NCBI GenBank assembly: GCA_965649165.1 | Contig: CBFGJT010000001.1 | Coordinates: forward strand, 139,853 to 203,852 | Direction of reading: 5' to 3' | DNA length: 64,000 nt | From: a candidate division WOR-3 bacterium | Lineage (GTDB): Bacteria; Hydrothermota; Tepidihabitantia; Tepidihabitantales; Tepidihabitantaceae | Part shown: piece by piece, positions 1 through 64,000 of the stretch | Position numbering within the stretch: position 1 is the stretch's first letter | Layout of the letters: each line of letters starts with the position of its first letter | Position numbers and translations under genes: made by a program | The notes under the pieces: model-generated | Database searches by the model: none | What the model saw: the letters and a program-made list of their open reading frames with translations, nothing else | What the model was told of the DNA's origin: nothing

Positions 1-30
1 TCCGGGAACAATTGAAGTAGTATAAAATAA

Positions 31-900
31 ATGTTCTGGCAGGAACTGGGGGAAAGTCTGGCGGAACAGTTTCTGGGGGCTGGCCGATTACTCAGTTATG
101 CGCGTGCATTTATCAATGTTTTGATAATCGTTACAGGCGGTTGGCTTGCTACCAAGCTGTTCAATCTGTTCGTAAGCCGGATTTTCCGACAGAAGGAAGA
201 AAGGTATTTCCGGACGGTAGTGCCGCTGGTACAGAGCCTTTTTCGTTACTTGATTCTCACACTTGCGACCGTTCTAATCCTGCGAGCAGTAGGGGTGGAT
301 TACAAGGCAATTATTGCCGGAGCTGGGGTAGTCGGGTTGGCAATCGGTTTTGGTGCTCAAACACTAGTCAAGGATTTTATTTCCGGGTTCTTTACTTTAT
401 TTGAAGGAGCAATTGCCGCCGGCGATTATATTGTTACTTCGAATCTTGAGGGAACAGTAGAGAAAATCGGTTTGCGGGTTACACAAATTCGTGCATTTGA
501 CGGCACGCTCTGGACCGTACCCAATGGTGAGCTCACCAGTTTTGGGAACAGGAATCGAGATTACATGCGGGTAATAGTTGCATTTGATCTTGCTTATGAG
601 CAGAATGCGGAACAGGGAATGAAAGTGGCAGGGTTTGCGGCTGAAGCTTGGTATACTAGAAACCGCGAGCGGTGCTTAGATATACCTGAAGTTCAGGGTT
701 TACTGAATTTCGGCGATTCGGGTATGCGGATAAGGGTTGTCTGTAAGGTGAAACCTGGCGAGCAGTGGGTGGCGGAACGAGAACTTCGGCTGGAGATTAA
801 AAAGGCATTCGACGAAGCGGGAATTGAGATTCCATTTCCGCGCCGTGTTGTTTATAACCGGCAAAGCAGAGAGAAGATAGATTTGAGTGGTTCTGACTAA
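31..900 (+). CDS. mscS: Small-conductance mechanosensitive channel (MscS family)
   Basis: N-terminal TM helices; GVVGLAIGFGAQTLVKDFISG channel motif; GDYI...GTVEKIGLRVTQIR beta domain; GIEIPFP C-terminus. Confidence 0.9.
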   Translation: MFWQELGESLAEQFLGAGRLLSYARAFINVLIIVTGGWLATKLFNLFVSRIFRQKEERYFRTVVPLVQSLFRYLILTLATVLILRAVGVDYKAIIAGAGVVGLAIGFGAQTLVKDFISGFFTLFEGAIAAGDYIVTSNLEGTVEKIGLRVTQIRAFDGTLWTVPNGELTSFGNRNRDYMRVIVAFDLAYEQNAEQGMKVAGFAAEAWYTRNRERCLDIPEVQGLLNFGDSGMRIRVVCKVKPGEQWVAERELRLEIKKAFDEAGIEIPFPRRVVYNRQSREKIDLSGSD

Positions 901-2207
901 CTGGAAGTTTCTTCCAGAGGTTCCGGAGGAACTGGATTTGTTATGATGACAAGAGCCGCAATAATTGTACCTTCGCGATTGCGGAGTGTCTCAAAACAGA
1001 CGGCGGAACTAGCAAAGGCAGGGATAATTTCACATTCCTGATGACTGGCAGCACCGGAGAGCAGCTGTTGAAGATGAGGGAGAAATGGTTTTAGATTGGA
1101 TAGTTCAATGCAAGATTTTCCGGTGGCTTCATTTGAGCGGATGCCAAGCAGTGGTTCGGCTGCTGGATTGACATAGATTATTTTCAGATTTCTGTCGACT
1201 ACCAGTACACCTTCCTTGATGTTGGATGCTAATAGACGGAAACGGCGTTCCAGTTCCACGATTTGCCCTGTTTTTAGTTCATCAAGTTCTCGCAGGCGGA
1301 CGAATACGCGGTTCAACTGCCGTGCAAGGTTGCCGAGTTCATCGCGCGTTTCCAGAGTGATTCGGATATCGAAATCCCCGTTTTCTACACGATGTAGTGC
1401 ATTGGCGATCCGCTTGAGCGGGAGGATAACGGCACGAGGCAGGGTGAAGATCAGATAAATCAGAAGTCCGCAAAGTATAAGAACAGAAGTAATAATATTG
1501 CGTTGGCTCCAAACAAATAGTCGAGTTACACGAGCTTTATGTTCTACAATCCGCTGATTTGCCCGGGAGGTGATTGATTCTGCCAGAGTTACGATCGTGC
1601 GACTGACATCGACCAGACGTTGATGAAACATAGTTCGCATACCACCCAGCATTTGATAAAATTCAATTTCCTGATCCAGTTTGCTGATAGCATTCAGCAT
1701 GGAATCTACGGTTGTCTGAGCCTCAGCAGGAAGGGTTGAAGTTTGTTCAATCAGCAAACGCCTCTGGTCCCATAGTCGATTCAGTTCGAGGGCAGGAGTT
1801 GTTGAGAAACGCAGTGTTCGAAACTGGATTAGTGAATCAATCATTAGGTTGTACGCTCTGAGTGCCGAGACGAGAGAGTCAAATTGGGGTTTGAGTTCTG
1901 GAGCAAAGCGCCGGCTACGTTCAGTTCTGATCACTAACTGGTTCAAATTAAGTCGGGCTGTCAACAGATACTGCGGATCACCGGAAAGCATATAGTTTCG
2001 CTCCGCCGTTCGTACTTCGTGAAGGTAGCGGATGATGATATTACCTTGTCGCAACAGTTCGGTGTCGGTTTCGGCAATGACAGTTGCAAGCTGATTCATC
2101 TCGCCGACATAATACAGTGCTAGCAGCACTACTGGTAGAGTCAACAGGGCAGTAATGATCATGGCTGAGGCAATTCTGCCGCGAATAGAATGAAGTAGCA
2201 ATATCAT
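897..2207 (-). CDS. Membrane sensor protein (TM-periplasmic helical bundle-TM-HAMP-PAS) with no kinase or output domain
   Basis: Two TM segments; HAMP (PLKRIANALHRVENGDFD...DELGNLARQLN); PAS (EGVLVVDRNLKIIYVNPAAEPLLG); stop directly after PAS; overlaps the mscS stop by 4 nt. Confidence 0.75.
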   Translation of the reverse strand: MILLLHSIRGRIASAMIITALLTLPVVLLALYYVGEMNQLATVIAETDTELLRQGNIIIRYLHEVRTAERNYMLSGDPQYLLTARLNLNQLVIRTERSRRFAPELKPQFDSLVSALRAYNLMIDSLIQFRTLRFSTTPALELNRLWDQRRLLIEQTSTLPAEAQTTVDSMLNAISKLDQEIEFYQMLGGMRTMFHQRLVDVSRTIVTLAESITSRANQRIVEHKARVTRLFVWSQRNIITSVLILCGLLIYLIFTLPRAVILPLKRIANALHRVENGDFDIRITLETRDELGNLARQLNRVFVRLRELDELKTGQIVELERRFRLLASNIKEGVLVVDRNLKIIYVNPAAEPLLGIRSNEATGKSCIELSNLKPFLPHLQQLLSGAASHQECEIIPAFASSAVCFETLRNREGTIIAALVIITNPVPPEPLEETSS

Positions 2208-2213
2208 GTAACT

Positions 2214-2903
2214 TCAGATTGTGCGGGTCAGACGTTCAATATCCGCATCGCGCCCTACGACCACCAGGATGTCGTCCTGCTCAATGATGTCTTCTGACCC
2301 TGGAAGATCATTAATCTGTTCCTGGTATGAGGTTTCACCTTCAGGAGTGATCGTAGGCATCCTTTTTTTGATTGCAATAACATTGACACCAAAACGTCGG
2401 CGAATATCGAGCTGTCCGAGTTTTTTGCCAATGAAATGCCGGGGTGCATGAATTTCTGCCAGGCTGTGATTGGAGGCCAGTGGTATCTGTTCCAAGAGGT
2501 CAGGGGTCAAAAGTGATTTTGCTAGTTGATCAGCCATCTGTTCTTCAATCAGAATAGTACGGTCAGCACCGACATCCTTGAGAATTCGGGCATAAAGAGA
2601 AGAGGCCGCACGAGCGATTACCTGACCGGCACCCAAGCGTTTCAATAATGATGTGACAATAATAGCCGCTTCCATTCGTTCTCCCATTGCTACAATAACT
2701 GCATCAACGTCCAGTACTCCCGATTCCTTAAGCGCATCTTCATCCGTGGCATCAATACACAGCGCTTGAGCGACATCGTCCTTGATGTCTTCTACACGTT
2801 TTATGTCGGAATCAATTGCAATGACCTCCGCCCCCTTTTTCATCAATGCTCGTGCGACACGGGCACCAAAAGTGCCCAGTCCGATGACCGCAAACTGTTT
2901 CAT
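2214..2903 (-). CDS. ktrA: Ktr/Trk K+ uptake regulatory subunit (RCK_N + RCK_C)
   Basis: KQFAVIGLGTFG Rossmann motif; RRRFGVNVIAIKK RCK_C; 229 aa. Confidence 0.9.
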   Translation of the reverse strand: MKQFAVIGLGTFGARVARALMKKGAEVIAIDSDIKRVEDIKDDVAQALCIDATDEDALKESGVLDVDAVIVAMGERMEAAIIVTSLLKRLGAGQVIARAASSLYARILKDVGADRTILIEEQMADQLAKSLLTPDLLEQIPLASNHSLAEIHAPRHFIGKKLGQLDIRRRFGVNVIAIKKRMPTITPEGETSYQEQINDLPGSEDIIEQDDILVVVGRDADIERLTRTI

Positions 2904-2914
2904 TAATCCTCCTT

Positions 2915-4669
2915 TTACCCGACGATGATTCTGGCAGTCGGGTGCGTAATCATCGAGCGTTTATTGGCAGCAGTCATAGCCAATGTCAGGGTCAGTGGGC
3001 CAGTTCTGCCGATAAACATTAAAATTATTATGAGCAATTTTCCGATGACATTCAACTCCGGAGTTATACCGATTGATAAACCAACCGTACCGAAAGCAGA
3101 GACAGCTTCAAAAAGCAGGAATTCAAACCGTTGGTTTTCGAAAAACAGCAGACCCGCATAAGTCAGAGCTATTGCACCCAAACTGAGGGCAATTATTGCC
3201 ATTGCCCGGTAGACAACATCCTTTGGGATTGTGCGTCGGGAATAGACAATTTCTTCTTCCCCCCGAATTCGGGAACGAATTGCAAGAAACAGGACGGCGA
3301 TAGTAGATGTTTTGATACCGCCACCAGTACCACCGGGAGATGCACCAATAAACATCAAAATCATCCAGAGAAAAATTGTAACGCCGTGAAGATTTGATAG
3401 AGGTACAGTGTTGAATCCTGCAGTTCGGGCTGTTACCGACTGGAATAAGCTTGCCAATAGTTTTGTACTTAGAGGCAGATTGTGGAGTGTGTTATCATAT
3501 TCAAGGAAAAAGAATAGTATAGTGCCACCGGTAATCAGAAAAGCGGTCGTGATTAATACAAGACGGGAGTGGATGGTCAGGTGCTTACTACCAGTTGACA
3601 GTTGACGAAAAGTTCTTAAGAGACGGCGTAAATTTTGACGGTTAATGATTTCATTTACTACCGGGAATCCGAGCCCCCCCAGAATTATGAGCGTGATAAT
3701 ACAAAGGTTGATGCACAGATCCGACTGAAAGCGGATAAACGAATCAGAGAACAACGAAAAACCAGCATTACAGAAGGCGGAAATCGAGTGGAATATTGCG
3801 TAGTATAAAGCCTGATCAGCGGTTCCCAGCACAAACACCCAGCGCAGAAAAAGAATTAGCATTCCAACTCCCTCAACCAGCAGGGTAAAGAGAAGCACAT
3901 ATCGGACCATGCGGGCAATATCGATATCTCGAGTTTCTTCGATGATCTCCTGCATAGTTCGGCGTTCCTGCAGCCCCATGCGTTGTCCAAGGAGAACGAC
4001 GATGCTTGTATAAAAAGTCATTATCCCCAGTCCTCCCAGCTGAATCAGGGACAAGATTACCAGTTGTCCGAAGCGAGAAAAATAGGTGCCTGTATCTTGG
4101 ACGATCAGTCCAGTGACACAAGTGGCTGAAGTGGCAGTAAATAGAGCGGTAATAATATCGGCGCCTCGGCCGTCAGCAGTAGCAGCAGGAAATGTGAGCA
4201 GTAAAGTCCCCGCGGTAATCAGCGTCAGAAAGCTGATAACCAGCATGCGTACCGGTCGCTGCCGGATGTTACCCAGGACTGCCGGTAGAAATCTGGACCG
4301 GGAAAGACCTGTAAGATTAATCACCTGATAGAGTACGAGAATGGGAATGAGCAGACGTTGGAATATAACCGCAGGGATAAGTATTATGGCGATCACAAGG
4401 TCAAAAATTTGTCGGAACCGCGATAACGGTAAGGCCGGAGTAACAAGCAGCTTGGTGAAGATTTCGGCAATTGTTCCCAGACCGGCAATAACGAGCGAAA
4501 GGTGTAAGATTAACTTGGCCCATGCGGGAAATGCAAGGTGATAACCATTAATAAGTGCCATGAAAATAACATTAATACCTACCAGTGCGCTGACAGACCA
4601 GAATAATGGCGTCAGCCAGCCCGGAGGTGTCCGGGCGGTTTTGATAATCCGAAAGCGTTTAAAAAGCAT
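2915..4669 (-). CDS. ktrB: Ktr/Trk K+ uptake membrane subunit with an extra N-terminal TM extension
   Basis: Pore-loop motifs SATCVTGL, SAFCNAGF, TARTAGF, SAFGTVGLS; LMFIGRTG. Confidence 0.9.
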   Translation of the reverse strand: MLFKRFRIIKTARTPPGWLTPLFWSVSALVGINVIFMALINGYHLAFPAWAKLILHLSLVIAGLGTIAEIFTKLLVTPALPLSRFRQIFDLVIAIILIPAVIFQRLLIPILVLYQVINLTGLSRSRFLPAVLGNIRQRPVRMLVISFLTLITAGTLLLTFPAATADGRGADIITALFTATSATCVTGLIVQDTGTYFSRFGQLVILSLIQLGGLGIMTFYTSIVVLLGQRMGLQERRTMQEIIEETRDIDIARMVRYVLLFTLLVEGVGMLILFLRWVFVLGTADQALYYAIFHSISAFCNAGFSLFSDSFIRFQSDLCINLCIITLIILGGLGFPVVNEIINRQNLRRLLRTFRQLSTGSKHLTIHSRLVLITTAFLITGGTILFFFLEYDNTLHNLPLSTKLLASLFQSVTARTAGFNTVPLSNLHGVTIFLWMILMFIGASPGGTGGGIKTSTIAVLFLAIRSRIRGEEEIVYSRRTIPKDVVYRAMAIIALSLGAIALTYAGLLFFENQRFEFLLFEAVSAFGTVGLSIGITPELNVIGKLLIIILMFIGRTGPLTLTLAMTAANKRSMITHPTARIIVG

Positions 4670-4741
4670 AATTAAACAAAAAAGCTAAATCTATAGTCAC
4701 TCACGGGGAACGGTTATTTCATAATATTTTATTTATTTTAT

Positions 4742-4769
4742 ATTATACTTTAAAATAGAAAATTGGCAA
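4742..4769 (-). promoter_or_regulatory. sigma70-type promoter of the ktrB-ktrA-sensor operon
   Basis: TTGCCA (4769-4764), 16 nt, TATAAT (4747-4742). Confidence 0.6.
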
Positions 4770-4805
4770 GGGGACAACTTCAGATAAATAAACATAAAAG
4801 ATGGG

Positions 4806-5972
4806 TCATCTTATTTCGTAAGCTGAAATTACTAATTGGAGTCCAAGGGCCGCACACAATCCCGTTAGGCTACTGAAGATAAAGGGTGCCCGCGGGCCGA
4901 AAAGATTCCAGAGGATACCGGCGAGGATTGATGCTGCCAGCAGTCCCAAACCGGTAATTGCCGCATGCAATCCCAGCATGCTCGCCCGCTGTTTTTCCGG
5001 AGCAATATCGCTGATCAGGGCCTTCTCCAGTCCTTCAGTAAGAGCGCTAAACAGTCCATAGGCAACAAAAAGGATACAGGGCACAGCTACACCGGTTCCT
5101 TTATCCATCAGAGCAAAGCCGAAGTAGACTGCACTGTAAGTAAGGTAACCGGTACTAAGTATTTTTCGTTTACCGATCCGATCGGCTATTCTCCCGGCAG
5201 GAAAGGCAAAAGTGGCATAACTGACATTATAAAGCAAATAAAGAAGCAGAATGTTCAGAGTAGACCAGCCGAGCCGGTTCATTCGCAGCAGGAGAAACTG
5301 ATTGGAGGAGTTGCCAATTGCGAATATACCGATTATGAAAAGAAAACGCCGTAGCGGTGGGGACAGATTTTTTATCCTTAGTGGAGGTAAGGAAACTGAT
5401 TTGCTGGTACGTGGTTCTTTAAGAAAGAAGAGGACGAAGACGCCCAGCGCTGCTGGTATAATTGAGAGCAGAAAGATTTGCTGGTAATTGCGGTGAGCCG
5501 GATTGCCGTGCAGGCGGCTGATAAGAAAAATCGCAATGGCGATACCAAGGGTGGCACCAAGGGTATCAAAGGCTCGGTGCAGGCCGAATGCTCGTCCGCG
5601 GGTTCCGTCGATTGAGGCATCGGCGATAATGGCGTCCCGAGGGGCGACGCGGATTCCTTTCCCGATTCGATCAATTAATCTGCCCCAAAAAACTAAAATC
5701 CAGTTCCCCGAGAGATAAAGTAGCAGCTTGCCTAAGGTGGAACCGGAATAGCCGGTGAGGACCAGTAGTTTACGGCGCTGGAAGCGGTCGGAAATTCTGC
5801 CGGACAGGATTTTGAGCAGGGATGCTGAACTCTCGGCAATCCCTTCGATCAGTCCGAGAATTGCCGGTGGTGTACCTAAGGAGGAAAGATAGAGCGGAAG
5901 CAGGGGATAAACCATCTCGGTGGAGATATCGGTAAGCATACTGGCGATGCCGGCGATAATAATGTTAAACAT
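4806..5972 (-). CDS. Major facilitator superfamily transporter
   Basis: About 12 TM segments; motif A GRISDRFQRRK and its repeat GRIADRIGKRK. Confidence 0.9.
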   Translation of the reverse strand: MFNIIIAGIASMLTDISTEMVYPLLPLYLSSLGTPPAILGLIEGIAESSASLLKILSGRISDRFQRRKLLVLTGYSGSTLGKLLLYLSGNWILVFWGRLIDRIGKGIRVAPRDAIIADASIDGTRGRAFGLHRAFDTLGATLGIAIAIFLISRLHGNPAHRNYQQIFLLSIIPAALGVFVLFFLKEPRTSKSVSLPPLRIKNLSPPLRRFLFIIGIFAIGNSSNQFLLLRMNRLGWSTLNILLLYLLYNVSYATFAFPAGRIADRIGKRKILSTGYLTYSAVYFGFALMDKGTGVAVPCILFVAYGLFSALTEGLEKALISDIAPEKQRASMLGLHAAITGLGLLAASILAGILWNLFGPRAPFIFSSLTGLCAALGLQLVISAYEIR

Positions 5973-5985
5973 AAGTTACCTGTGC

Positions 5986-6014
5986 AGTATAATCGATTAG
6001 CTCAAAGTACGCAA
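5986..6014 (-). promoter_or_regulatory. Putative promoter of the MFS gene
   Basis: TTGCGT, 17 nt, TATACT. Confidence 0.45.
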
Positions 6015-6039
6015 GTTTTTTTATCAGATTTGTGAGCAA

Positions 6040-6068
6040 TTGACTTTGATATCAATGTCAGTTAATAT
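6040..6068 (+). promoter_or_regulatory. Putative promoter of the MBL/CoA-transferase/ACD operon
   Basis: TTGACT (6040-6045), 17 nt, TAATAT (6063-6068); ATG 8 nt downstream; no SD. Confidence 0.55.
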
Positions 6069-6076
6069 CATTAGTT

Positions 6077-6913
6077 ATGGTTTTGGGTGACTTCCGGCTC
6101 GTCCCGCTGTTTGATGGGTATTTTGGGCTTGATGGGGGTGCAATGTTCGGTGTTGTACCAAAGCCTTTGTGGGAGAAAACTAATCCACCAGACGAATATA
6201 ATCGGATTCGTCTGGCACTGAGACCACTTCTGGTGGTTACTCCTAAAGAGCGGATACTGATTGACGCCGGAATCGGAGACAAGTATGATGAAAAATTTGC
6301 CACACGTTACCGGGTTGAAAGAACTTCCACTTTGCTTGATACCCTCAAACTTGCCGGATTTGAGCCTCGTGATATCAGTTTGGTGATTCTGACACATTTG
6401 CATTTTGACCACTGCGGTGGGGCAACGAAACGGGAGAGGACGCGAGTATTACCTACTTTTTCCGAAGCCCGATACATAGTGCAGGCAGTAGAGTGGCAGG
6501 AGGCAATTGCACCAAACCGAAGATCCCGGGCGTCATATTTACCGGAAAATTTTTTGCCCATCCAAGAATCAGGACAACTGGAATTAATAAATGGTTCGTG
6601 CGAAATTGTTGCCGGCGTGGAACTGATTCATACCGGTGGTCACACTCGTGGGATGCAGGTTGTCAAGATCACTAATGGGCAGGATACCGCCATTTTCTGG
6701 TCGGATATGATTCCTACCCGGGGCCACATCCCGGTGCCCTATATTATGGGTTATGACCTTTTTCCGCTGGACTCCATGGAACAGAAGGAGAAACTGTTGA
6801 ATCAAGCAATTGCCGGTGGATGGTTTTCTTTTCTGGAGCACGATCCGGAGGCGGTCGCCGGCAGAATATATTATGAAAATGAGAAATACCGTTTCGAGGA
6901 AATTAATGATTAA
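6077..6913 (+). CDS. MBL-fold metallo-hydrolase (YtnP-like)
   Basis: THLHFDHCGG metal motif; LDGGAMFGVVPKPLW N-terminus; GGHTRG; FLEHDP. Confidence 0.85.
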   Translation: MVLGDFRLVPLFDGYFGLDGGAMFGVVPKPLWEKTNPPDEYNRIRLALRPLLVVTPKERILIDAGIGDKYDEKFATRYRVERTSTLLDTLKLAGFEPRDISLVILTHLHFDHCGGATKRERTRVLPTFSEARYIVQAVEWQEAIAPNRRSRASYLPENFLPIQESGQLELINGSCEIVAGVELIHTGGHTRGMQVVKITNGQDTAIFWSDMIPTRGHIPVPYIMGYDLFPLDSMEQKEKLLNQAIAGGWFSFLEHDPEAVAGRIYYENEKYRFEEIND

Positions 6914-6925
6914 GGAGGAATATAT

Positions 6926-8782
6926 ATGAGCACTACTGATTGGCGAGTAAAATATGCTCATAAATTAAAGATCGCAACTCAGGCACTCGAGGTCCTGCAA
7001 CCAGGGGACCGGATTTTCATCGGTTCCGCCTGCGGTACGCCGCAACGGCTGGTTCGGGCACTGGCTGACCGACCAGTGGAAGATGTGGAGGTGACTCATC
7101 TGCTGACGCTTGGCGTAGCCCCTTATGCTGAGGAGGCGCTTGCGGGTAAATATCGGGCAAACTCATTTTTCATCAGCGCCAATGTGCGCGATGCGGTTCA
7201 GGAGGGTAGAGCTGATTATACGCCGATTTTTCTTTCGGAAATACCGAAGCTTCTGCGTTCAGGTCGGCTGCCGATTGACGTAGCATTGATCCAGGTGACC
7301 CCACCTGATGATCATGGATTCTGCAGTTTTGGGGTTTCTGTTGATATTACCAAGCCGGCAGCGGAAGTGGCGAAACATGTGATTGCTGAAGTAAATCCGC
7401 GGATGCCACGGACGCTTGGTGACAGTTTTATTCACATTTCACAGATCGAGGCACTTGTGGAGAATGATGTCCCAATTTACGAGTTTATTACGCCCGGCGA
7501 GAGTGAAGTTGCCCGCCGAATTGCCAAGAATGTGGCAGATCTGATTCCAGATGGAGCCACAATTCAAGTCGGCTACGGTGGAATTCCGAATGCCCTCCTG
7601 TTTTATCTGAAAGACAAGAAGGACCTCGGGGTTCATACTGAGGTCTTTTCTGATGGCATTATTGACCTGATTGAAGCTGGCGTCATTAACAACCGGAAAA
7701 AGACGCTTCATCCGGGCAAGGTTATTGCTTCATTCTGTATGGGTTCGCAGCGGCTTTATGAATATATTCATAACAACCCGATGTTTGAATTTCATCCGGT
7801 AGATTACACCAATGATCCTTATGTAATCGCACAGAATGAGAAGATGGTCTCTATTAACTCGGCACTTGAAATTGATCTGACCGGGCAGGTGTGCGCCGAT
7901 TCAATCGGCTACAAGTTCTATTCCGGTATCGGGGGGCAGCTGGATTTTGTCCGTGGAGCAGCAAGGGCAAAGGATGGTAAACCAATTATTGTTCTGAAGT
8001 CGACCCGTGATAATGATCAGTTTTCGAGGATCGTGCCGGTGCTTTCTGATGGTGCTGGGGTAGTGACTTCCAGGGGTGATGTCCATTATGTTGTGACCGA
8101 GTGGGGTGTGGCATATCTACATGGCCGATCAATCAGGGAGCGTGCCCTCGCCCTGATTTCCATTGCTCATCCCAAGTTTCGAGCTGAGTTGCTGCGTCAA
8201 GCAAAGGAACGGCACTATGTCTACCAAGACCAGCCGGAGATGCCCCTTGTTGCTGCCCGTTATCCGGAGGAGTTTGAAACTAAGGTGCGGCTTCAGGATG
8301 GCACGATGGTTCTCATCCGGCCGATCAAGCCGACCGACGAACCGGCGATGCGCGAATTGTTTTATTCCTTTTCCCGGGATACGGTTTTTTACCGTTATTT
8401 CAGTTATATCAAGGCGATGCCACATGAGAAACTTAGCAAATTTGTCAATATTGACTATGAGAAAGAGATGGCGCTGGTGGCGGTGATCCGGGAAAACGGT
8501 GATGAGCACATCGTTGGTTCAACCCGTTACTATGTTGATCCATCGAGTGGACTGGCCGAGTTTGCAATTGAAGTACAGGACGAGTATCAGAACCGGGGTA
8601 TTGGTACTGCACTGTTCAACCATCTCATCCGGGTGGCGCGGATGAAAGGGGTGAGGGGGTTTGTCGGGTATGTTCTTGATTCCAATACCCGTGCTTACCG
8701 TCTGGTGACCAAGGCAGGATTCCCACTTGAGACAAAGTGGGAGGATGGAGTGTATATTCTGACACTGAGGTTCGAGAAATGA
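6926..8782 (+). CDS. Acetyl-CoA hydrolase / family I CoA-transferase fused to a C-terminal GNAT domain
   Basis: GVHTEVFSDG (catalytic Glu); GIGGQLDFVRGA; VTSRGDVHYVVTEWG; GNAT with AEFAIEVQDEYQNRGIGT acetyl-CoA-binding loop. Confidence 0.85.
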   Translation: MSTTDWRVKYAHKLKIATQALEVLQPGDRIFIGSACGTPQRLVRALADRPVEDVEVTHLLTLGVAPYAEEALAGKYRANSFFISANVRDAVQEGRADYTPIFLSEIPKLLRSGRLPIDVALIQVTPPDDHGFCSFGVSVDITKPAAEVAKHVIAEVNPRMPRTLGDSFIHISQIEALVENDVPIYEFITPGESEVARRIAKNVADLIPDGATIQVGYGGIPNALLFYLKDKKDLGVHTEVFSDGIIDLIEAGVINNRKKTLHPGKVIASFCMGSQRLYEYIHNNPMFEFHPVDYTNDPYVIAQNEKMVSINSALEIDLTGQVCADSIGYKFYSGIGGQLDFVRGAARAKDGKPIIVLKSTRDNDQFSRIVPVLSDGAGVVTSRGDVHYVVTEWGVAYLHGRSIRERALALISIAHPKFRAELLRQAKERHYVYQDQPEMPLVAARYPEEFETKVRLQDGTMVLIRPIKPTDEPAMRELFYSFSRDTVFYRYFSYIKAMPHEKLSKFVNIDYEKEMALVAVIRENGDEHIVGSTRYYVDPSSGLAEFAIEVQDEYQNRGIGTALFNHLIRVARMKGVRGFVGYVLDSNTRAYRLVTKAGFPLETKWEDGVYILTLRFEK

Positions 8783-10905
8783 GCAGAGTAAATCTTGACT
8801 TTATTTTCAAACCCCGTTCAGTAGCAGTGATTGGGGCATCTAATCGCGAAGGTTCGGTCGGCAGAGCGCTTTTTGCGAATATCCTGTTCAACGGTTATAC
8901 AGGTATTGTCTATCCGGTAAATCCGAAAGCGAAGAGTGTACTCGGAGTAAAAACCTATCCTTCGATTCTGGATATTGAGGATGAGATCGATCTGGCAATT
9001 TTGATTGTGCCGGCAGTGACTGTGCCCGCGGTACTGGCGGAGTGTGGACAGAAGAAAGTCAAGGGAGCAATTGTGATTTCCGCCGGGTTTAAGGAGTTGG
9101 GACCGTCCGGCGCAGCACTGGAGCAGGCAGTACGTGAGCGTGCTCGAGCTTGGGGAATCAGGCTAGTAGGACCCAACTGCTTCGGGATGATTAATACCAG
9201 TCCCGAAGTCCGTTTGAACACTACCTTTGGCAGAATAAGGCCGCGCTACGGTAATATTGCGCTAATCTCTCAGTCGGGTGCGGTGGGGGCAAATGCTCTG
9301 GAGTATGCGGAGGTTGAAGAGGTAGGACTGTGTAAGTTTATTTCTATCGGAAATAAGGCGGATATCAACGAGTGTGATTTATTGGAGTATCTCAAAGATG
9401 ACCCCGAGACGGATGTGATCGCCCTTTATCTTGAAGATCTCGTCAATCCGCCGGAGTTTATGCGTATCGCCCGGGAGATTACCTCCCATCCGGAGCGGCC
9501 GAAACCGATTCTGGCAATTAAAGCGGGGCGTACGAGTGAAGGGGCAAAAGCGGCTTCATCCCATACCGGAGCGCTTGCTGGCTCAGATGAGGCGTATAAC
9601 GCCTTCTTTGCACAGGCAAGAGTGCTACGGGTGGATACGGTAAACGAACTGATTGCCAAGGCAGCTTCACTGGCATATCAGCCACCGCCGAAGGGACCGC
9701 GGGTGGCAATTATTACTAATGCCGGCGGTATCGGGATTATGGCTACTGATGCCTGTATCCGCAATGGGCTGAAACTGGCAAAACTTAGCGACAGGACGCG
9801 GGATGAGCTGCAAAAGGTACTGCCCGCGGCTGCCAATACAAGTAACCCGGTTGATATCATCGGTGATGGAGATGCCAGCCGTTACCGTGCGGCATTCCGT
9901 GTTCTGATCCAAGATGAAAATGTAGACGGTATTATCCCCATCTGGACACCAACGGTTGTTGCCGAGGCGATTGATATTGCCAATGTGATTGTTGAAGAGA
10001 GTGAAAGAACCGATAAGCCGATTCTTGCCTGCATCCAGACGATGGGGGACAGTACTGCGATCAGGCGGACGCTGCTCAAACGCCGGATTCCTCATTTTCA
10101 GTTTCCCGAGAATGCGGCACGGGCAATGGCAACAATGGCGGAGTTTTCCCGGATGAGCCGCCGTCCCCCGGGGGAGGTAATTCATTATACGGATGTCAAC
10201 CAGAAACGGGTGAGGGAGCTTATTGCTCAGGCTCGGAAGCGGCCTAGGATTTATTTGTCTGAGCCGGAGTGTCATGAGATTCTTCGTGCTTACGGTTTGC
10301 CAGTGGTAAAATTCGAGCTGGCAAAAAATGAGGAGGAGGCGGTAGCGGCTGCGGAAAAGATCGGATATCCAGTGGTGATCAAAATCGTTTCTCCTGATAT
10401 TCTGCATAAGACCGATTTTGGTGGTGTACGAGTGAACCTTAAAAATGAAACTGACCTGCGTCAGGCTTATCAGTCGATGCTCGAACAGGTTAAGTCAAGA
10501 AAACCGGATGCAGATTTGTGGGGTGTGATGGTGCAGCAGATGGCAAAAGCTGGCGGTCTGGAGACAATTATCGGCATGAAGCGCGATCCACACTTTGGGC
10601 CGTTGCTGATGTTCGGACTGGGCGGAATCATGGTTGAGGTACTTAAGGATGTGATGTTCCGGGTGGCACCGGTGAACGATCTTTCTGTCGAATCGATGAT
10701 CGGCGGGATTCGAGCACATAGGCTACTTGAACCTTTCCGGGGGCAGCCAGCCCGGGACAAGAAGATTATCAAGGAGTGTATATTGCGGCTGTCACAGCTC
10801 GTCACTGATTTTCCCGATTTTGAGGAAATCGATATTAATCCTCTGCTTGTATATTACGAAGGCGAAGGCGCAACTGCAATTGATGCTCGGATTTTACTGC
10901 ATTAG
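8779..10905 (+). CDS. ADP-forming acetate/acyl-CoA ligase, fused alpha-beta type
   Basis: PRSVAVIGAS CoA-binding domain; ASSHTGALAG phospho-His motif; ATP-grasp ILHKTDFGGV and EIDINPL; start placed at the ATGA overlap with the upstream stop. Confidence 0.85.
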   Translation: MSRVNLDFIFKPRSVAVIGASNREGSVGRALFANILFNGYTGIVYPVNPKAKSVLGVKTYPSILDIEDEIDLAILIVPAVTVPAVLAECGQKKVKGAIVISAGFKELGPSGAALEQAVRERARAWGIRLVGPNCFGMINTSPEVRLNTTFGRIRPRYGNIALISQSGAVGANALEYAEVEEVGLCKFISIGNKADINECDLLEYLKDDPETDVIALYLEDLVNPPEFMRIAREITSHPERPKPILAIKAGRTSEGAKAASSHTGALAGSDEAYNAFFAQARVLRVDTVNELIAKAASLAYQPPPKGPRVAIITNAGGIGIMATDACIRNGLKLAKLSDRTRDELQKVLPAAANTSNPVDIIGDGDASRYRAAFRVLIQDENVDGIIPIWTPTVVAEAIDIANVIVEESERTDKPILACIQTMGDSTAIRRTLLKRRIPHFQFPENAARAMATMAEFSRMSRRPPGEVIHYTDVNQKRVRELIAQARKRPRIYLSEPECHEILRAYGLPVVKFELAKNEEEAVAAAEKIGYPVVIKIVSPDILHKTDFGGVRVNLKNETDLRQAYQSMLEQVKSRKPDADLWGVMVQQMAKAGGLETIIGMKRDPHFGPLLMFGLGGIMVEVLKDVMFRVAPVNDLSVESMIGGIRAHRLLEPFRGQPARDKKIIKECILRLSQLVTDFPDFEEIDINPLLVYYEGEGATAIDARILLH

Positions 10906-10912
10906 AGTTTAT

Positions 10913-10985
10913 TGGAGCTGACCCGATTCGAACGGGCGACCCCCTGCTTGCAAAGCAGGTGCTCTCCCAACTGAGCTACAGCCCC
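10913..10985 (-). tRNA. tRNA-Ala (TGC); CCA not encoded
   Basis: Reverse complement GGGGCTGTAGCTCAGTTGGGAGAGCACCTGCTTTGCAAGCAGGGGGTCGCCCGTTCGAATCGGGTCAGCTCCA; cloverleaf with T-loop GTTCGAATC. Confidence 0.97.
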
Positions 10986-11001
10986 GGTTATAACTGTCTT
11001 G

Positions 11002-11029
11002 ATAATAGCATTATGAATTTCAAAGTCAA
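11002..11029 (-). promoter_or_regulatory. Promoter of tRNA-Ala
   Basis: TTGACT, 16 nt, TATTAT with TGn extension; ends about 17 nt before the tRNA. Confidence 0.65.
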
Positions 11030-11376
11030 TAATTTTCTATTTGATTCGCATTAATTAACATTAATTATTTTAAAACTAATAACTTAAATCTGAATTTGCA
11101 TTATATTTTTCTATTCCCCGGGCAGTTCCGGCGAGGGTGGTAAAAGCTTCCGGTTTTGGGGTTTCTGCGTTATTTTTTTCTTCAGCGTAGCTGAGAGAGG
11201 AACGGTGGGAATGTTGGAGTTTCACTGCTGGATGTTAGGGGAGTCTGTTGCTGGCCGTTAGGCGGTAGGATAGATATTGTATCGTATGGTTTTGAATAGG
11301 CTGCGGTTTTTATGATATCCTATTATTGCAGCTCAGGGGGCAGGATTGGTTAGTTAACTACCGGATAAATGTCTAC

Positions 11377-11404
11377 TTGACAACGATAGTCATGGGGTTA
11401 AACT
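11377..11404 (+). promoter_or_regulatory. Promoter of the lipoprotein gene
   Basis: TTGACA (11377-11382), 16 nt, TAAACT (11399-11404). Confidence 0.6.
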
Positions 11405-11427
11405 TGGATCAAAAAAGGAGGCAGAAC

Positions 11428-11886
11428 ATGCGTTGCCCGATGATTGTAACAGTGCTGCTGTTAGGGGCAGCATTTATTTCTGATACCGGATGTGCTCGGT
11501 GTGGAGCGAAGGTGGGCGAGAAGGCGGCGGAGAAGATGATTGAGGCGACAAGTGGAGGTAAGGCAAGAGTGGATGTGGGAACGGTCGATATTTCCTCGCT
11601 ACCGGCAAATCTTCGTTATCCGAATGCAACGGTAAAGGGGAAGTGGGAAGTTACGACTGAGCAGGGCAAGGGTGTTAATTACACTTTGGAAACTTCAGAT
11701 CCGAAGTCAAGGGTAGTGGAGTTTTACAAGAGTGCGCTTAGTGGCTGGAAGCAGTCAATGATGAGCGAAACATCCGATGCCACGACACTGGCATTTGTAA
11801 GCAGTGATGAGAAGGAGGCGGTATTTATCATCCTGAGTACAGAGGAAGGAAAAACAGTTATCAATCTCAGTCATACCAAGAAGTGA
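11428..11886 (+). CDS. Hypothetical lipoprotein / exported protein
   Basis: AGGAGG SD before ATG 11428; hydrophobic signal followed by GC; no family recognised. Confidence 0.7.
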   Translation: MRCPMIVTVLLLGAAFISDTGCARCGAKVGEKAAEKMIEATSGGKARVDVGTVDISSLPANLRYPNATVKGKWEVTTEQGKGVNYTLETSDPKSRVVEFYKSALSGWKQSMMSETSDATTLAFVSSDEKEAVFIILSTEEGKTVINLSHTKK

Positions 11887-11991
11887 GCTAGTTATAGGGA
11901 TATCGGCTGACCTGCTCATTGACTGTCTCCAATCCCTAAGATAATCGTAAATCCTTAATTGTATAATAAGAGCAGTACTAATAATTTGTTC

Positions 11992-12019
11992 TTGCCTTTT
12001 ATTGTGCGAGATGTATAAT
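11992..12019 (+). promoter_or_regulatory. Promoter of herA
   Basis: TTGCCT (11992-11997), 16 nt, TATAAT (12014-12019). Confidence 0.6.
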
Positions 12020-12029
12020 AAACTAAGGT

Positions 12030-12089
12030 GATTGCTGCCTTCGTGCAGGAATTGCATCCAGCTACTAAACCTGCTGAGGTGCAGCAATC
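12030..12089 (+). promoter_or_regulatory. Structured 5' leader hairpin upstream of herA
   Basis: GATTGCTGC/GCAGCAATC, CTTC/GAGG (one G-U), GCAGG/CCTGC, 20-nt loop; begins about 4-5 nt after the predicted TSS. Confidence 0.5.
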
Positions 12090-12124
12090 CAGGCATTTAA
12101 ACATCTCGGGGAAAGGAGGGAGCT

Positions 12125-13750
12125 ATGGATAAGAACTCCGCATTTGACATCGGATATATTATTGAAGTCAGTGGTGAACGGGCACTAGTGGAAATCAGAG
12201 CAGACACCACCAAATCCCTGGCTGAGGACTATTATCCCGGACAACCGGGTTCTTATGTAAAAATTCCCTTTAGGGATTTTAAGATTATCGGCACAGTTAC
12301 TAGTATCCGGGTTGAAACCGGTAGTGCAGTTTCGTCCAGTGCCGGGAGAAAAGTAGCGGAGTGTATACTGTTGGGTACCTTGGAACACGAGGAACGGTTT
12401 CTACGCGGCGTGGCGGTTTATCCCAATGTCGGTCAGCCGGTGCAGATGGTTTCCAGTCGGGAGCTGCACAAAATTTTTTCCGAGTTCTGTGAGTTTGGTT
12501 TTTCTTTTGGCCGGCCGACTGGTGCTAGGGATCAGCGGGTTTACGTGCAGGTAAACCGTTTTTTCGGTGGCCATATTGCGGTACTGGGGACAACGGGCAG
12601 CGGCAAGTCGTTTACGGTTGTGAGTATACTTCAGCAGACGATTAGAAAGTATCCCAACGCTCACATTGTTGTGTTGGATCTGCACGGAGAGTATGCGCAG
12701 GCATTTCCTGAAGGGGTGAATCTCATTAATGCGAGTAATATTGATTTACCTTACTGGGTGCTGAATTTTGAGGAGTTTGTGGATTTGACCGTGGATATGA
12801 ACGAGCCGACCGCCAAGAACCAGATTACAGTAATAAGGGATTCTCTTCTGCGGGCGCGTCAGGCATGGGATACGCGGGAACGCCTTGGACTTGGAGACCA
12901 GATTACTGCCGATTCACCGGTCTATTACGACCTTGATGAACTGATTGCGATGCTACGCGACTGGAATATTCAGATGGTATACAATGGGCTGGGAGAACAG
13001 GAGGAAGGTCCGCTTTATGGGGTTTTTGACAAGTTTCTCATCCGGATGGATAGCCGGATTTCAGATCCGCGCTATCATTTTATGTTCAAGCCCAAGGTGT
13101 ATGACGGGAGTACAAAATTTCCCGATCTGCTGCGTGATTTTCTGTCAATTGATGCTCCACACCGTATGACCGTGATTGATTTGAGCGGCTTACCTTCTGA
13201 TGCAGTTGGCGTAGTAGTGGCGGTAATTACGCGGATTGCATTTGAATTTAATCTGTGGAATCCGCAGCGGGAACGATGTCCAATTCTACTGGTGCTGGAG
13301 GAGGCGCATAATTATGTGCCGAACCGTCCGGACGGGCGATTTACTGCCGCCCGCAGTGCAGTGGAGCGGCTTGCCAAAGAGGGAAGGAAGTACGGTGTTG
13401 GACTGATTTTAGTGAGCCAGCGGCCGAAGGAATTGTCGGAAACCGTACTATCCCAGTGCAATACATTTATAACCATGCGACTGACCAACCCTGCGGATCA
13501 GGATTATGTCAGGCGGCTCGTTCCAGACTCACTTGCCGGTCTTCTGAATACTCTGCCGGCACTGCGGACTGGCGAGGCACTGATAGTGGGCGATTCAGTA
13601 GCTATGCCGACAAGAATGATGGTAGACCCGCCAGATCCACAACCTGGAACTGGCGATATTCAGTTCGCAAAGTGGTGGCAGAGTGGAGTTGACAGTCTGA
13701 GCTTAGAGCAGGTCATTAAACGATGGCGTACTCGTCGTCAGGATGTCTAA
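12125..13750 (+). CDS. HerA/FtsK-family (DUF87-type) ATPase with N-terminal HAS barrel
   Basis: Walker A GTTGSGKS; Walker B LLVLEEAHNY; EGRKYGVGLILVSQRP; LSQCNT; GGAGG SD. Confidence 0.85.
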   Translation: MDKNSAFDIGYIIEVSGERALVEIRADTTKSLAEDYYPGQPGSYVKIPFRDFKIIGTVTSIRVETGSAVSSSAGRKVAECILLGTLEHEERFLRGVAVYPNVGQPVQMVSSRELHKIFSEFCEFGFSFGRPTGARDQRVYVQVNRFFGGHIAVLGTTGSGKSFTVVSILQQTIRKYPNAHIVVLDLHGEYAQAFPEGVNLINASNIDLPYWVLNFEEFVDLTVDMNEPTAKNQITVIRDSLLRARQAWDTRERLGLGDQITADSPVYYDLDELIAMLRDWNIQMVYNGLGEQEEGPLYGVFDKFLIRMDSRISDPRYHFMFKPKVYDGSTKFPDLLRDFLSIDAPHRMTVIDLSGLPSDAVGVVVAVITRIAFEFNLWNPQRERCPILLVLEEAHNYVPNRPDGRFTAARSAVERLAKEGRKYGVGLILVSQRPKELSETVLSQCNTFITMRLTNPADQDYVRRLVPDSLAGLLNTLPALRTGEALIVGDSVAMPTRMMVDPPDPQPGTGDIQFAKWWQSGVDSLSLEQVIKRWRTRRQDV

Positions 13751-13755
13751 CCGGA

Positions 13756-13772
13756 ACCGTAATAGTTACGGT
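13756..13772 (+). terminator. Possible weak terminator hairpin after herA
   Basis: ACCGTAA-TAG-TTACGGT; poor U-tract. Confidence 0.3.
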
Positions 13773-13790
13773 CTTGCGGTTAGGAGATGT

Positions 13791-13819
13791 TTGACTGCAA
13801 AATGGGTGCTAATTATGAT
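13791..13819 (+). promoter_or_regulatory. Promoter of the mlaEFD operon (probably leaderless)
   Basis: TTGACT, 17 nt, TATGAT; ATG 5 nt downstream. Confidence 0.55.
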
Positions 13820-13824
13820 TTTTT

Positions 13825-14562
13825 ATGAGGATGCTGGTGGTTTCAGCAGAGTTCATCTGGTTTCTTTTGAGGAGCTTCAGTGCCGGGAGAGAATGGCGCC
13901 GGGTGTTACCAAGGCTGAGTGAACAAATTTATCATCATGGGGTACGGGCAACACCAATAGTGGTTTTCGCCAGTTTTTTTGTCGGCTTGACAACCGCCGT
14001 GCAAACAGGTTATCAGCTGTTGGGAATGGTGCCGAATTATTTTGTCGGAATGGGTGTGGGGAGGATGCTTTTGATCGAACTTGGCCCAGTTTTTGCTGCA
14101 TTCATTGTTGCGAGCCGTTCAGCATCAGCAATGGCTGCTGAGCTGGGAAGCATGCAGATTTCTGAACAGATTGATGCTCTGCGCACGATGGCGATTGATC
14201 CGTATCATTATCTGTGTCTGCCGCGTATCCTCGCTACAACCTGCAGTCTTCCGATTCTTGTGGCATTGATGGAGGTAGTGGCAAGTTTTACTGCACTGGT
14301 AGCCGCAGGAACGTTGGGGATTTCCCCTGAGACTTTTCTATACGGTTTGACCCATTTTGTTAACGCCCATGATTTTGTTGGCGGGCTCTTGAAGGCAAGT
14401 CTGTTCGGATTACTTATTGGGACAAGTGGTTGTTTTTTCGGCTTCCGGGTCCGGGGCGGGGCGCAGGGTCTGGGACGGGCGACTACGAGTGCGGTAGTAA
14501 CCGCTACAGTATTAATTCTCATTTCGGATTTTGTAATGGCAGCATTGCTTTTTTCCCGATGA
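13825..14562 (+). CDS. mlaE: MlaE-family lipid ABC permease
   Basis: IELGPVFAAFIVASRSASAMAAELGSMQISEQIDALRTMAIDP; GGAQGLGRATTSAVV. Confidence 0.92.
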   Translation: MRMLVVSAEFIWFLLRSFSAGREWRRVLPRLSEQIYHHGVRATPIVVFASFFVGLTTAVQTGYQLLGMVPNYFVGMGVGRMLLIELGPVFAAFIVASRSASAMAAELGSMQISEQIDALRTMAIDPYHYLCLPRILATTCSLPILVALMEVVASFTALVAAGTLGISPETFLYGLTHFVNAHDFVGGLLKASLFGLLIGTSGCFFGFRVRGGAQGLGRATTSAVVTATVLILISDFVMAALLFSR

Positions 14563-15245
14563 TCAAATTGACGAAGATAAGCAAAATGATCCGGGGAGAG
14601 CCGGTCCTACGGGATGTGAATATTGAGGTGCCGAATGCCAGCTGTTGCTGTGTACTGGGGCGTTCTGGTGCGGGCAAGACAGTTTTACTGAAAATCATCG
14701 CCGGACTCATCCTTCCGGATTCCGGGGAGGTTATTTTTGATGGTCGAACACTGAAGTACGGCATATTCGGAAATAATCAGGAAATCATCAGGGAGATCGG
14801 TTTTCTCTTTCAGCATGGTGCCCTGTTTGACGGGATGGATGTGGGGGAGAATGTTGCTCTACCTCTGAAAGAACGGAATTCCATTCCGGCACATGTATTG
14901 AAAGAGCGAGTGCAGAAGATACTGATTCAGGTTGGTCTGCCAAACAGCTGTCATTTACGCGTACCAGAACTTTCCGGGGGTATGATAAAGCTTGTAGCAC
15001 TTGCCCGCGCACTGATTACTGAGCCTAGGTACCTGTTTTTGGATGAACCTACTGGTGGACTGGATCCGGTTTTCCGTGAGCGGGTAATAAACATCGTGCG
15101 TTCGTTACGTGCCGCCGGAAGGACGGTTGTGGCGGTTACTCATGATCTGGATTTAGCTCGGCAGATTGCGGATAGAATTTATTTGATCCGGGACGGTAAG
15201 CTGCATCTTGCGATGGGAGAGGTAAGAAAGGAGGATTATGAATAA
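14559..15245 (+). CDS. mlaF: MlaF-family ABC ATPase
   Basis: Walker A GRSGAGKT; FQHGALFD; LSGGM signature; LDEPTGGLDP; start at the ATGA overlap with mlaE. Confidence 0.88.
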   Translation: MIKLTKISKMIRGEPVLRDVNIEVPNASCCCVLGRSGAGKTVLLKIIAGLILPDSGEVIFDGRTLKYGIFGNNQEIIREIGFLFQHGALFDGMDVGENVALPLKERNSIPAHVLKERVQKILIQVGLPNSCHLRVPELSGGMIKLVALARALITEPRYLFLDEPTGGLDPVFRERVINIVRSLRAAGRTVVAVTHDLDLARQIADRIYLIRDGKLHLAMGEVRKEDYE

Positions 15246-15981
15246 ACGGGTGCGCGATTTGCTGACCAGTATATTTGTTGTTTTCGGTATTGCAGTGGCG
15301 GTTTTCGGTTACTTCTGGTTTTCTGATAAGTGGAGAATGCATTATAGGCGGCTGGTCACAGTTTATTTCTACGAAATATCCGGTTTAAAACCCGGGGATC
15401 GGGTGGATGTCCTTGGTATAACGAGAGGTAAAGTACTGTCAACAGAATTGACCGAAGACAGTCGGGTTCGGGTTCGCGTGGCACTGGCAGAGGATGTCCG
15501 ATTGTGTAAGAATGCCCGTTTTGCCGTTCGTTCGCTTAGTTATCTGGGGAGCGACCGCTACCTTACGGTCGACCCCGGGGTGGGTGAGCTGGCAGATAAC
15601 ACAATGGTTTTTTATGGCACAAACGAGGTGTTGGACCTTGAATCCACTTTCCTCAAGCTGGATCGGCTGATGAGTGTGGTAAATCCTGATTCACTGAGTG
15701 CGGAGTTGAGGCAAACCCGCGCAGAAATAATGGAGCTTGTTAATCTGAGGCTGATCAGCCTGGATTCGGGTTTTGCCGTTACTAGCCGTAATATCCAGCG
15801 TCTGGCAGGACTGGTAGACAGCATGACTTTGCTGCTGAACCGGGAATCTACCGCGCGTAAACTTTTGACTTCACCTGAACTTTACGAGGAACTGTTGAGG
15901 ACAAGTTATGAACTCAGGGAATTGATGAGTGATATCCGGAACCACCCTGAGCGGTATTTCCGGCTGCGAATTTTTAAGTGA
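15238..15981 (+). CDS. mlaD: MlaD/MCE-domain protein
   Basis: N-terminal TM anchor; GLKPGDRVDVLGITRGKV MCE motif; helical C-terminus; operon context. Confidence 0.85.
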   Translation: MNKRVRDLLTSIFVVFGIAVAVFGYFWFSDKWRMHYRRLVTVYFYEISGLKPGDRVDVLGITRGKVLSTELTEDSRVRVRVALAEDVRLCKNARFAVRSLSYLGSDRYLTVDPGVGELADNTMVFYGTNEVLDLESTFLKLDRLMSVVNPDSLSAELRQTRAEIMELVNLRLISLDSGFAVTSRNIQRLAGLVDSMTLLLNRESTARKLLTSPELYEELLRTSYELRELMSDIRNHPERYFRLRIFK

Positions 15982-16038
15982 TTAATTTGTTAAGAAACGT
16001 AGCCTAGTATTAGGGAGTCTAAATGTAAAAAAGGAGGA

Positions 16039-16614
16039 ATGATGCAGCTAAAAGGCAGTAAAACCGAAAAAAACATCATGACCGCATTCGCCGGCGAGTC
16101 TCAGGCAAGAAATCGTTACACATATTATGCCAGCAAAGCGCGAGATGAAGGTTATATTCAGATCGCTCAAATATTTGAGGAGACTGCGAATCAAGAAAAA
16201 GAGCATGCCAAGAGGCTTTTTAAACTTCTGGAGGGCGGAATGGTTGAGGTCAGGGCAGAATTTCCTGCTGGTATAATCGGCTCGACAATCGAGAATCTTA
16301 AGGCGGCAGCTGATGGTGAGCACTATGAATGGTCTCAGATGTACCCTGAATTTGCCCAGATTGCGGAACAGGAGGGTTTCACGAACATTGCTGCCATATT
16401 TCGAGCGATCGCGGTGGCAGAAAAGCAGCATGAGAAGCGCTATCAGGCATTGAGAGAGAATATTGATAAGGGCAAAGTTTTCCGGCGCGATAAGCCGGTT
16501 GTCTGGCGCTGCATCAACTGCGGCTATATCCACGAAGGAACTGAAGCACCGGAGGTCTGTCCTTCCTGCGCCCATCCTCAGAGCTACTTTGAAATCCTAG
16601 GGGAGAACTGGTAA
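16039..16614 (+). CDS. rbr: Rubrerythrin
   Basis: [12 protein letters not shown]; EKEHAKR; EKQHEKRY diiron ligands; C-terminal CINC...CPSC rubredoxin domain. Confidence 0.95.
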
Positions 16615-17135
16615 TGACGGAACGTTACGGAGTGATATCTTTTGGTGGTAAGCCGGTGACTTTGGTCGGTCAGGCGCCAAGGCTCGGTGAACCGGCGCCA
16701 GAATTTGAGTTGACTGGTAATGATCTCCAACCGGTGCGCTTGTTCGATTTCCGCGGTAAGATATTAGTGATAATCAGTTTACCTTCGTTAGACACACCGG
16801 TCTGTGATTTGGAAACGAGACGGTTCAACACCGAGGCGGAGAGGCTGGGTTCGGATGTTGCTGTTCTTGCGGTGAGTATGGACCTTCCATTTGCTCAGAA
16901 GCGATGGTGTGGGGCTGCCGGTATCAGCCGCGTGCTCACTGCGTCAGATTATCGTGAAGCCTCATTTGGATACGCCTACGGGGTTTTGATCAAGGAATAC
17001 CGGCTGCTTGCCCGGGCGGTTTTTGTAATTGACCGGGATGGAGTGTTGCGTTATCAACAAATCGTCCCTGAAGCTGGGAAGGAGCCGGACTATGAATCGG
17101 TGCTGGCAGCAATAAGAAGTTTGAAAGGAGGATGA
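16614..17135 (+). CDS. tpx: Thiol peroxidase (Tpx, atypical 2-Cys peroxiredoxin)
   Basis: PSLDTPVC; SMDLPFAQKRWC; LARAVFVID. Confidence 0.92.
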   Translation: MTERYGVISFGGKPVTLVGQAPRLGEPAPEFELTGNDLQPVRLFDFRGKILVIISLPSLDTPVCDLETRRFNTEAERLGSDVAVLAVSMDLPFAQKRWCGAAGISRVLTASDYREASFGYAYGVLIKEYRLLARAVFVIDRDGVLRYQQIVPEAGKEPDYESVLAAIRSLKGG

Positions 17136-17136
17136 T

Positions 17137-17451
17137 TTGAATGATAGGGGAGAGATTTACAGCTGTCGCCAGTGTGGTCAGATTATTACACTGTTACACC
17201 GCGGTGGCGGAACATTAGTCTGCTGCAATCAGGCAATGCAGGCTAGTAAGAAGGAGGGGGGAGAAAAGGAGAAAATGATACCAGGTACGAGGATGCCTTA
17301 TTGGAGCTGTACTAATTGTCATTATGTGCTTCAAGCATTGCAGCCACCAGATGTATGTCCTTCTTGCCAGCAGGCGTGCCAGTTTGTTGATGTGAGCTGT
17401 TACATTCCGGAATGTGGATTTTCCGGGGTGGACAGCCGGTTGATCAAATAA
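17137..17451 (+). CDS. Small Cys-rich protein: desulforedoxin domain fused to a rubredoxin-like domain
   Basis: YSCRQCGQ...GGGTLVCCNQAM (desulforedoxin pattern), then WSCTNC...CPSC...C...C. Confidence 0.75.
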   Translation: MNDRGEIYSCRQCGQIITLLHRGGGTLVCCNQAMQASKKEGGEKEKMIPGTRMPYWSCTNCHYVLQALQPPDVCPSCQQACQFVDVSCYIPECGFSGVDSRLIK

Positions 17452-17467
17452 TTAAAAGGAGGATAGA

Positions 17468-17845
17468 ATGACTAAAAAATTGGAAATTTATAAATGTGAA
17501 ATCTGCGGAAACATCGCTGAGGTTCTGCATCCCGGTGCCGGGCAGTTGGTCTGCTGTGGTCAGCCGATGAAGCTGCTGGTGGAGAATACAACTGATGCTT
17601 CAAGGGAAAAGCATGTGCCGGTGATTGAGAAGACTGCGGATGGGTACTTGGTAAAAGTAGGCAGTGCTCCCCATCCGATGGAGGAGAAGCACTATATCGA
17701 GTGGGTTGAATTAGTAGCCGATGAGCGGGCTTACCGGCAGTTCCTTGCCCCAGGTCAGGCACCGGAGGTCCGGTTTTCGGTCCAAGCAAAGAGCGTCTAT
17801 GCTCGGGAGTACTGTAATATTCACGGCCTGTGGAAAGGAGCGTGA
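17468..17845 (+). CDS. dfx: Desulfoferrodoxin (2Fe superoxide reductase)
   Basis: YKCEICGN...LVCCGQPM; EKHVP; [11 protein letters not shown]; CNIHGLW. Confidence 0.95.
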
Positions 17846-17847
17846 AA

Positions 17848-18393
17848 ATGATTCCGAAGCGAATTGAGGATGCCTTTAACGAACAAATTCGCCATGAACT
17901 AGAGTCAGCATATCTGTATCTTGCGATGGCCGCTTTTTTTGACAATGCGGGTTTTGCAGGCATGGGACGATGGATGCGAGCGCAGGTGCAGGAGGAACTG
18001 ACGCATGCGATGCGTTTCTATAAGCATATTATTGAGCGGGGCGGTGAGGTTCGGTTACAGCCATTGAATATCCTTGCCCATAAGTGGGATTCACCCTTGA
18101 AGGCATTTGAGGCGGCTTACGAGCATGAAAAGTTTATTACAGGCAAGATTCATGAACTGGTAAAACTGGCGCAGAGTGAAGGTGATTATGCTTCAAATTC
18201 ATTGTTACAATGGTTCGTTGATGAGCAGGTGGAAGAGGAGGAGAGTACGCTGACAGTAGCTCAGCAGTTGAGGCTTATTGGAGGAGACGGGAGAGGATTG
18301 CTAATGATAGATCGGGAGCTCGGACAGCGGACCTTTGTTCTGCCGCCGGAACTTGCTAATCTATACGCTCAGGGAACCGGAATTGCTGGTTGA
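17848..18393 (+). CDS. ftnA: Non-heme ferritin
   Basis: ELESAYLYLAMA; EELTHAMRF; HEKFIT; LQWFVDEQVEEE; AAGGAG SD before ATG 17848. Confidence 0.92.
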   Translation: MIPKRIEDAFNEQIRHELESAYLYLAMAAFFDNAGFAGMGRWMRAQVQEELTHAMRFYKHIIERGGEVRLQPLNILAHKWDSPLKAFEAAYEHEKFITGKIHELVKLAQSEGDYASNSLLQWFVDEQVEEEESTLTVAQQLRLIGGDGRGLLMIDRELGQRTFVLPPELANLYAQGTGIAG

Positions 18394-18413
18394 GTCGACT
18401 TGGAGATAATAAA

Positions 18414-19619
18414 ATGGCTTTTAAAGCGGTAAAGCTGACCGACGATGTCTACTGGGTGGGAGCAGTTGATTGGAATATCCGGGACTTCCATGGCTATTCT
18501 ACTGAGAGAGGTACGACTTATAACGCCTATTTGATTATTGCAGATCGGGTTACATTGATTGATACGGTGAAGGCACCGTTTAAGCAGGAAATGCTGACAA
18601 GGATTGCTTCGATAATCGACCCTAGTGAGGTAAGTTATATAATATCCAATCACGTGGAGATGGACCATTCAGGGGCTCTTCCCCAAATCATTACGGAACT
18701 GAAGCCAGAGAGAGTGTTTGCCTCGGTGATGGGTGTGAAGGCATTGAGTGAGCATTATCACCTGAAAACTGAAATTACTGCCTTAAAGGACGGTGATGAG
18801 TTGAGTCTTGGAAATATGAGACTCAAGTTCATCGAAACCCGTATGTTGCACTGGCCCGACAGTATGATGACCTATCTGGTTGAGCGGAACCTACTTTTCT
18901 CACAGGATGGTTTTGGAATGCATTTGGCAAGCGGTGAGCGTTTCGCGGATCAAATTGAAGAAGCGCTACTGAGACAGCAGGCAGCCAAGTACTATGCGAA
19001 TATTCTGCTTCCCTATTCAGCATTGGTATTGAAACTGATTGAAAGGGTGAGCACGCTTGGTTTCAGGTTTGATATTATCGCACCGGACCACGGGCCGGTC
19101 TGGAGAAAAAGCGGCGTCGATAAAGTTATCAGCTGGTATCAGGAGTGGGCGCAGCAAGTTCCGAAATCGAAGGCAGTGATTGTTTACGATACAATGTGGC
19201 AGAGTACCGATCAGATGGCACGCGCAATTGCTGATGGTATTATCAATGCGGGGGTGGAAGTTAAGGTTATGCGTTTGCGGGCGACTGACCGAAGTGATGT
19301 GATGACCGAAGTACTGGATGCTGGCGCAGTCATTGTAGGTTCACCAACAATAAACAACGGTCTTTTCCCCACAGTCGCCGATTTTTTGACTTACATGAAA
19401 GGGTTGAAACCCAAAAACAAAATCGGAGCCGCGTTCGGGTCTTACGGCTGGAGTGGTGAGGCGACGCAGTTGATCCATGAGGAACTGAAGTCCATAGGAG
19501 TGGAACTACCGGAAGATCCGCTGAAAATAAGATATGTACCGGACCGGGATGCACTTGTACGGTGCCGGGAATTCGGTCAGCGTCTGGCCGGTTCAATCAA
19601 GGAAAGGGCAGTTAAATGA
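18414..19619 (+). CDS. fprA: Class A flavodiiron protein (O2/NO reductase)
   Basis: GTTYNAYLI; NHVEMDHSG; HWPDSM; PDHGP; flavodoxin TMWQST and FGSYGWSG. Confidence 0.92.
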
Positions 19620-20338
19620 ATGGACAGTTTTATCAGCCGGCATTAGATAAATTTACTTACGGCCTTTATGTTGTTACAAGCATTGATACGGGGAAGCTTA
19701 ACGGATTAGTGGTTAACACTGTAGTTCAGGTGGCGCAGACACCGATGCTTGTTTCGGTAACCATTAACAAGAATTCGCTCACCAACGAATTTATTCGCAA
19801 AAGCGGGGTACTGGCGATATCGGTACTGGCTCAGGATACACCATTAGAGTTTATCGGCCGGTTCGGATTTCGTTCTGGCCGGGAGTTTGATAAGTTCGTT
19901 GGTGTAAATTACGTATTAGGAGTTACTGGTGCACCGATGCTGATTGATTATACCGTTGCTCAAATTGAGGCTCGGGTGCGGGAGCGTGTTGATTGTGTTA
20001 CCCATGATTTGTTTGTCGCTGAGGTAGTCAATGCCCGTGTTATCAGGGAAGCAGAACCGCTAACTTATGCTTACTATCATCTGGTCAAGAAAGGAAAAAC
20101 CGGCAAAGGTGCACCGACCTACCGGGGGGAAAACGAAGGACAGACGAAGGTAAAGGAAAACGAAGGGAGTGTAAAAATGAAACGGTATGTCTGTTCGGTT
20201 TGCGGGTATGTGTATGATCCCTCTGTTGGTGATCCAGAGAACGGAATTCCTGCCGGAACACCGTTCGAAAATCTGCCAGCGGAGTGGGTATGTCCGGTGT
20301 GCGGGGCAACTAAAGATCAGTTTGAGCCTGAAGAATAG
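19616..20338 (+). CDS. Flavin reductase-rubredoxin fusion (high-molecular-weight rubredoxin type)
   Basis: Flavin-reductase-like N-domain (TYGLYVVTS...THDLFVAEV); C-terminal [12 protein letters not shown]...WVCPVCGA. Confidence 0.88.
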
Positions 20339-20346
20339 ATAAAGGA

Positions 20347-21597
20347 TTACTGCGTTCGGCGCACAGTCCGCCGCCCGTGAATATAAACGGGCGGTTTTTC
20401 TTTTCTGATTACTTCCGGGGTGATAATGCACTCAACGATGTTTTGTCGTGTAGGCAGTTCAAACATGATTTCCAGCATTGTTTCTTCCAGTACCGCACGC
20501 AGGCCGCGGGCGCCAGTCCGCAATTCCAATGCCCGCTCGGCAACTGCAGCTAAAGCTTCGGGTGTAAAAGTTAGTTTAACTCCTTCCCGTTCAAAGTAAT
20601 AGGCATACTGCTTAAGCAGAGCATTTTTAGGCTGAGTAAGAATATCAATTAAAGCAGATTGCGAGAGATTGTGAAGGGGCACAATGACCGGCAGTCGGCC
20701 AACAAATTCGGGAATCATGCCATACTTGATTAAATCATCCGGTTGTACAAAACGGAGCAGTTCATCTTCATTCTGCGGATGTGGCTGTGTGATTTCGGCA
20801 GCAAAACCGATTGTCCCGGAACGGATGCGCCGTCCGATTATTTTTGTGAGCCCTTCGAATGTTCCACCGCAGATGAACAGAATATTTCTGGTATTTACCG
20901 GCAGAAACGACTGTTCCGGATGCTTTCTGCCGCCTTGGGGTGGCACATTGGCGACGGTGCCTTCAAGTATTTTCAAAAGAGCCTGCTGAACTCCTTCACC
21001 AGAGACATCTCTGGTGATTGAAGGGGATTCGGATTTGCGTCCAATTTTGTCGATTTCGTCAATGTAAACGATACCGACCTCAGCAAGCTGAATATTGCCG
21101 TTGGCCGCCTGAAGTAGTCTAAGCAGGATATTTTCAACATCTTCTCCAACATAGCCGGCTTCAGTTAACGGTGTGGCATCGGCGATTGCAAAAGGAACTT
21201 TGAGAAACCGGGCAAGCGTTTCCGCAATCAGTGTTTTGCCTACACCAGTAGCACCGATGAGCAGAATATTGCTTTTATCCAGCTGTGGTGCGGTCCGGGG
21301 AGCCGTGATCCGTTGGTAGTGGTTGTAAACGGCTACCGAGATTACTTTTTTAGCATACTCCTGTCCAATGACGTACTCGTCGAGAAATATCTTGATCTCG
21401 GGTGGTTTGGGGATTTCCCGCAGATATTCTACTATCCGGTTCTGTTCTTCAAAAAGGGAATAAGCGAGCCGGGTGCATTGCCGGCAGATTAGGCCGTTAC
21501 GGCCACGAACCAGCCGGTTACTGGTAGTTTCCGGAGTACCACAAAACGAGCATATGTTATGCGGCCTGGGTCGGGGTTGAGAGTGACGGGAACTCAT
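20347..21597 (-). CDS. clpX: ATP-dependent Clp protease ATP-binding subunit ClpX
   Basis: CSFC...CRQC zinc finger; [15 protein letters not shown]; [14 protein letters not shown]; IGF loop; GARGLR. Confidence 0.96.
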
Positions 21598-22178
21598 TTC
21601 CGCTTTTCTATCACTTCATCAATCAGACCGTACTGCTTGGCTTCCTGTGCCGACATGAAATAATTGCGGTCAGTGTCCTTGAGTATTTTTTCCACCGGCT
21701 GACCGGTGTGTTTGGCGAGAATTTCCGCCAAGAGTTCCTTTGCCCGGACAAGTTCCCGGGCGTGAATTTCGATATCTGTAGCTTGCCCGCTTAATCCATA
21801 TGCTGCCGGCTGGTGGATCATCATTCGAGAACGAGGAAGGGCGAACCTCTTGCCTTTTTCACCGGCTGCCAGCAACAATGCAGCGATCGATGCCGCCTCT
21901 CCGACACAGATAGTTGAAACCTTGGGGCGGATATACTGCATGGTATCGTAAATCGCCAGCCCGGCAGATACCACGCCGCCAGGTGAATTAATGTAGAGGT
22001 AGATATCCTTTTCTTGGTCCTCTGCCTCCAGATAGAGCAACTGGGCAACAACTAGATTAGCAACGGTGTCGTCAACCGGCTGTCCGAGAAAAATAATTCT
22101 TTCCTTAAGAAGCCGGGAGTAAATATCATATGCTCGTTCCCCCCGGCCGGTTTGTTCAATTACCATCGGAATTAACAC
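21594..22178 (-). CDS. clpP: Clp protease proteolytic subunit ClpP
   Basis: [14 protein letters not shown]; YINSPGG; AASIAA; MMIHQP; start placed at GTG 22178 (GGGGAGG SD 5 nt upstream). Confidence 0.95.
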
Positions 22179-22209
22179 GGGAGCCTCCCCTGGTTCCTGA
22201 TTTTTGATT

Positions 22210-23442
22210 TTACCGTTCATTTGCTTGGTTCTTGACTGATGCTCGATCAAGAATTAGTTGCAGAACCTTGTCCTGCAGTGTTTGAAAGCGGTATGAGGAG
22301 TTATCGAGATAGGGAGCAATTTCCTCCGGTTTGCGTCCGGTCGTCTGGGCTAGGGTCTGAATCCGAGATTTGATTTCTTCGTCGGTGACAGCAAGATTTT
22401 CCTTCTGGGCGATGCGCAGCACAATACAGTCAAACCGTGCAGATTTCAGTGCCGCCGGTTTCAGTTTCTCCCGGACCTCCGGTGTGTCCGGCAAATTGAA
22501 CTCGCGAAGGAGCCGGTCGAGATGCGCTTGTATCCAGGAGGCAGGCGGTTCGAACTGGTAACGAGATGTTAGCTGGTCGATAATCTGCCCCTGGAGCTCT
22601 GATTTCATCTGTTCTTCACGGTCAGCCAGAATCTCCTCGTTGATCGCCTGGCGCAGGGCATCCAAGTTTTCATAACCCAGGTCCTGGGCAAATTCATCGG
22701 TCACTTCGGGAAGAATTTTTTCCCGGACTGCCCGAACTTTCAAATGATAGGTAATGGTTCTTCCGGCAAGATTTTTATCGGGATGATCGGCAGGAAATGT
22801 AATGTCCGCTGATCTTTCGTCCCCCGGGGAAACTCCGGTGAGTGTCTTGTTGATATCTGGGTGATTCCCTTCTGCTCCTACCTCCAGTGCCACATTTGAC
22901 TTCTGACCGGTAACGATCTTGTCTCCTTCTCGGAGGGTGTAATCTACAACTACATAGTCGCCCGGCTGGGCGGGGCGCTGGACCGGCTGGAATACCGCAC
23001 ACCGGTTCCGCAGGGCGGCGAGTCTTTTGTTAAATTCCTCGTCAAAGCCCACTGGCGGACGGCGCTCGAGCGTGAGTGTGGTGTAGTCATCAAGCTCAAA
23101 TTCCGGTATAATTTCAATTGCGGCTTTTACCCGGAGGGTTTTATCAGGAGTGATCTCGAGGTCCTCAATCCTTGGTCGGGAAGCGGGTTTAATACTGTTT
23201 TTTTCCAGTGCCTCGGTTAAAGCCTGTTCCACTAGTTCTTCAGCTGCTGCCGATTCGAGTGCATTTCCCAAGCGCCGTTCGAGGATGTGTTTTGGTACTC
23301 TTCCGGGGCGGAATCCCGGTATCTTTGCTTTATCCCTGTATTCTTCAAGCAGGGCTTCAACCTTAGATTTCAAGAGTTCGGGTTCAAACTCAATTTCAAT
23401 TTCGCGCAACCAATCTTGGGGCGATTTTATTCTGATTTCCAA
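22210..23442 (-). CDS. tig: Trigger factor
   Basis: [10 protein letters not shown] ribosome-binding motif; FKBP-like middle domain; start placed at TTG 23442 after AAAGGAG; tRNA-Leu-tig-clpP-clpX synteny. Confidence 0.92.
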
Positions 23443-23466
23443 ATATGCTCCTTTGATTTTTACTGA

Positions 23467-23549
23467 TGCGAGGAGGGGGAATTGAACCCCCATCCCTTTC
23501 GGGACCAGATCCTAAGTCTGGCGCGTCTGCCAAGTTCCGCCATCCTCGC
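23467..23549 (-). tRNA. tRNA-Leu (TAG); CCA not encoded
   Basis: Reverse complement GCGAGGATGGCGGAACTTGGCAGACGCGCCAGACTTAGGATCTGGTCCCGAAAGGGATGGGGGTTCAATTCCCCCTCCTCGCA; long variable arm. Confidence 0.96.
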
Positions 23550-23567
23550 CTGAAATTAGCAGTTTTG

Positions 23568-23595
23568 ATTTTAAGCTGCATTATCAAAAAGTCAA
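23568..23595 (-). promoter_or_regulatory. Promoter of tRNA-Leu-tig-clpP-clpX
   Basis: TTGACT, 16 nt, TAAAAT. Confidence 0.65.
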
Positions 23596-23634
23596 GGAAA
23601 CGTGGCGGTATTCACGGAAATATTGATATTCTGG

Positions 23635-23662
23635 TTGACTTGAATCAGATTAAGCCTATTAT
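23635..23662 (+). promoter_or_regulatory. Promoter of the PKD-lipoprotein/M14 operon
   Basis: TTGACT (23635-23640), 16 nt, TATTAT (23657-23662). Confidence 0.6.
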
Positions 23663-23673
23663 TTTTAAAATAT

Positions 23674-24315
23674 ATGAACTATCGGAACTTGGTCGTCCTT
23701 TCTGTTTTAATTTTGGGCTGCCATAACCAACCGCCTTCGGTGCCGATTATCTTTGGACCGCAGCGGGGGAGACCGAATGACACATTGGTTTTTTCTGTAA
23801 TTTCAGTTGACCGGGAAGGAGATTCAGTTGCCTACCTGTTCGAGTGGAGTAACCAGAGCAGCCCGGGTTGGTCCGAGTGGTTTCCTCAGGGTGTGGAGAT
23901 TGTAACACAGTTTTCATTTGCCGATACCGGAAGCTTCTTTATCCGGGCGAAGGCACGCGACCGCCACCATGAATCCGGCTGGTCAGAGAGTCTGAACGTG
24001 ACTGTCCGGTGGTATGTGCCTTCAGTACCGAGGAAACCGGCAGGTCCGGATACAGTAATCTCCGGCGATAATGTAACATTTTACTCTTCAGCACTTCATC
24101 CTCTGAATGAAAGGGTGGCAATTCAATTCTGCTGGGGTGATACAGTTGATGTGTGGAGTGATTATGTCCTGCCCGGAACGATAGTTGCGAAAAGTCATGT
24201 TTTTACGATAGAGGGGGAGTTTGAAGTTCGCTGCCGAGCAAAGGACGAGCAAGGTTATTTATCTGACTGGTCTGCGCCTGAAACTGTATTTGTTCAAACC
24301 GGGCAGACACGTTGA
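23674..24315 (+). CDS. Lipoprotein with two tandem PKD/Ig-like beta domains
   Basis: LILGC lipobox; two similar repeats (PSVP..P.GP...W...WS.....G....RAKARD/RCRAKD..WS). Confidence 0.7.
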   Translation: MNYRNLVVLSVLILGCHNQPPSVPIIFGPQRGRPNDTLVFSVISVDREGDSVAYLFEWSNQSSPGWSEWFPQGVEIVTQFSFADTGSFFIRAKARDRHHESGWSESLNVTVRWYVPSVPRKPAGPDTVISGDNVTFYSSALHPLNERVAIQFCWGDTVDVWSDYVLPGTIVAKSHVFTIEGEFEVRCRAKDEQGYLSDWSAPETVFVQTGQTR

Positions 24316-24340
24316 AAAACCAGAAAAAAAGGAGTTGTAA

Positions 24341-27300
24341 ATGAAGAGGTTAATGTCTTTATTGCTTACTACCGGTTGCCTGCTTGTTTGGGCACAGGAA
24401 CGGGAAATGAAGGTTCGTGTTAACTGTCCCAAGGTTCAGCTGCCATCGATTGCCCGCGAAGTGCTGGAATTCTATGAAGTAACTGAGGATTACTTTATTG
24501 GAGCGGTGAGCGAGTATACCTATGAGAGGTTGAAGAGTATCGGTTATCGCGTGGATGTGCTGGTACCCGATATGCAAAAGGAGGCAGCAGAACAGTGTTC
24601 AGGAGAGAATTTTGGTCGCTATCACTCGTATCAGGAGATTATGGATACATTTGCCCTTATTGCCACAATCCATTCCAACATCTGTCAGCTGGAGACCATT
24701 GCTGTTTCTCCAACTGGTAAATATGTAATTGCACTTAAAATTACCCAGAACCCTACGGTCGAGAATCATCGTCCCCGACTGGAATGGGATGGGACCACCC
24801 ATGGCAATGAAAATATCGGCACGGAAATCTGCTGGTATATTACCCGTCAGCTCACCGACAACTACGGGATTGATCCGCTGATTACCTATCTGGTGAATAC
24901 CAGAGAGATATGGATCATTCCGTGCGTTAATCCCGAAGGGTTGATTAACCGGACCCGGGGAAATTCCAACAGTATTGATTTGAACCGGGATTACGGCTAT
25001 GCTTGGAATCAGGAGTCTGGTGCCAATGTTCCCTGGAGTCAGCCGGAAATTCGCGGGTTGCGGAACTTTTTTACCTGTCGACCCTTTGTTATGACTATGA
25101 CCTATCACAGTGGTGCTACTTCGGTGATGTGGCCATGGAGTTATTCGCGGATTGCTACTTATGACAGCACTGCTCATGCCCAGTGGTGCCAGCAGTACGG
25201 TAGTATCACTGGTTATCCCGCATACCAGATTTCCCGTGGACTTTACGAATGCCAAGGAACTTCCACCGATTTTTATTACGGTGCCGAAGGTGCGCTCGGG
25301 TTTGCTGCTGAGGTGGCGTCCGGACAACCGCCGCCACAAAATCAGATTGATACGATCTGCCGGGCTAACTGGTCCGCGAGCAAACGGTGGATGATTCGTG
25401 GCGGTTACGGACTCCGTGGGTGTATTACCGATTCGGCTACCGGCCTGCCGATTAAAAGGGCAATTGTAATTTCTGAGCCGACCAACTGGATGGTTTATAC
25501 CGATACCTGTGGCTGGTTCTTTAAATATGTGCTACCCGGGACCTATTCACTGCGGGTGCTGGCGGACGGATATCAGCCGAAGACGGTCAGCGGAATAAGT
25601 GTGCCGGCTGATACCTTTGTGGTGATTAGTGTCAGTCTGTCTCCGGATACGACTGCACCGATTACTGGTTACAAAGTTACTACCTGGATCTGCAAGGACC
25701 CGAATCAAGCGGGTAATACGATGGGTCTGTTTGCACTTGGCAGACAAGATGCTCGCGTTCTCACCCTGACCAATCGGGGTATGGCGGTGATTGAACTGAG
25801 CGCACCGATTATAAATGGTCCCGGGACGGATTTTACGGTTTACTCCACTACAACTAAACCCTGCTCAGTTTATGTTTCTTCCGACTGGAACGGCCCCTGG
25901 AGTTTCTGTGCTTTTGGTAATGGCAGCATCGCCTGTGATCTGGCGAACGCTGGTGTTCCGTTTGCCAGTTATGTGCGGTTGAATGATGGCGGCCAGAGCT
26001 ATGATCTGGATGCGATTGAAGGAACGATAGTAAACGCACCGGCGCTGGTTTATCAGTCGCAGACAATTGTTGACTCACCGCCCGGTGGTAACAATGATGG
26101 CAGACTGGATTCTGGAGAAAGTGCTGGGCTAATCCTTGCACTGCGAAATGTCGGTAGAATTACCGCCAGTGATATTGCTGGGATTTTAAGAACTGATGAT
26201 ATCTATGTTTCAATTACTGATTCAAATGGATATTTTGGCAATATCCCGGCAGATTCGACCCGAAGTAATTATTCCGACCGGTTTACAGTGCAGGCATCGC
26301 CTCACACTCCCAGAGAACACAACGTCCGGCTGCGGCTTTACCTTCTTGGCAGTAATTATCATGACAGTCTTCTGCTAACTTTGACGGTAGGGGAACTGCG
26401 GGTTACCGATCCGATTCCGGACAACTCCGAGCCCACCCTTTATTATGCCTATGATGAGGTGGATACAGCTTATGCTGAACATCCGGAGTTTGAATGGGTT
26501 GAGATCTACGGCATCGGCACCAGACTGTCGCTCTCCGATGATCAGACGGTGCAGGTCACTCTGCCGTCCGCATTCGGGCCGTTCGTTTTCTACGGCCAGT
26601 CCTATAACCAGATTTCAGTCTGTTCCAATGGTTGGATTGCACCGGGGATAACAAATAGAACTGACTATACCAATACCACGCTGCCAAATTCCAATATGCC
26701 ACAATTTATTGCTGCCAACTGGGATGATCTGGATCCAAGAAACGGCGACAGCGTCTGGTATTATCATGATGCCGCCAACCACCGGTTTATCATTGAATGG
26801 GATTCGGTGCACTACATCAGCAGCAGTGAATGGGATAAATTTGAGATCATTCTCTACGACACTACGCTCGCAGCTGAAGACGGCAATTCCAAATTCGTCA
26901 TTCAATATCTGACCGCAAATCGGCCCGGCAGTTCGGCAACGGTCGGGATTCAGGATCATACGAAGACCAAATTTATCCAGGTATTATACAACGGTACATA
27001 TCACCGTGCGGCGTCGCTCTGGATTCCGGGGCATGCGCTTCGGTTTTCCACCGACTGGCGAACCGGAACTAATGAAGAGGCAGCAGTGAATGGCATCCCG
27101 ATGCCGAAAATAACAGTCCAGACCAATCCGGTCCGGAAGGTGGTCAATCTCCGGCTGAATTTGCAGGCTTCCGGACTATCTGCCCTCATGGTCTATGACC
27201 GTTGCGGACGGCTAGTGCGTCGAATCAGTCCGGGAGATTTGCAATCAAGGACAGACTGGCTGACTCTGCGTCTTGTTGACCAGAAGGGGGTATACCTGAG

Positions 27301-27373
27301 TCCGGGTGTTTACTGGTTGAAACTGCTAACCGATACCGGTTCGACAAGTGTTAAAATCTCCGTAGTACGTTAA
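24341..27373 (+). CDS. Secreted M14 zinc carboxypeptidase with beta-sandwich domains and a T9SS/FlgD-like C-terminal domain
   Basis: Signal peptide; THGNE; NSIDLNRDY; MTYHSG; general-base EVA; C-terminus PGVYWLKL...VKISVVR. Confidence 0.85.
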   Translation: MKRLMSLLLTTGCLLVWAQEREMKVRVNCPKVQLPSIAREVLEFYEVTEDYFIGAVSEYTYERLKSIGYRVDVLVPDMQKEAAEQCSGENFGRYHSYQEIMDTFALIATIHSNICQLETIAVSPTGKYVIALKITQNPTVENHRPRLEWDGTTHGNENIGTEICWYITRQLTDNYGIDPLITYLVNTREIWIIPCVNPEGLINRTRGNSNSIDLNRDYGYAWNQESGANVPWSQPEIRGLRNFFTCRPFVMTMTYHSGATSVMWPWSYSRIATYDSTAHAQWCQQYGSITGYPAYQISRGLYECQGTSTDFYYGAEGALGFAAEVASGQPPPQNQIDTICRANWSASKRWMIRGGYGLRGCITDSATGLPIKRAIVISEPTNWMVYTDTCGWFFKYVLPGTYSLRVLADGYQPKTVSGISVPADTFVVISVSLSPDTTAPITGYKVTTWICKDPNQAGNTMGLFALGRQDARVLTLTNRGMAVIELSAPIINGPGTDFTVYSTTTKPCSVYVSSDWNGPWSFCAFGNGSIACDLANAGVPFASYVRLNDGGQSYDLDAIEGTIVNAPALVYQSQTIVDSPPGGNNDGRLDSGESAGLILALRNVGRITASDIAGILRTDDIYVSITDSNGYFGNIPADSTRSNYSDRFTVQASPHTPREHNVRLRLYLLGSNYHDSLLLTLTVGELRVTDPIPDNSEPTLYYAYDEVDTAYAEHPEFEWVEIYGIGTRLSLSDDQTVQVTLPSAFGPFVFYGQSYNQISVCSNGWIAPGITNRTDYTNTTLPNSNMPQFIAANWDDLDPRNGDSVWYYHDAANHRFIIEWDSVHYISSSEWDKFEIILYDTTLAAEDGNSKFVIQYLTANRPGSSATVGIQDHTKTKFIQVLYNGTYHRAASLWIPGHALRFSTDWRTGTNEEAAVNGIPMPKITVQTNPVRKVVNLRLNLQASGLSALMVYDRCGRLVRRISPGDLQSRTDWLTLRLVDQKGVYLSPGVYWLKLLTDTGSTSVKISVVR

Positions 27374-27378
27374 GCATA

Positions 27379-27843
27379 ATGAGACCTGCAAAAATCATCC
27401 GACGTCAGAGCTGGGATGAGTATTTTATTGGAATTGCCCAGCTGGTTGCTCAGCGTTCTACCTGTCTGCGACGAAAGGTTGGAGCGGTTTTAGTCCGGGA
27501 GAAGAGAATACTCTGCACCGGTTATAACGGAGCACCGCATGGTCTTGTCCATTGTGAGCAGGCAGGCTGTCTGCGGGAGCGGCTGCACATTCCTGCGGGA
27601 GAGCGGATTGAAATCTGCCGCGGAATACACGCGGAGCAGAATACGCTGGTTCAGGCTGCCAGTTTCGGCATACAGGTCTCCGGTGCGACCCTGTACTGCA
27701 CACATGCGCCCTGTATTACTTGCGCCAAGATGCTAATCAACGCTGGCATCAGGGAGTTTGTGATTGCCAATGACTATCCGGATGATTTAGCCCGAAAGAT
27801 TCTCCGGGAAGCAAAAATAAAGGTACGCAGAGTACGGGTATAA
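27379..27843 (+). CDS. dCMP deaminase / ComEB-family cytidine deaminase
   Basis: RSTCLRRKVGAV; GYNGAP; HAEQN; PCITCAKMLIN. Confidence 0.9.
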   Translation: MRPAKIIRRQSWDEYFIGIAQLVAQRSTCLRRKVGAVLVREKRILCTGYNGAPHGLVHCEQAGCLRERLHIPAGERIEICRGIHAEQNTLVQAASFGIQVSGATLYCTHAPCITCAKMLINAGIREFVIANDYPDDLARKILREAKIKVRRVRV

Positions 27844-27859
27844 AGGGCGGAGAAAAAAT

Positions 27860-27887
27860 TTGACCGGAGAATGGAAAGGGGTATATT
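27860..27887 (+). promoter_or_regulatory. Promoter of the ptsH-ptsI operon
   Basis: TTGACC (27860-27865), 16 nt, TATATT (27882-27887). Confidence 0.6.
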
Positions 27888-27899
27888 TAGCCACCGCTG

Positions 27900-28160
27900 A
27901 TGATCAGAGAGGAAGTTATTATCGGAGGTCCGGTCGGGCTGCATGCCCGGCCTGCAGCGGAGTTTGTAAAGCTTGCTGAACGTTTCAAGTCCCGGGTCCG
28001 GCTGGCAAAGGACGGCATCTGGGTTAATGGCAAGAGCATTCTGGCGATTCTGACTCTGGCGGCGGAAAAGGGGAGTACGGTTATCCTTGAGGTCAGCGGT
28101 GAAGATGAGGACGAGGCATTTCCGGTTCTTAAGGAGAAACTGACGGGTGATGAGGGTTAA
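27900..28160 (+). CDS. ptsH: PTS phosphocarrier protein HPr
   Basis: GLHARPAA (His15 site); NGKSILAILTL (Ser46 site). Confidence 0.95.
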   Translation: MIREEVIIGGPVGLHARPAAEFVKLAERFKSRVRLAKDGIWVNGKSILAILTLAAEKGSTVILEVSGEDEDEAFPVLKEKLTGDEG

Positions 28161-29931
28161 GAAGGAGAAGATTCTGCGGGGAATTCCGGTTTCCTTCGGG
28201 TTTGCCCGAGGCCCGGTATTTGTTTATCAGCCCTATCTACCGGTGATCAGTGAGCGGGTGCTGAAACCTGAGGATACCGGTCCGGAAGTGGAACGTTTTC
28301 GTCGGGCAGTCCGGAATGTGGAGGCGGAACTGCGCGAGCTCCATCAGCAGGTGACTAAGGAGATGGGCAGGGATTTTGCCGAATTTATTGAGGTTCAGCT
28401 AGCACTTCTGACCGATGAGGAAGTATTGAATGGGACCGAGTGGTACATTCGGGAGCATCTGCGCAACGCCGAATTTGCCTACAGTCAGACTCTAAAGGGG
28501 CTGACTGTGAGCGGGATGGCGGCACAAGTGCCTTTTTTCCGTGAACGATTTACGGATATGGCGGATGTTTCGGCACGGGTGCTGAGCGTGCTGCTCGGCG
28601 ATAATCTCCCCTCAATTTTCGGGGTGAAACCGGGGTCGGTGCTGGTGGCGCATCAGTTGCCACCATCAGATGCAGCACTGCTGGATCCGGCAAAGGTGGC
28701 GGGTATGGTGCTGGAAGCAGGTGGTAAGACCTCTCATACCGCTATTATGGCAAAGGCAAAGGAAATTCCGGCAGTGTTTGGCGCAGATGCAATATTGAAG
28801 ATGGTGCAGGAGGGGGATGAGATTTTTGTGGACGGGTACCGGGGGCTGGCGGTTCTCAATCCGAGTGCAAACCGGCTAAAAACCTATGAGGCCGAGATCA
28901 AGCGGGAAAAGCGGCGTCGGGTATCATTGAGGGCGCTGGTCGAGGAGGAGCCGGTAACGCTTGATGGGAAAATGATTGATCTGTCAGCCAATGTAGAATT
29001 CCTGATCGAGGCGCGGCAGGCAAAAGATAACGGGGCAAGGGGCATCGGACTTTTCCGGACCGAATATCTCTTTCTGGCACGACGCCGTCCGCCGACTGAG
29101 GAGGAGCAGTTTGAAATTTACCAGGATGTCGCAGAGCTGTTCAGGCCCTTTCCAGTAATTATCAGGACCTTTGATCTGGGCGGGGATAAGGTGATTCCCG
29201 GCTATACCGAGGCAAATCCGTTTCTGGGTTGGCGGGCGATCCGTTTCTGTCTTGATGATACCGCGCTGTTCAAAAATCAGCTGCGGGCAATTCTCCGCGC
29301 GTCTGCTGCCGGCAATGTCAAAATCATGTTTCCGATGGTGGCAACGATTGAAGAATTGCGCCGGGCAAAACTGGTACTTGAGGAGGCGATGAAGGAATTG
29401 AGGAAGGAAGGGAAGCCGTTTGATGAAAATATTGAAGTCGGGGTAATGGTTGAGATACCCTCGGCAGCAATCCTTGCCCAGCAGTTTGCCCGGGAAAGCA
29501 GGTTTCTCTCAATCGGCTCCAACGATTTGACTCAGTATACGCTGGCGGTAGACCGGGGAAATGAACGGGTGGCGAAACTGTTTGACCATTTTCATCCCGC
29601 GGTTCTGCGGCTGATGAAGAATACAGTTGATGCTGCCCACGAACAGGGGATCTGGGTTGGCATGTGCGGGGAATTTGGTGCCGATCCGCTGGGTGTGGTG
29701 CTGCTTCTGGGTATGGGAGTGGACGAAATTTCGGTTGTGCCCGGACTGCTGCCCGAGACCAAACAGGTGATCCGGTCAATTGATACCGGCGTTGCTGCCG
29801 AGGTGGCGAATCAAGCATTGAAACTTTCAACCGCACTGGAGGTGGAACGATTGCTGGAGCGGGAAGTGCATCACCGTTTTCCGAAACTAGCGCGTTCACT
29901 CCATCCGGTCAAGGGGGTAGGCGGTGAATAA
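28147..29931 (+). CDS. ptsI: PEP-protein phosphotransferase (PTS enzyme I)
   Basis: GGKTSHTAIMA phospho-His; GIGLFRTEYL; IIRTFDLGGDK; EANPFLGWRAIR; SIGSNDLTQY; MCGE. Confidence 0.95.
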   Translation: MMRVKKEKILRGIPVSFGFARGPVFVYQPYLPVISERVLKPEDTGPEVERFRRAVRNVEAELRELHQQVTKEMGRDFAEFIEVQLALLTDEEVLNGTEWYIREHLRNAEFAYSQTLKGLTVSGMAAQVPFFRERFTDMADVSARVLSVLLGDNLPSIFGVKPGSVLVAHQLPPSDAALLDPAKVAGMVLEAGGKTSHTAIMAKAKEIPAVFGADAILKMVQEGDEIFVDGYRGLAVLNPSANRLKTYEAEIKREKRRRVSLRALVEEEPVTLDGKMIDLSANVEFLIEARQAKDNGARGIGLFRTEYLFLARRRPPTEEEQFEIYQDVAELFRPFPVIIRTFDLGGDKVIPGYTEANPFLGWRAIRFCLDDTALFKNQLRAILRASAAGNVKIMFPMVATIEELRRAKLVLEEAMKELRKEGKPFDENIEVGVMVEIPSAAILAQQFARESRFLSIGSNDLTQYTLAVDRGNERVAKLFDHFHPAVLRLMKNTVDAAHEQGIWVGMCGEFGADPLGVVLLLGMGVDEISVVPGLLPETKQVIRSIDTGVAAEVANQALKLSTALEVERLLEREVHHRFPKLARSLHPVKGVGGE

Positions 29932-30940
29932 TACCGGCTATCAGCGGATGAAGGAACTTATTTGGGGGCTGCCGGAGCAGTTAAGCACAGCGTGGGAAAT
30001 TGCCACTAGTGCACCACTGTTCTCGGGATCAGAGTTTGACCAGGTCATAGTCGGGGCGATGGGTGGTTCGGCGATGGGTGCTGATATTGTCCGGAGCATA
30101 CTGGAGGCGGAGGGCGGGCGGTGGCTTACGGTTGTGCGCGATTATTCCCTGCCTGCCGGTATCTCCGATCAAACACTGGTTCTGGCAATAAGTTATTCCG
30201 GGAATACCGAGGAGACAATTGCGGTCTATGATGCGGCAGTAAAACGGCAGGCTAAAGTTGTGGTAATCACAAGCGGGGGAAAGCTGGCGGAAAAGGCGCG
30301 ACAGGGGGGTGTGCCCCTGATTCTGATTCCCGGCGGAATTCCGCCGCGGTGTGCGATCGGACTGATCACCGTGGCAATACTGGTGGTGCTGAACCGCCTT
30401 GGCCGGTTTCGCAGTTTCCGGTCGGACATCAGAGAGACCGGCAGACTGATAAGAAGAAATCTGTCCTCATGGCACCGCTGGGCGGTGCGGTTAAGCCGGA
30501 AAATCGGGGACCGGCTCATTATTGTTTATTCAACCAGCCGGCTACTGGATACTGCTGCTTACCGCCTGCAGTGTCAGCTGAATGAGAATGCCAAGATGCT
30601 GGCACACTGGGGAACATTACCGGAGGCGAGTCATAATGAGATCATGGGTTTTGGTGCGCCCGTTTTCCTTGATGGTAAGGTGACGGTGATCGCACTAGTT
30701 GATCCCACAAGCCATTCCCGGACGCTGGTCCGGCTGGACCAGATGCTGAAACTGCTCCGCGGCACGATTGCGGAGAATGTCCGGCTGGAATCAGCCGGAA
30801 GGTCTGTCTGTGCCCGGCTGTTTTCGCAGGTAGTGCGCGGCGATTTGCTCAGTATCGAACTGGCACGGCGCCGCAATATTGATCCGATGGTGATCCCGAA
30901 AATTGACCGGTTAAAGCAAGTGCTGGCGCAGAAGAGATAA
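29924..30940 (+). CDS. Bifunctional phosphoglucose/phosphomannose isomerase (SIS fold)
   Basis: MGGSAMGAD; SYSGNTEET; QLNENAK; PEASHNEIMGF. Confidence 0.85.
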   Translation: MNNTGYQRMKELIWGLPEQLSTAWEIATSAPLFSGSEFDQVIVGAMGGSAMGADIVRSILEAEGGRWLTVVRDYSLPAGISDQTLVLAISYSGNTEETIAVYDAAVKRQAKVVVITSGGKLAEKARQGGVPLILIPGGIPPRCAIGLITVAILVVLNRLGRFRSFRSDIRETGRLIRRNLSSWHRWAVRLSRKIGDRLIIVYSTSRLLDTAAYRLQCQLNENAKMLAHWGTLPEASHNEIMGFGAPVFLDGKVTVIALVDPTSHSRTLVRLDQMLKLLRGTIAENVRLESAGRSVCARLFSQVVRGDLLSIELARRRNIDPMVIPKIDRLKQVLAQKR

Positions 30941-30951
30941 CAGGAGCTGGT

Positions 30952-33080
<2,129 letters not shown>

Positions 33081-33101
33081 GCAAAGAAAAAGGAGGAGTA
33101 A

Positions 33102-34241
33102 ATGCGTAACCTAACAATCCTGGTTCTGATTCTCGGGCTCGGACTGACCGTTCTGTCCTGCGGTCCGGGCAATGTGATCAAGGTGGGCGTGGTCGCCCCG
33201 CTCACCGGTGATGTCAAGACCTTCGGCGAATCAACGGTCAACGGCATCATGCTCGCAATTGAGGAGGCGAACCGTGCCGGTGGAGTCAACGGCAAGCAGA
33301 TCAAGCTGTTTATCTCCGATGACAAGAACGACCCGACGGAGGCGGCAAACGCCGGGGGCAAGCTGATTGAGCTGGACGGGGTTAGTGCGATCATCGGTTC
33401 AGTTTCAACCAAGTGCTCCCTGCCGCTGGCGGACAAATGCCAGGTCGCACGGATTCCGATGATTACCCCGACTTCAACCAATCCCAAGGTCACCGTCACT
33501 GACGACGGCAGGCACAAGGAGTACATCTTCCGCGCCTGCTTCACCGATTCTTTCCAGGGGGTGGTGGCGGCGCGGTTTGCGATTGACAGTCTGAAGGTGA
33601 AGACCGCGGCGATCATGTTCGATGTCGGCAACGACTACTCGCGCGGGCTTGCCGACTACTTCAAGCGCTTCTTTGAGACGGCGGGCGGCAGGGTTGTAGC
33701 ATATGAATCCTATCAGAAGGATGATGTCGACTTCTCAGCGCTGCTGACCAAGATCAAGCAGCAGCAGCCGGATCTGGTATTTCTGCCTGACTACTACAAC
33801 AAGGTCGGTCTGATTGTCAAGCAGGCGTATCAGCTCGGACTGGTCACTCGCTTCCTCGGCGGTGACGGTTGGGATTCACCGGCTATGCTCGAGATTGCGG
33901 GTAAGGAGGTGGCGGGCAGTTACTTCGTCAATCACTATTCTGCCGACGACCCCAGGCCTGAGGTTCAGAACTGGGTGAACAAGTATCAGGCACGCTACGG
34001 CCAGAAGCCGGATGCCTTTGCCACCCTCGGCTATGATGCGGGACTGCTGCTGGTTGCCGCACTCAAGAATGCGCCCAATGCCAAGCCGGATGAGATCCGG
34101 GAGGCGCTGAGCAGGATCCGGGACTATCCCTGTGTCTCAGGTACCATCTCATTTGACGAGTTCGGCAATCCAATCAAACTTGCGACGATCATCCAGTATA
34201 CCGAGACCGGCCAGCGGTTTGTGACTTCGTTTGCACCGTAG
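33102..34241 (+). CDS. Branched-chain amino acid ABC substrate-binding lipoprotein (LivJ/LivK family)
   Basis: Lipobox VLSC; IKVGVVAPLTG; DDKNDPTEA; STNPKVT; FRACFTDSFQG; GGDGWDS; LGYDA. Confidence 0.88.
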   Translation: MRNLTILVLILGLGLTVLSCGPGNVIKVGVVAPLTGDVKTFGESTVNGIMLAIEEANRAGGVNGKQIKLFISDDKNDPTEAANAGGKLIELDGVSAIIGSVSTKCSLPLADKCQVARIPMITPTSTNPKVTVTDDGRHKEYIFRACFTDSFQGVVAARFAIDSLKVKTAAIMFDVGNDYSRGLADYFKRFFETAGGRVVAYESYQKDDVDFSALLTKIKQQQPDLVFLPDYYNKVGLIVKQAYQLGLVTRFLGGDGWDSPAMLEIAGKEVAGSYFVNHYSADDPRPEVQNWVNKYQARYGQKPDAFATLGYDAGLLLVAALKNAPNAKPDEIREALSRIRDYPCVSGTISFDEFGNPIKLATIIQYTETGQRFVTSFAP

Positions 34242-34270
34242 GTCAGCATCAGACTGTTACCGGTCACCGG

Positions 34271-34308
34271 ACCGGCTCCGTCAGCCCGACTGGAGCCGGT
34301 TCTTGTTT
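34271..34308 (+). terminator. Rho-independent terminator after the Liv binding-protein gene
   Basis: ACCGGCTCC-GTC-AGCCC-GAC-T-GGAGCCGGT followed by TCTTGTTT. Confidence 0.6.
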
Positions 34309-34563
34309 ACAATGCCGTGCCCGCACCGGACTGCCCGCCGGTGATCAGGGCGGAGTGGAATTGAGAACCCTCATTAGGATGGAAATCTGCTCTTACTTTA
34401 AACTGCGCTGCCACCCCGGTAATCACCGTGGGTGACCCTTTGGTGAATATGCCGGTTTTCGACTTAAGGTTACACTAATTCTAATTAGTTTATTTGGTTT
34501 ATAATTTGTTATAAGAGCCATTTGTGCAGGGGCACAGGTTTGATAACGGGGTCGCTTGGGATT

Positions 34564-35913
34564 TTATTCAATCCACTCCGCGTCCGGCAGGTTGAGTTGT
34601 TCGCGGGTGATGTTGCCGATGATGACCATCAGATATCTACCGGGGAAGAGGCGGTTGCGGGCAGCGGTATTAATTTGTTCTAGCGTGGTGGTACGGACCA
34701 GCTCCGGAAAGCGGCTGAACCAGTCCATACCGTAGCCGTAAAGTTCAAAATTGATTAGCTGTTCCAACTTGCCGGAGTTGGCGGAGTAGGTGAGTGGAAA
34801 TGAGCCGGTGAAGTAGTTTTTCGCTTTCTGTAGTTCCGACGGGGTGGCACCGGTCCGTGCCATCCGGTCAATTTCGGCAAGCATCTTCTCAATTGCAATC
34901 TGCGGTTTTGAAGTCTGGACCGTTGCTCGGAAGGCGCCGGTCATACATCGGCGGTCAAACCAGCAGCGGACATCATAGGCAAGTCCGGCATACTCCCGGA
35001 CCGCCAGACCGAGTCGGGAGGAAAGCGGGGGGCCACCAAGGATGTAGGACATAAGCCGTACCGGAATAAGATCTGGAGCCCGGGCAGAAATACCTGGATG
35101 GCCGAAATGGATATAGGTTTGGTTCATATCCGGACGAGTGATCAGTTTAACCTTTAGTTTTTCCGGTGGTGTGATTACAGGCGGTTCCGGCGCAGGTACC
35201 ACTCCCGGTTGCCAGCTGCCGAACCGGAGGGCTATTTCCGCTCTCAGTTCTCTGGGGTTTATGTCGCCGACCGCAACGATGTAGCAGTTGTTGGGCACAA
35301 AGTGGATTGAGTGAAATTGGCGCAAATCGGCAAGGGTGATTTGCGAAATGGTGCCGGTATCACCACGGGCGGGCAGGCTGTAGCGATGAGTACCAAAAAG
35401 AGTACGGTCAAACTCCAGCGTCACCAGTGAACTCGGGTTGTCGTAGGCACGGCGGGCAGCGGTGAGCAGTTCCTCTTGGACGAGACAAAATTCCGGTTCC
35501 GGAAACGCGGGATCGAGGATTGCATCGGCAAGGATGTTTAGACCGGTTTGAATGTCCTTGGACAGAAGTCGGAACTGAAGCCGAATGTGGTCATAGTCGG
35601 CATCTACCGAGTAGTTTGCACCAAGGTAGTCAAGCAGGGCGGCAAGCGAGTCGGCGGTGAAGTTTTTTGTACCGCGCAAAAGCATCCGGGCGCAGAGGCT
35701 GGCAGTGCCCGCCTTCGGAAGCGGTTCGAGCGCAGCACCGGAACGGCAGACTAGCGCCAGGTCAACGATCGGCAGGCGGTGGTCTTCAAAGGTGATGATT
35801 ACCAGACCGTTACTTAGCGAGTCGCGCTCTACCGGAAGTGATAGCAGGGGAGAAAATGCGGTTGTGAACCCGAGTAAGAGAACCAGCAGGTGTGAGTGCT
35901 GAAATAGCTTCAT
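34564..35913 (-). CDS. M16 family peptidase, non-catalytic subunit
   Basis: M16 fold (LSNGLVII; SSRLGLAVREYAGLAY); the HxxEH position is replaced (ASLCARMLLRGT). Confidence 0.85.
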   Translation of the reverse strand: MKLFQHSHLLVLLLGFTTAFSPLLSLPVERDSLSNGLVIITFEDHRLPIVDLALVCRSGAALEPLPKAGTASLCARMLLRGTKNFTADSLAALLDYLGANYSVDADYDHIRLQFRLLSKDIQTGLNILADAILDPAFPEPEFCLVQEELLTAARRAYDNPSSLVTLEFDRTLFGTHRYSLPARGDTGTISQITLADLRQFHSIHFVPNNCYIVAVGDINPRELRAEIALRFGSWQPGVVPAPEPPVITPPEKLKVKLITRPDMNQTYIHFGHPGISARAPDLIPVRLMSYILGGPPLSSRLGLAVREYAGLAYDVRCWFDRRCMTGAFRATVQTSKPQIAIEKMLAEIDRMARTGATPSELQKAKNYFTGSFPLTYSANSGKLEQLINFELYGYGMDWFSRFPELVRTTTLEQINTAARNRLFPGRYLMVIIGNITREQLNLPDAEWIE

Positions 35914-35914
35914 T

Positions 35915-37213
35915 TCACCTCCCTTTTTCCGGCAGGAGTATGCCGACGACCCGCCGGTAGTCGAGAAAATACCGCTGGCAGAACTGTTGGATCTGCACCG
36001 GCGTAGCCAGTTCTACTTTCTGCACCCAATTCAGAAATGAGCGCCATGAGCCGGTGGTGATCTGAGTGGTGGCAATGAGATAGGCGATGCCGGAGATATC
36101 ATCGCGCTCAAAGATCGAGCCGGCGATCGTCTGGTTCTTGACCCGCTGGAGTTCCAGTGTGGTTACCAATTCCGTTTTCATTTTCTCAAGTTCGCGGGCT
36201 ACCAATCGTTCAATTCTGGGGATCAGGGTTTCCGATTTCGGGCTGATCCAGAAGTACATAAGTCCGGGGTCCTTTTCTACCGAGTTCCAGACTGAAACCG
36301 AAGTGGCAAGTCCGGAGTCAAGGACAAGTGTCCGGTAGAGCCGTGAGTTTCTGCCTGAGCCGAGGATGCGGGCGGTGACATCACCGACAAAGTATAACGA
36401 GTCCCGGATCCCGGGTGTCGGGTAGCCGATGATCAGGGTAGGAACCGATACGCGTTTGCGGATGGTAATTCGGCGTTCACCCGCGGGTTCGGGTTCAAGG
36501 TTATAGTAGTCATAGCGTTTGACCGGCTTGCCTCTGATTCTGCCGAAATATTGCTGCACTTTCGCTCTGATTTCATCGGGGGTGACATCACCAGCGATTA
36601 CCAGCACTGCATGTGCTGGGCTGTAATGCTGATACCAGGCGCGGACCTTTTCTACGGTGAAATTGGTGACATCATCAGACCAGCCGATGGTCGGGTTACG
36701 ATGGGGATGGGCAAGCCAAGCGATGGCCTCAAAATTCTCCCAGAGTACCGAGCTGGGGCGATTGTCCTGAAGCCGGCGCTCTTCGGCGACAACTTGATGT
36801 TCACTTTCAAACTCTGAGTCCGGAAAGATACAGTGTCCCATCCGGGCAGCCTCCAGTTTAAGCGCCAGCTCCCAGTGCTCCTTGGCGATATCCTCATAAT
36901 AACCGGTATAGTAGGTGGAGGTGAAGCCATTGTTGAAGGCACCGACCGAGTCCAGCATCCGGTCAAAATCCCCCGGTTTGTAGATGTTGGTGTGCTTGAA
37001 ACTCATGTGTTCGAGCATGTGGGAAATGCCGGTCCAGCCCGGCGGTTCATCATAGGAGCCAACCCGGTAATAGACATTGACTGATACTACCGGGGCTGAA
37101 GTGTCAATATAGCCGATGACCTGCAGGCCATTTTTGAGCTGGAATTCAAACACCCGGGATTCCAGCGGGTCAAAGCTGGTAAGCAGGGTGAGGAGTGATA
37201 AAATGAGGTTCAT
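35915..37213 (-). CDS. M16 family zinc peptidase, catalytic subunit
   Basis: LKNGLQV; GISHMLEHMSF (HxxEH); NGFTS; EHQVVAEERR. Confidence 0.9.
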   Translation of the reverse strand: MNLILSLLTLLTSFDPLESRVFEFQLKNGLQVIGYIDTSAPVVSVNVYYRVGSYDEPPGWTGISHMLEHMSFKHTNIYKPGDFDRMLDSVGAFNNGFTSTYYTGYYEDIAKEHWELALKLEAARMGHCIFPDSEFESEHQVVAEERRLQDNRPSSVLWENFEAIAWLAHPHRNPTIGWSDDVTNFTVEKVRAWYQHYSPAHAVLVIAGDVTPDEIRAKVQQYFGRIRGKPVKRYDYYNLEPEPAGERRITIRKRVSVPTLIIGYPTPGIRDSLYFVGDVTARILGSGRNSRLYRTLVLDSGLATSVSVWNSVEKDPGLMYFWISPKSETLIPRIERLVARELEKMKTELVTTLELQRVKNQTIAGSIFERDDISGIAYLIATTQITTGSWRSFLNWVQKVELATPVQIQQFCQRYFLDYRRVVGILLPEKGR

Positions 37214-37216
37214 AAT

Positions 37217-39220
37217 CTATTCCGAAATTACCAGCCGGACCGGTGCCTGCCGGTTCAGTCGGAGGAAGTAGATCCCCGGTCTCAGGCTCCGTCCATCAGG
37301 TCCATTAAGGGTCAATGTCCGGTTCTCGCCAGTGATGGTGAAGTTTTGAACGACTCTGCCTGCGGGGTCGGTGAGTTTCAAGGTTGCCGGCTGCTGTATA
37401 GACGGGTTTGGGTAAATTACGGTGGTTGTCCGGGCAGGATTTGGAAGAATCCGCAGGAAGCGCTGATAGTCCGTCCGCCTCGGTTCAGCGGTGGCGATGC
37501 CGGTGGTGTTGGCGCCTTCAATCGCATCAAGATGAAATGCTCCGATGGCGGTGAGTCGAAGAAAACGGATACTGTCCAGGCCGGCAGAACCGATGTCGAG
37601 GTAGGTTTCGGGTGCATCGGCGGTGTCCAGCGTCGTCCACGGTCCGAGCCAGCTCTGGGCACCCTGAACCAGCGCATTGCCGGTGCCGGCTGAGCGGTAA
37701 ATCACCAGTTCACTGCCTTCACGGTTGTAAACCGGTTTTCCCATATCAAGACAGATCGTTTTCCCGTTGTCCAGAAGAAAGGCATCTTCATCATCGGGAC
37801 CAAGCGCCCGGACCGGATAGGTGCGGTGGGAGGATGGGGTGACGAAACTGTTGTAGATATGCCGGAAGGCAAAGAGCGGCGCGGCTGAATCAGGCGTGAG
37901 CCGGATTTCAAGCCAGACTGCGGAGTCACCGGTTGCGGAAACAGTGACATTTTCAATTGTGGTGTCACGATAACCCGGCGCCCGGAATGTAAGGGTATAG
38001 GTGCCGGGTAGATAGAATCGGTGAAAGTCGCCGACCGCTGGACTGTTGTAGCTGAGCCAGTTGGCGGGACGGACCCAGATTTGACAGGGCACCGGCATGC
38101 CGGTGAGCGCATCGGTGACTGTTCCGTGAATTCCCTTTCCTGCCAGATGGATGAACTCCAGTATTGCCGGCAGATTGAGATTAAAGCACGGGTCGATTTC
38201 GGATGCGGGTGGGGTTTTCTGGGGGTGGACTTCAATTGACCAGCTCATCATGCCATAGCCGTAATCAAAATCCTTGGTTGAACCGTTGATTAGATACATT
38301 GAGTCTGCACCCTGGCCATAGGTGTAATGAGTCCAGTGGTCATAGCGGGCAGATAGGAACTGGATCAGGTTCAGTTCGGGAATTGTGTTCTGATAGGAGT
38401 AGCAGTAGCTCCAGGGGTGGGAGATGAAGGTGGTGCCCGCATGATAGGAAATGATGACAACTGCAGGATTACACCATATATGAGCAAGCACCGCCTGGTT
38501 CTCCGGTTCTGAACAAGGGCTTGCCCCCTGAGAAATTTCATCCCCCCACATCCAACCCCAGTTGCGGTTCAAATCAACACTGTTGCCGTTATACCGGCTG
38601 GAACTGATATAACCGTCCGGGTTGTACATCGGCAGGAGATAAATTTCCCGGGTGTCAATCAGGCGGGTAACCAGAGTATCACTGCCGTAGTTGCGGACAA
38701 GATATTTGAGCAGCTCAAAGGTGATCGCCCAGCCGATTTTCTCATCGCCGTGAATGTTGCCTTCAAAATGAACCACAGGCTCCGGTTCATCAATCTGGGG
38801 ATTATCGGAGATTTTCATCATCAGCAGCAGATTGCCCCGGTAACTCAGACCCAAGGTTTCAAGCCGGCAGATTCCCGGATTGTTTGCCGCAATGACCGCC
38901 ATCGTATCGCAGTATTCGGCATAGGTCAAATACCGGCCATCACTTTCTTGAAAGTTGCGTTCATAAGTTCCAGTTATATCAGGTGTTATGACTTGAATCT
39001 TATAACCTTTAGCAGTCAGGAGCCGCTGCTGACCGGCGGTTGCCTCGGCAACAACGCCGGTCCGGTTGACATAATTTACCCAGGCGCCGAAGTTTTCAAT
39101 ATTCTGTACGTCATCTCTGGTGGCATTAGTAATTCGAATGAGATCCCGCGACTGTGCCGGGCTGATGTTGAAAAATGCCATAACTTCAGCAAGTATTAAA
39201 AAAACTCTACTTAATTTCAT
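37217..39220 (-). CDS. Secreted M14 zinc carboxypeptidase with a T9SS/FlgD-like C-terminal domain
   Basis: Signal peptide; IHGDE; NSVDLNRNW; SYHAG; SIEVH; C-terminus LRPGIYFLRL. Confidence 0.85.
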   Translation of the reverse strand: MKLSRVFLILAEVMAFFNISPAQSRDLIRITNATRDDVQNIENFGAWVNYVNRTGVVAEATAGQQRLLTAKGYKIQVITPDITGTYERNFQESDGRYLTYAEYCDTMAVIAANNPGICRLETLGLSYRGNLLLMMKISDNPQIDEPEPVVHFEGNIHGDEKIGWAITFELLKYLVRNYGSDTLVTRLIDTREIYLLPMYNPDGYISSSRYNGNSVDLNRNWGWMWGDEISQGASPCSEPENQAVLAHIWCNPAVVIISYHAGTTFISHPWSYCYSYQNTIPELNLIQFLSARYDHWTHYTYGQGADSMYLINGSTKDFDYGYGMMSWSIEVHPQKTPPASEIDPCFNLNLPAILEFIHLAGKGIHGTVTDALTGMPVPCQIWVRPANWLSYNSPAVGDFHRFYLPGTYTLTFRAPGYRDTTIENVTVSATGDSAVWLEIRLTPDSAAPLFAFRHIYNSFVTPSSHRTYPVRALGPDDEDAFLLDNGKTICLDMGKPVYNREGSELVIYRSAGTGNALVQGAQSWLGPWTTLDTADAPETYLDIGSAGLDSIRFLRLTAIGAFHLDAIEGANTTGIATAEPRRTDYQRFLRILPNPARTTTVIYPNPSIQQPATLKLTDPAGRVVQNFTITGENRTLTLNGPDGRSLRPGIYFLRLNRQAPVRLVISE

Positions 39221-39235
39221 TTTACTCCTCTTAAG

Positions 39236-39263
39236 AGATTAGTCAGTTATATATCAATGTCAA
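39236..39263 (-). promoter_or_regulatory. Promoter of the M14-M16-M16 operon
   Basis: TTGACA, 16 nt, TAATCT; AGAGGAG SD before ATG 39220. Confidence 0.6.
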
Positions 39264-39362
39264 AATATTCAGCAGGGAAGTTATTGACGTAACACTAAGA
39301 AATGTCGCACAATTTTTTAAAGGAAGTTCAGCCAGTTAAATAAAAGGAAATGTCGAATTATT

Positions 39363-39572
39363 ATGTGGCTGACAATGACGGCTGTTATCTTCTGGTTAGT
39401 TGTTCCTTTGGGGCTCAGCTATAGCAGCTGGGGAATTGATGATGCCGGAGAAATCCCTTGCTGGCCGCTGAATGGTGGTTATCTTACCGATTCAGTTATT
39501 GAGCTTGATGTGGTAGGCAGAAAGGTTGCCCCAGAAATGATCAATTACTCCGGAGTTTTTTATCCAATATAG
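39363..39572 (+). CDS. Short ORF with a signal-peptide-like N-terminus (possible gene remnant)
   Basis: 69 aa; AAAGGA SD-like sequence upstream; hydrophobic N-terminus; no family recognised. Confidence 0.3.
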   Translation: MWLTMTAVIFWLVVPLGLSYSSWGIDDAGEIPCWPLNGGYLTDSVIELDVVGRKVAPEMINYSGVFYPI

Positions 39573-39608
39573 CAAGAGGAAACGGGGCATCGGACACAAA
39601 ATTATAAT

Positions 39609-39894
39609 CGTGCGTTGATTCTTTTTCTGGTCGCCGAGTTTAATTTAACTTTTGCCGAATGGGAACCGGACCGGCGACTGATTGAAAATCCAGGTGTTTC
39701 ATTGGCCCCGCGAAACAGTCAGCGTTGTATTGTCAGCAAGGCATGACCGGAGCGGTGTTAATCAGATCTATTATTGGCGTTCTACCAACCGGGGGAGACC
39801 TGAGGGGAAGAGGCAATGGATTTCTGATGTCAGCGGGCGACGGTTAAATGGTACATCAACGGCTGGGAGCCGGGTTTTATTTTGTCCTGACTGA
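39609..39894 (+). pseudogene. Frameshifted, start-less remnant of a secreted BNR/Asp-box repeat protein
   Basis: Frame A RALILFLVAEFNLTFA-EWEPDRRLIENPG...RCIVSKA*; frame B HDRSGVNQIYYWRSTNRG resembles a W.D.R.GN..IYY.RSTDGG repeat. Confidence 0.45.
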
Positions 39895-39927
39895 TTTTAG
39901 CAGACAGAAGTACATAATTACCCGTCG

Positions 39928-40503
39928 CTAATAAACAACTACGACACCGGAAGGAATTACTTTTGCTCTGACTTGGCGGATGCCGTTGCGTCGTTTGGCA
40001 TAAACCCGAATCCGGTAGTTGTAGCCGGTTCGGGGTTCAAATCCGACGATCGTGCCCGCGATGCTGCGGTTGGGTTTGGAAGGACCTGCCCAAATGAAGA
40101 CGATGGTTTCAATGATCGCCATCGGGTCATAGTAAAACGATTCACGGTCTTCGGGGGAAAGTCCCTTGAAGACCTCGCCGGCGATTTCAACATGAGAGTG
40201 GAAGTTGCCCAGAAAGCGGAGGTGAAATCGGAAACTGAGTTCGCGGCGCCGCCTGATCACCCGCCGGATCATCGCCCAGTCCCGGAAGGTGATGCCGGTC
40301 CGGCTCTTTTCTCCGCCTCGATAGTAGCATACCCGGCGGACTACCAGTCGATGTTCATGGTTGATGGTGCCGAAGAGGAAACCGAATGTTTCCCGTTTGA
40401 ACTTGGCTTCATACCCCCGGCGGGCAAAACTGCACAGTTCGCGGACCGCCGACTCTTCAAACAGAATCGGGGCCCGGAAGCGCACGAGCGGGTGGATTGA
40501 CAT
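39928..40503 (-). CDS. JAB/MPN+ (Mov34) domain metalloprotein, Arg-rich
   Basis: RETFGFLFG (catalytic Glu); GNFHSH; LSPED (JAMM E...HxH...SxxD); 29 Arg in 191 aa. Confidence 0.75.
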   Translation of the reverse strand: MSIHPLVRFRAPILFEESAVRELCSFARRGYEAKFKRETFGFLFGTINHEHRLVVRRVCYYRGGEKSRTGITFRDWAMIRRVIRRRRELSFRFHLRFLGNFHSHVEIAGEVFKGLSPEDRESFYYDPMAIIETIVFIWAGPSKPNRSIAGTIVGFEPRTGYNYRIRVYAKRRNGIRQVRAKVIPSGVVVVY

Positions 40504-40510
40504 TAGCTTT

Positions 40511-40538
40511 ATTTTAGCACTCGCCCGCAGCAGGTCAA
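40511..40538 (-). promoter_or_regulatory. Promoter of the JAB gene (leaderless)
   Basis: TTGACC, 16 nt, TAAAAT with TGn extension; ATG 7 nt downstream; no SD. Confidence 0.6.
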
Positions 40539-40546
40539 ATCATGAT

Positions 40547-40618
40547 AAAAAATGCCGCTGGAGGGCCTATGCCACGATGGTTGATACGCCAACCAGGGCA
40601 ATCGCCCGACCAGCAGCA
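40547..40618 (-). ncRNA. Candidate small structured RNA (four-way junction ending in U6)
   Basis: UGCUGCUGG/CCAGCGGCA closing stem; hairpins GGGC-GAUU-GCCC, UGGUUG-GCGUAU-CAACCA, GGC-AUAG-GCC; UUUUUU tail; promoter-like motif ends 5 nt before the stem. Confidence 0.45.
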
Positions 40619-40623
40619 GAAAA

Positions 40624-40651
40624 TAAATACAATAGCTTTTTTCGATGTCAA
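40624..40651 (-). promoter_or_regulatory. Putative promoter of the candidate sRNA
   Basis: TTGACA, 16 nt, TATTTA (the -10 lacks the final T). Confidence 0.4.
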
Positions 40652-40686
40652 GCAATTTTCTGGTGCTGTCGGAGAGTAAAATTAAT

Positions 40687-40714
40687 TTGAATTGAGGCGG
40701 TAAAAAATTATATT
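40687..40714 (+). promoter_or_regulatory. Promoter of pcm (leaderless)
   Basis: TTGAAT, 16 nt, TATATT; GTG start 5 nt downstream. Confidence 0.5.
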
Positions 40715-40719
40715 TTTCT

Positions 40720-41376
40720 GTGGAATCAAAAAATGAATTCAGTCAGCGTCGGAAGCTGATGGTAGAAGAACAGATTGCTGCCCGCGGTGTCAAGGACGAG
40801 CGGCTTCTGACGGCGATGCTGAAGGTGCCGAGACATCTTTTTGTCCCGGAAGGTTTTGTGCATCAGGCTTATGAAGATTATCCTTTGCCGATCGGTCATG
40901 GGCAGACAATTTCTCAGCCCTATATTGTGGCGGTAATGACCGAGGCATTGCAGGTTGGGAAGCAGCACCGGGTGTTGGAGGTTGGCACCGGTTCTGGTTA
41001 TCAGACCGCCCTTCTGGCGGAACTGGCGGGAATGGTATATACAGTGGAAATAATTGAGGAACTTTCGATCCGGGCGCGGCAGATTCTCAACCGGCTGGAT
41101 TACCGGAACATCAGGTTCAAAGTCGATGATGGCAATGAGGGTTGGAAGGAGTTCGCCCCCTATGACCGGATTATCGTTACCGCTGCGGCAGAGTCAATTC
41201 CTTATGCCCTTGTCGAGCAATTGAAGGAGCAGGGCCGGCTGGTAGCACCGGTGGGACCGGTAGGGGCACAGAGTCTGATTTTAGGGGTGAAGCACGGGCA
41301 ACGGCTGGTGCAGCGATCATTGATGAGCGTGGTATTTGTGCCACTGGTGCGGAGCAAGCCTTCTGTTGACTGCTGA
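40720..41376 (+). CDS. pcm: Protein-L-isoaspartate O-methyltransferase
   Basis: VPRHLFVP; LPIGHGQTISQPYIVA; LEVGTGSGYQ; APYDRIIVTAA; FVPLV. Confidence 0.95.
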   Translation: MESKNEFSQRRKLMVEEQIAARGVKDERLLTAMLKVPRHLFVPEGFVHQAYEDYPLPIGHGQTISQPYIVAVMTEALQVGKQHRVLEVGTGSGYQTALLAELAGMVYTVEIIEELSIRARQILNRLDYRNIRFKVDDGNEGWKEFAPYDRIIVTAAAESIPYALVEQLKEQGRLVAPVGPVGAQSLILGVKHGQRLVQRSLMSVVFVPLVRSKPSVDC

Positions 41377-41393
41377 AATAATTCTTTTATATT
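41366..41393 (+). promoter_or_regulatory. Promoter of tRNA-Pro (and probably the hpt-ade operon)
   Basis: TTGACT (41366-41371), 16 nt, TATATT (41388-41393). Confidence 0.65.
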
Positions 41394-41401
41394 GTCATTG
41401 G

Positions 41402-41476
41402 CGGGGCGTAGCGCAGCTGGTTTAGCGCGCTTGGTTCGGGACCAAGAGGTCGCTGGTTCAAATCCAGTCGCCCCGA
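41402..41476 (+). tRNA. tRNA-Pro (CGG); CCA not encoded
   Basis: CGGGGCGTAGCGCAGCTGGTTTAGCGCGCTTGGTTCGGGACCAAGAGGTCGCTGGTTCAAATCCAGTCGCCCCGA. Confidence 0.96.
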
Positions 41477-41501
41477 TTTCAATTTACCGCTTGGATTGGG
41501 A

Positions 41502-42056
41502 ATGACCATCAGTATGCCGGCACCGGATCAGGCGCGGGTAAGAGTTCTCATTTCTGCCGATGATATCGCTAAGCGGGTTAGGGAGCTGGCGGAGCAGATT
41601 TCTGCCGATTATGCGGGCACGACTCCGCTGGTTGTCGGGATCCTCAAGGGCTCCTGGATTTTTCTGGCGGATCTGGTGCGGCAGCTAACCGTGCCCGTTT
41701 ACATTGATTTTCTCACCGTTTCCAGTTACGGGGCAAGTACCAAGAGTTCGGGGGTGGTAAAGATTGTTATGGACCTGAAATGCCCGCTGGAAGACCGGGA
41801 TGTGCTGGTGGTGGAGGATATCCTGGATTCGGGATTGACATTAAAATATATTATGAGACATCTGGAACTGCGCAAGCCGAAGAGTCTGAAGTTGTGTGTG
41901 CTGATGGACAAACCGGCGCGCCGGCAGGTTGAGATCGAGCCGGACTATCTGGGGTTTACCGTGCCGAATAAGTTTGTGGTCGGTTACGGGGCAGATTTTG
42001 CTGAAGCCTTTCGTAATCTGCCGTTTATCGGGTATATTGAAAATCTGGATAAGTAA
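41502..42056 (+). CDS. hpt: Hypoxanthine phosphoribosyltransferase (start uncertain: 41496, 41502 or 41514)
   Basis: GILKGSWIFLADL; SSYG; VLVVEDILDSGLTL PRPP motif; FVVGYGAD. Confidence 0.93.
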   Translation: MTISMPAPDQARVRVLISADDIAKRVRELAEQISADYAGTTPLVVGILKGSWIFLADLVRQLTVPVYIDFLTVSSYGASTKSSGVVKIVMDLKCPLEDRDVLVVEDILDSGLTLKYIMRHLELRKPKSLKLCVLMDKPARRQVEIEPDYLGFTVPNKFVVGYGADFAEAFRNLPFIGYIENLDK

Positions 42057-42058
42057 TC

Positions 42059-43810
42059 ATGAAGAGAAGCAAAACTCCTGATCCTTCAGTTTCTGGTGAT
42101 TTGCTTGCAGTTGCCCGGGGCGAGGCGCCGGCAGACCTGCTGCTTTGCGGCGGGCAGGTGGTGGATGTGTTTACTGGTGAAGTCCGACGGGCAGATGTGG
42201 CGATCAAAAACGGAATTATTGCCGGCGTGGGTGAAGGTTACGAGCGGGCAAATAGTGTAATTGATATCCGGGGGTGCTATGTCGCCCCCGGTTTTATTGA
42301 GGGACATATCCATATTGAAAGTTCGCTTTTGTCGGTGACTGAGTTTGTCCGGTTGTGCCTGATCAACGGAACAACCACGGTAATCGCTGATCCGCATGAA
42401 CTGGCGAATGTCCTGGGAGTCAGTGGTATTGAATATGTCATCCGGGCGAGCCGGAATCTTCCTGCCGATATCTATATCATGGTGCCCTCCTGTGTTCCGG
42501 CGACGCGAATGGAGACATCAGGAGCAAAGCTGGGGGGTAGGGAGATTGAGCGGTTGCTGAAGATGCCGGAGGTGCTCGGCCTTGCCGAGTTGATGAACTA
42601 TCCGGGTGTCATCTGGGGTGATTCTGAGGTGCTGGGAAAACTGGCGTTGGCAAAAAGGGCGGGAAAAGTGATCGATGGCCACAGTCCGGGGCTGACCGGA
42701 CTTCTACTGCAGGCATATGCCGGTGCGGGAATCGGCTCGGACCACGAGTCGGTAGGGGTGCAGGAGGTGCGGGAGAAGCTGCGGGCAGGGATGAGGGTTT
42801 TTATTCGGGAGGGCTCAGCTGCCCGGAATCTGGCGGCGATTCTGCCGGTGGTGAATGATTTCAATCTGCGCCGGTTCTGTCTTGTGTCCGATGACCGCGA
42901 TCCGCAGGATTTGCTCAAGGATGGTCATCTGAATGCGGTATTGCGCCGGGCAGTAAATGCGGGTATGCAACCGGTAGCGGCGATACAGATGGTTACGCTC
43001 AATCCTGCAGAGTATTTTCGTCTTTATGACCGGGGTGCGGTGGCACCGGGATTGCTGGCGGACCTGGTGGTGCTGAGAAGTCTGAGTGATGTGAATGTGG
43101 AACTGGTGATAAAGAATGGCAGACCGGTTGTCCGGGAGAGGCGATTGCTGGAGAAACTGCCGGAGGTCCGCGACCGGAAGGTGATGAACACCGTGCGGGT
43201 CAAGGAACTCGTACCGGGAGATTTTGTAATTAAGGCTGAAGGGGAGCTGTGCAATGTGATCCGGGTTGTGCCCGGACAGATTTTAACTGAGCATCATGTT
43301 CAGCGGGCACCCGTCAGAAATGGACTGGTGACAGCGGATCCGGGACGGGATCTGCTGAAGATCGTGGTAATTGAAAGACACCGGGGAACTGGCAGAATGG
43401 GTAAAGGGCTGGTTGCCGGCTTCGGGTTGAAGAAGGGAGCGCTCGGGACCACCGTGGCGCATGATTCTCACAATATGATTATCATCGGCACCAATGACCG
43501 GGATATGCTGATTGCGGCACGGACACTGATAAGAATGGGCGGTGGTTATGTGGCGGTTGCCGATGGCAAGGTGGCAGCAGCACTCCCCCTGCCGATCGCC
43601 GGTCTAATGTCAGACCGGTCTGCACAGGAGGTTGTTACCCGGTTGAAGGTGCTTTTGGCAAAGGCGCGGAACTGGGGCTGCCGGCTGGACAATCCGTTCA
43701 TGACCCTCTCGTTTCTTTCGCTGCCGGTAATCCCCGAGCTGAAAATAACCGACGGGGGGTTGATTGATGTTAACCGGTTTCAGCCGATCAGTTTATTTGC
43801 TGAGAAATAG
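42059..43810 (+). CDS. ade: Adenine deaminase
   Basis: PGFIEGHIHIESS; ADPHELANV; LAELMNYPGV; IDGHSP; SDHE; REGSAARNL; VAHDSHN. Confidence 0.93.
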   Translation: MKRSKTPDPSVSGDLLAVARGEAPADLLLCGGQVVDVFTGEVRRADVAIKNGIIAGVGEGYERANSVIDIRGCYVAPGFIEGHIHIESSLLSVTEFVRLCLINGTTTVIADPHELANVLGVSGIEYVIRASRNLPADIYIMVPSCVPATRMETSGAKLGGREIERLLKMPEVLGLAELMNYPGVIWGDSEVLGKLALAKRAGKVIDGHSPGLTGLLLQAYAGAGIGSDHESVGVQEVREKLRAGMRVFIREGSAARNLAAILPVVNDFNLRRFCLVSDDRDPQDLLKDGHLNAVLRRAVNAGMQPVAAIQMVTLNPAEYFRLYDRGAVAPGLLADLVVLRSLSDVNVELVIKNGRPVVRERRLLEKLPEVRDRKVMNTVRVKELVPGDFVIKAEGELCNVIRVVPGQILTEHHVQRAPVRNGLVTADPGRDLLKIVVIERHRGTGRMGKGLVAGFGLKKGALGTTVAHDSHNMIIIGTNDRDMLIAARTLIRMGGGYVAVADGKVAAALPLPIAGLMSDRSAQEVVTRLKVLLAKARNWGCRLDNPFMTLSFLSLPVIPELKITDGGLIDVNRFQPISLFAEK

Positions 43811-44276
43811 GCTGTTTGTAGGTGTGATTGGTGCCGGTGAATGTGATACCGAACTGGCGGCAGAGGCCCGGACACTGGGGCAGGAACTGGCAGCAGCTGG
43901 TGCGGTGGTCGTCTGCGGCGGCATGGGGGGGGTGATGCGAGCGGTATGTCAGGGGGCACTGGAGCGGGGCGGGTTAACGATCGGCATCATACCCGGCTCT
44001 GAGCGGTCGCAGGCAAATGAGTTTGTGGCATTGCCGATCGCTACCGGTTTCGGCGAGGCGCGCAATTTGATAATCATCAGGACAGCTGATATACTGATTG
44101 CGATCGGGGGTTCCTATGGCACACTTTCGGAGATCGGTTTTGCCCTGAAGATGGGGAAGAGGGTAATCGGTTTGAAGACTTGGGAGATTGATGGAGTGGA
44201 AAGAGTAGCATCGGTCGAAGAGGTTTTGACAAGATTAAATAAAAGGAGGATAGAATGGCAGCAAAGGAGTATTTGA
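43797..44276 (+). CDS. TIGR00725 / LOG-family Rossmann-fold nucleotide-binding protein (start uncertain)
   Basis: VGVIGAG; VCGGMGGVM; TIGIIP; ATGFGEARN; GGSYGTLSEI. Confidence 0.85.
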   Translation: MLRNRLFVGVIGAGECDTELAAEARTLGQELAAAGAVVVCGGMGGVMRAVCQGALERGGLTIGIIPGSERSQANEFVALPIATGFGEARNLIIIRTADILIAIGGSYGTLSEIGFALKMGKRVIGLKTWEIDGVERVASVEEVLTRLNKRRIEWQQRSI

Positions 44277-45751
44277 ATTTTATCAACGGCAGATATGTAC
44301 CTGCCCGGACTGGTAAAAGCTATGAGAACCGCAACCCAGCAGACACCTCGGATCTGATCGGAACCTTTCCGGCCTCCGGACCGGAGGATGTGAATGATGC
44401 GGTTGCGGCGGCAAAGGCGGCTTATCCAAAATGGCGGGCGGTCCCGGCACCACAGCGGGGCGAGATTATCCGGCGTGCCACCGAGATTCTCGTCCGGCGC
44501 AAGGAGGAGCTTGCTCGGCTGATGACAAGAGAAATGGGCAAGGTTTTGAAAGAGACCAGAGGTGATATCCAGGAGGCAATTGACACCGGGTTTTACGCCG
44601 CGGGTGAGAGCCGGCGGCTGTGGGGCAAAGTTGTACCCAGCGAACTCCCCAACAAGGCAGCTTTTGTTACCAGGCAGCCGATGGGGGTCTGGGGGATGAT
44701 CTGTCCCTGGAACTTTCCGATGGCAATTCCATCTTGGAAGTTGTTTCCTGCCTTGATCTGCGGTAACACCGCAGTCATCAAGCCGGCAACTCTGACACCA
44801 GCTTCGGTTCATGAATTTGTTGCAGCACTGACTGAAGCCGGTGTGCCCGCCGGGGTGGTGAATGTTGTTTATGGTGAAGGGTCAGTGGTTGGAGAGGCAT
44901 TGCTCAATCATCCGGATATCTGCGGGATTTCGTTTACCGGGTCATCGGTGATCGGCAAACGGATAGCCGAGGTTTGCGGTCGCCAGTTGAAACGGTGCTC
45001 ACTGGAACTCGGAGGCAAGAATGCCCAGATTGTACTTAAGGATGCGGATCTAAGTCTTGCGCTGGAAGGGGTGATCTGGGGTGCCTTCGGTACAACCGGT
45101 CAGCGCTGCACCGCTACTTCTCGGCTGATTCTTGAGGATGAAATTCATGACCGTTTTCTGGAGATGGTGGTGGAGAGGGCAAAACAGTTGAAGGTGGGCA
45201 ACGGTCTGGATGAGTCGGTAGAGATGGGGCCGCTGGTGAGCGAGGGACAGCGGCAAACGACCCATCGTTATGTGGAAATCGGCAAAAGTGAAGGGGCACG
45301 GCTAGCATGCGGTGGTGCGCCCCTTACCAGTGGTGATTACAGCCGGGGCTATTTCTATCCGCCGACGATCTTCGTCGAGGTCACTCCGAATATGCGCATC
45401 GCCCGGGAAGAGATATTCGGACCGGTGCTTTCAGTTATCAGGGTACGCAATTTCGATGAGGCGATTGAGGTCCTTAATAATACCCCCTACGGCCTGTCGT
45501 CTTCAATCTACACCCGTGATGTCAATCTGGCGATGAAGGCGATTGAACGGATCGAAGCCGGAATTACATATGTGAATGCCCCGACGATCGGTGCAGAATG
45601 CCATTTGCCATTTGGCGGAGTCAAAGAGACGGGCAACGGACACCGGGAGGGTGGCTGGACCGCCTATGAAATTTTCTCCGAGCTGAAGACGGTCTATATT
45701 GATTATTCAGGAGCCCTGCAGAGGGCACAGATTGATACCGCAAAGGATTAG
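44255..45751 (+). CDS. NAD(P)-dependent aldehyde dehydrogenase
   Basis: PWNFP; GISFTGS; LELGGKN; GQRCTA catalytic Cys; EEIFGP; PFGGVKETG. Confidence 0.93.
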   Translation: MAAKEYLNFINGRYVPARTGKSYENRNPADTSDLIGTFPASGPEDVNDAVAAAKAAYPKWRAVPAPQRGEIIRRATEILVRRKEELARLMTREMGKVLKETRGDIQEAIDTGFYAAGESRRLWGKVVPSELPNKAAFVTRQPMGVWGMICPWNFPMAIPSWKLFPALICGNTAVIKPATLTPASVHEFVAALTEAGVPAGVVNVVYGEGSVVGEALLNHPDICGISFTGSSVIGKRIAEVCGRQLKRCSLELGGKNAQIVLKDADLSLALEGVIWGAFGTTGQRCTATSRLILEDEIHDRFLEMVVERAKQLKVGNGLDESVEMGPLVSEGQRQTTHRYVEIGKSEGARLACGGAPLTSGDYSRGYFYPPTIFVEVTPNMRIAREEIFGPVLSVIRVRNFDEAIEVLNNTPYGLSSSIYTRDVNLAMKAIERIEAGITYVNAPTIGAECHLPFGGVKETGNGHREGGWTAYEIFSELKTVYIDYSGALQRAQIDTAKD

Positions 45752-45759
45752 CCGGGTCG

Positions 45760-46353
45760 GTGGCGACAATCGAAGTTGACCGGCTGAGTAAGAATTTTCG
45801 TGGGCTAGTTACAGTCGACCATCTTTCCTTTGCTGTTAATAAAGGGGAGATTTTCGGATTTCTTAAGGATATTCTAGTGGTACCTGTCCCGCGGACATTA
45901 ATTGTCATTGGCAAGGTACTTGCCGGCACAACCCTTTCACTGATTCAGGGGTGTATCATTCTGCTGCTGGCGCCGCTCGTCCGGGTGAAGCTGGTGCTGG
46001 TGAACATTCTACCACTGATTCTGGTGATGGGAGTGATGTCCTTTGCCCTGACCGGTATCGGGATCGTGATTGCCGCCCGGATGACCTCGTTTCAGGGGTT
46101 CAGCTCAATCATGAATTTTATAATCATGCCGCTGTGGTTTCTCAGCGGTGCCCTTTATCCGCTTGAGGGTTTGTCTTGGTGGCTGGGACTGTTGGTTCGT
46201 ATCAATCCGTTGACCTATGGTGTGGATATGATCCGTCGGTTGGTTCTCGGATTTTCCTTCAATCCTCCCGGGTTTAATCTCGCATTTCTGGCAGGTTTCA
46301 CCATTATGACAACAATGGGGGTAGTCTATTTCTTTAATCGCGGGGAATACTGA
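45760..46353 (+). pseudogene. In-frame chimera: first 35 aa of an ABC ATPase joined to the C-terminal part of an ABC-2 permease
   Basis: IEVDRLSKNF...DHLSFAVNKGEIFGFL stops just before the expected Walker A and continues as KDILVVPVPR...GKVL...FLSGALYP...NPLTYGVD (ABC-2 permease). Confidence 0.75.
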
Positions 46354-46363
46354 AGGCGAAGGG

Positions 46364-47320
46364 GTGGCGGGTAATAGATCTGAAAATTATTCCTGCTCAC
46401 AGTTGAGCGTTCAATTGCGTCTTAATGTTGAGCGTTTGTGGCAGGTTCTGCAGGAAATCAGACCCCCAAAAAAGTATGTTAATCTGGAGGGCGGTGGTAT
46501 TGAGCAGCAGCACGACTGGCGGCTGCGGCTGCATCATTGTGCCAATTATGCTGCGGCGTTGACAATTCTGAAACAGGAAAACCGACGTTTGCGACTCTTG
46601 GAGCTGGGCTGTGGCACCGGCGCACTTTCCTATGGACTGGCACGGATTATGCCGTCGGAATGGAGCTTGATGGCGACAGACTATTCGCGGGATCTGATTG
46701 ATTATGCCCGTCAGCGGTATTCGACTACGAATCTTGTGTTTGACTGTCTTGATGTTAAAGACATTTCCTCATCGGCACTACTGGAGTTCGATGCGGTGCT
46801 GATGCTGGAACTGATTGAACACCTGAATTGTCGGGAAACTAAAGAACTTCTCCACCGGCTGGGAGCGGGGCTGAAACCTGCCAGTCTGGTGGTAATTTCC
46901 ACTCCGGATCGTTCCGCCTTCCCGCGTGACCATTCCGGTTATTATCACCATAAAATTGAATACCGGTATTCCACTCTGTTTCAGTTTCTCAGCGGTCTGC
47001 AGAACAATCCGTTCCGCAGTTTCGAGCTTTATCAGATAGTTGCGCCAGGAATCGTCCGGGCAGCGGTCCGGTCTGAAAGAACGGGTGGTTACTTCCTCAA
47101 TCGGTTTGCCAGATTGATTGAGCGGCTGAGTTCCCATCAAGTTCATGTTCGTCACTACCAGAGAAGAGTGTTGAGCTGGTTAAGTTTGGTCTTCTGGCGA
47201 TTGACCGGTGGCGGGCAGAGATGTGACATCACCCGGCTGCTTGACGATTTTCAGTTGATCGGGACTGATACCGGAGATCATCAGCTTTCATTCAGTCTGG
47301 TCGCAGTGCTGAGAAAATGA
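46364..47320 (+). CDS. Class I SAM-dependent methyltransferase
   Basis: LLELGCGTG motif I; ATDYS; LELIEHL; VISTP. Confidence 0.8.
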   Translation: MAGNRSENYSCSQLSVQLRLNVERLWQVLQEIRPPKKYVNLEGGGIEQQHDWRLRLHHCANYAAALTILKQENRRLRLLELGCGTGALSYGLARIMPSEWSLMATDYSRDLIDYARQRYSTTNLVFDCLDVKDISSSALLEFDAVLMLELIEHLNCRETKELLHRLGAGLKPASLVVISTPDRSAFPRDHSGYYHHKIEYRYSTLFQFLSGLQNNPFRSFELYQIVAPGIVRAAVRSERTGGYFLNRFARLIERLSSHQVHVRHYQRRVLSWLSLVFWRLTGGGQRCDITRLLDDFQLIGTDTGDHQLSFSLVAVLRK

Positions 47321-48363
47321 AACGGAAGAGACTGGAAATTCCTGATGTGCTGGTATATCAGCATGGGTGTCTGCGGATTATCGATCAGCGGGGTCTGCCA
47401 TCAAGGGTGATCTACCGGAAGCTGAGCAGCGTCCCGGCGGTTGCCGACGCAATTCGACAGTTGCAGATTCGCGGTGCACCATGGATCGGAGTTGCGGCGG
47501 CATACGGGATGGCAGTGGCGGCAGAGCGGTCAGGCGACCGGGAACTGATTACCGGGTTGAGAAAAGCCGCTGAAATTCTGATGGCGGCACGTCCGACTGC
47601 GGTCAATCTTGGCTGGGCGGTGGGCAGGATAATGGAAGTTGTTGAGCACTCAAAAGGCATTTCTCCAGCAGTGTTGCGGTGCCGGGTAATTAAGGAGGCG
47701 AAGGCGATTGAGGATAATGAGCGCCGCCGGTCCCTGGCAATTGCCCGTCACGGTGCGAAACTTGTGCCGGAAAACGGAACCGTCCTGACTATCTGTAATA
47801 CCGGGATGCTCGCTGGACCCGGATTAGGAACAGCACTTGGAGTGATCTATCAGGCTTATCAGGAGGGGAAAAATCCGCTGGTATATGTCTGTGAAACTCG
47901 GCCGCTACTCCAAGGTGCCCGGCTGACCGCTTGGGAGTTGAAGCGGGGAGGCATCAATTTCCGGCTAATTGTTGACAGTGCCAGTGCCAGCGTGATTGAG
48001 CATTGTGACCTCGTAATTGTCGGAGCAGACCGGATTGCAGCCAATGGCGATACTGCAAATAAAATCGGGACGCGGATGCTGGCGTTACTAGCTAATGCCA
48101 CCGGCAAACCGTTTTATGTCGCAGCCCCGTCATCCACGTTTGATCCGGAGATTAGCAACGGCAAGGAAATTCCGATTGAAATCCGCAGTGGTGATGAGGT
48201 GACCCGGATCGGCACCTACGGGGTGGCACCAGCCGGAACAGCCGCTTATAATCCGGCATTCGATGTCACCCCGGCGCGTTATATCGCCGGATTTATTACC
48301 GAAAAAGGTGTTGTCCGTCCGCCTTACCGGAACCGTCTTGTCCGGTGCTTCACTCGGTGGTAA
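47317..48363 (+). CDS. mtnA: S-methyl-5-thioribose-1-phosphate isomerase
   Basis: IDQRGLP; IRGAPWIG; ARPTAVNL; LTICNTG; ETRPLLQGARLTAWEL; GADRIAANGDTANKIGT; NPAFDVTP. Confidence 0.92.
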   Translation: MKRKRLEIPDVLVYQHGCLRIIDQRGLPSRVIYRKLSSVPAVADAIRQLQIRGAPWIGVAAAYGMAVAAERSGDRELITGLRKAAEILMAARPTAVNLGWAVGRIMEVVEHSKGISPAVLRCRVIKEAKAIEDNERRRSLAIARHGAKLVPENGTVLTICNTGMLAGPGLGTALGVIYQAYQEGKNPLVYVCETRPLLQGARLTAWELKRGGINFRLIVDSASASVIEHCDLVIVGADRIAANGDTANKIGTRMLALLANATGKPFYVAAPSSTFDPEISNGKEIPIEIRSGDEVTRIGTYGVAPAGTAAYNPAFDVTPARYIAGFITEKGVVRPPYRNRLVRCFTRW

Positions 48364-48964
48364 CAAAGACCTGTTCCATTACCACCGGTGGCCGGACCTG
48401 TCCGATTTTCTCCAGTATTTCCATGCCTTCTACGATCTTGCCGATTACGGTGTATTTACCATCCAGCTGGGGGAGCGGCTGGAGACAGAAGTAAAACTGG
48501 CTGCCGGAGGATTCGAGGTTGGGGTTCACCTGATCCGGCAGCCGGGCCATCGCCATTGTTCCTTTCTCATGCTTGCGTTTGATTTCTGCGGGGACAGTGT
48601 AACCAGGACCGCCCGTGCCGTCGCCCTTGGGATCGCCTCCCTGAACCACAAAACCTGGTTCAATCCGGTGAAACGTGAGTCCGTTGTAGAATCCTCTGAT
48701 CGCGAGGTTGGCAACATTAGTGACATTCAGCGGTGCATCCTTGGTATACATTTCCACCTTGATTTTGCCGAAGTCTTTGACCAGGATGGTAATAAACAGC
48801 TTTTCCGGGAGGTTGGTTGACTTCAGCGTATCCTTGAGTAGACCAGGTGGTTCCGGAGTGGCTGTGCCGGCGGTGTCAGCTGGTGCCGGAGCTGTTTTTT
48901 GGGGAGTGCCACATCCGACGAAAATGACAGCAATCATCAGTGTAACTGGTAAGAGTTTTGACAC
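48350..48964 (-). CDS. Cyclophilin-type peptidyl-prolyl isomerase (lipoprotein)
   Basis: FVGC lipobox; FYNGLTFHRI; FVVQGGDP; GTMAMAR; SQFY; LDGKYTVIG. Confidence 0.9.
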   Translation of the reverse strand: MSKLLPVTLMIAVIFVGCGTPQKTAPAPADTAGTATPEPPGLLKDTLKSTNLPEKLFITILVKDFGKIKVEMYTKDAPLNVTNVANLAIRGFYNGLTFHRIEPGFVVQGGDPKGDGTGGPGYTVPAEIKRKHEKGTMAMARLPDQVNPNLESSGSQFYFCLQPLPQLDGKYTVIGKIVEGMEILEKIGQVRPPVVMEQVFVTTE

Positions 48965-48986
48965 AGTATACCTCCTTAATTAATTT

Positions 48987-50117
48987 TCAATATCCCCAAC
49001 GCCGGGTGCGTTTTTTCCATGACTCCTCGTAGACAATGGTAAGATGGAGGCGCCCAGCGGTTTCGCTGATGAATCCGGCCCGGGTTTTCCCCCTGCGGAA
49101 TATTACCTCACCGGTAATATCCAGTGTGCCAAATTTGGGCAACAGTACTCCGCTTCCAAAGTGAACAGCGGACTCAGAGATTCGTCCGCCGGCAACCGGA
49201 CTGCAGTACCATCTGCCTGCCGAGTAACCGAGGCGAAATGGATAGCCAGGGAATTGTTCATACTCAATGCCTATTGAAGCTCGCCATACATTCTGATAAT
49301 CTGCAGGCAGGTTATCAATGGTGGCATTTGCCCAGTTGCGAATTTCAAAGCCGGTGCTAATTTGGGTTTTATAGAACGGTCCGATAGTAAGTCCGAAGCT
49401 TAAAGTGGCAGGCAGATAGATCTGGTAGTTGCGAAGCGAATCGTTGGCAACCCCGTGGAGATGTTTAAATCTAGTGGCGGTGAGTTGAAACGGCAGGTCA
49501 TAAAAACCGGTAAGAGTGAAACGGGCGAACCTACCAGCTGTTCCCAGCCGGAGAGTACGCGCCGAGTAATCAATTTCAATTGTGTCCGTAGCCACTATGC
49601 CCTCAGCCCAGTAATGCCAGTTTTCCCGGGAGCCCCCGATCAGCTGCTGGAATTGGGCACCGAGGCAGATTAGGTTAAACAGTGGTTGAGAAACGCCGAG
49701 ATTGAAACTGTGGATTCCGCCCCGGCTGACAATATGAAAGCGGGGCGCGGTATCGGCGAGCGATTCGGACCAGACATCAAAGTCCTGATTGAACCGGCTG
49801 TCAACACTTAGGAGAAGTCGGGTGTGAGTGGGGAGTGGTGCCGCAGCATATATGCCAGTCGGTCGTATCGTTCCCAGTACACGCTGGTAGGAGTGCTGAC
49901 GCGCAGCAACTGTAGTGCCGGTCAGCGAGAGTTTGATGCGGGTTTGGGTGAGATCGAAGTAATTACCGGGATTCCCCGGAGTGAGAGCGGAGGGGTTGCC
50001 GAGAGCAATAAATCGGGCATCTGCTGGCAGAGCCACTTCCCCCAGACCGTTAGGGTTGAAAAATGACTGGGCGGTAAGTGCGGTAAATATCAGAAGCAGC
50101 GGTGTAATGGATTTCAT
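48987..50117 (-). CDS. Outer-membrane beta-barrel protein (FadL/PorV-like)
   Basis: Signal peptide; plug-like GLGE...ARFIALG...NPGN; alternating amphipathic strands; aromatic-rich C-terminus. Confidence 0.55.
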   Translation of the reverse strand: MKSITPLLLIFTALTAQSFFNPNGLGEVALPADARFIALGNPSALTPGNPGNYFDLTQTRIKLSLTGTTVAARQHSYQRVLGTIRPTGIYAAAPLPTHTRLLLSVDSRFNQDFDVWSESLADTAPRFHIVSRGGIHSFNLGVSQPLFNLICLGAQFQQLIGGSRENWHYWAEGIVATDTIEIDYSARTLRLGTAGRFARFTLTGFYDLPFQLTATRFKHLHGVANDSLRNYQIYLPATLSFGLTIGPFYKTQISTGFEIRNWANATIDNLPADYQNVWRASIGIEYEQFPGYPFRLGYSAGRWYCSPVAGGRISESAVHFGSGVLLPKFGTLDITGEVIFRRGKTRAGFISETAGRLHLTIVYEESWKKRTRRWGY

Positions 50118-51217
50118 CTTGAGAACCTATCCGGAGGAGGAGTGATATACTGAATTTTCAGCCGGGGAGCGTTATTGCCGGAGCGAAAGAGTTTCAGCCG
50201 AAAAGGTCGTTGCCATTCCGGTTCGGCGGTGATCAGCAGACCGTGATTAGGAAAGGAGTCCGGGTATGATACCCAGTTCTGAACCAGTGCAGTAATGTCG
50301 AGGCTGACCGTTGTGTCCTGCCCAACCGGAATGTAGGTAGTAGTGGCACCAGCTTTTTCTTCGTAGCCGGCATAGCGGTTGCGCAGCTGATAGGATTCCG
50401 TTAGGCGGTGAACGCCAATTTTCAGCGTGTCGGACCGGTGGTAAATGGTCCGGGGTGTAAACGACAGTTGCGCCCGGAGAATTGTGACTTCAGGCGGCAG
50501 GGTGTCAAGCCGGAATTTCACATAGGTGCGGAAGGCGAAACTGGCACCGAGCAGCAAATCGGTCAGCTGGCTGCGGATGTTGATGGTGTCAACAATGTGG
50601 GCATCGCCGGTGGCATAATAGATCCTTTTCTTACCATCAGCATAGTGGAAGACCAGTTTGGGTCCGGCTTTGGTATCGGTCATATTTGTGATTGCAGCGA
50701 ATCCGGTATCGGTCGGGAGAAGCACTATCCCTGATGATTTCTGTACCAGCAGTCTCAGCCGGCTGCGGTCCAGTTCCACGACTGTGGATTCTCGAGTGAG
50801 CGTAGCGGTGCCCAGAGTAAATCCCCAAAGGTCACCACCCGGTGTAAGCCAGCGGGTGGCAGAGTCAGCCAGGAGCCAAGTCACCGCACTGGTAGTCCAC
50901 TCCGTCGAACAGGCACGGCAGACGAATGTGACCGAAGTACTGTCAAGGGGATAAAGAATTAGGTGCACGCTAGTGACCGAGTCGAGTGCGCTGTCTTTAA
51001 GAGGGAATTTGAGCAGAACCCGGGATTCATACTGTTCGTCACTCCCTAAAAGCAGCCAGTCAGCATAACCGAGCGGAACATGCCGGCTGTAACCGTCAAG
51101 TGAATCCGGAAACAGTTCCAGTGTGCCACTTTCTGGCAAGGTGGTCAGCTGGTCAAAGCCGACCGGCAGTGTGTTACAGGCAACAAGCAGCAGTGCGAGC
51201 GGATAGAAAAATTTCAT
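50114..51217 (-). CDS. Lipoprotein with DNRLRE-like beta domains
   Basis: LLVAC lipobox; ESRVLLKF, RTYVKF and DITALVQNW...NHGLLI...APRLKIQY patterns. Confidence 0.55.
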   Translation of the reverse strand: MKFFYPLALLLVACNTLPVGFDQLTTLPESGTLELFPDSLDGYSRHVPLGYADWLLLGSDEQYESRVLLKFPLKDSALDSVTSVHLILYPLDSTSVTFVCRACSTEWTTSAVTWLLADSATRWLTPGGDLWGFTLGTATLTRESTVVELDRSRLRLLVQKSSGIVLLPTDTGFAAITNMTDTKAGPKLVFHYADGKKRIYYATGDAHIVDTINIRSQLTDLLLGASFAFRTYVKFRLDTLPPEVTILRAQLSFTPRTIYHRSDTLKIGVHRLTESYQLRNRYAGYEEKAGATTTYIPVGQDTTVSLDITALVQNWVSYPDSFPNHGLLITAEPEWQRPFRLKLFRSGNNAPRLKIQYITPPPDRFSR

Positions 51218-52215
51218 CGGCCGGAGTTCTGATCAGCAAATGCTTGGGCGATGTGCTGGGACAGATTATCGCGGACCGCCGAATAGGCGGTGCGGATGGC
51301 ATTTTTTAGTGCGTGGGGTGTTGACCGGCCATGGGCAACTACAACGTTGCCCTGAATACCGAGCATCAGCGCGCCGCCGTATTCCTGATAATCCATCCGG
51401 CTGATGAACTCCTCCAGAACCGGACGGGAAAACCAACGGCGCAGCCGGTATTTAGATTCCGACTCGTAATACTGTTCAAGGAGTTGGCGGAGAATTTCGC
51501 CCAGACCCTCACCATATTTCAGCAGCACATTGCCTACGAACCCGTCGCAGACAACGACATCTGCCTTCCCGGTCAGAATTTCGTTGCCTTCAACATTGCC
51601 GATGAAGTTAAGTTCACTTTCCTTGAGCAGACGGTAGGCGGCAGTTGTCAGTTCGTTACCTTTGGTATCTTCCTGTCCGATATTGAGCAGACCGACCGAA
51701 GGATTGGCTTTACGGAAGAAAAATGCGGCAGCGGTGGCGCCCATGATGGCAAACTGGAGGAGCTGAATCGGTTTGGTGTCAACATTGGCACCGACATCGA
51801 GCACGAGAGTGCTGCCTTTGATTCTGGGGAAAAGGACCGCAAGAGTCGGACGGTGGACACCGGAAATCGCTCCCAATCGGGTCAGGGCGAATGCCATGAC
51901 CGCACCGGTGTTGCCGGCACTTACCACCGCATCTACCTTTCCCTGTCGGTGGAGATCCATGCAGACACCGATTGATGAGTGCTGTTTTCGCTTTACCGCT
52001 TCGGGTGCCGATTCATGCATGCCGACGACCTCTGCTGCCGGTACAAACTCCACCCGTTCATTATTCCGGTAATCGACACGGTCCGATTCTAGAATCTCTT
52101 GCCGACCGACGATCACCAGACTGCAGTCCGGGAGTTCTTCAAGGGCAAGCTGCACCGCAGCCAGCTCGGCACGCGGTGCGTTGTCCGAGCCCATGGCGTC
52201 GAGTGCAATTTTCAC
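51214..52215 (-). CDS. plsX: Phosphate acyltransferase PlsX
   Basis: KIALDAMGSD; VSAGNTGA; RPTLA; LDVGANVD; GLLNIGQEDTKG; VVVCDGFVGN; AHGRS. Confidence 0.95.
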   Translation of the reverse strand: MKIALDAMGSDNAPRAELAAVQLALEELPDCSLVIVGRQEILESDRVDYRNNERVEFVPAAEVVGMHESAPEAVKRKQHSSIGVCMDLHRQGKVDAVVSAGNTGAVMAFALTRLGAISGVHRPTLAVLFPRIKGSTLVLDVGANVDTKPIQLLQFAIMGATAAAFFFRKANPSVGLLNIGQEDTKGNELTTAAYRLLKESELNFIGNVEGNEILTGKADVVVCDGFVGNVLLKYGEGLGEILRQLLEQYYESESKYRLRRWFSRPVLEEFISRMDYQEYGGALMLGIQGNVVVAHGRSTPHALKNAIRTAYSAVRDNLSQHIAQAFADQNSGR

Positions 52216-52401
52216 TTACTTCTTTTCTTCAGTTATTAATACCGGTTTGCCCGCATAGTAGCCGCAGTGTGGACAGACCCGATGGGGCATTTTCGGTTCA
52301 TGGCAGTGCGGACAATCAACAAGCGTCGGCGGTGTCAGTTTCCAGTGAGTGCGGCGCTTGCGGCCCCGCTGCCGTGAATGTCTTCGCTTCGGTAGTGGCA
52401 T
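52216..52401 (-). CDS. rpmF: 50S ribosomal protein L32
   Basis: MPLPKRRHSRQR...CPHC...HRVCPHCGYY; GGAGG SD. Confidence 0.96.
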   Translation of the reverse strand: MPLPKRRHSRQRGRKRRTHWKLTPPTLVDCPHCHEPKMPHRVCPHCGYYAGKPVLITEEKK

Positions 52402-52430
52402 TGATATCCTCCAATTTAAAAATTTATTTT

Positions 52431-52458
52431 ATATTACTGATATACGATTACAAGTCAA
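52431..52458 (-). promoter_or_regulatory. Promoter of the rpmF-plsX operon
   Basis: TTGACT, 16 nt, TAATAT. Confidence 0.6.
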
Positions 52459-52471
52459 GGATAAGAGTATA

Positions 52472-52833
52472 TCACTCCGGTTTTTGGGGCAGAGAATGAC
52501 TAATGTCCAGCATGAAGTTAAAATTGAACCCGGCGGGAAGTTCCTCATTAAAGTTAACTGTGTCCCCTGGCAGCAGTTCGGCGTGAATCAGTTGAGCGAT
52601 CAGTTGAATGATGTCGGCAGGTGTGATGATACCCCAGCTGGCGAGTACCGTCTCTGCCAGCAGTCCGTAGCGTTCAGTGGCGATAGTGCTGTGGCATTCA
52701 GCAGTTGTGGGGCGGCGATGTTCGTTTTTCTGCCGGTTTGCTGATAGACATGGTGCAGACCAGTGCCCAGCAGCAGGTAGGCGTCAACGGTGTACCGAGT
52801 ATCAGACTGCAGCAGCTCATAAAGTAGTACCAT
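52472..52833 (-). pseudogene. Frameshifted Minf_1886/TIGR04138-like small protein
   Basis: Frame A ...DTRYTVDAYLLL...NIAAPQLL continues in another frame as ECHSTIATERYGLLAETVLASWGIITPADI...LIHAELL; adding one base near 52700 gives an intact 120-aa ORF. Confidence 0.6.
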
Positions 52834-52882
52834 CAAGTTTGATTTTAGCCTTAATAGCAGCGAGCGCAAGTAGGGTTGAATC

Positions 52883-52910
52883 TTGACTGAGATGGCTTTG
52901 AAGATAGGAT
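52883..52910 (+). promoter_or_regulatory. Promoter of the DUF4177-like gene
   Basis: TTGACT, 16 nt, TAGGAT. Confidence 0.55.
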
Positions 52911-52935
52911 TAGCGTGAAGAACAAAGGAGTTAAA

Positions 52936-53181
52936 ATGGCAAAATGGGAATACAAGTTTCTGCAGATTGACATCCATATGAGCCCGGTGCTGAAGATGGC
53001 GCGCTGGGGTGTGCAGGTTCCGGGTGAAAAGAAGGCGCGGGATACAATGGAGGGTGTGGAGGCATATGTCAATGATCTGGGCCAGGAAGGCTGGGAGCTG
53101 GTGACGGCGGTTAGCGGTTCGGACCACAGCGGTATCATCACCAAGGCGGTTCTTTTTTTCAAACGCCCGCTACCAGAATGA
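52936..53181 (+). CDS. DUF4177-like small protein
   Basis: KWEYK...VNDLGQEGWELV...FFKRP pattern; AAGGAG SD before ATG 52936. Confidence 0.75.
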   Translation: MAKWEYKFLQIDIHMSPVLKMARWGVQVPGEKKARDTMEGVEAYVNDLGQEGWELVTAVSGSDHSGIITKAVLFFKRPLPE

Positions 53182-53266
53182 GTCTGCCTATAGTAGCAGT
53201 CTAGTGAAGTTTGCGTCCTGCTTCCGAATGGCCCAGATGTGGAATGCCAGGGACCGGAGCACTGAT

Positions 53267-53295
53267 TTGACAACCCAGCCCGTTATAGATAATAT
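53267..53295 (+). promoter_or_regulatory. Putative promoter of the cvpA-like gene
   Basis: TTGACA, 17 nt, TAATAT. Confidence 0.5.
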
Positions 53296-53328
53296 TATCG
53301 GTGATGAAAATGGAGGAGGGATCGGGAG

Positions 53329-53820
53329 ATGAAGTTCAACTGGATTGATATTGTGGCAATTGGTGTAGTGGCTTCGTCTGGTGCGGTTCAGTTTCTGCGT
53401 GCTACCCGGGATTTCTCCCAGGTGTTTTATGAAACAGTCATGCTTATTCTCGCGCTGGTGGGTGCGGTCCGTTTCTTTATGCCGGTGAGCCAGCTGCTCA
53501 ATATTACACCCCCGCTCGCTCTTGGTGTTGTGTTTGCAGTTTTTACGGTCCTGGCACTGCTCATTGCAACCCTGCTTAATCAGGGGCTGGGGTTCAGTCT
53601 TGGCGGGTTTGATTACCTTTTCGGACTGGCGCTGGGGATTGCCGGCGGTTTTGTCTTCGGTCATGCGATTATGCGGACGATGATGCTTCTTTTTCTTGGG
53701 CGCAATCCGGAGCTGGTGGCGGCAATGCATCGTTCCTGGATGGCAAGTCAGGTGCTTTACTTCGGTGCGTTCCGGGAGCTGCTGGGTATTCTGAGAATCG
53801 CTCGGTATAATAATATTTAG
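53329..53820 (+). CDS. CvpA-family membrane protein
   Basis: NWIDIVAI N-terminus; four TM segments; FDYLFGLALGIAGG. Confidence 0.75.
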   Translation: MKFNWIDIVAIGVVASSGAVQFLRATRDFSQVFYETVMLILALVGAVRFFMPVSQLLNITPPLALGVVFAVFTVLALLIATLLNQGLGFSLGGFDYLFGLALGIAGGFVFGHAIMRTMMLLFLGRNPELVAAMHRSWMASQVLYFGAFRELLGILRIARYNNI

Positions 53821-55151
53821 CCGACAGTTAGTTCGGACAGAAGCCAGGGGAGTACCGCTGAACCGGTTGTCTTGGTTTCTTTACTTACCAGTTTTATTTT
53901 CCGCATGAGCTCAAGGGCATTGCCGCTCACCGACCAGCGTCCGGCAGCGGGCAGATCGGTGAGTTCACCGTGCCGGATGATCCGACCGAAGTAGAGGGTG
54001 TTGGCAAAGTCACCGGTGGTGCGGTTGGCGGTGTGAAACCCGAGCAGAGCCTTGACTAGGAGACCATGCTCAATCTGTCCGATCATCTCGGCGAGCGGGG
54101 CGGTTCCCGGTTCAATGAAGATGTCGTTGATGGTACAGCGGATTGGTGCTTCATGCTTCTCCTCAATCAGTAACGGTCGGTGCCGGCCATTACCGGTGGA
54201 CTCTCGATTTTCCCGAACAGCAGCGGTTCGGTCATAGAGAAACTGCTTCAGAATGCCGTTTTCCACAATTAGATTTCTGCGGGCAGGCGTGCCTTCGTCG
54301 TCAACCGGGAAGGTGCTTTCGCCGAAGGGCATGGTAGCATCATCGCTTAAGGTAATGAGCGGTGACATGACCTGTGTGTTCAACTGATAGCGGGACATGC
54401 CTTCCTGAACGTTTGAGGCATAGAGATGTTCTGCTACCAGTCGCCGGAGCATTTCCTCGGTGAATACCGGGTCGAGAATCACTGGAATCGTTTTCCCTTT
54501 AAGACCTTCCTTTTTGGGATCAGATTCAGTTGCGGGCAGATTGCGGGCAACCGATTCCGCCAGTTGGGTTACCCGCATCAGTTCGGGCATTTTTCTGCCG
54601 GCGACAAAGTCAAAATCCCGGGTGTTAACTTCCGCGAAGACAGAGAAGGCGGTGCGTTCGGCGACAACGGGCTGCGGGCTGTGCATGGTCGTAAACAGCC
54701 GAGTTTCCTGACTTAGGTGCAACATACCTTCTAGTGTTTCCACTCTTCCGGTCTCCCAGGCACGCCGCATCATGTCCTGCGTGATGTGCTTAATTTGAGC
54801 GGGCGCATTCAGCAGTTTTGCTACTTCGGGGTCGAATGTCTCTGTGGATGGCGTTTTACCGTCGATCACGGCAAAAGAGTTAAACGGTGCAGGTTGTGCC
54901 TGGCTGAGGGCGCTGCTGATCCCCAGTTCCAGTAGTGCTGGACTGAGTTCAGTGAAGGGGATAAAGCCGAGCCGGCTCTTTTTGAGAACCCGCAGCGAAC
55001 CGGAGAAGATGTCCTTCTTCAGCTGGACGGTGAGCTCTCGGTTTTCAATCCGGACATCGATTGATGTGTAGAGCGTAAGCAGGAGTTCAAAATCATCCAG
55101 ACCAGTGCGCCGGGCAACTTTCAGAACCTGCAGAGCAAACTGTTCCAGCAT
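53817..55151 (-). CDS. TldE/PmbA family protein (non-catalytic partner)
   Basis: DDEGTP; VENGILKQFLYD; STGNG; TGDF; no HExxxH; directly downstream of tldD. Confidence 0.85.
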   Translation of the reverse strand: MLEQFALQVLKVARRTGLDDFELLLTLYTSIDVRIENRELTVQLKKDIFSGSLRVLKKSRLGFIPFTELSPALLELGISSALSQAQPAPFNSFAVIDGKTPSTETFDPEVAKLLNAPAQIKHITQDMMRRAWETGRVETLEGMLHLSQETRLFTTMHSPQPVVAERTAFSVFAEVNTRDFDFVAGRKMPELMRVTQLAESVARNLPATESDPKKEGLKGKTIPVILDPVFTEEMLRRLVAEHLYASNVQEGMSRYQLNTQVMSPLITLSDDATMPFGESTFPVDDEGTPARRNLIVENGILKQFLYDRTAAVRENRESTGNGRHRPLLIEEKHEAPIRCTINDIFIEPGTAPLAEMIGQIEHGLLVKALLGFHTANRTTGDFANTLYFGRIIRHGELTDLPAAGRWSVSGNALELMRKIKLVSKETKTTGSAVLPWLLSELTVG

Positions 55152-55154
55152 GTT

Positions 55155-56657
55155 TCACCCCTGAATTGAAAGGTTGATGTACTCATTATTGCGGATTTTC
55201 GTCCACTCAGGCCCGCCGTCGCCGACAAACTTGGTCTGGCCCTTGCCGCAGAATCCAACATCGGAGATTTTCACCGGACCGGCGAATCCTTCAACATAAT
55301 GAAGGGCATGGAGGGTGCGGGCAGCGAAGTTTGCCGGCTTAACTGTTCGGGTAATTCTGCCATCTTCGATCAGATAACCGATGAGCACCGAAGAGGACAT
55401 GCCGTCCTTGGAAACTGCACCTCCCGCCGTGCCTTCAAGAATAATACCTTTCGGCACATCGGCAATCAACTGGTCAAGCCGGCGCAACCAGGTTTTTTTC
55501 GTTGCCGGCTGAATAAAGGTGTTGGACATCCGGGGTATCCGTGCATCGCCCAGTTCGCTGAATCCGCCACCATTGGGTGCGGTATTGAAATAGGCAGCGG
55601 TCTCGCGATTGTGAATCATTCCCTGAATTGCACCCCGTTCCGCCAGCAGCTTCGTCTGAACTTCTACTCCTTCGTCATCAATGAATTCAGTACCAAAACC
55701 TTCTTCCGGCTTATCGGGGAGCGGTCCGTCCATAATGTTGACAATTTCAGCGGCAACTACACCCCGGGGTAAACCCTTTTCATCAATGATACCCGAATTT
55801 CCTGCCTTGACGATGTCAGCCTCAAAGTTGTGTCCCAGCGCTTCATGGACAAACACGCCGATCGTGGTGTAATGGAGGATGAAATGGGTCAGCGATTGAA
55901 TCTCCCCGGTACTCAGGGTTACCGCATCCTGGAGAGCGACGGTTTTTTCCATCCAGCTCCGGATGTGACGGATTGCCGCCGGAGTCAGCCGGAAGCCTTT
56001 CGGGCTGCGGGCGAGGAGGAATGAGAAGGGCAGGGGATTGCCAAGTCGAGCACGGGTCTGGGTTAGTGTGCCGTCCGGTCCTTTAACCCGGGTGACAAGC
56101 TGGAGAAAGGTCCGGGGCATCACCTGCGTCTTGAATACCCCATCAGTGTCGGCGATTGCCTTCTCCTCCCGCTGAGTGAAAAACCAGAATTCAGTTTTGA
56201 TTTCCATTCCCGGGTTTTTCTGTTCAAGCTGGCGGGCAATGCGGTTGATACCGGCGATCAGGGTGTTGAATATCCGGGCAGCAGGAAAAAGACGTGGCGC
56301 AGTGGTGCCATAGCGCACCCGGCCGGGATTGGGAATCGGTGCGAGCCGGACTGGATGAGGTGGTGGGGGAGTGATATTGAGCAGGGCAACGCCGTCGTCA
56401 ATCGCCGATTTGAGCGATTCGGGGCTGAGCGTGCCGACTTTGATTTCAACCTTTTTCCCCTGATGGAGCAAGCGGAGTTGGATTCGGGCTTTGGCGTTGA
56501 ACGGTTTCTGCAACAGGCGGTCAGGCAGTTGCTGCAGTTCAATGCGCAGGATTTTCTCATACAGAATGTCAGCATAATCAACGCGCTGCCGGGCATAATG
56601 GAGCGCCTGATTGAGAACGGTTTTCACACGGGCCTCATTTTCAATTTCCGGTGACAT
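55155..56657 (-). CDS. tldD: TldD family metalloprotease
   Basis: VHEALGHNFEAD; DDEGV; RMSNTFI; CGKGQ; start placed at ATG 56657. Confidence 0.85.
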   Translation of the reverse strand: MSPEIENEARVKTVLNQALHYARQRVDYADILYEKILRIELQQLPDRLLQKPFNAKARIQLRLLHQGKKVEIKVGTLSPESLKSAIDDGVALLNITPPPPHPVRLAPIPNPGRVRYGTTAPRLFPAARIFNTLIAGINRIARQLEQKNPGMEIKTEFWFFTQREEKAIADTDGVFKTQVMPRTFLQLVTRVKGPDGTLTQTRARLGNPLPFSFLLARSPKGFRLTPAAIRHIRSWMEKTVALQDAVTLSTGEIQSLTHFILHYTTIGVFVHEALGHNFEADIVKAGNSGIIDEKGLPRGVVAAEIVNIMDGPLPDKPEEGFGTEFIDDEGVEVQTKLLAERGAIQGMIHNRETAAYFNTAPNGGGFSELGDARIPRMSNTFIQPATKKTWLRRLDQLIADVPKGIILEGTAGGAVSKDGMSSSVLIGYLIEDGRITRTVKPANFAARTLHALHYVEGFAGPVKISDVGFCGKGQTKFVGDGGPEWTKIRNNEYINLSIQG

Positions 56658-56663
56658 AAACCA

Positions 56664-56690
56664 AGTATAAAAAACCCGGGTAAAAGTCAA
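56664..56690 (-). promoter_or_regulatory. Putative leaderless promoter of tldD-tldE
   Basis: TTGACT, 15 nt (includes a homopolymer run), TATACT; ATG 6 nt downstream. Confidence 0.4.
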
Positions 56691-56714
56691 GCGGGCTCAC
56701 TAGGAGCCCGCTTG
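56688..56714 (-). terminator. Terminator hairpin of the RRM gene
   Basis: Perfect 11-bp stem CAAGCGGGCTC-ACTAG-GAGCCCGCTTG; ACUUUU follows on the minus strand. Confidence 0.65.
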
Positions 56715-56732
56715 TGTAAGGATTTTACTCCT

Positions 56733-57077
56733 TTACCAGCGTCGACCCGAAAAAAAACCGCCACTGTTGCGCCCACCTTTGCGGGGCCCGCGTGAGGGGC
56801 GGTTGGCACCGAAACTGCCACGACTCTCGGTTCTTTCCCGGGCTTCGTTGACGTTCAGTGCCCGGTCATCCAGGCTGTAGCCGTTCAGACCCTGAATCGC
56901 CGCCCGAGCGGCTTCATCGGTAGCCATCTCCACGAAGGCGAACCCACGGGGACGATTGGTGAAACGGTCGGTTACGATGTTTACCGAGACCACCTCGCCA
57001 TGCTGACCAAAAAGGTCACGCAGCTGGGATTCGGTTGCGCTGAAGGGCAGATTGCCCACGAACAAGCGCCTTGTCAT
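56733..57077 (-). CDS. RRM (RNP-1) RNA-binding protein with a Gly/Arg-rich tail
   Basis: LFVGNL (RNP2); RGFAFVEM (RNP1); LNVNEAR; AAGGAG SD before ATG 57077. Confidence 0.92.
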   Translation of the reverse strand: MTRRLFVGNLPFSATESQLRDLFGQHGEVVSVNIVTDRFTNRPRGFAFVEMATDEAARAAIQGLNGYSLDDRALNVNEARERTESRGSFGANRPSRGPRKGGRNSGGFFSGRRW

Positions 57078-57251
57078 ATCTTTACTCCTTTTTGTTTTGC
57101 TCAAGAATCGTTCAACAGGTGGGTTCGCACGGACCAGTTTGGGTTTCAGGTGCCAATGCTGGACACCAGCACCAGGAACGGTTCCAAGCTTCTTTTCCCG
57201 GGTTACATCTACTTATCGTATCGGTTGACACCCGTAATCAGCCGACGTAAA

Positions 57252-57279
57252 ATTATAATAGTCAATTCGGGCCTGTCAA
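57252..57279 (-). promoter_or_regulatory. Consensus promoter of the RRM gene, giving a ~170-nt 5' UTR
   Basis: TTGACA, 16 nt, TATAAT. Confidence 0.7.
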
Positions 57280-57619
57280 ATAAAACTTTACTTTGATTTC
57301 CAGTATTTCCTCAAGTCCGATCATTTATCACTGGTGCAGAGACCGGCGGTTCAAGAATAGGAGTATGTGGTGTGCGCAAACATACACAGATTTATCCTGT
57401 TTACCCTGGGATTATTCAGTTATCTTCGGAAATATGAATGGGTTATAATTTATGGTGTGATTTCTGGGGTTTGCCGGGGTATACCGTGGTGTTATTCGGT
57501 CGTCTGGGAGAGGGGTGGTGTTCCTGGTGATACCGGTGATGTTCGGCAATCTGATTGATTCGATGGGGTGCGGGAAATCAGCCACGAGGCTTTCCAGTTT
57601 GGACTGGTGTTATGTGTCC

Positions 57620-57647
57620 TTGACTTTGGGGTGCTTTCACTTATTAT
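57620..57647 (+). promoter_or_regulatory. Promoter of the ogt-MBL genes
   Basis: TTGACT, 16 nt, TATTAT. Confidence 0.6.
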
Positions 57648-57675
57648 TAACAGATTGAAGCATAGAATTAATAGA

Positions 57676-58209
57676 ATGATCGATGCTACGGCTACGCCGG
57701 ATGGTGCCGGTTGGACTGAGGTGCTGCTGGATTTCGGCTGGGTTCGGGTCCAGCATGACGGCAAGCTTGTCAGGCAGGTTGTGCTGGGTGGACCGGTCCA
57801 GGGACGGTCTGAACCGTGGATGGCAAAGCTCCTGCATCGGGTGTGGCATTACGGTTTGAGCGGGCTGGATTTGAGGTTTGACTTTACAGGCCTGAGCCAG
57901 TTTGCCCGCAGGATACTGGCGGCCTGCGCCCGAATCCGGTTTGGGGAGGTGAAAACCTATGGGGCACTGGCACAGACGGCAGGTTATCCAGGTGCCGCCC
58001 GGGCAGTGGGACAGGTGATGGCACACAACCGGTTTGCCATTTTCTTCCCCTGTCACCGCGTGGTTGGGGCGGATGGCCGGCTGGGAGGGTTTACTGGCGG
58101 CACCGGATTGAAGCGGCGGCTGCTCGAGCTGGAAGGGTGGCGGATTGAGGGCAGTGGGTCCAATGCCCGGCTGCTGAAATTCCGGGATAATGTTTACCGG
58201 GAAAGATAA
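57676..58209 (+). CDS. ogt: Methylated-DNA-protein-cysteine methyltransferase (start uncertain)
   Basis: GEVKTYGALA...AARAVG...NRFAIFFPCHRVVG...KRRLLELEG. Confidence 0.9.
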   Translation: MIDATATPDGAGWTEVLLDFGWVRVQHDGKLVRQVVLGGPVQGRSEPWMAKLLHRVWHYGLSGLDLRFDFTGLSQFARRILAACARIRFGEVKTYGALAQTAGYPGAARAVGQVMAHNRFAIFFPCHRVVGADGRLGGFTGGTGLKRRLLELEGWRIEGSGSNARLLKFRDNVYRER

Positions 58210-58856
58210 TGGAGCAAAAGACAGCACCGGTGATTGAACGGCTGGAGGTCGGGCCGCTTCAGACCAACTGTTACCTACTGAAATCCGGAAACGAGCTGGC
58301 AGTGATTGATCCCGGCGGTGATGGCGCGGAGATCCTGCGTCGGGTGAAGGAGATGGAAGTAACGCTGAAATTTGTGATTAACACCCATGGCCATATTGAT
58401 CATATTGCTGCGAATGGGGAAGTAACCGCGGGCTATCCGGCGGAGATCCTGGTTCACGAGCTGGATGCGCCAATGCTTACGGCACCGGATATGAACCTTT
58501 CAACGCTGATGGGGATGGTTGTTAGTTCACCGGCACCGTCAAGGTTGCTCCGGGAAGGCGACGAGATTAAGATCGGAAGTGAGCGGCTTCAGGTATTGCA
58601 TACACCCGGTCATACACCCGGGAGCATCTGTCTCATTGGTGCTAACTATGCATTTACCGGGGATACTCTCTTTTTAGACTCGGTGGGCAGAGTGGATTTT
58701 CCCGGGGGTTCAGAACGGGCGATGCGGGATTCGCTTGCCCGGCTCCAGCGGATTCTGCGTCGGGAGATGATGCTCTATCCGGGGCACGGTCCTTGTGGCA
58801 CTTTTGGCCGGGCGCTGCTCATAAATCCGTTTCTGGGCGGAGTCTGGACTGTTTGA
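58209..58856 (+). CDS. MBL-fold metallo-hydrolase (glyoxalase II-like)
   Basis: VGPLQTNCY; THGHIDH; HTPGHTPGS; FTGDTLF; YPGHG. Confidence 0.88.
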   Translation: MEQKTAPVIERLEVGPLQTNCYLLKSGNELAVIDPGGDGAEILRRVKEMEVTLKFVINTHGHIDHIAANGEVTAGYPAEILVHELDAPMLTAPDMNLSTLMGMVVSSPAPSRLLREGDEIKIGSERLQVLHTPGHTPGSICLIGANYAFTGDTLFLDSVGRVDFPGGSERAMRDSLARLQRILRREMMLYPGHGPCGTFGRALLINPFLGGVWTV

Positions 58857-58880
58857 CAATCTGAGAAAAATGTCTATTTT
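58853..58880 (+). promoter_or_regulatory. Promoter of ino1
   Basis: TTGACA, 16 nt, TATTTT. Confidence 0.6.
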
Positions 58881-58910
58881 TTATTCTGATGAATAATCAC
58901 AGGAGGACGA

Positions 58911-60005
58911 ATGGCTAAGGTCAGAGTTGGTATTATCGGCATTGGTAACTGTGCCAGCAGTCTGGTGCAGGGTGTCCATTATTATCGGAATGCACGGGAA
59001 GATGAGATGATTCCGGGGATCATGCATGTGAATCTGGGCGGATATCATATCCGGGACATCGAATTTGCGGTCGCAATTGATATTGACAAGCGGAAGGTGG
59101 GAAAGGACCTAGCCCAGGCGATTTTCACCTATCCCAATAATACCTACAAATTTACCGAGGTCCCCAAAACTGGGGTGAAGGTGATAAGAGGCATGACTCA
59201 CGATGGCCTGGGTTATTATCTGTCCCAGATTATTGAAAAGGCACCAGGTCCGACCGCCGACATCGTCAAGGAACTCAAGGAGAACAGGGTGGATGTGGTG
59301 GTAAACTATCTGCCGGTTGGTAGTGAGGAAGCAACTAAGTGGTATGTGGAGCAGGTGCTGAAGGCGGGCTGTGCCTTTGTCAACTGCATTCCGGTTTTTA
59401 TCGCCTCGCAGAAGTACTGGCACCGCCGTTTCAAGGCGGCCGGGCTGCCGGTGATCGGTGATGATATCAAGTCGCAGGTAGGGGCAACAATCGTCCACCG
59501 GACGCTGGTTTCGCTCTTCAATGACCGGGGTGTGAAGCTACTAAAGACGATGCAGCTGAATGTCGGCGGCAATACCGACTTTCTAAACATGCTGGAGCGG
59601 GAACGGCTGCATTCCAAGAAAATATCCAAGACCGGTGCGGTAACTTCGCTTCTGAAGTATGACATTGGTGCCGAAAATATCCATGTGGGACCGTCAGATT
59701 ATGTCCCTTGGCTTGAGGACCGGAAGTGGTGTTATCTGCGGATGGAGGGGCAGACCTTTGGCAATGTACCGCTAAATATCGAATTGAAACTTGAGGTCTG
59801 GGATTCACCCAATTCTGCGGGTGTGGTAATTGATGCTATCCGGTGCGCCAAGCTGGCAATGGATAACGGTCTGTCCGGAAGTATTATTGAACCTTCAAGT
59901 TATTTTATGAAGACGCCACCGGTTCAGTTTCCGGATGATGTCTGCCGGGAGAAAACCGAGGCTTTTATCCGGCGCTACGGAAAGAAGGCTGGTAAATCTG
60001 GTTGA
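58911..60005 (+). CDS. ino1: Inositol-3-phosphate synthase
   Basis: [14 protein letters not shown]; [10 protein letters not shown]; [11 protein letters not shown]; GGNTDFLNM; WDSPNSAG. Confidence 0.93.
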
Positions 60006-60051
60006 TCCCGGACGGAAAAGAGGCTACTTCTGAGCAGCAGGCAGGCATGAG

Positions 60052-60690
60052 GTGCGGGGGTTACTGATTACCTTCGAGGGTGTTGAAGGTTCGGGTAAGA
60101 CAACGCAGGCGCTGAGACTGGTGGAATATTTGAAGGAGCGTGAATTTCCGGTGTTTTTTTCTCGGGAGCCCGGAGGGACGCAAATCGGCGAGCGGATTCG
60201 GGAGATCCTACTTTGCCCGGAGTCCAAGGAAATGCACCATCTGACTGAACTTTTTCTCTATCTCGCGAGCCGGAATCAGCATACCCGGGAGAAGATTCTG
60301 CCGGCACTGCAAAGCGGCAGTATTGTGGTGCTGGACCGTTATGCTGATTCCTCAGTCGCCTATCAGGGTTATGGACGGGAGTTGGGTGAGAAGCTGGTTT
60401 CACGATTAAACAAGCTGGCAACCGCCGGACTCAAGCCTGATTTGACGATTGTGCTCGATCTGCCGGTGGCGGTCGGACAGCAGCGCAAGGCGGGCAACAG
60501 TCCAGACCGGCTGGAGCAGGAGCTGATGGAGTTTCATGAGCGGGTGCGTACCGGCTATCTGAAACTGGCGCGCCGAGCTGCGGGTCGGTGCAAGCTGGTA
60601 AATGGCAACCAGCCGGAGGAGCAGGTGGCGTTGAGAATCCGCGAGCTGGTCGAGGATTTTTTAATCAGAAAGGGAGTTGTAAAAAAATGA
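60052..60690 (+). CDS. tmk: Thymidylate kinase
   Basis: ITFEGVEGSGKTT; REPGGT; LDRYADSSVAYQG; DRLE. Confidence 0.95.
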   Translation: MRGLLITFEGVEGSGKTTQALRLVEYLKEREFPVFFSREPGGTQIGERIREILLCPESKEMHHLTELFLYLASRNQHTREKILPALQSGSIVVLDRYADSSVAYQGYGRELGEKLVSRLNKLATAGLKPDLTIVLDLPVAVGQQRKAGNSPDRLEQELMEFHERVRTGYLKLARRAAGRCKLVNGNQPEEQVALRIRELVEDFLIRKGVVKK

Positions 60691-62219
60691 GAAAACGGGC
60701 AGCACTTGTCGTGATTGTCATTGCCGCCGCTGTGGTCGGAGGTCTGGTGGGCAGGCTCTGGGCGCAGCGGGGGGCATCGCTGGCGGAAAGTCTGCAGGTG
60801 TTTTCGCGGGTAGTGGGGCTCATTCTGAATACCTATGTTGAGCCGGTTGACAGTGATAAACTGGTGCGGGAAGCGATCCGAGGGATGCTAAATGCCCTGG
60901 ATCCGTATTCTGAATATCTGGACGAATCCGACTTCAAGGAGCTAAAGATCAAGACTGAGGCACAGTTCGGGGGAATCGGTATTCACATTGGCATGGTAGA
61001 GCAACAGCTGACGGTAATTGCACCGATTGAAGGAACGCCGGCCGCCCGCGCCGGGGTCCGCGCCGGTGACCGGATTGTGGAGATAGAGGGGAAATCGACG
61101 AAAGGATTCACTACCGAGGATGCGGTTAAGTTGCTGCGGGGTCAGCCAGGAACGAAAGTCAAGTTCAAGGTCAGCCGACCCGGGGTGGAGACGCCGATTG
61201 AGTTTGAGCTGACCCGGGCGATTATCAACATCAAGGCGGTGCCCTATTCAGGGATGATTGCGGACGGTATCGGTTACATCCGGCTGGCGGATATGTCGCG
61301 CGTTGCCTCAGGCGAGGTGCGCCGGGCACTGGATTCACTCTTCGGTCTGGGGGCGAAAAAACTGATATTTGATCTGCGCTATAACGGCGGCGGACTGCTA
61401 CAGGAGGGCAAGGAGGTGACGGATCTCTTTCTGGGTCCGGGGAAGTTAATCGTCCGGACCAAGGGCCGGGTGCCCCAGGCAAATCAGGATTTTGTTGCCG
61501 AAACCGAAGACCGGTATGGAGAATATCCAATGGCAGTGTTGGTGAACCGGGGCAGTGCGTCGGCCGCCGAGATCGTCGCAGGCGCTCTTCAGGACTGGGA
61601 GCGGGCGGTGATTATCGGCGATACCACTTTCGGCAAGGGATCGGTGCAGACAATTCATCCCCTCGGACCAGAGACCGGGATGAAGATTACTACCGCTTAC
61701 TGGTATACACCAAGTGGCAGGTGCATCAACCGTCAGCAGGAGACCAGTGCGGTGGTGATGAAGACTGAGACTCAGAGTGCGTCCGAAAGTTACCGGACGC
61801 TGGGTAGACTGAAGCGGCCGCTATATGGTGGGGGAGGGATCGCCCCGGATATTTATGTTCCGCCCGAAAAGATTGCCGGGCTGGCAGCCCGGGTGCCTAC
61901 CGGCTCGTACTTTGACTTCGCGACGGAGTATGCGAATTCCCATCCGGATCTGACCATGGATTTCGTTGCCGATGAGCGCATTCTTGAGGAGTTCAAACAG
62001 TATCTGCGCAAAAAGAAGAATTTTGAATTTTCCGAGGCAGCCTTTGATTCCTCAAGGCAGGTGATCGCCCAGATGATTGAGATTGAGATGGGTGGAAAGA
62101 TTGACGGTATGCATGGTGAGTATCAGATGCGGTTGCGCCGAGATCCGGAAGTGAAAAAGGCAATAGAAGTGCTGAAACCGGCTGCTACTACTGAAGAGAT
62201 TCTGCGCCGGCTGCGATGA
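60687..62219 (+). CDS. Carboxy-terminal processing protease (S41A, PDZ)
   Basis: LDPYSEY; FGGIGI; PDZ domain; DLRYNGGGLL; SASAAEIVAGALQD; TFGKGSVQ; start at the ATGA overlap with tmk. Confidence 0.92.
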   Translation: MRKRAALVVIVIAAAVVGGLVGRLWAQRGASLAESLQVFSRVVGLILNTYVEPVDSDKLVREAIRGMLNALDPYSEYLDESDFKELKIKTEAQFGGIGIHIGMVEQQLTVIAPIEGTPAARAGVRAGDRIVEIEGKSTKGFTTEDAVKLLRGQPGTKVKFKVSRPGVETPIEFELTRAIINIKAVPYSGMIADGIGYIRLADMSRVASGEVRRALDSLFGLGAKKLIFDLRYNGGGLLQEGKEVTDLFLGPGKLIVRTKGRVPQANQDFVAETEDRYGEYPMAVLVNRGSASAAEIVAGALQDWERAVIIGDTTFGKGSVQTIHPLGPETGMKITTAYWYTPSGRCINRQQETSAVVMKTETQSASESYRTLGRLKRPLYGGGGIAPDIYVPPEKIAGLAARVPTGSYFDFATEYANSHPDLTMDFVADERILEEFKQYLRKKKNFEFSEAAFDSSRQVIAQMIEIEMGGKIDGMHGEYQMRLRRDPEVKKAIEVLKPAATTEEILRRLR

Positions 62220-62251
62220 TAATACGGTTCAATTAGGAGGGTCAGCAGAAG

Positions 62252-63082
62252 ATGCCGGAACTGCCTGAAGTGGAAACGGTCCGGCGCCAGCTTGCGCCTG
62301 AGGTTCAAGGTAGAGAAATTGTCGGTGTGGTGATACGCCGCCCGGATATCGTCGGTTATCCAAAAGTTCCCGAGTTTCGAGTTGGTGTCAAAGGCAGGCG
62401 AATTACCTGTGTCAGCCGGCGGGGCAAATATCTTGTTTTTTATCTGTCGGATGAAAGGCTCCTGGTGGTTCATCTGCGACTGAGCGGTCACCTGCGGATG
62501 CTCGGTAACGGTGCCCCGCAACGGTTTGAGCGGATAAGGTTCAGGTTCAGTGATGGCCGGTCACTGGTTTTTATTGAGCCCAGAGTCCTGGGCCGGGTCT
62601 ACCTGGTTGCGCCTGAAGAGCTGAACAGTGTACTCAAAGGGTTGAGCCAGCTTGGCAAGGAACCGATCTCCCGGGAATTTAGTGCCGATTATCTGCAGCA
62701 TCATCTTGCTGGGCGGAGGATAAAGATTAAGAGTGTTATCATGGATCAGCGGGTGTGTGCAGGCGTCGGGAACATTTATTCGGATGAGGCGCTGTTTCGG
62801 GCAGGAATTTTGCCGATGCGCCCGGCAAACAGTCTCAGCCGGCAGGAAGTGATAAGACTGACGCAGGCGCTGCGGGAGGTGATTCGGACAGGTATCCGGC
62901 ATCTAGGGACAACAATGCCGGATGAGCGTTATTTGCTTCCAGATGGCAGCCGAGGTAGGTTTGGAGAGTTACTGCAGGTATTCGGTCGCGAAGGAGAAAT
63001 CTGTTCAGTCTGCGGGACCGAGATCCGGCGGATCAAGATTGGCAACCGGAGCAGCTACTACTGTCCGGAGTGTCAGAAATAG
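62252..63082 (+). CDS. mutM: Formamidopyrimidine-DNA glycosylase
   Basis: MPELPEVE; RRGKYL; HLRLSG; GVGNIYSDEALF; C-terminal CSVC...CPECQ zinc finger. Confidence 0.95.
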   Translation: MPELPEVETVRRQLAPEVQGREIVGVVIRRPDIVGYPKVPEFRVGVKGRRITCVSRRGKYLVFYLSDERLLVVHLRLSGHLRMLGNGAPQRFERIRFRFSDGRSLVFIEPRVLGRVYLVAPEELNSVLKGLSQLGKEPISREFSADYLQHHLAGRRIKIKSVIMDQRVCAGVGNIYSDEALFRAGILPMRPANSLSRQEVIRLTQALREVIRTGIRHLGTTMPDERYLLPDGSRGRFGELLQVFGREGEICSVCGTEIRRIKIGNRSSYYCPECQK

Positions 63083-63091
63083 CGAGGGATA

Positions 63092-63997
63092 ATGGATAAC
63101 CGGACTGTAGCGATTATCTGTCACGGCGGCGCAGGAACGATTGCAGAAAAGGATGATTATGCCCGCGGTCTGACCGAAGCAATTGAAGAGGGATACCGGC
63201 TGCTGCGGCAGGGGGCACCGGCACTGGAAGCGGTGCTGAAAGCGGTGACAATGCTTGAGGACAATCCGGTTTTCAATGCCGGAACCGGTTCCAGCCTGAC
63301 AATTGATGAAGTTGTTGAGATGGATGCGGGGATAATGACTCAGCACGGCAGATTCGGTGGAGTGATCTGCATCCGGAATGTTAAAAATCCGGTCCTGGTC
63401 GCTGAGAAGGTAATGATTGAAACCAACCATCTAATTCTCGCCGGTGATGGTGCAATCCAATTTGCCCGGAGTATGGGGTTTGAAGATTACAACCCGGTGA
63501 CGGAAAGAGCAAAGCGGCGGCTGGCGGAGCTGCGCCAAACTGGTTCCAAGTTTTTCCCCCGGCTTAATCAGCGACTCGGAATTACTGAGCAAAAGTCAGG
63601 GACAGTCGGAGCGGTGGCGATCGACCGGAATGGTAACATTGTTGCCGCCACTTCTAGCGGGGGAATTGCAGGGAGGATGACCGGCAGAGTGGGGGATTCC
63701 AGTATTCCCGGGGCAGGTGTATTTGCCTCACCGGCGGGCGGTGTTTCCTGCACCGGGCACGGAGAAGAGATACTGAGAATGCTCTTAGCACGGGACATCG
63801 GGGAACGGATGAAGACACTGCCGGCACAGACCGCGGTGACGCTGGCACTTTCTGAAGCCAAGAGAAAGAAGGTGCTTTGTGGTGCGATTGCGATTGATGC
63901 CCGCGGCGGAATTGGCTACGGGTATACCTCACCGGATATGGCTTACGGTTACAAGGCAGCCGACCGGCTGTTTCTGTTCACCGACAGCAGAAAATAG
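63092..63997 (+). CDS. iaaA: Isoaspartyl peptidase / L-asparaginase (Ntn hydrolase)
   Basis: HGGAG; LEDNPVFNAG; EMDAGIM; GTVGAVA nucleophile Thr; GRVGDS; SCTGHGE. Confidence 0.9.
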   Translation: MDNRTVAIICHGGAGTIAEKDDYARGLTEAIEEGYRLLRQGAPALEAVLKAVTMLEDNPVFNAGTGSSLTIDEVVEMDAGIMTQHGRFGGVICIRNVKNPVLVAEKVMIETNHLILAGDGAIQFARSMGFEDYNPVTERAKRRLAELRQTGSKFFPRLNQRLGITEQKSGTVGAVAIDRNGNIVAATSSGGIAGRMTGRVGDSSIPGAGVFASPAGGVSCTGHGEEILRMLLARDIGERMKTLPAQTAVTLALSEAKRKKVLCGAIAIDARGGIGYGYTSPDMAYGYKAADRLFLFTDSRK

Positions 63998-64000
63998 CAG

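Follow-up and report, generated by a model that had tools for sequence, protein, structure and literature searches.

The -35 and -10 boxes of sigma-70/sigma-A promoters are typically separated by a 17-bp spacer, with a range of 15-19 bp in E. coli. In a survey of 49 species, 17 bp was the predominant length in all of them (PMC12641261). The window analysed here, a stretch of 64,000 nucleotides from the genome of a candidate division WOR-3 bacterium (GCA_965649165.1, CBFGJT010000001.1:139853-203852), carries promoter-like sites that share with the canonical system of E. coli and B. subtilis a TTGACA-like -35 box, a TATAAT-like -10 box, a group-1 sigma factor with conserved regions 2.4 and 4.2 and perhaps, judging by proxies on the WOR-3 side, a start point some 6-8 nt past the -10 box, whereas the modal spacer of the WOR-3 genome is 16 instead of 17 bp and spacers of 15 and 18 bp are essentially unused.

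The stringent rRNA and tRNA promoters of E. coli likewise combine a 16-bp spacer and good hexamers with a -10 box located further than usual from the start. In the WOR-3 genome, however, 16 bp is the usual spacing throughout, protein-coding genes included, the discriminators are AT-rich instead of GC-rich, and nothing ties these promoters to ppGpp control. Primary-sigma layouts off the E. coli norm are also represented by the -33/-7 promoters of Bacteroidota sigma-ABfr and by the RpoD motif of Chlorobaculum tepidum. The Bacteroidota promoters read TTTG ... TAnnTTTG and have a variable spacer, TTG-N17-23-TANNTTTG (bioRxiv 10.1101/172254; PMC7366714). In contrast, the WOR-3 boxes are classical (TTGAC[A/T] / TATAAT), with no TTTG after the TA. 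For Flavobacterium, the optimum is reportedly 19 bp, which corresponds to a 16-bp spacer between the hexamers. Finally, in the twist model of Forquet et al. (2022; PMC9303308), the length of the spacer reports how the two boxes are angled relative to each other. Such an angle reading naturally gives a graded 16:17 ratio, as found in WOR-3; the model covers promoter differences inside one cell, whereas the WOR-3 case is a lineage-wide shift of the mode.

Predicted promoters in the window

The first-pass annotation had proposed a strong preference for 16-nt spacers from promoters selected by eye, 17 of 22 of which (77%) had this length, four having 17 nt and one 15 nt; positions were given for the 17. 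Read on the strands given below, all 17 fit the pattern TTGNNN, 16 nt, TANNN[T/A], and each points at an ORF or tRNA that follows it:

4742..4769, minus strand: predicted promoter, TTGCCA-N16-TATAAT; TrkH/KtrB-type gene (2915-4669) 72 nt downstream
11002..11029, minus strand: predicted promoter, TTGACT-N16-TATTAT; tRNA-Ala (10913-10985) 16 nt downstream
11377..11404, plus strand: predicted promoter, TTGACA-N16-TAAACT; ATG of a 152-aa ORF after 23 nt ('lipoprotein' in the first-pass annotation)
11992..12019, plus strand: predicted promoter, TTGCCT-N16-TATAAT; herA (12125-13750) 105 nt downstream
23568..23595, minus strand: predicted promoter, TTGACT-N16-TAAAAT; tRNA-Leu (23467-23549) 18 nt downstream
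23635..23662, plus strand: predicted promoter, TTGACT-N16-TATTAT; ATG of a PKD-domain protein gene (23674-24315) after 11 nt; divergent from the tRNA-Leu promoter at 23568..23595
27860..27887, plus strand: predicted promoter, TTGACC-N16-TATATT; ATG of ptsH (HPr) at 27900, after 12 nt
39236..39263, minus strand: predicted promoter, TTGACA-N16-TAATCT; ATG of an M14 carboxypeptidase gene (37217-39220) after 15 nt
40511..40538, minus strand: predicted promoter, TTGACC-N16-TAAAAT; ATG of a 191-aa ORF (39928-40503) after 7 nt, leaderless-type geometry
40624..40651, minus strand: promoter-like site, TTGACA-N16-TATTTA; final base of the -10 box A, not T
40687..40714, plus strand: predicted promoter, TTGAAT-N16-TATATT; GTG of pcm (40720-41376) after 5 nt, leaderless-type geometry
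41366..41393, plus strand: predicted promoter, TTGACT-N16-TATATT; tRNA-Pro (41402-41476) after 8 nt; hexamers, 16-nt spacer length and 8-nt distance shared with three relatives, spacer sequence diverged
52431..52458, minus strand: predicted promoter, TTGACT-N16-TAATAT; ATG of a 61-aa ORF after 29 nt ('rpmF' in the first-pass annotation)
52883..52910, plus strand: predicted promoter, TTGACT-N16-TAGGAT; GTG of an 88-aa ORF after 4 nt ('DUF4177' in the first-pass annotation)
57252..57279, minus strand: predicted promoter, perfect TTGACA-N16-TATAAT; RRM RNA-binding protein gene (56733-57104) about 150 nt downstream
57620..57647, plus strand: predicted promoter, TTGACT-N16-TATTAT; TTG start of ogt (57655-58209) after 7 nt, leaderless-type geometry
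58853..58880, plus strand: predicted promoter, TTGACA-N16-TATTTT; ATG of ino1 (58911-60005) after 30 nt

Pfam supports the gene labels TrkH/KtrB, HerA, HPr, M14, PCMT, RRM, Ogt and Ino1, whereas the label 'JAB' given to the 191-aa ORF finds no support in Pfam; the putative 'sRNA' named for the site at 40624..40651 has no match in Rfam.

Spacer length across the genome and the phylum

An annotation-free scan of both strands of the whole 1.37-Mb genome for TTGACN-N(s)-TANNNT yielded 21, 241, 125 and 37 matches at s=15, 16, 17 and 18, respectively, and 25-62 at other spacers; the intergenic counts at s=15 to 18 were 7, 188, 82 and 21. Compared with 100 dinucleotide-preserving shuffles of the intergenic DNA, 183 sites were found against 4.4±2.2 at s=16 and 80 against 3.8±1.9 at s=17, while spacers of 15 and 18 were at background. 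Sites were never counted in both the 16 and the 17 class, and 11 of the 21 intergenic matches at s=18 are echoes of s=16 sites. Profiles anchored on a single box gave the same picture: downstream of all 658 intergenic TTGAC motifs, with the -10 box left unselected, there are peaks of T at +23, A at +24 and T at +28, which corresponds to a 16-nt spacer, and a search for TTG upstream of each of 1016 intergenic -10-like hexamers showed maxima at spacers of 16 (130) and 17 (64) over a background of ~20. The preference for 16 bp is thus confirmed well beyond the hand-picked set, although its extent had been somewhat overstated, as the background-corrected share of 16 is 0.70 genome-wide and the ratio of 16 to 17 within the window is 13:8 (62%). 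Similarly, the three tRNA promoters of the hand-picked set all have 16; genome-wide the majority of tRNA promoters do, with 16:17:15 at 12:8:1.

The 16-bp and 17-bp sites share the same motif, consisting of TTGAC[A/T], TAtaaT, a G at -14 and a T at -13, with background-corrected TATAAT shares of ~17% in one class and ~16% in the other. In the 16-bp class, A+T makes up 65-75% at the positions 3' of the -10 box. The spacer columns lack sequence conservation, which indicates that the sites did not arise by copying of a repeat. The 183 intergenic 16-bp sites precede genes of every kind, and the 12:8 ratio (16:17) at tRNAs is close to the genome average. Furthermore, the orthologous tRNA-Pro promoters of four genomes (G000, G028, G071 and G049) all read TTGACT-N16-TATATT-N8-tRNA, with identical hexamers and diverged spacers. 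At apparently leaderless genes, where the start codon can serve as a proxy for the transcription start, its distance from the -10 box peaks at 5-9 nt, and the 5' ends of 11 tRNAs follow the -10 box after 7-9 nt (8-9 nt for s=16, 7-8 nt for s=17). Judged from these sequence features, both classes are predicted to be genuine promoters of a single group-1 sigma factor (sigma-A/RpoD). On average, the start codon follows the -10 box after 7.05 nt in the 16-bp class (n=104) and after 6.28 nt in the 17-bp class (n=50; p = 0.009); the -10 box in the 16-bp promoters of this genome thus lies about one base further from the start, so that the -35-to-start distance stays near the canonical 35. This constancy is broken in genome G042, whose 16-bp promoters have -10-to-ATG distances of 5-6 nt.

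The survey was extended to 121 WOR-3 genomes, using the share of 16 in the combined excess at 16 and 17 as the measure and one strict pattern with a reversed-pattern control for the family calls. By the identical count, 16 is the mode in the genus, family and class of the window organism. Per-genome shares of 16 are tight within families, ranging from ~0 in f9 and f19 through 0.15-0.30 in f27, 0.51-0.55 in f4, 0.67-0.92 in f15 (18 genomes) and 0.69-0.89 in f1 to 1.0 in f5 and f6; f5 and f6 show zero excess at 17, and f9 and f19 zero excess at 16. Direct spectra bear out the extremes (Fisher p = 2e-19), with s=16/17/18 counts of 7/42/4 in G059 (f19) and s=16/17 counts of 102/15 in G042 (f5). 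On the RpoD tree, the well-supported branches require the 16 state to have changed at least four times. The 16:17 ratio is therefore a heritable quantitative trait, specific to families and running from strict 17 to strict 16 across the phylum. The same method returns a mode of 17 for the outgroups (Firmicutes, Planctomycetes, Aminicenantes, Desulfobacterota and Actinobacteria), as exemplified by counts at s=16/17/18 of 183/328/169 in Christensenellaceae, 217/389/171 in Lachnospiraceae, 275/368/174 in Brocadia and 122/203/84 in Aminicenantes. The proposed departure of this lineage from the 17-bp norm accordingly holds up in an unbiased count.

Candidate causes of the spacing preference

The genome encodes a single RpoD of 566 aa (contig C1:108884-110590, outside the window), which carries the motifs STYATWWI and TRERVRQIE. 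The DNA-reading residues of this group-1 sigma factor (regions 2.4 and 4.2) are canonical and conserved. Sigma-A regions 2.4 to 4.2 span 155 residues in both 16-mode and 17-mode families, the residues reading the -35 box are identical, and regions 2.4-3.0 are even the same in f13 (16-mode) and f11 (17-mode). No insertion, deletion or residue of sigma-A tracks the spacer mode, and no alignment column separates the modes. Sigma-A itself thus lends no support to the suggestion that a shifted RNAP-sigma geometry is the cause.

That the preference arises from selection by eye, base composition or a repeated element is hardly credible and was rejected: the hand-picked set does exaggerate the share of 16, but annotation-free counts, shuffles, single-anchor profiles and reversed-pattern controls all agree, and identical code returns 17 for the outgroups. 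Kinetic tuning would leave the polymerase with a binding optimum at 17 and, in these small genomes, pair near-consensus hexamers with a slightly sub-optimal 16-bp spacer, keeping open complexes short-lived or escape fast as in the rRNA and tRNA promoters of E. coli, and it may be tied to the exact starts needed on leaderless mRNAs. E. coli stable-RNA promoters do have 16-nt spacers (PMC9303308), and near-consensus promoters are unusually numerous in the WOR-3 genome, where ~40% of them abut a start codon; E. coli K-12 has just 42 matches to TTGACN-N17-TANNNT. We nevertheless regard this explanation as quite improbable, as a universal optimum at 17 predicts neither the missing 17 excess in f5 and f6 nor the missing 16 excess in f9 and f19, hexamer quality is equal in the two spacer classes, the discriminators are AT-rich rather than GC-rich, and Firmicute outgroups rich in consensus promoters nevertheless peak at 17.

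A shifted set point of DNA topology appears unlikely. Here an ordinary enzyme would act on 16-mode chromosomes that are less negatively supercoiled and hence more twisted, bringing the boxes into register at 16 bp, and the ratio would read out superhelical density. Under the twist model, relaxed DNA should favour short spacers (Forquet et al.; PMC9303308), and a graded, labile trait is expected of a continuous physical variable; lability and gradation suit a soft physical variable, for example DNA twist, just as well as enzyme structure. A supercoiling adaptation, also suggested by the first-pass annotation, finds no counterpart in gene content (gene presence not being equivalent to actual superhelical density): of 34 family representatives, 32 carry gyrA, strict-16 f5 and f6 included, and reverse gyrase is scattered over 16-mode (f2, f8), mixed (f24) and 17-mode families (f12, f14, f25, f26) and missing from both extremes (f5/f6 and f9/f19). 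Moreover, by our arithmetic, moving the optimum by 1 bp (~34 degrees over ~17-23 bp) would require a twist change of ~4-6%, which would use up the whole of the normal superhelical density, even assuming that it was taken up fully as twist. An accessory general factor that binds sigma domain 4, the beta flap or the spacer DNA and moves sigma-4 by about 1 bp, leaving sigma and core unchanged, could explain by its gain and loss both a sigma factor without a determinant and repeated changes among related families, but the tight intermediate ratios (~0.27, ~0.5 and ~0.75) are unlike simple presence or absence, and such a factor is very improbable.

On balance, we lean towards reading these sites as genuine sigma-A promoters with a heritable set point between 16 and 17 bp, for which elimination alone leaves holoenzyme geometry as the likeliest cause. 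The preferred spacing would be roughly 16.3 bp with a narrow tolerance, giving ~70% of promoters with 16 bp, ~30% with 17 bp and almost none with 15 or 18 bp, and each WOR-3 family would keep its own tight ratio, shifted several times along the RpoD tree. This set point may stem from a slightly altered placement of sigma domains 2 and 4 relative to each other in the holoenzyme, by distance or rotation, with which hundreds of promoters would have co-evolved. More tentatively, the distance between the boxes may be an evolvable and narrowly tuned set point rather than a fixed property of RNAP, moved repeatedly by up to 1 bp within one phylum and followed by hundreds of promoters per genome, with a determinant that would reside in the core enzyme, a non-conserved part of sigma or a partner rather than in the parts of sigma known to read DNA. 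If so, the strict-16 and strict-17 WOR-3 families would provide a comparison able to reveal the spacing determinant.

In addition to RpoD, the genome contains three further sigma-70-family matches, which are open frames of ~190-220 aa.

Spacer lengths in the window and its genome

The first-pass annotation had proposed a preference for 16-bp spacers between the -35 and -10 hexamers from 22 promoter pairs picked by eye, and the 17 of these listed with 16-nt spacers (ktrB to ino1) all read TTGNNN, 16 nt and TANNN[T/A] on the strand assigned to them. Each faces a downstream ORF or tRNA, and Pfam matches confirmed downstream genes for a TrkH/KtrB-type protein, HerA, HPr, an M14 peptidase, PCMT, an RRM protein, Ogt and Ino1. 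Two labels fared less well: the 191-aa ORF named JAB lacks Pfam support, and a site assigned to an sRNA has a -10 box ending in A, not T, and no Rfam match. The window features referred to individually are:

40511-40538 (-), promoter of the 191-aa ORF, at or near 5-9 nt from a start codon
40624-40651 (-), promoter-like site assigned to an sRNA
40687-40714 (+), promoter at or near 5-9 nt from a start codon
41366-41476, tRNA-Pro promoter and tRNA
52883-52910 (+), promoter at or near 5-9 nt from a start codon
57105-57279, perfect TTGACA-N16-TATAAT promoter with the RRM-protein gene ~150 nt downstream
57620-57647 (+), promoter at or near 5-9 nt from a start codon

In the genome behind the window (1.37 Mb, 30 contigs, ~76% complete), TTGACN-N(s)-TANNNT, with s as the spacer length in nt, was counted on both strands without recourse to annotation. 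The pattern occurs 21, 241, 125 and 37 times at s = 15, 16, 17 and 18, and 25-62 times at all other spacers from 8 to 26; with the -10 box fixed as TATAAT, the counts at s = 15-18 are 2, 35, 14 and 1. The excess resides in intergenic DNA as delimited by rough gene calls (7, 188, 82 and 21 sites at s = 15-18), and for 165 of the 188 intergenic sites at s = 16 a gene on the same strand starts no more than 300 nt away. Shuffling the intergenic DNA 100 times with dinucleotides preserved gave an expectation of about four sites per spacer, compared with 183 (s = 16) and 80 (s = 17) observed, which are 80 and 40 SD off, respectively, and the mode of this tally is 16, not 17. Anchoring on either box alone gave the same picture. 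Downstream of 658 intergenic TTGAC motifs, T, A and T showed maxima at +23, +24 and +28, and upstream of 1016 intergenic -10-like hexamers, TTG showed maxima at spacers of 16 (130) and 17 (64), with a uniform level of ~20 elsewhere. As these single-anchor counts agree, the 16-nt result is independent of pre-selecting both boxes. No sequence conservation was seen in the spacer columns, which argues against the sites being copies of a repeat. No single -35 box belonged to both the 16 and 17 classes, and 11 of 21 hits at s = 18 were echoes of sites at s = 16.

After background correction, the 16-bp part of the combined 16 and 17 excess (hereafter 16 share) is 0.70, which upholds the preference genome-wide and places the initially estimated 77% a little too high; an unbiased count in the window alone gave 13:8 for 16:17. 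Similarly, all tRNA promoters use 16 bp in the window, as had been noted, but across the genome 12, 8 and 1 of them have spacers of 16, 17 and 15, respectively. The 16-bp preference is genuine, with strong statistical significance and a wider reach than first proposed.

Start-point geometry and signs of promoter function

Genome-wide, the interval between the -10 box and an ATG or GTG (ORFs of ≥60 codons) has a sharp maximum at 5-9 nt, which comprises 98 of the 241 s = 16 sites and 51 of the 125 s = 17 sites (~40% of consensus-like promoters) and has no counterpart at the control spacers 13 and 20. Promoters ending so close to the start codon imply widespread leaderless mRNAs. The RRM-protein gene of the window has a predicted long 5' leader, unlike its leaderless neighbours. 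Sites of the leaderless type make up 47 of 102 in G042, the strict-16 representative of family f5, and only 6 of 42 in G059, the strict-17 representative of family f19. Furthermore, 11 tRNAs, including tRNA-Pro, start 7-9 nt past a -10 box, so that the precursor 5' leader would be only ~0-2 nt long. The tRNA-Pro promoter has the form TTGACT-N16-TATATT-N8-tRNA in the window's genome and three relatives of the same family, with hexamers and both lengths identical and with differing spacer and discriminator sequences; two further relatives have other hexamers and again a 16-bp spacer. This phylogenetic footprint, the leaderless start codons and the tRNA 5' ends lend indirect, sequence-based support to a putative promoter function.

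Judged by start codons and tRNA ends, which stand in for the start point, the -10 box appears to lie where a canonical one should. The mean distance from the -10 box to the start codon is 7.05 nt at 16-bp and 6.28 nt at 17-bp promoters (p = 0.009), and that to the tRNA 5' end is 8-9 and 7-8 nt, respectively. By these proxies, the longer distance at 16-bp promoters would keep the -35-to-start distance in the window's genome near the canonical 35, with the -10 box being the element that moves. In G042 (L132-L151), the -10-to-ATG maximum of 16-bp promoters is at 5-6 nt compared with 6-7 nt in the window's genome; this distance, one base shorter, would shrink the whole promoter by ~1.5 bp relative to the canonical layout. 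A fixed -35-to-start distance therefore holds in the window's genome but fails in G042, and was rejected as a universal rule.

Spacing across the phylum and in outgroups

The genome encodes a single group-1 sigma, an RpoD of 566 aa (contig C1:108884-110590, outside the window), the closest relatives of which belong to candidate division WOR-3 MAGs (52-77% identity) and Candidatus Stahlbacteria. Named genomes were counted with the same pattern and a built-in reversed-pattern control. All 11 WOR-3/Stahlbacteria relatives have their mode at 16, whereas the seven tabulated outgroups have theirs at 17, showing that the method yields the textbook value where it is due and that the lineage departs from the 17-bp norm, as had been suspected.

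Site counts (TTGACN-N(s)-TANNNT) in relatives and outgroups, at s = 16, 17 and 18
WOR-3/Stahlbacteria relative, example 1: 633, 330, 77
WOR-3/Stahlbacteria relative, example 2: 571, 158, 84
Christensenellaceae: 183, 328, 169
Lachnospiraceae: 217, 389, 171
Brocadia: 275, 368, 174
Aminicenantes: 122, 203, 84
Desulfobulbaceae: 28, 76, 42
Propionibacteriaceae bacterium Y1685 (Actinobacteria): 7, 23, 20
Auraticoccus (Actinobacteria): 5, 25, 11

E. coli K-12 (4.6 Mb) contains 42 TTGACN-N17-TANNNT sites versus 146 reversed ones, and 24 versus 212 for N18. Consensus-like sites are thus strongly depleted, unlike in WOR-3 genomes, which makes E. coli K-12 unfit as a pattern-count control, and the named outgroups were taken instead.

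Among 121 genomes evenly drawn from the window's GTDB phylum, the mode is 16 in 12 families, including that of the window (12/12 genomes) and f15 (18/18 genomes), and 17 in nine families, with sites at 16 outnumbering those at 17 in none of eight f19 and none of six f9 genomes. Four families have near-equal excesses at 16 and 17, and in six the motif is scarce. Within families, the per-genome 16 share is strikingly tight.

Per-genome 16 share in families of the window's phylum
f9, f19, f26: ~0
f27: 0.15-0.30
f4: 0.51-0.55
f17: 0.56-0.61
f2: 0.60-0.61
f15: mostly 0.68-0.78
f1 (the window's family): 0.69-0.89
f7: 0.79-0.81
f5, f6: 1.0

Direct spectra confirmed the family extremes: 199 kb of G059 contain 7, 42 and 4 sites at s = 16, 17 and 18, and 342 kb of G042 contain 5, 102 and 15 at s = 15, 16 and 17. 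In the RpoD tree, the window's class, including Stahlbacteria, forms one well-supported 16-mode clade, and in a second clade 16-mode, 17-mode and intermediate families are mingled; given the well-supported branches, the state must have changed at least four times. The optimum of promoter spacing is thus shifted in a clade-structured, quantitative way, and the tight family shares together with the changes on the tree point to a set point that is inherited and quantitative, tolerates little deviation and is read out in whole bp.

Candidate determinants and relation to known promoters

Box motifs and flanks (G at -14, T at -13) are common to the 16 and 17 classes, and with one primary sigma in the genome, both are presumably read by one holoenzyme. 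The first-pass annotation had raised a shifted polymerase-sigma geometry, to be sought in RpoD region 3.2-4 and the beta-flap. Linker length was rejected as the cause, as 155 residues separate region 2.4, which reads the -10 box, from region 4.2, which reads the -35 box, in 16-mode, 17-mode and outgroup proteins; the modes do not differ in the residues contacting the -35 box, and column-by-column residue-mode association found no convincing RpoD alignment column separating the modes.

Sigma region 3.0 reads PVHMIETINK in E. coli but PAHI[IL]D[AT][IM]NK (for example PAHIIDAINK) across the window's class, Stahlbacteria among them (L086-L092, L014), with E458 of E. coli replaced by D and changes at neighbouring residues. 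Promoters of this class lack the TGn extended -10 motif, which the variant may explain. As a general determinant of spacing it was rejected, being limited to the window's class, with canonical sequences in other 16-mode families. Strict-17 f19 retains Glu in region 3.0 and shows TGn strongly (T 78%, G 64%; G059), and strict-16 G042 has none, but by eye the 17-bp sites of Aminicenantes also lack TGn, so its link to the mode is not general and the extended -10 was likewise discarded.

A supercoiling adaptation, also suggested initially, would have DNA topology set the preferred spacer, in line with a twist model in which short spacers are favoured on relaxed DNA (PMC9303308). Topoisomerase gene content does not track the mode, however: 32 of 34 family representatives carry gyrA, and reverse gyrase is scattered over 16-mode, mixed and 17-mode families and absent from both extremes. 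Moreover, by our own arithmetic, a full-bp shift would use up all of the normal superhelical density. If topology were nevertheless the cause, spacer spectra would provide a readout of superhelical state in organisms that cannot be grown. Kinetic tuning, in which a sub-optimal 16-bp spacer weakens consensus promoters, predicts neither families without any 17-bp promoters nor the equal hexamer quality of the two classes. By elimination, the favoured cause is a slight difference in the geometry of the holoenzyme, which may lie in core subunits. The DNA-reading regions of sigma are almost identical in strict-16, mixed and strict-17 relatives, so that comparing these is a natural way to find what fixes how far sigma domains 2 and 4 lie apart.

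An optimum of 17 bp is generally taken to be universal and is incorporated in promoter predictors and biophysical models. The distinct, tight 16:17 ratios among families of one phylum indicate that it evolves, and where promoters are predicted in WOR-3, Stahlbacteria and perhaps further uncultured lineages, a lineage-specific spacer prior is advisable. The unusual -33/-7 promoters of Bacteroidota and Chlorobi have boxes that differ from those of WOR-3; spacer mutagenesis in Flavobacterium reportedly revealed a spacing optimum, by which the WOR-3 spacing may be linked to that of Bacteroidota. In a 2025 survey of start sites mapped in 49 species, which span roughly a dozen phyla, 17 bp predominated across species, and this spacing serves as the zero-energy reference of a biophysical model (PMC12641261); our literature search found no description of a lineage with a mode of 16. 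Stable-RNA promoters of E. coli have 16-bp spacers (PMC9303308), but form a special class with GC-rich discriminators, whereas the window's genome combines AT-rich discriminators with 16-bp spacing throughout. WOR-3 promoters are best filed as a variant of the classical sigma-70 promoter.

In three Fibrobacteria MAGs (G013-G015; L054, L058, L060), TTGAC...TANNNT did not exceed the reversed control at 16, 17 or 18 bp, so their primary promoter motif must differ from the classical one. A Hydrogenobaculum MAG (G023, L042) has 93, 91 and 63 sites at s = 16, 17 and 18, with controls of ~45, which suggests mixed 16/17 spacing outside WOR-3; the 16-bp trait may thus extend beyond the WOR-3 phylum.

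Follow-up and report, generated by a model that had tools for sequence, protein, structure and literature searches.

We identified, in a 64,000-nucleotide stretch of DNA from a candidate division WOR-3 bacterium (hereafter the window), a gene whose product, P0001, is probably an active, cytoplasmic, stand-alone zinc-dependent hydrolase of the JAMM/MPN+ type, which would cut amide (peptide or isopeptide) bonds in a substrate other than a ubiquitin-like protein (Ubl); we put the probability of this reading at roughly 0.6. Almost all that is understood of JAMM/MPN+ enzymes concerns their action as isopeptidases on ubiquitin or a Ubl. Their motif has long been noted in organisms without ubiquitin-like systems, where its role was given as not known (PMC300881). 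The P0001 family provides a clean test case, being a conserved, single-domain JAMM that is catalytically intact by sequence and occurs in small genomes of uncultured WOR-3 bacteria without detectable ThiS/MoaD, ubiquitin, E1, Pup ligase or CD-NTase. Its substrate, once found, would define a JAMM function outside Ubl biology and would also explain why the active-site loop is altered and the protein so extremely basic; should that substrate be an ordinary peptide, the family would be a routine addition to the Prok-JAB clan.

Gene, catalytic motif and predicted fold

The gene starts with ATG and is single-copy in its own genome, a 1.37-Mb MAG of 30 contigs that is 76% complete and in which no paralogous partner is present. 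Its coordinates and those of the associated features are given in Table 1. Comparison with the same-genus orthologue gave a dN/dS of 0.07 at a dS of 0.40, which shows the gene to be real and under strong purifying selection; the ratio was 0.04–0.12 in most comparisons with usable dS and 0.22 in the most divergent one. A hydrophobic N-terminal segment was absent on inspection of the sequence, the only basis on which the protein is read as cytoplasmic.

Table 1. Features of the P0001 locus and their positions in the window. A1, alignment of 39 sequences; A2, alignment of 51 wider relatives.
Feature	Position	Strand	Basis
JAMM/MPN+ CDS (P0001), 191 aa	39928–40503	minus	ORF translation, about 100 homologue clusters, dN/dS, AlphaFold2 model
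S116-P-E-D119 codons (SxxD), at the start of helix 117–124; D119 predicted to be the third Zn ligand	40147–40158	minus	invariant
H102-S103-H104 codons; two predicted Zn-ligand His, on strand 96–105	40192–40200	minus	H102 and H104 invariant in A1 and A2; S103 in A1
RRVIRRRR, residues 80–87, in helix 76–93	40243–40266	minus	sequence; R85 invariant, R86 nearly so
YYRGGEKSRTG, residues 60–70; conserved insert in the E-to-HxH interval; small Ins-1-like beta-hairpin in the model	40294–40326	minus	alignment, model
E38 codon; general-base Glu of the JAMM motif (K-x-E-x-x-G-F)	40390–40392	minus	invariant in A1 and A2
Putative sigma-70-type promoter, TTGACC-16-(TG)-TAAAAT	40511–40538	minus	best promoter-like site in scan, 10/12 matches
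Rod-shaped small RNA, 64 nt, between the PCMT and JAB genes	40554–40617	minus	fold z-score −4.8, U-tract
Promoter-like site of the small RNA	TTGACA 40646–40651; TATTTA 40624–40629		

An earlier sequence-only reading of this DNA had described an arginine-rich protein with intact JAMM residues and a longer than usual spacing between the HxH and the serine, and all three parts of that description hold. E38 is found within KRETFGFLFG, the pair of histidines as H102-S103-H104, and S116 and D119 within LSPED, with a distance of 64 residues from E38 to the HxH. The canonical motif is EXnHS/THX7SXXD (PMC300881), i.e. seven residues separate the second histidine from the serine, against eleven in P0001 (HxH-x11-SxxD). 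This x11 spacing is shared by 100 of 100 close homologues, and distant relatives mostly have 11–12 residues, with a few at the canonical 7; it is a variant of the motif in which no residue has been lost.

Conservation is centred on the same residues. The catalytic set of E38, H102, S103, H104, S116 and D119 is invariant in the A1 alignment, as are G30, K36, G41, F42, G45, Y61, G63, G64, R85, G99, F101, D126 and E132, and R62 and R68 are nearly so. Although the A2 alignment reaches down to about 21% identity and nowhere offers a stretch conserved well enough to scan loci with, eight of its columns are still invariant (E38, G41, G45, G99, H102, H104, S116 and D119), a pattern expected for an active enzyme and unlike that of an MPN- scaffold. 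Arginine makes up 29 of the 191 residues (15.2%), including those of the RRVIRRRR motif, and the protein has a pI of 10.86 and a net charge of +19. Its genome, at a GC content of 54%, has 1191 ORFs of 100 aa or more and a median arginine content of 7.7%; P0001 ranks eighth among these ORFs for arginine, within the top 1% of the proteome. The family is basic as a whole, with a median pI of 10.8, and its distant relatives are less so.

An AlphaFold2 model, a check that the sequence-only reading had proposed, was built from the alignment and shows an MPN fold with a pLDDT of 88.9 and a pTM of 0.86. Foldseek matched it, at E 4e-7 and weaker, to BRCC36, Rpn11, PfJAMM1, Cap3 (9ild) and CsRpn11, the Rpn11 homologue of Caldiarchaeum. 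Structural comparison with VIA-align gave Z scores of 16.0 for CsRpn11 (6fnn; 146 of 152 residues aligned), 15.8 for BRCC36, 15.7 for CSN5, 15.6 for Rpn11, 15.0 for PfJAMM1 (rmsd 2.1 over 128 of 129 residues) and 14.5 for the uncharacterised DSY2949 (2kks). Both histidines lie on one strand of the model, and S116 and D119 open the helix that follows, a predicted topology that fits the canonical zinc site. The YYRGG-K-RTG segment, which the profile alignment shows to be inserted with respect to PfJAMM1, contributes the model strands 65–66 and 71–72 of the hairpin; in Rpn11-type enzymes Ins-1 holds the ubiquitin tail. The four extra residues that follow the HxH (VEIAG-VF-G) are modelled as a tight turn, and the x11 loop to which they belong could mean that the canonical substrate groove is altered or blocked.

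Family breadth, promoter and gene neighbourhood

A word-indexed search of 5.8 billion proteins returned about 100 homologue clusters with 36–82% identity to P0001, nearly all of them 170–210 aa in length. Every taxon-named cluster came from candidate division WOR-3, and one UniRef homologue is titled "JAB domain-containing protein". The family is a small one: when 1.84 billion cluster representatives were searched exhaustively with its profile, only 107 matched, 61 at E <= 1e-10. A search among proteins of 336–2000 aa revealed no longer, fused form. Giant proteins matching residues 141–184 were rejected as homologues, being FN3 domains with a common strand motif, and PDB matches to DCC FN3 domains were set aside for the same cause. 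Against Pfam Prok-JAB (PF14464) P0001 scored 16.5 bits (E 0.008), short of the cut-off of 25, but 31 of 51 wider relatives match this model (E <= 0.01; best 8e-11) and 20 of 51 match JAB, which indicates kinship at the level of the clan without formal membership. Matches to the PADLOC JAB models were weak, down to E 8e-5, and NCBIfam and PHROGs gave no match for P0001. RadC (PF04002), which the sequence-only reading had put forward alongside Prok-JAB for a profile check, did not match P0001 even at E <= 10 and matched one of the 51 relatives (E 0.004). In the PDB the family profile matched four sequences, JAMMs without exception: two constructs of PfJAMM1, BRCC36 and the Mov34/MPN/PAD-1 family protein 2kcq; the E and the HxH line up with those of BRCC36, 2kcq and PfJAMM1. 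No description of the family was found in the literature searched. P0001 falls outside every curated family, yet it is clearly a JAMM, and the family is best read as a distinct, lineage-restricted variant of the Prok-JAB clan. The possibility of a new JAB subfamily, raised when the DNA was first read, is supported by the sub-cut-off Prok-JAB score, the x11 spacing, the YYRGG-K-RTG insert and the total of only 107 clusters.

The family is present in 17 of the 19 sampled genomes of the window's own taxonomic family and is patchy beyond it, occurring in 44 of 201 genomes of the phylum when weak matches are counted and as a strong member (E below 1e-20) in 24. The main clade of the protein tree follows genus structure, and second copies, together with the three of genome G143, fall on separate, more divergent branches. 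To judge from the tree, the gene is carried mainly by one WOR-3 family and inherited vertically there. In G143 (L052 and L053 on contigs C33 and C26; also L049) the cassette around two of the three divergent paralogues is duplicated and also includes DUF6876 and three unannotated genes; it may be a mobile element, and the paralogues beside DUF6876 may be of a defence or mobile kind. A family member in another WOR-3 family (L025; G002:C2:76301-76813) has one in-frame TAG inside the match, which may reflect a pseudogene or a sequencing error.

The −10 box of the putative promoter, TAAAAT, ends 7 nt before the ATG of P0001, and no Shine-Dalgarno sequence is visible upstream of the gene. At nine related loci from three genera a TTGACC-like −35 and a −10 box are found with a gap of 7–14 nt to the aligned ATG, and the sequence of the spacer varies. 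The retention of this position in nine relatives is comparative evidence that supports a leaderless P0001 mRNA, and with it the earlier suggestion that the gene has a leaderless promoter of its own.

The small RNA predicted upstream of this promoter has a folding energy of −39 kcal/mol; in all eight of eight genomes from three genera it is encoded 50 nt ahead of the JAB gene. Of 76 sampled genera, a covariance model detected it in only 3, as a single copy in each genome and invariably just ahead of the JAB gene. Rfam yielded nothing in the upstream intergenic region, and the RNA is distinct from the SRP RNA, which is on contig C2. The three genera share the whole syntenic block. As a required partner of the JAB protein the small RNA was rejected, because it is restricted to these genera and the protein occurs in many more.

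Upstream of P0001 the window contains a divergent PCMT gene, tRNA-Pro and genes for a phosphoribosyltransferase, an adenine deaminase and an aldehyde dehydrogenase. Comparison of 41 loci revealed that only the closest genera keep the PCMT-tRNA-PRTase-adenine deaminase synteny, and that the downstream side already varies among them, where relatives have either genes for Memo-AMMECR1 and a BadF-type ATPase or T9SS cargo different from that of the window. Outside these genera the neighbours are T9SS cargo or unrelated housekeeping genes; distant members adjoin, among others, genes for ornithine/DAP decarboxylase, AdoHcy hydrolase and SAM synthetase, DsbD-like, Fe-S assembly and radical-SAM proteins and a nucleotidyltransferase. 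Across the 41 loci no neighbour conserved beyond the close genera, whether a small partner or an RNA/DNA-related gene, was found. Usually the genes beside a main-clade member diverge from it or converge on it, and the gene is thus taken to be monocistronic. This survey of homologue neighbourhoods, also among the checks first proposed, bears out a stand-alone gene with housekeeping neighbours that vary by lineage.

Several further observations concern the surroundings of the gene. Downstream in the window, at 34564-39220 (−), is an apparent operon whose first gene encodes a secreted M14 zinc carboxypeptidase carrying a C-terminal T9SS domain and whose next two encode M16 (insulinase-type) peptidases. 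The approximately 700 bp between the JAB stop and the start of the M14 carboxypeptidase (39221-39927) hold no long ORF; the plus strand has an ORF of 69 aa whose N-terminus is hydrophobic (39363-39572) and other short ORFs, and there is a terminator-like hairpin at 39860-39872. The region may be what is left of a gene that converged on the JAB gene. Methyl-cycle genes occur near the JAB gene in two settings, as the divergent upstream PCMT gene (40720-41376 (+) in the window) in three genera and, in another clade, as AdoHcy hydrolase and SAM synthetase genes convergent downstream of it (L042:5352-7815); their recurrence may be a coincidence. In two genomes of family f9 the stop of a divergent JAB paralogue is overlapped by the gene (L050:8500-9078 (+) and L055:3194-3787 (−)) for a mini ATP-dependent ligase, a stand-alone DNA/RNA-ligase-like nucleotidyltransferase of roughly 195 aa with a KxDG motif (PF01068, E roughly 1e-18 to 1e-20). 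It was rejected as a general partner: although present in 44 of 201 genomes of the phylum, it was found in 0 of 19 genomes of the main family, and elsewhere, where both genes occur, it lies on other contigs.

Partner searches and candidate substrates

Neither ThiS/MoaD (PF02597) nor ThiF/E1 (PF00899) was found in the window's own genome or across 21 genomes from its taxonomic family (0/21 for each; 16 of the 21 are at least 90% complete), using Pfam models that matched in 11–13 of 14 control genomes and that would miss a very divergent beta-grasp protein. Searches for ubiquitin, Prok_Ub, Pup ligase (PF03136) and the CD-NTase family SMODS returned nothing in five same-family genomes, four of which are 96–100% complete. 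The negatives from the window's own genome come from a 76% complete MAG, but complete relatives give the same negative results. Across the phylum E1 was above cut-off in 47 of 201 genomes, with a match in one of the 24 that have a strong P0001-family member (only G083) versus 46 of the 177 others. The sequence-only reading had noted no Ubl, E1, E2 or CD-NTase gene close to P0001, and had named Mec/CysO-type partners elsewhere in the genome as the finding that would speak against its proposal; none of these genes is present near P0001 in the window, and the genome-wide searches for ThiS/MoaD and E1 recovered no such partner in the 21 genomes. These negatives, and the near-absence of E1 from the genomes with a strong family member, argue that the P0001 family is independent of E1-activated Ubl, and with no detectable Ubl or activating enzyme in the host genomes the substrate is probably not of the usual kind.

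The same searches weigh against an ordinary Ubl-type JAB (Mec+/CysO, QbsD, SAMP/TtuB-like or precursor-processing) whose partner has diverged beyond detection or is conjugated by a non-E1 ligase. Such a role would agree with the nearest structures, all of which are ubiquitin or Ubl isopeptidases, and with the conserved Ins-1-like hairpin, which holds the Ubl tail in those enzymes. It would have to accommodate the failure to find ThiS or ThiF, ubiquitin, Prok_Ub or Pup ligase in the same-family genomes, the rarity of E1 among family-bearing genomes and the lack of any small neighbour gene that recurs across lineages. Of the ORFs of 45–160 aa in the window's own genome, 51 end in GG, nearly all of which appear by eye to be spurious, out-of-frame shadow ORFs; one that was checked lies inside a 1091-aa gene, and another is ExbD-like. 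We consider a hidden Ubl partner distinctly improbable. Still less probable, to the point that we give it very little weight, is a CBASS Cap3-, Bil/Bub- or RadC-like JAB of defence systems or mobile elements that has lost its companions. The weak PADLOC matches and the three divergent G143 paralogues with their duplicated DUF6876 cassette are what this idea has in its favour, but P0001 itself is a single-copy gene among housekeeping genes (PCMT, tRNA-Pro, phosphoribosyltransferase and adenine deaminase), its tree follows taxonomy, and no CD-NTase, E1/E2, PHROG match or RadC match was found for it. A housekeeping, vertically inherited context is a poor fit for a defence or mobile role in the P0001 clade.

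The basicity of P0001 invites a different explanation, based on composition, in which the surface binds RNA, DNA or a ribonucleoprotein (the ribosome or the adjacent small RNA, for example) and the enzyme acts on a protein bound to such a particle or on an amide-linked modification of nucleic acid. A pI of 10.9, an arginine content of 15% that places the protein in the top 1% of its proteome and a family median pI of 10.8 all suit this view, as do the conserved small RNA 50 nt upstream in all eight genomes of the three genera and the overlap of a paralogue with a small DNA/RNA-ligase-like gene in two genomes of another family. However, no nucleic-acid-binding domain (Pfam) or fusion was found; the small RNA is confined to three genera within a single syntenic block, and the protein is far wider; the mini-ligase, at 0/19 in the main family, is not co-distributed; and the arginine richness partly follows genome composition, with distant relatives less basic. 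On balance we regard a nucleic-acid or ribonucleoprotein target as unlikely. A more speculative proposal, and one we think quite unlikely, is that the family hydrolyses the products of an undescribed tagging or modification chemistry that uses neither an E1 nor a beta-grasp modifier, for instance by taking an amide-linked group off an acidic protein tail, a ribosome- or RNA-bound protein or a modified nucleic acid, perhaps together with the small RNA in the three genera.

For the preferred reading of P0001 as a stand-alone amide-bond hydrolase with a non-Ubl substrate, the motif and the model suggest the following mechanism. The zinc ion would be held by H102, H104 and D119, with E38 activating a water molecule and S116 stabilising the intermediate. 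An extended tail of the substrate would lie between the YYRGG-K-RTG hairpin (Ins-1-like) and the enlarged loop that joins the HxH to the SxxD, and the bond cut would be a peptide or isopeptide bond in something other than a ubiquitin-like protein that an E1 has activated. An acidic partner would most likely dock on the surface, to judge from its strong basicity (net charge +19) and from K36, R62 and R68, which are conserved and lie next to elements of the active site. The mRNA for the enzyme would be made leaderless from its own promoter.

Comparison with known JAMM systems

Among characterised enzymes, PfJAMM1 (5ld9/5lda) and CsRpn11 (6fnn) resemble P0001 in being single-domain MPN+ proteins of similar size whose E, HxH, S and D align with its own. 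Both cleave SAMP2 or ubiquitin, which are made and conjugated by E1-type systems of the same genomes, whereas no such system is detectable in the hosts of P0001. Identity to them is only 15–21%, and P0001 differs in its x11 rather than x7 spacing, its extra YYRGG insert and its pI of about 11. Rpn11, CSN5 and BRCC36 are among its best structural matches (Z 15–16), and the distance of 64 residues from the E to the HxH also leaves room for an Ins-1-like hairpin, as in these enzymes. These three enzymes, however, work only in large complexes with an MPN- partner, on ubiquitin or Nedd8, while P0001 has no paralogous partner and its hosts no detected ubiquitin.

The bacterial JAMM peptidases Mec+/CysO (Mycobacterium), QbsD and CBASS Cap3 share the catalytic motif of P0001, but Mec+ and QbsD are defined by adjacent or co-encoded ThiS/MoaD-like and E1 genes, and Cap3 by a CD-NTase and Cap2, none of which was found with P0001. 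The Prok-JAB (PF14464) proteins, including DSY2949 (2kks) and 2kcq, belong to the same clan, within which P0001 stands apart by its own tight clade, its hallmark x11 spacing, its high arginine content and a score of 16.5 bits against the required 25.

Follow-up and report, generated by a model that had tools for sequence, protein, structure and literature searches.

A probable gene for a rod-like small RNA of about 70 bases in one family of WOR-3 bacteria

What is encoded by the self-complementary stretch that lies upstream of a JAB metalloprotease gene in a candidate division WOR-3 bacterium? The stretch occupies positions 40547-40651, minus strand, of the window, by which we mean the whole 64,000 nucleotides of DNA that were analysed, and an earlier note had read it as a four-way-junction RNA that might form an RNA-protein module with the JAB protein. 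To our knowledge, WOR-3 has no cultured member; a full-text literature search returned no paper on non-coding RNA in WOR-3, and a search for WOR-3 together with JAB proteins returned no relevant paper. We propose that the flagged stretch is very probably a self-contained gene for a non-coding RNA of ~70 bases, found so far in only one WOR-3 family.

Layout of the locus and strand of the RNA

Read on the minus strand, the locus runs from TTGACA through 16 nt to TATTTA and, ~5 nt further on, into a 66-nt self-complementary stretch followed by six T. Its features and neighbours are as follows:

40646-40651, minus strand: -35 box TTGACA of the small-RNA promoter, read in the sequence
40624-40629, minus strand: -10 box TATTTA, 16 nt past the -35 box
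40547-40618, minus strand: predicted RNA of ~70 nt, a rod-like interrupted hairpin with a U6 tail (from fold, model matches and covariation)
40610-40618, minus strand: 5' strand of helix P1, UGCUGCUGG, which pairs with CCAGCGGCA at 40553-40561 and holds an invariant U.G wobble
40608-40609 (UC) and 40562 (U), minus strand: 2x1 internal loop between P1 and P2
40604-40607, minus strand: 5' strand of helix P2, GGGC, which pairs with GCCC at 40563-40566
40597-40600, minus strand: 5' strand of helix P3, UGCC, which pairs with GGCA at 40570-40573
40578-40595, minus strand: apical hairpin UGGUUG-GCGUAU-CAACCA, which varies within the family
40570-40573, minus strand: 3' strand of P3, GGCA (fold and alignment)
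40563-40566, minus strand: 3' strand of P2, GCCC (folds and alignment)
40553-40561, minus strand: 3' strand of P1, CCAGCGGCA (RNAfold, RNAalifold and alignment)
40547-40552, minus strand: U6 tract of the intrinsic terminator, read in the sequence
40511-40538, minus strand: separate JAB promoter, TTGACC, 16 nt, TGcTAAAAT (10/12 matches plus the TG), starting 8 nt past the U-tract
39928-40503, minus strand: JAB/MPN+ (JAMM) gene, 191 aa, ATG at 40503, with a weak Prok-JAB Pfam match; a neighbour with no proven part in the function of the RNA
40720-41376, plus strand: pcm (protein-L-isoaspartate O-methyltransferase), the divergent neighbour (Pfam PCMT, E = 4.7e-64)

The promoter, stem and U tract that the earlier note had described are all found on the minus strand, with TTGACA at 40651-40646, TATTTA at 40629-40624, UGCUGCUGG paired with CCAGCGGCA and the six U residues at 40552-40547. 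The proposal that the RNA has a promoter and a terminator of its own, distinct from the promoter of the JAB gene, is borne out as well; both elements can be read in the sequence and are kept in homologues, and the JAB promoter at 40538-40511 begins 8 nt past the U-tract, as had been stated. TTGAC(A/T) is found at the same place in all homologues of the rod RNA, and all of them carry a U-rich tail. The -10 box of the other lineages reads TATAAG, TATAAC, TAAATA or TAGAGT at the same spacing, and it is imperfect in that it lacks the final T in four of the five lineages, for which reason the promoter scan that picked out the JAB promoter does not list it. As a whole, the arrangement of TTGACA, 16 or 17 nt, TAnnnn and a hairpin with a U tract is kept in five lineages and lies outside coding sequence, which is the layout of a small-RNA gene with its own promoter and its own intrinsic terminator. 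The start of the RNA is predicted to lie ~7 nt past the -10 box, at the first bases of P1. Differences in the length of the apex break the reading frame among homologues, and a conserved open reading frame can thus be ruled out.

It was also observed that the small-RNA promoters combine a perfect or near-perfect -35 box (TTGACA in most) with the -10 boxes TATTTA, TATAAG, TATAAC and TAAATA, unlike the promoters of neighbouring genes, which have canonical TAnnnT -10 boxes. Judged by their sequences, small-RNA promoters with a -10 box that lacks the final T may represent a promoter subclass.

The minus-strand orientation proposed previously agrees with several observations. A central U.G wobble in P1 is found without exception (12/12 sequences), and several further one-sided substitutions produce nothing but wobbles; as an RNA read from the plus strand would have C.A mismatches instead, these substitutions argue for an RNA on the minus strand. 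The covariance model gives 84-99 bits on the forward strand as compared with 10-15 bits on the reverse strand, and the promoter and the U tract point in the same direction. The folding energy of the sense strand is better than that of the antisense strand in 8 of 11 cases, a comparison that does not decide the strand by itself.

Conserved fold and distribution of the RNA

Comparison with shuffled controls, which had been suggested as a check, indicates a non-random fold: RNAfold gave a minimum free energy of -39.1 kcal/mol for a 74-nt stretch, compared with -24.1 +/- 3.0 kcal/mol for 200 dinucleotide shuffles, none of which was as good (z = -4.95). The predicted structure is a rod, in which P1 (7-9 bp) is followed by a small internal loop (2x1 in most homologues), P2 (GGG/CCC), a loop of ~3x3, P3 and a variable apex. 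When 12 representative homologues from five lineages were folded singly, the same rod was obtained as the structure of minimum free energy for every one of them (12/12), and the RNAalifold consensus of ten homologues is the same rod as that predicted by RNAfold. In an alignment of 12 sequences, 95.5% of the cells of the rod are paired, as opposed to 31-57% with slid partners. Four pairs of the rod, spread across P1, P2 and P3, change on both sides in these 12 sequences and give a covariation score that 0 of 500 shuffles reach, a result that needs to be read in the light of there being four such pairs, mostly among close relatives, and of the fact that related sequences without structure can exceed a shuffle control. 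The double-sided changes in P1 are found in columns 3/93 and 9/87 (UA to GC and UA to CG). P2, with GGG/CCC invariant in 12/12 sequences, has one such change (CG to AU), and in P3, all cells of which are paired, C-G is replaced by U-A in two separate lineages (L017 and L192). The compensatory changes expected of a structured RNA family are thus present, though with few divergent lineages they lend modest support. It is the helices that are conserved, namely GCUGC/GCGGC with its invariant U.G wobble and GGG/CCC, invariants that partly reflect the search, as the model and the pattern used to find homologues reward these motifs; the unpaired bases and the apex drift. The apical loop varies in length and sequence within the low-GC genera, and the whole apical hairpin is replaced in the diverged copies of G018, G020, G043 and L192.

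The four-way junction put forward in the earlier note was only partly upheld. P1 and the apical helix are common to both folds, but the D-like and T-like arms are unsupported. The GGGC at 40607-40604 pairs with the distal GCCC at 40566-40563 and not with the adjacent one, both in the RNAfold and RNAalifold predictions and in the 12 homologues. Among the 12 sequences, the D-like arm has wobble changes only and no double-sided changes, and the T-like arm has no compensatory change and is broken in 4/12 sequences at one pair and in 2/12 at another. From the comparison of these sequences we conclude that the conserved fold is one long interrupted hairpin and not a four-way junction.

Using a first covariance model built from ten sequences, exactly one copy of the rod RNA per genome was found in 13/13 genomes, with scores of 84-99 bits. 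These genomes belong to g1 (7/7), g2 (1/1) and g3 (5/5), three low-GC, small-genome genera of one WOR-3 family. A search of its own 1.37-Mb genome (G000) likewise gave a single copy. Repeats and mobile elements such as REP or MITE, which need several copies, were rejected on these counts. Genus g13 (G018 and G043), G020 of g15 and the metagenome contig L192 have diverged copies. All of these comprise TTGACA, a -10 box at a distance of 16-17 nt, a stem ~7 bases past the -10 box and a U-rich tail. Beyond these, a phylum-wide search with the model and an order-level search with a second model gave no credible match in the remaining genera of the family, nor in the rest of the order or phylum. The weak matches of the phylum-wide search fall on the 3' half of tRNA-Arg(CCU) or on coding DNA and were dismissed as noise. 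Those in family f28 (L063-L065, L068, L069) correspond to three parts of tRNA-Arg(CCU) (AGGUCGGGGGUUCGAnUCCCUCCUGGGGC), namely its variable loop, T arm and 3' acceptor strand, and this tRNA and the rod RNA have GGUCGGG and CCCUCC in common, probably by chance. Matches of a pattern scan in Actinobacteria, Kiritimatiellae and Opitutaceae were likewise set aside as chance events in GC-rich DNA (18-19 bits for the two that were scored). When metagenome contigs were scanned with the pattern, 6/80 loci among the matches listed were true homologues, all from clades already seen.

Between this genome and those of g1-g3, the RNA is 82-91% identical, the JAB coding DNA 71-75% and the spacer between RNA and JAB 48-63%, and the promoter region outside the boxes is ~60-74% identical. 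Judging by these identities, the cassette is under stronger purifying selection than its neighbours.

A small RNA predicted to act in trans and its relation to known RNA classes

In our view, the cassette is best explained, with a probability of roughly 0.65, as an autonomous small-RNA gene, a promoter-to-terminator unit for a structured RNA that would act in trans, with its lower stem as the part read by a protein or an enzyme. In this reading, a sigma-70-type promoter (TTGACA, 16-17 nt, TAnnnn) would start transcription at the closing stem or within a base or two of it. The polymerase would then make 65-80 nt and stop at the RNA's own hairpin and U-tract, resulting in a product that is little more than a rod-like hairpin with a 5'-triphosphate and a short U tail. 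The single-copy cassette would keep its promoter and terminator across changed genomic contexts. Conservation centred on the helices, together with drifting loops, favours a structured RNA that is recognised by a protein over a regulator that pairs through a seed, and a bare hairpin from the start of transcription onwards, conserved in its helices and not in its loops, points to a protein-recognised RNA as well. Such an RNA would constitute a clade-specific, single-copy small RNA family whose conservation exceeds that of the surrounding protein genes; with ends predicted to the single base it is a concrete target for metatranscriptomes, and it could seed an Rfam family.

A cmscan of 40350-40850 against Rfam gave no match at the locus at gathering scores or at E <= 10, consistent with the statement that no Rfam family had been recognised; otherwise, the Rfam search returned three tRNAs elsewhere and one chance match. 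ARAGORN also found three tRNAs in the window and none at the locus, and the earlier opinion that the RNA is not a tRNA holds on both counts. Nor does the locus match a known element such as a simple terminator or a repeat: it is single-copy, has its own promoter and matches no Rfam family.

The RNA has a size of ~70 nt, paired 5' and 3' ends and three internal hairpins that can be drawn by eye in common with tRNAs. However, it is a rod and not a cloverleaf, without a T loop, D loop, anticodon loop or CCA/discriminator, and the tRNA family (RF00005) was rejected in view of the negative ARAGORN and Infernal results, D-like and T-like arms without covariation and a T-like arm that breaks. SRP RNA (RF00169) was rejected since a canonical SRP RNA (54-64 bits, above the cut-off) is encoded elsewhere in 12/12 genomes tested, including G000, and the rod RNA has no sequence similarity to it. 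Among known families, it is the Y RNAs that the rod RNA most resembles in its layout. Like the Y RNAs (RF00019) and the bacterial YrlA, it has a similar size (~70-110 nt for Y RNAs), a long conserved end stem with a bulge, a variable top and a 3' U tract, and its lower stem contains CUGGUC, which we take to be a motif of vertebrate Y RNAs. In contrast to them, it has no tRNA-like module, the covariance models of Y RNA and YrlA gave no match in the Rfam search at E <= 10, and there is no Ro60 gene: PF05731 (TROVE/Ro60) is absent in 18/18 genomes, including all RNA-bearing genera, and was found in the controls Deinococcus and Bacteroides, so that a true Y RNA was rejected.

The RNA also shares features with trans-acting small-RNA genes, which have their own sigma-70 promoter and intrinsic terminator and a length of 50-300 nt, as it is an intergenic, stand-alone, single-copy unit confined to one lineage, with a terminator hairpin that forms part of the predicted mature RNA. 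It differs from them in being nearly all one hairpin with conserved helices and no conserved single-stranded seed, and in that a tblastn search of this 76%-complete genome gave neither Hfq nor CsrA. Intrinsic (Rho-independent) terminators have the GC-rich hairpin directly before a U tract in common with it, but there is no upstream gene to end here, a promoter lies 5 nt before the stem, the hairpin is far longer (~22 pairs, with conserved internal loops) and is better conserved than the DNA that flanks it, and hairpin and promoter relocate as a unit. Lastly, single-hairpin antisense RNAs of plasmids and transposons, such as RNA-OUT of IS10, Sok and CopA, resemble it in being one long interrupted stem-loop of ~60-90 nt with a strong promoter. 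These RNAs are encoded opposite their targets, whereas the opposite strand is untranscribed intergenic DNA here, and the locus is chromosomal and single-copy, with no mobile-element or toxin gene attached.

On the basis of the analogy to Y RNAs, one might speculate that the RNA forms the core of an undescribed ribonucleoprotein of this WOR-3 clade, in which a protein reads the U.G wobble and the GGG/CCC helix. The JAB protein would be a candidate partner because of the long-kept adjacency of the two genes. We consider such a ribonucleoprotein unlikely; with JAB as its partner, it would mean an RNA-bound or RNA-regulated JAMM isopeptidase, for which we know of no precedent.

Downstream genes and alternative readings

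The gene that follows the RNA is not the same in all genomes. A nearly unchanged cassette is located between a SIMPL-like gene and a class-V aminotransferase gene in G048 (genus g3); it precedes proS in G020 and a MATE transporter gene in G043, and in G018 it lies beside an ABC-F gene near the end of the contig and precedes an unidentified stretch. In all four genomes, JAB is found on another contig. TTGAC and a -10 box of the JAB promoter are kept at all JAB-linked low-GC loci. In the window, the JAB start codon is located ~7 nt past the -10 box, at about +1, and the mRNA is therefore predicted to be leaderless. This layout, for which the loci are 40503-40538 of the window, L196 1576-1622 and L198 1340-1395, has no Shine-Dalgarno sequence, and 6-9 nt separate the end of the -10 box from the JAB start codon. 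The proS, MATE and aminotransferase genes 3' of the RNA in other genomes are arranged likewise, and other genes in the window have strong AAGGAGG sites.

The element could also act in cis on the downstream gene, either as an upstream promoter and terminator that insulate or modulate a leaderless promoter (by occlusion, supercoiling or delivery of polymerase) or as an attenuator controlled by a protein. In line with this, in each of the five contexts known the RNA is co-oriented with the gene that follows, the start of which lies 45-100 nt beyond the end of the RNA, and a promoter is found 8-50 nt past the U-tract where one is recognisable. However, the predicted transcript begins at the stem, so that there is no competing antiterminator; the downstream genes (JAB, aminotransferase, proS and MATE) are unrelated in function and have their own promoters; and an RNA produced by read-through would have no Shine-Dalgarno sequence before start codons that are set for leaderless translation. 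In addition, a mere insulator would need neither 82-91% identity nor an invariant U.G wobble and compensatory changes. We regard action in cis as unlikely, while placing it ahead of the other alternatives. The regulatory attenuator of the earlier note is not supported, as an antiterminator would find no space in a transcript predicted to start with the closing stem itself, at its first base, and the downstream genes have their own promoters and are mostly leaderless; an attenuator or riboswitch was rejected, with no upstream partner for an alternative structure and no consistent class of downstream gene.

The RNA-protein module suggested previously would make the RNA a guide, a scaffold, an antitoxin-like partner or a regulator of the Arg-rich JAB metalloprotease, with the two genes paired. 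That the RNA is kept beside JAB homologues, with compensatory changes, proved correct: 12 of the 13 g1-g3 genomes have it at a distance of 48-62 nt from JAB, on the upstream side, as do contigs L194 and L192, on the latter of which JAB is only 62% identical and the RNA still adjoins it. This adjacency holds across at least four different upstream neighbours, and every genome found with the rod RNA also has a JAB homologue. Against a pairing of the two genes, the intact cassette and JAB lie on different contigs in G048, G018, G043 and G020, the next gene being unrelated to JAB where it is readable, and at least ten genomes or contigs have a JAB homologue without the rod RNA upstream. In the sister family f2 (L026, L027), a tRNA-Gln(CUG) with its own promoter, which has no sequence relation to the rod RNA, sits upstream of JAB in the position of the rod RNA. 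The RNA and JAB have separate promoters, and the JAB protein looks like a plain JAMM enzyme. Its E, HSH and S..D residues are invariant in 44 JAB homologues, and its AlphaFold model (pLDDT 88) matches best the folds of BRCC36, Rpn11, PfJAMM1 and Cap3; RNA binding is not described for any of these best-matching structures. According to this model, JAB is an ordinary JAMM/MPN+ isopeptidase. An obligate RNA-protein module with JAB is thus not supported, and the module in any of its forms seems improbable to us, more so than action in cis. The link between RNA and JAB is one of shared ancestry of gene order and not a proven functional pair, and there may be a lineage-specific link.

A third alternative, a regulatory RNA that base-pairs with mRNAs through the anti-Shine-Dalgarno-like CCCUCC or another segment, would suit the promoter-to-terminator layout, which is typical of trans-acting small RNAs, and GGCCCUCC in the 3' half resembles an anti-Shine-Dalgarno sequence, with Shine-Dalgarno sites such as AAGGAGGA present in this genome (family D15). 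But every fold has CCUCC hidden within the helices P1 and P2, and the motif is not conserved, being replaced by CCCUUC in G043, CCCCAC in L192 and CCCCAUU in G020. Conservation is lowest in the unpaired segments, the matches by complementarity found across the genome (14-19 nt, at the level of BLAST) are no better than chance and the absence of a detectable Hfq in this incomplete genome does not help such a role. A base-pairing regulator is thus quite unlikely and ranks below the module.

That the stretch is not an RNA gene at all, but a palindrome in the DNA (an operator or a site of recombination) or the decayed remains of, for example, a tRNA, is very improbable: it does sit between divergent promoters, a tRNA-Gln takes the same position before JAB in the sister family and the 3' half of tRNA-Arg(CCU) gives weak model matches in other members of the phylum, but only an RNA of the minus strand can account for the invariant U.G and for substitutions that are confined to wobbles, there is no tRNA signal at E <= 10 or with ARAGORN, tRNA-Gln(CUG) is present elsewhere in this genome, the tRNA-Arg matches are at noise level (E-values of 0.001-0.03 per genome across 272 genomes) and the stretch is conserved above its neighbours and has compensatory changes.

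Further observations concern the surroundings of the JAB gene. In the window, ~780 bp without an open reading frame of more than 83 codons separate the JAB stop codon from the start of an M14 carboxypeptidase gene (39151-39929). The same gap measures ~135-145 bp in the closest relatives G001 and G002, indicating an insertion of ~650 bp in this genome; the inserted sequence occurs nowhere else in the genome and matches no Rfam family. At L017 (G007), and in G007 only, GCCCGACC in the spacer of the JAB promoter was seen to be the exact reverse complement of GGUCGGGC, a segment of the RNA directly upstream. Two JAB paralogues are present in several genomes of higher GC content within the family (G041, G018, G042, G044, G046 and G053), and in G041 they are arranged in tandem (C45:1956-3197).
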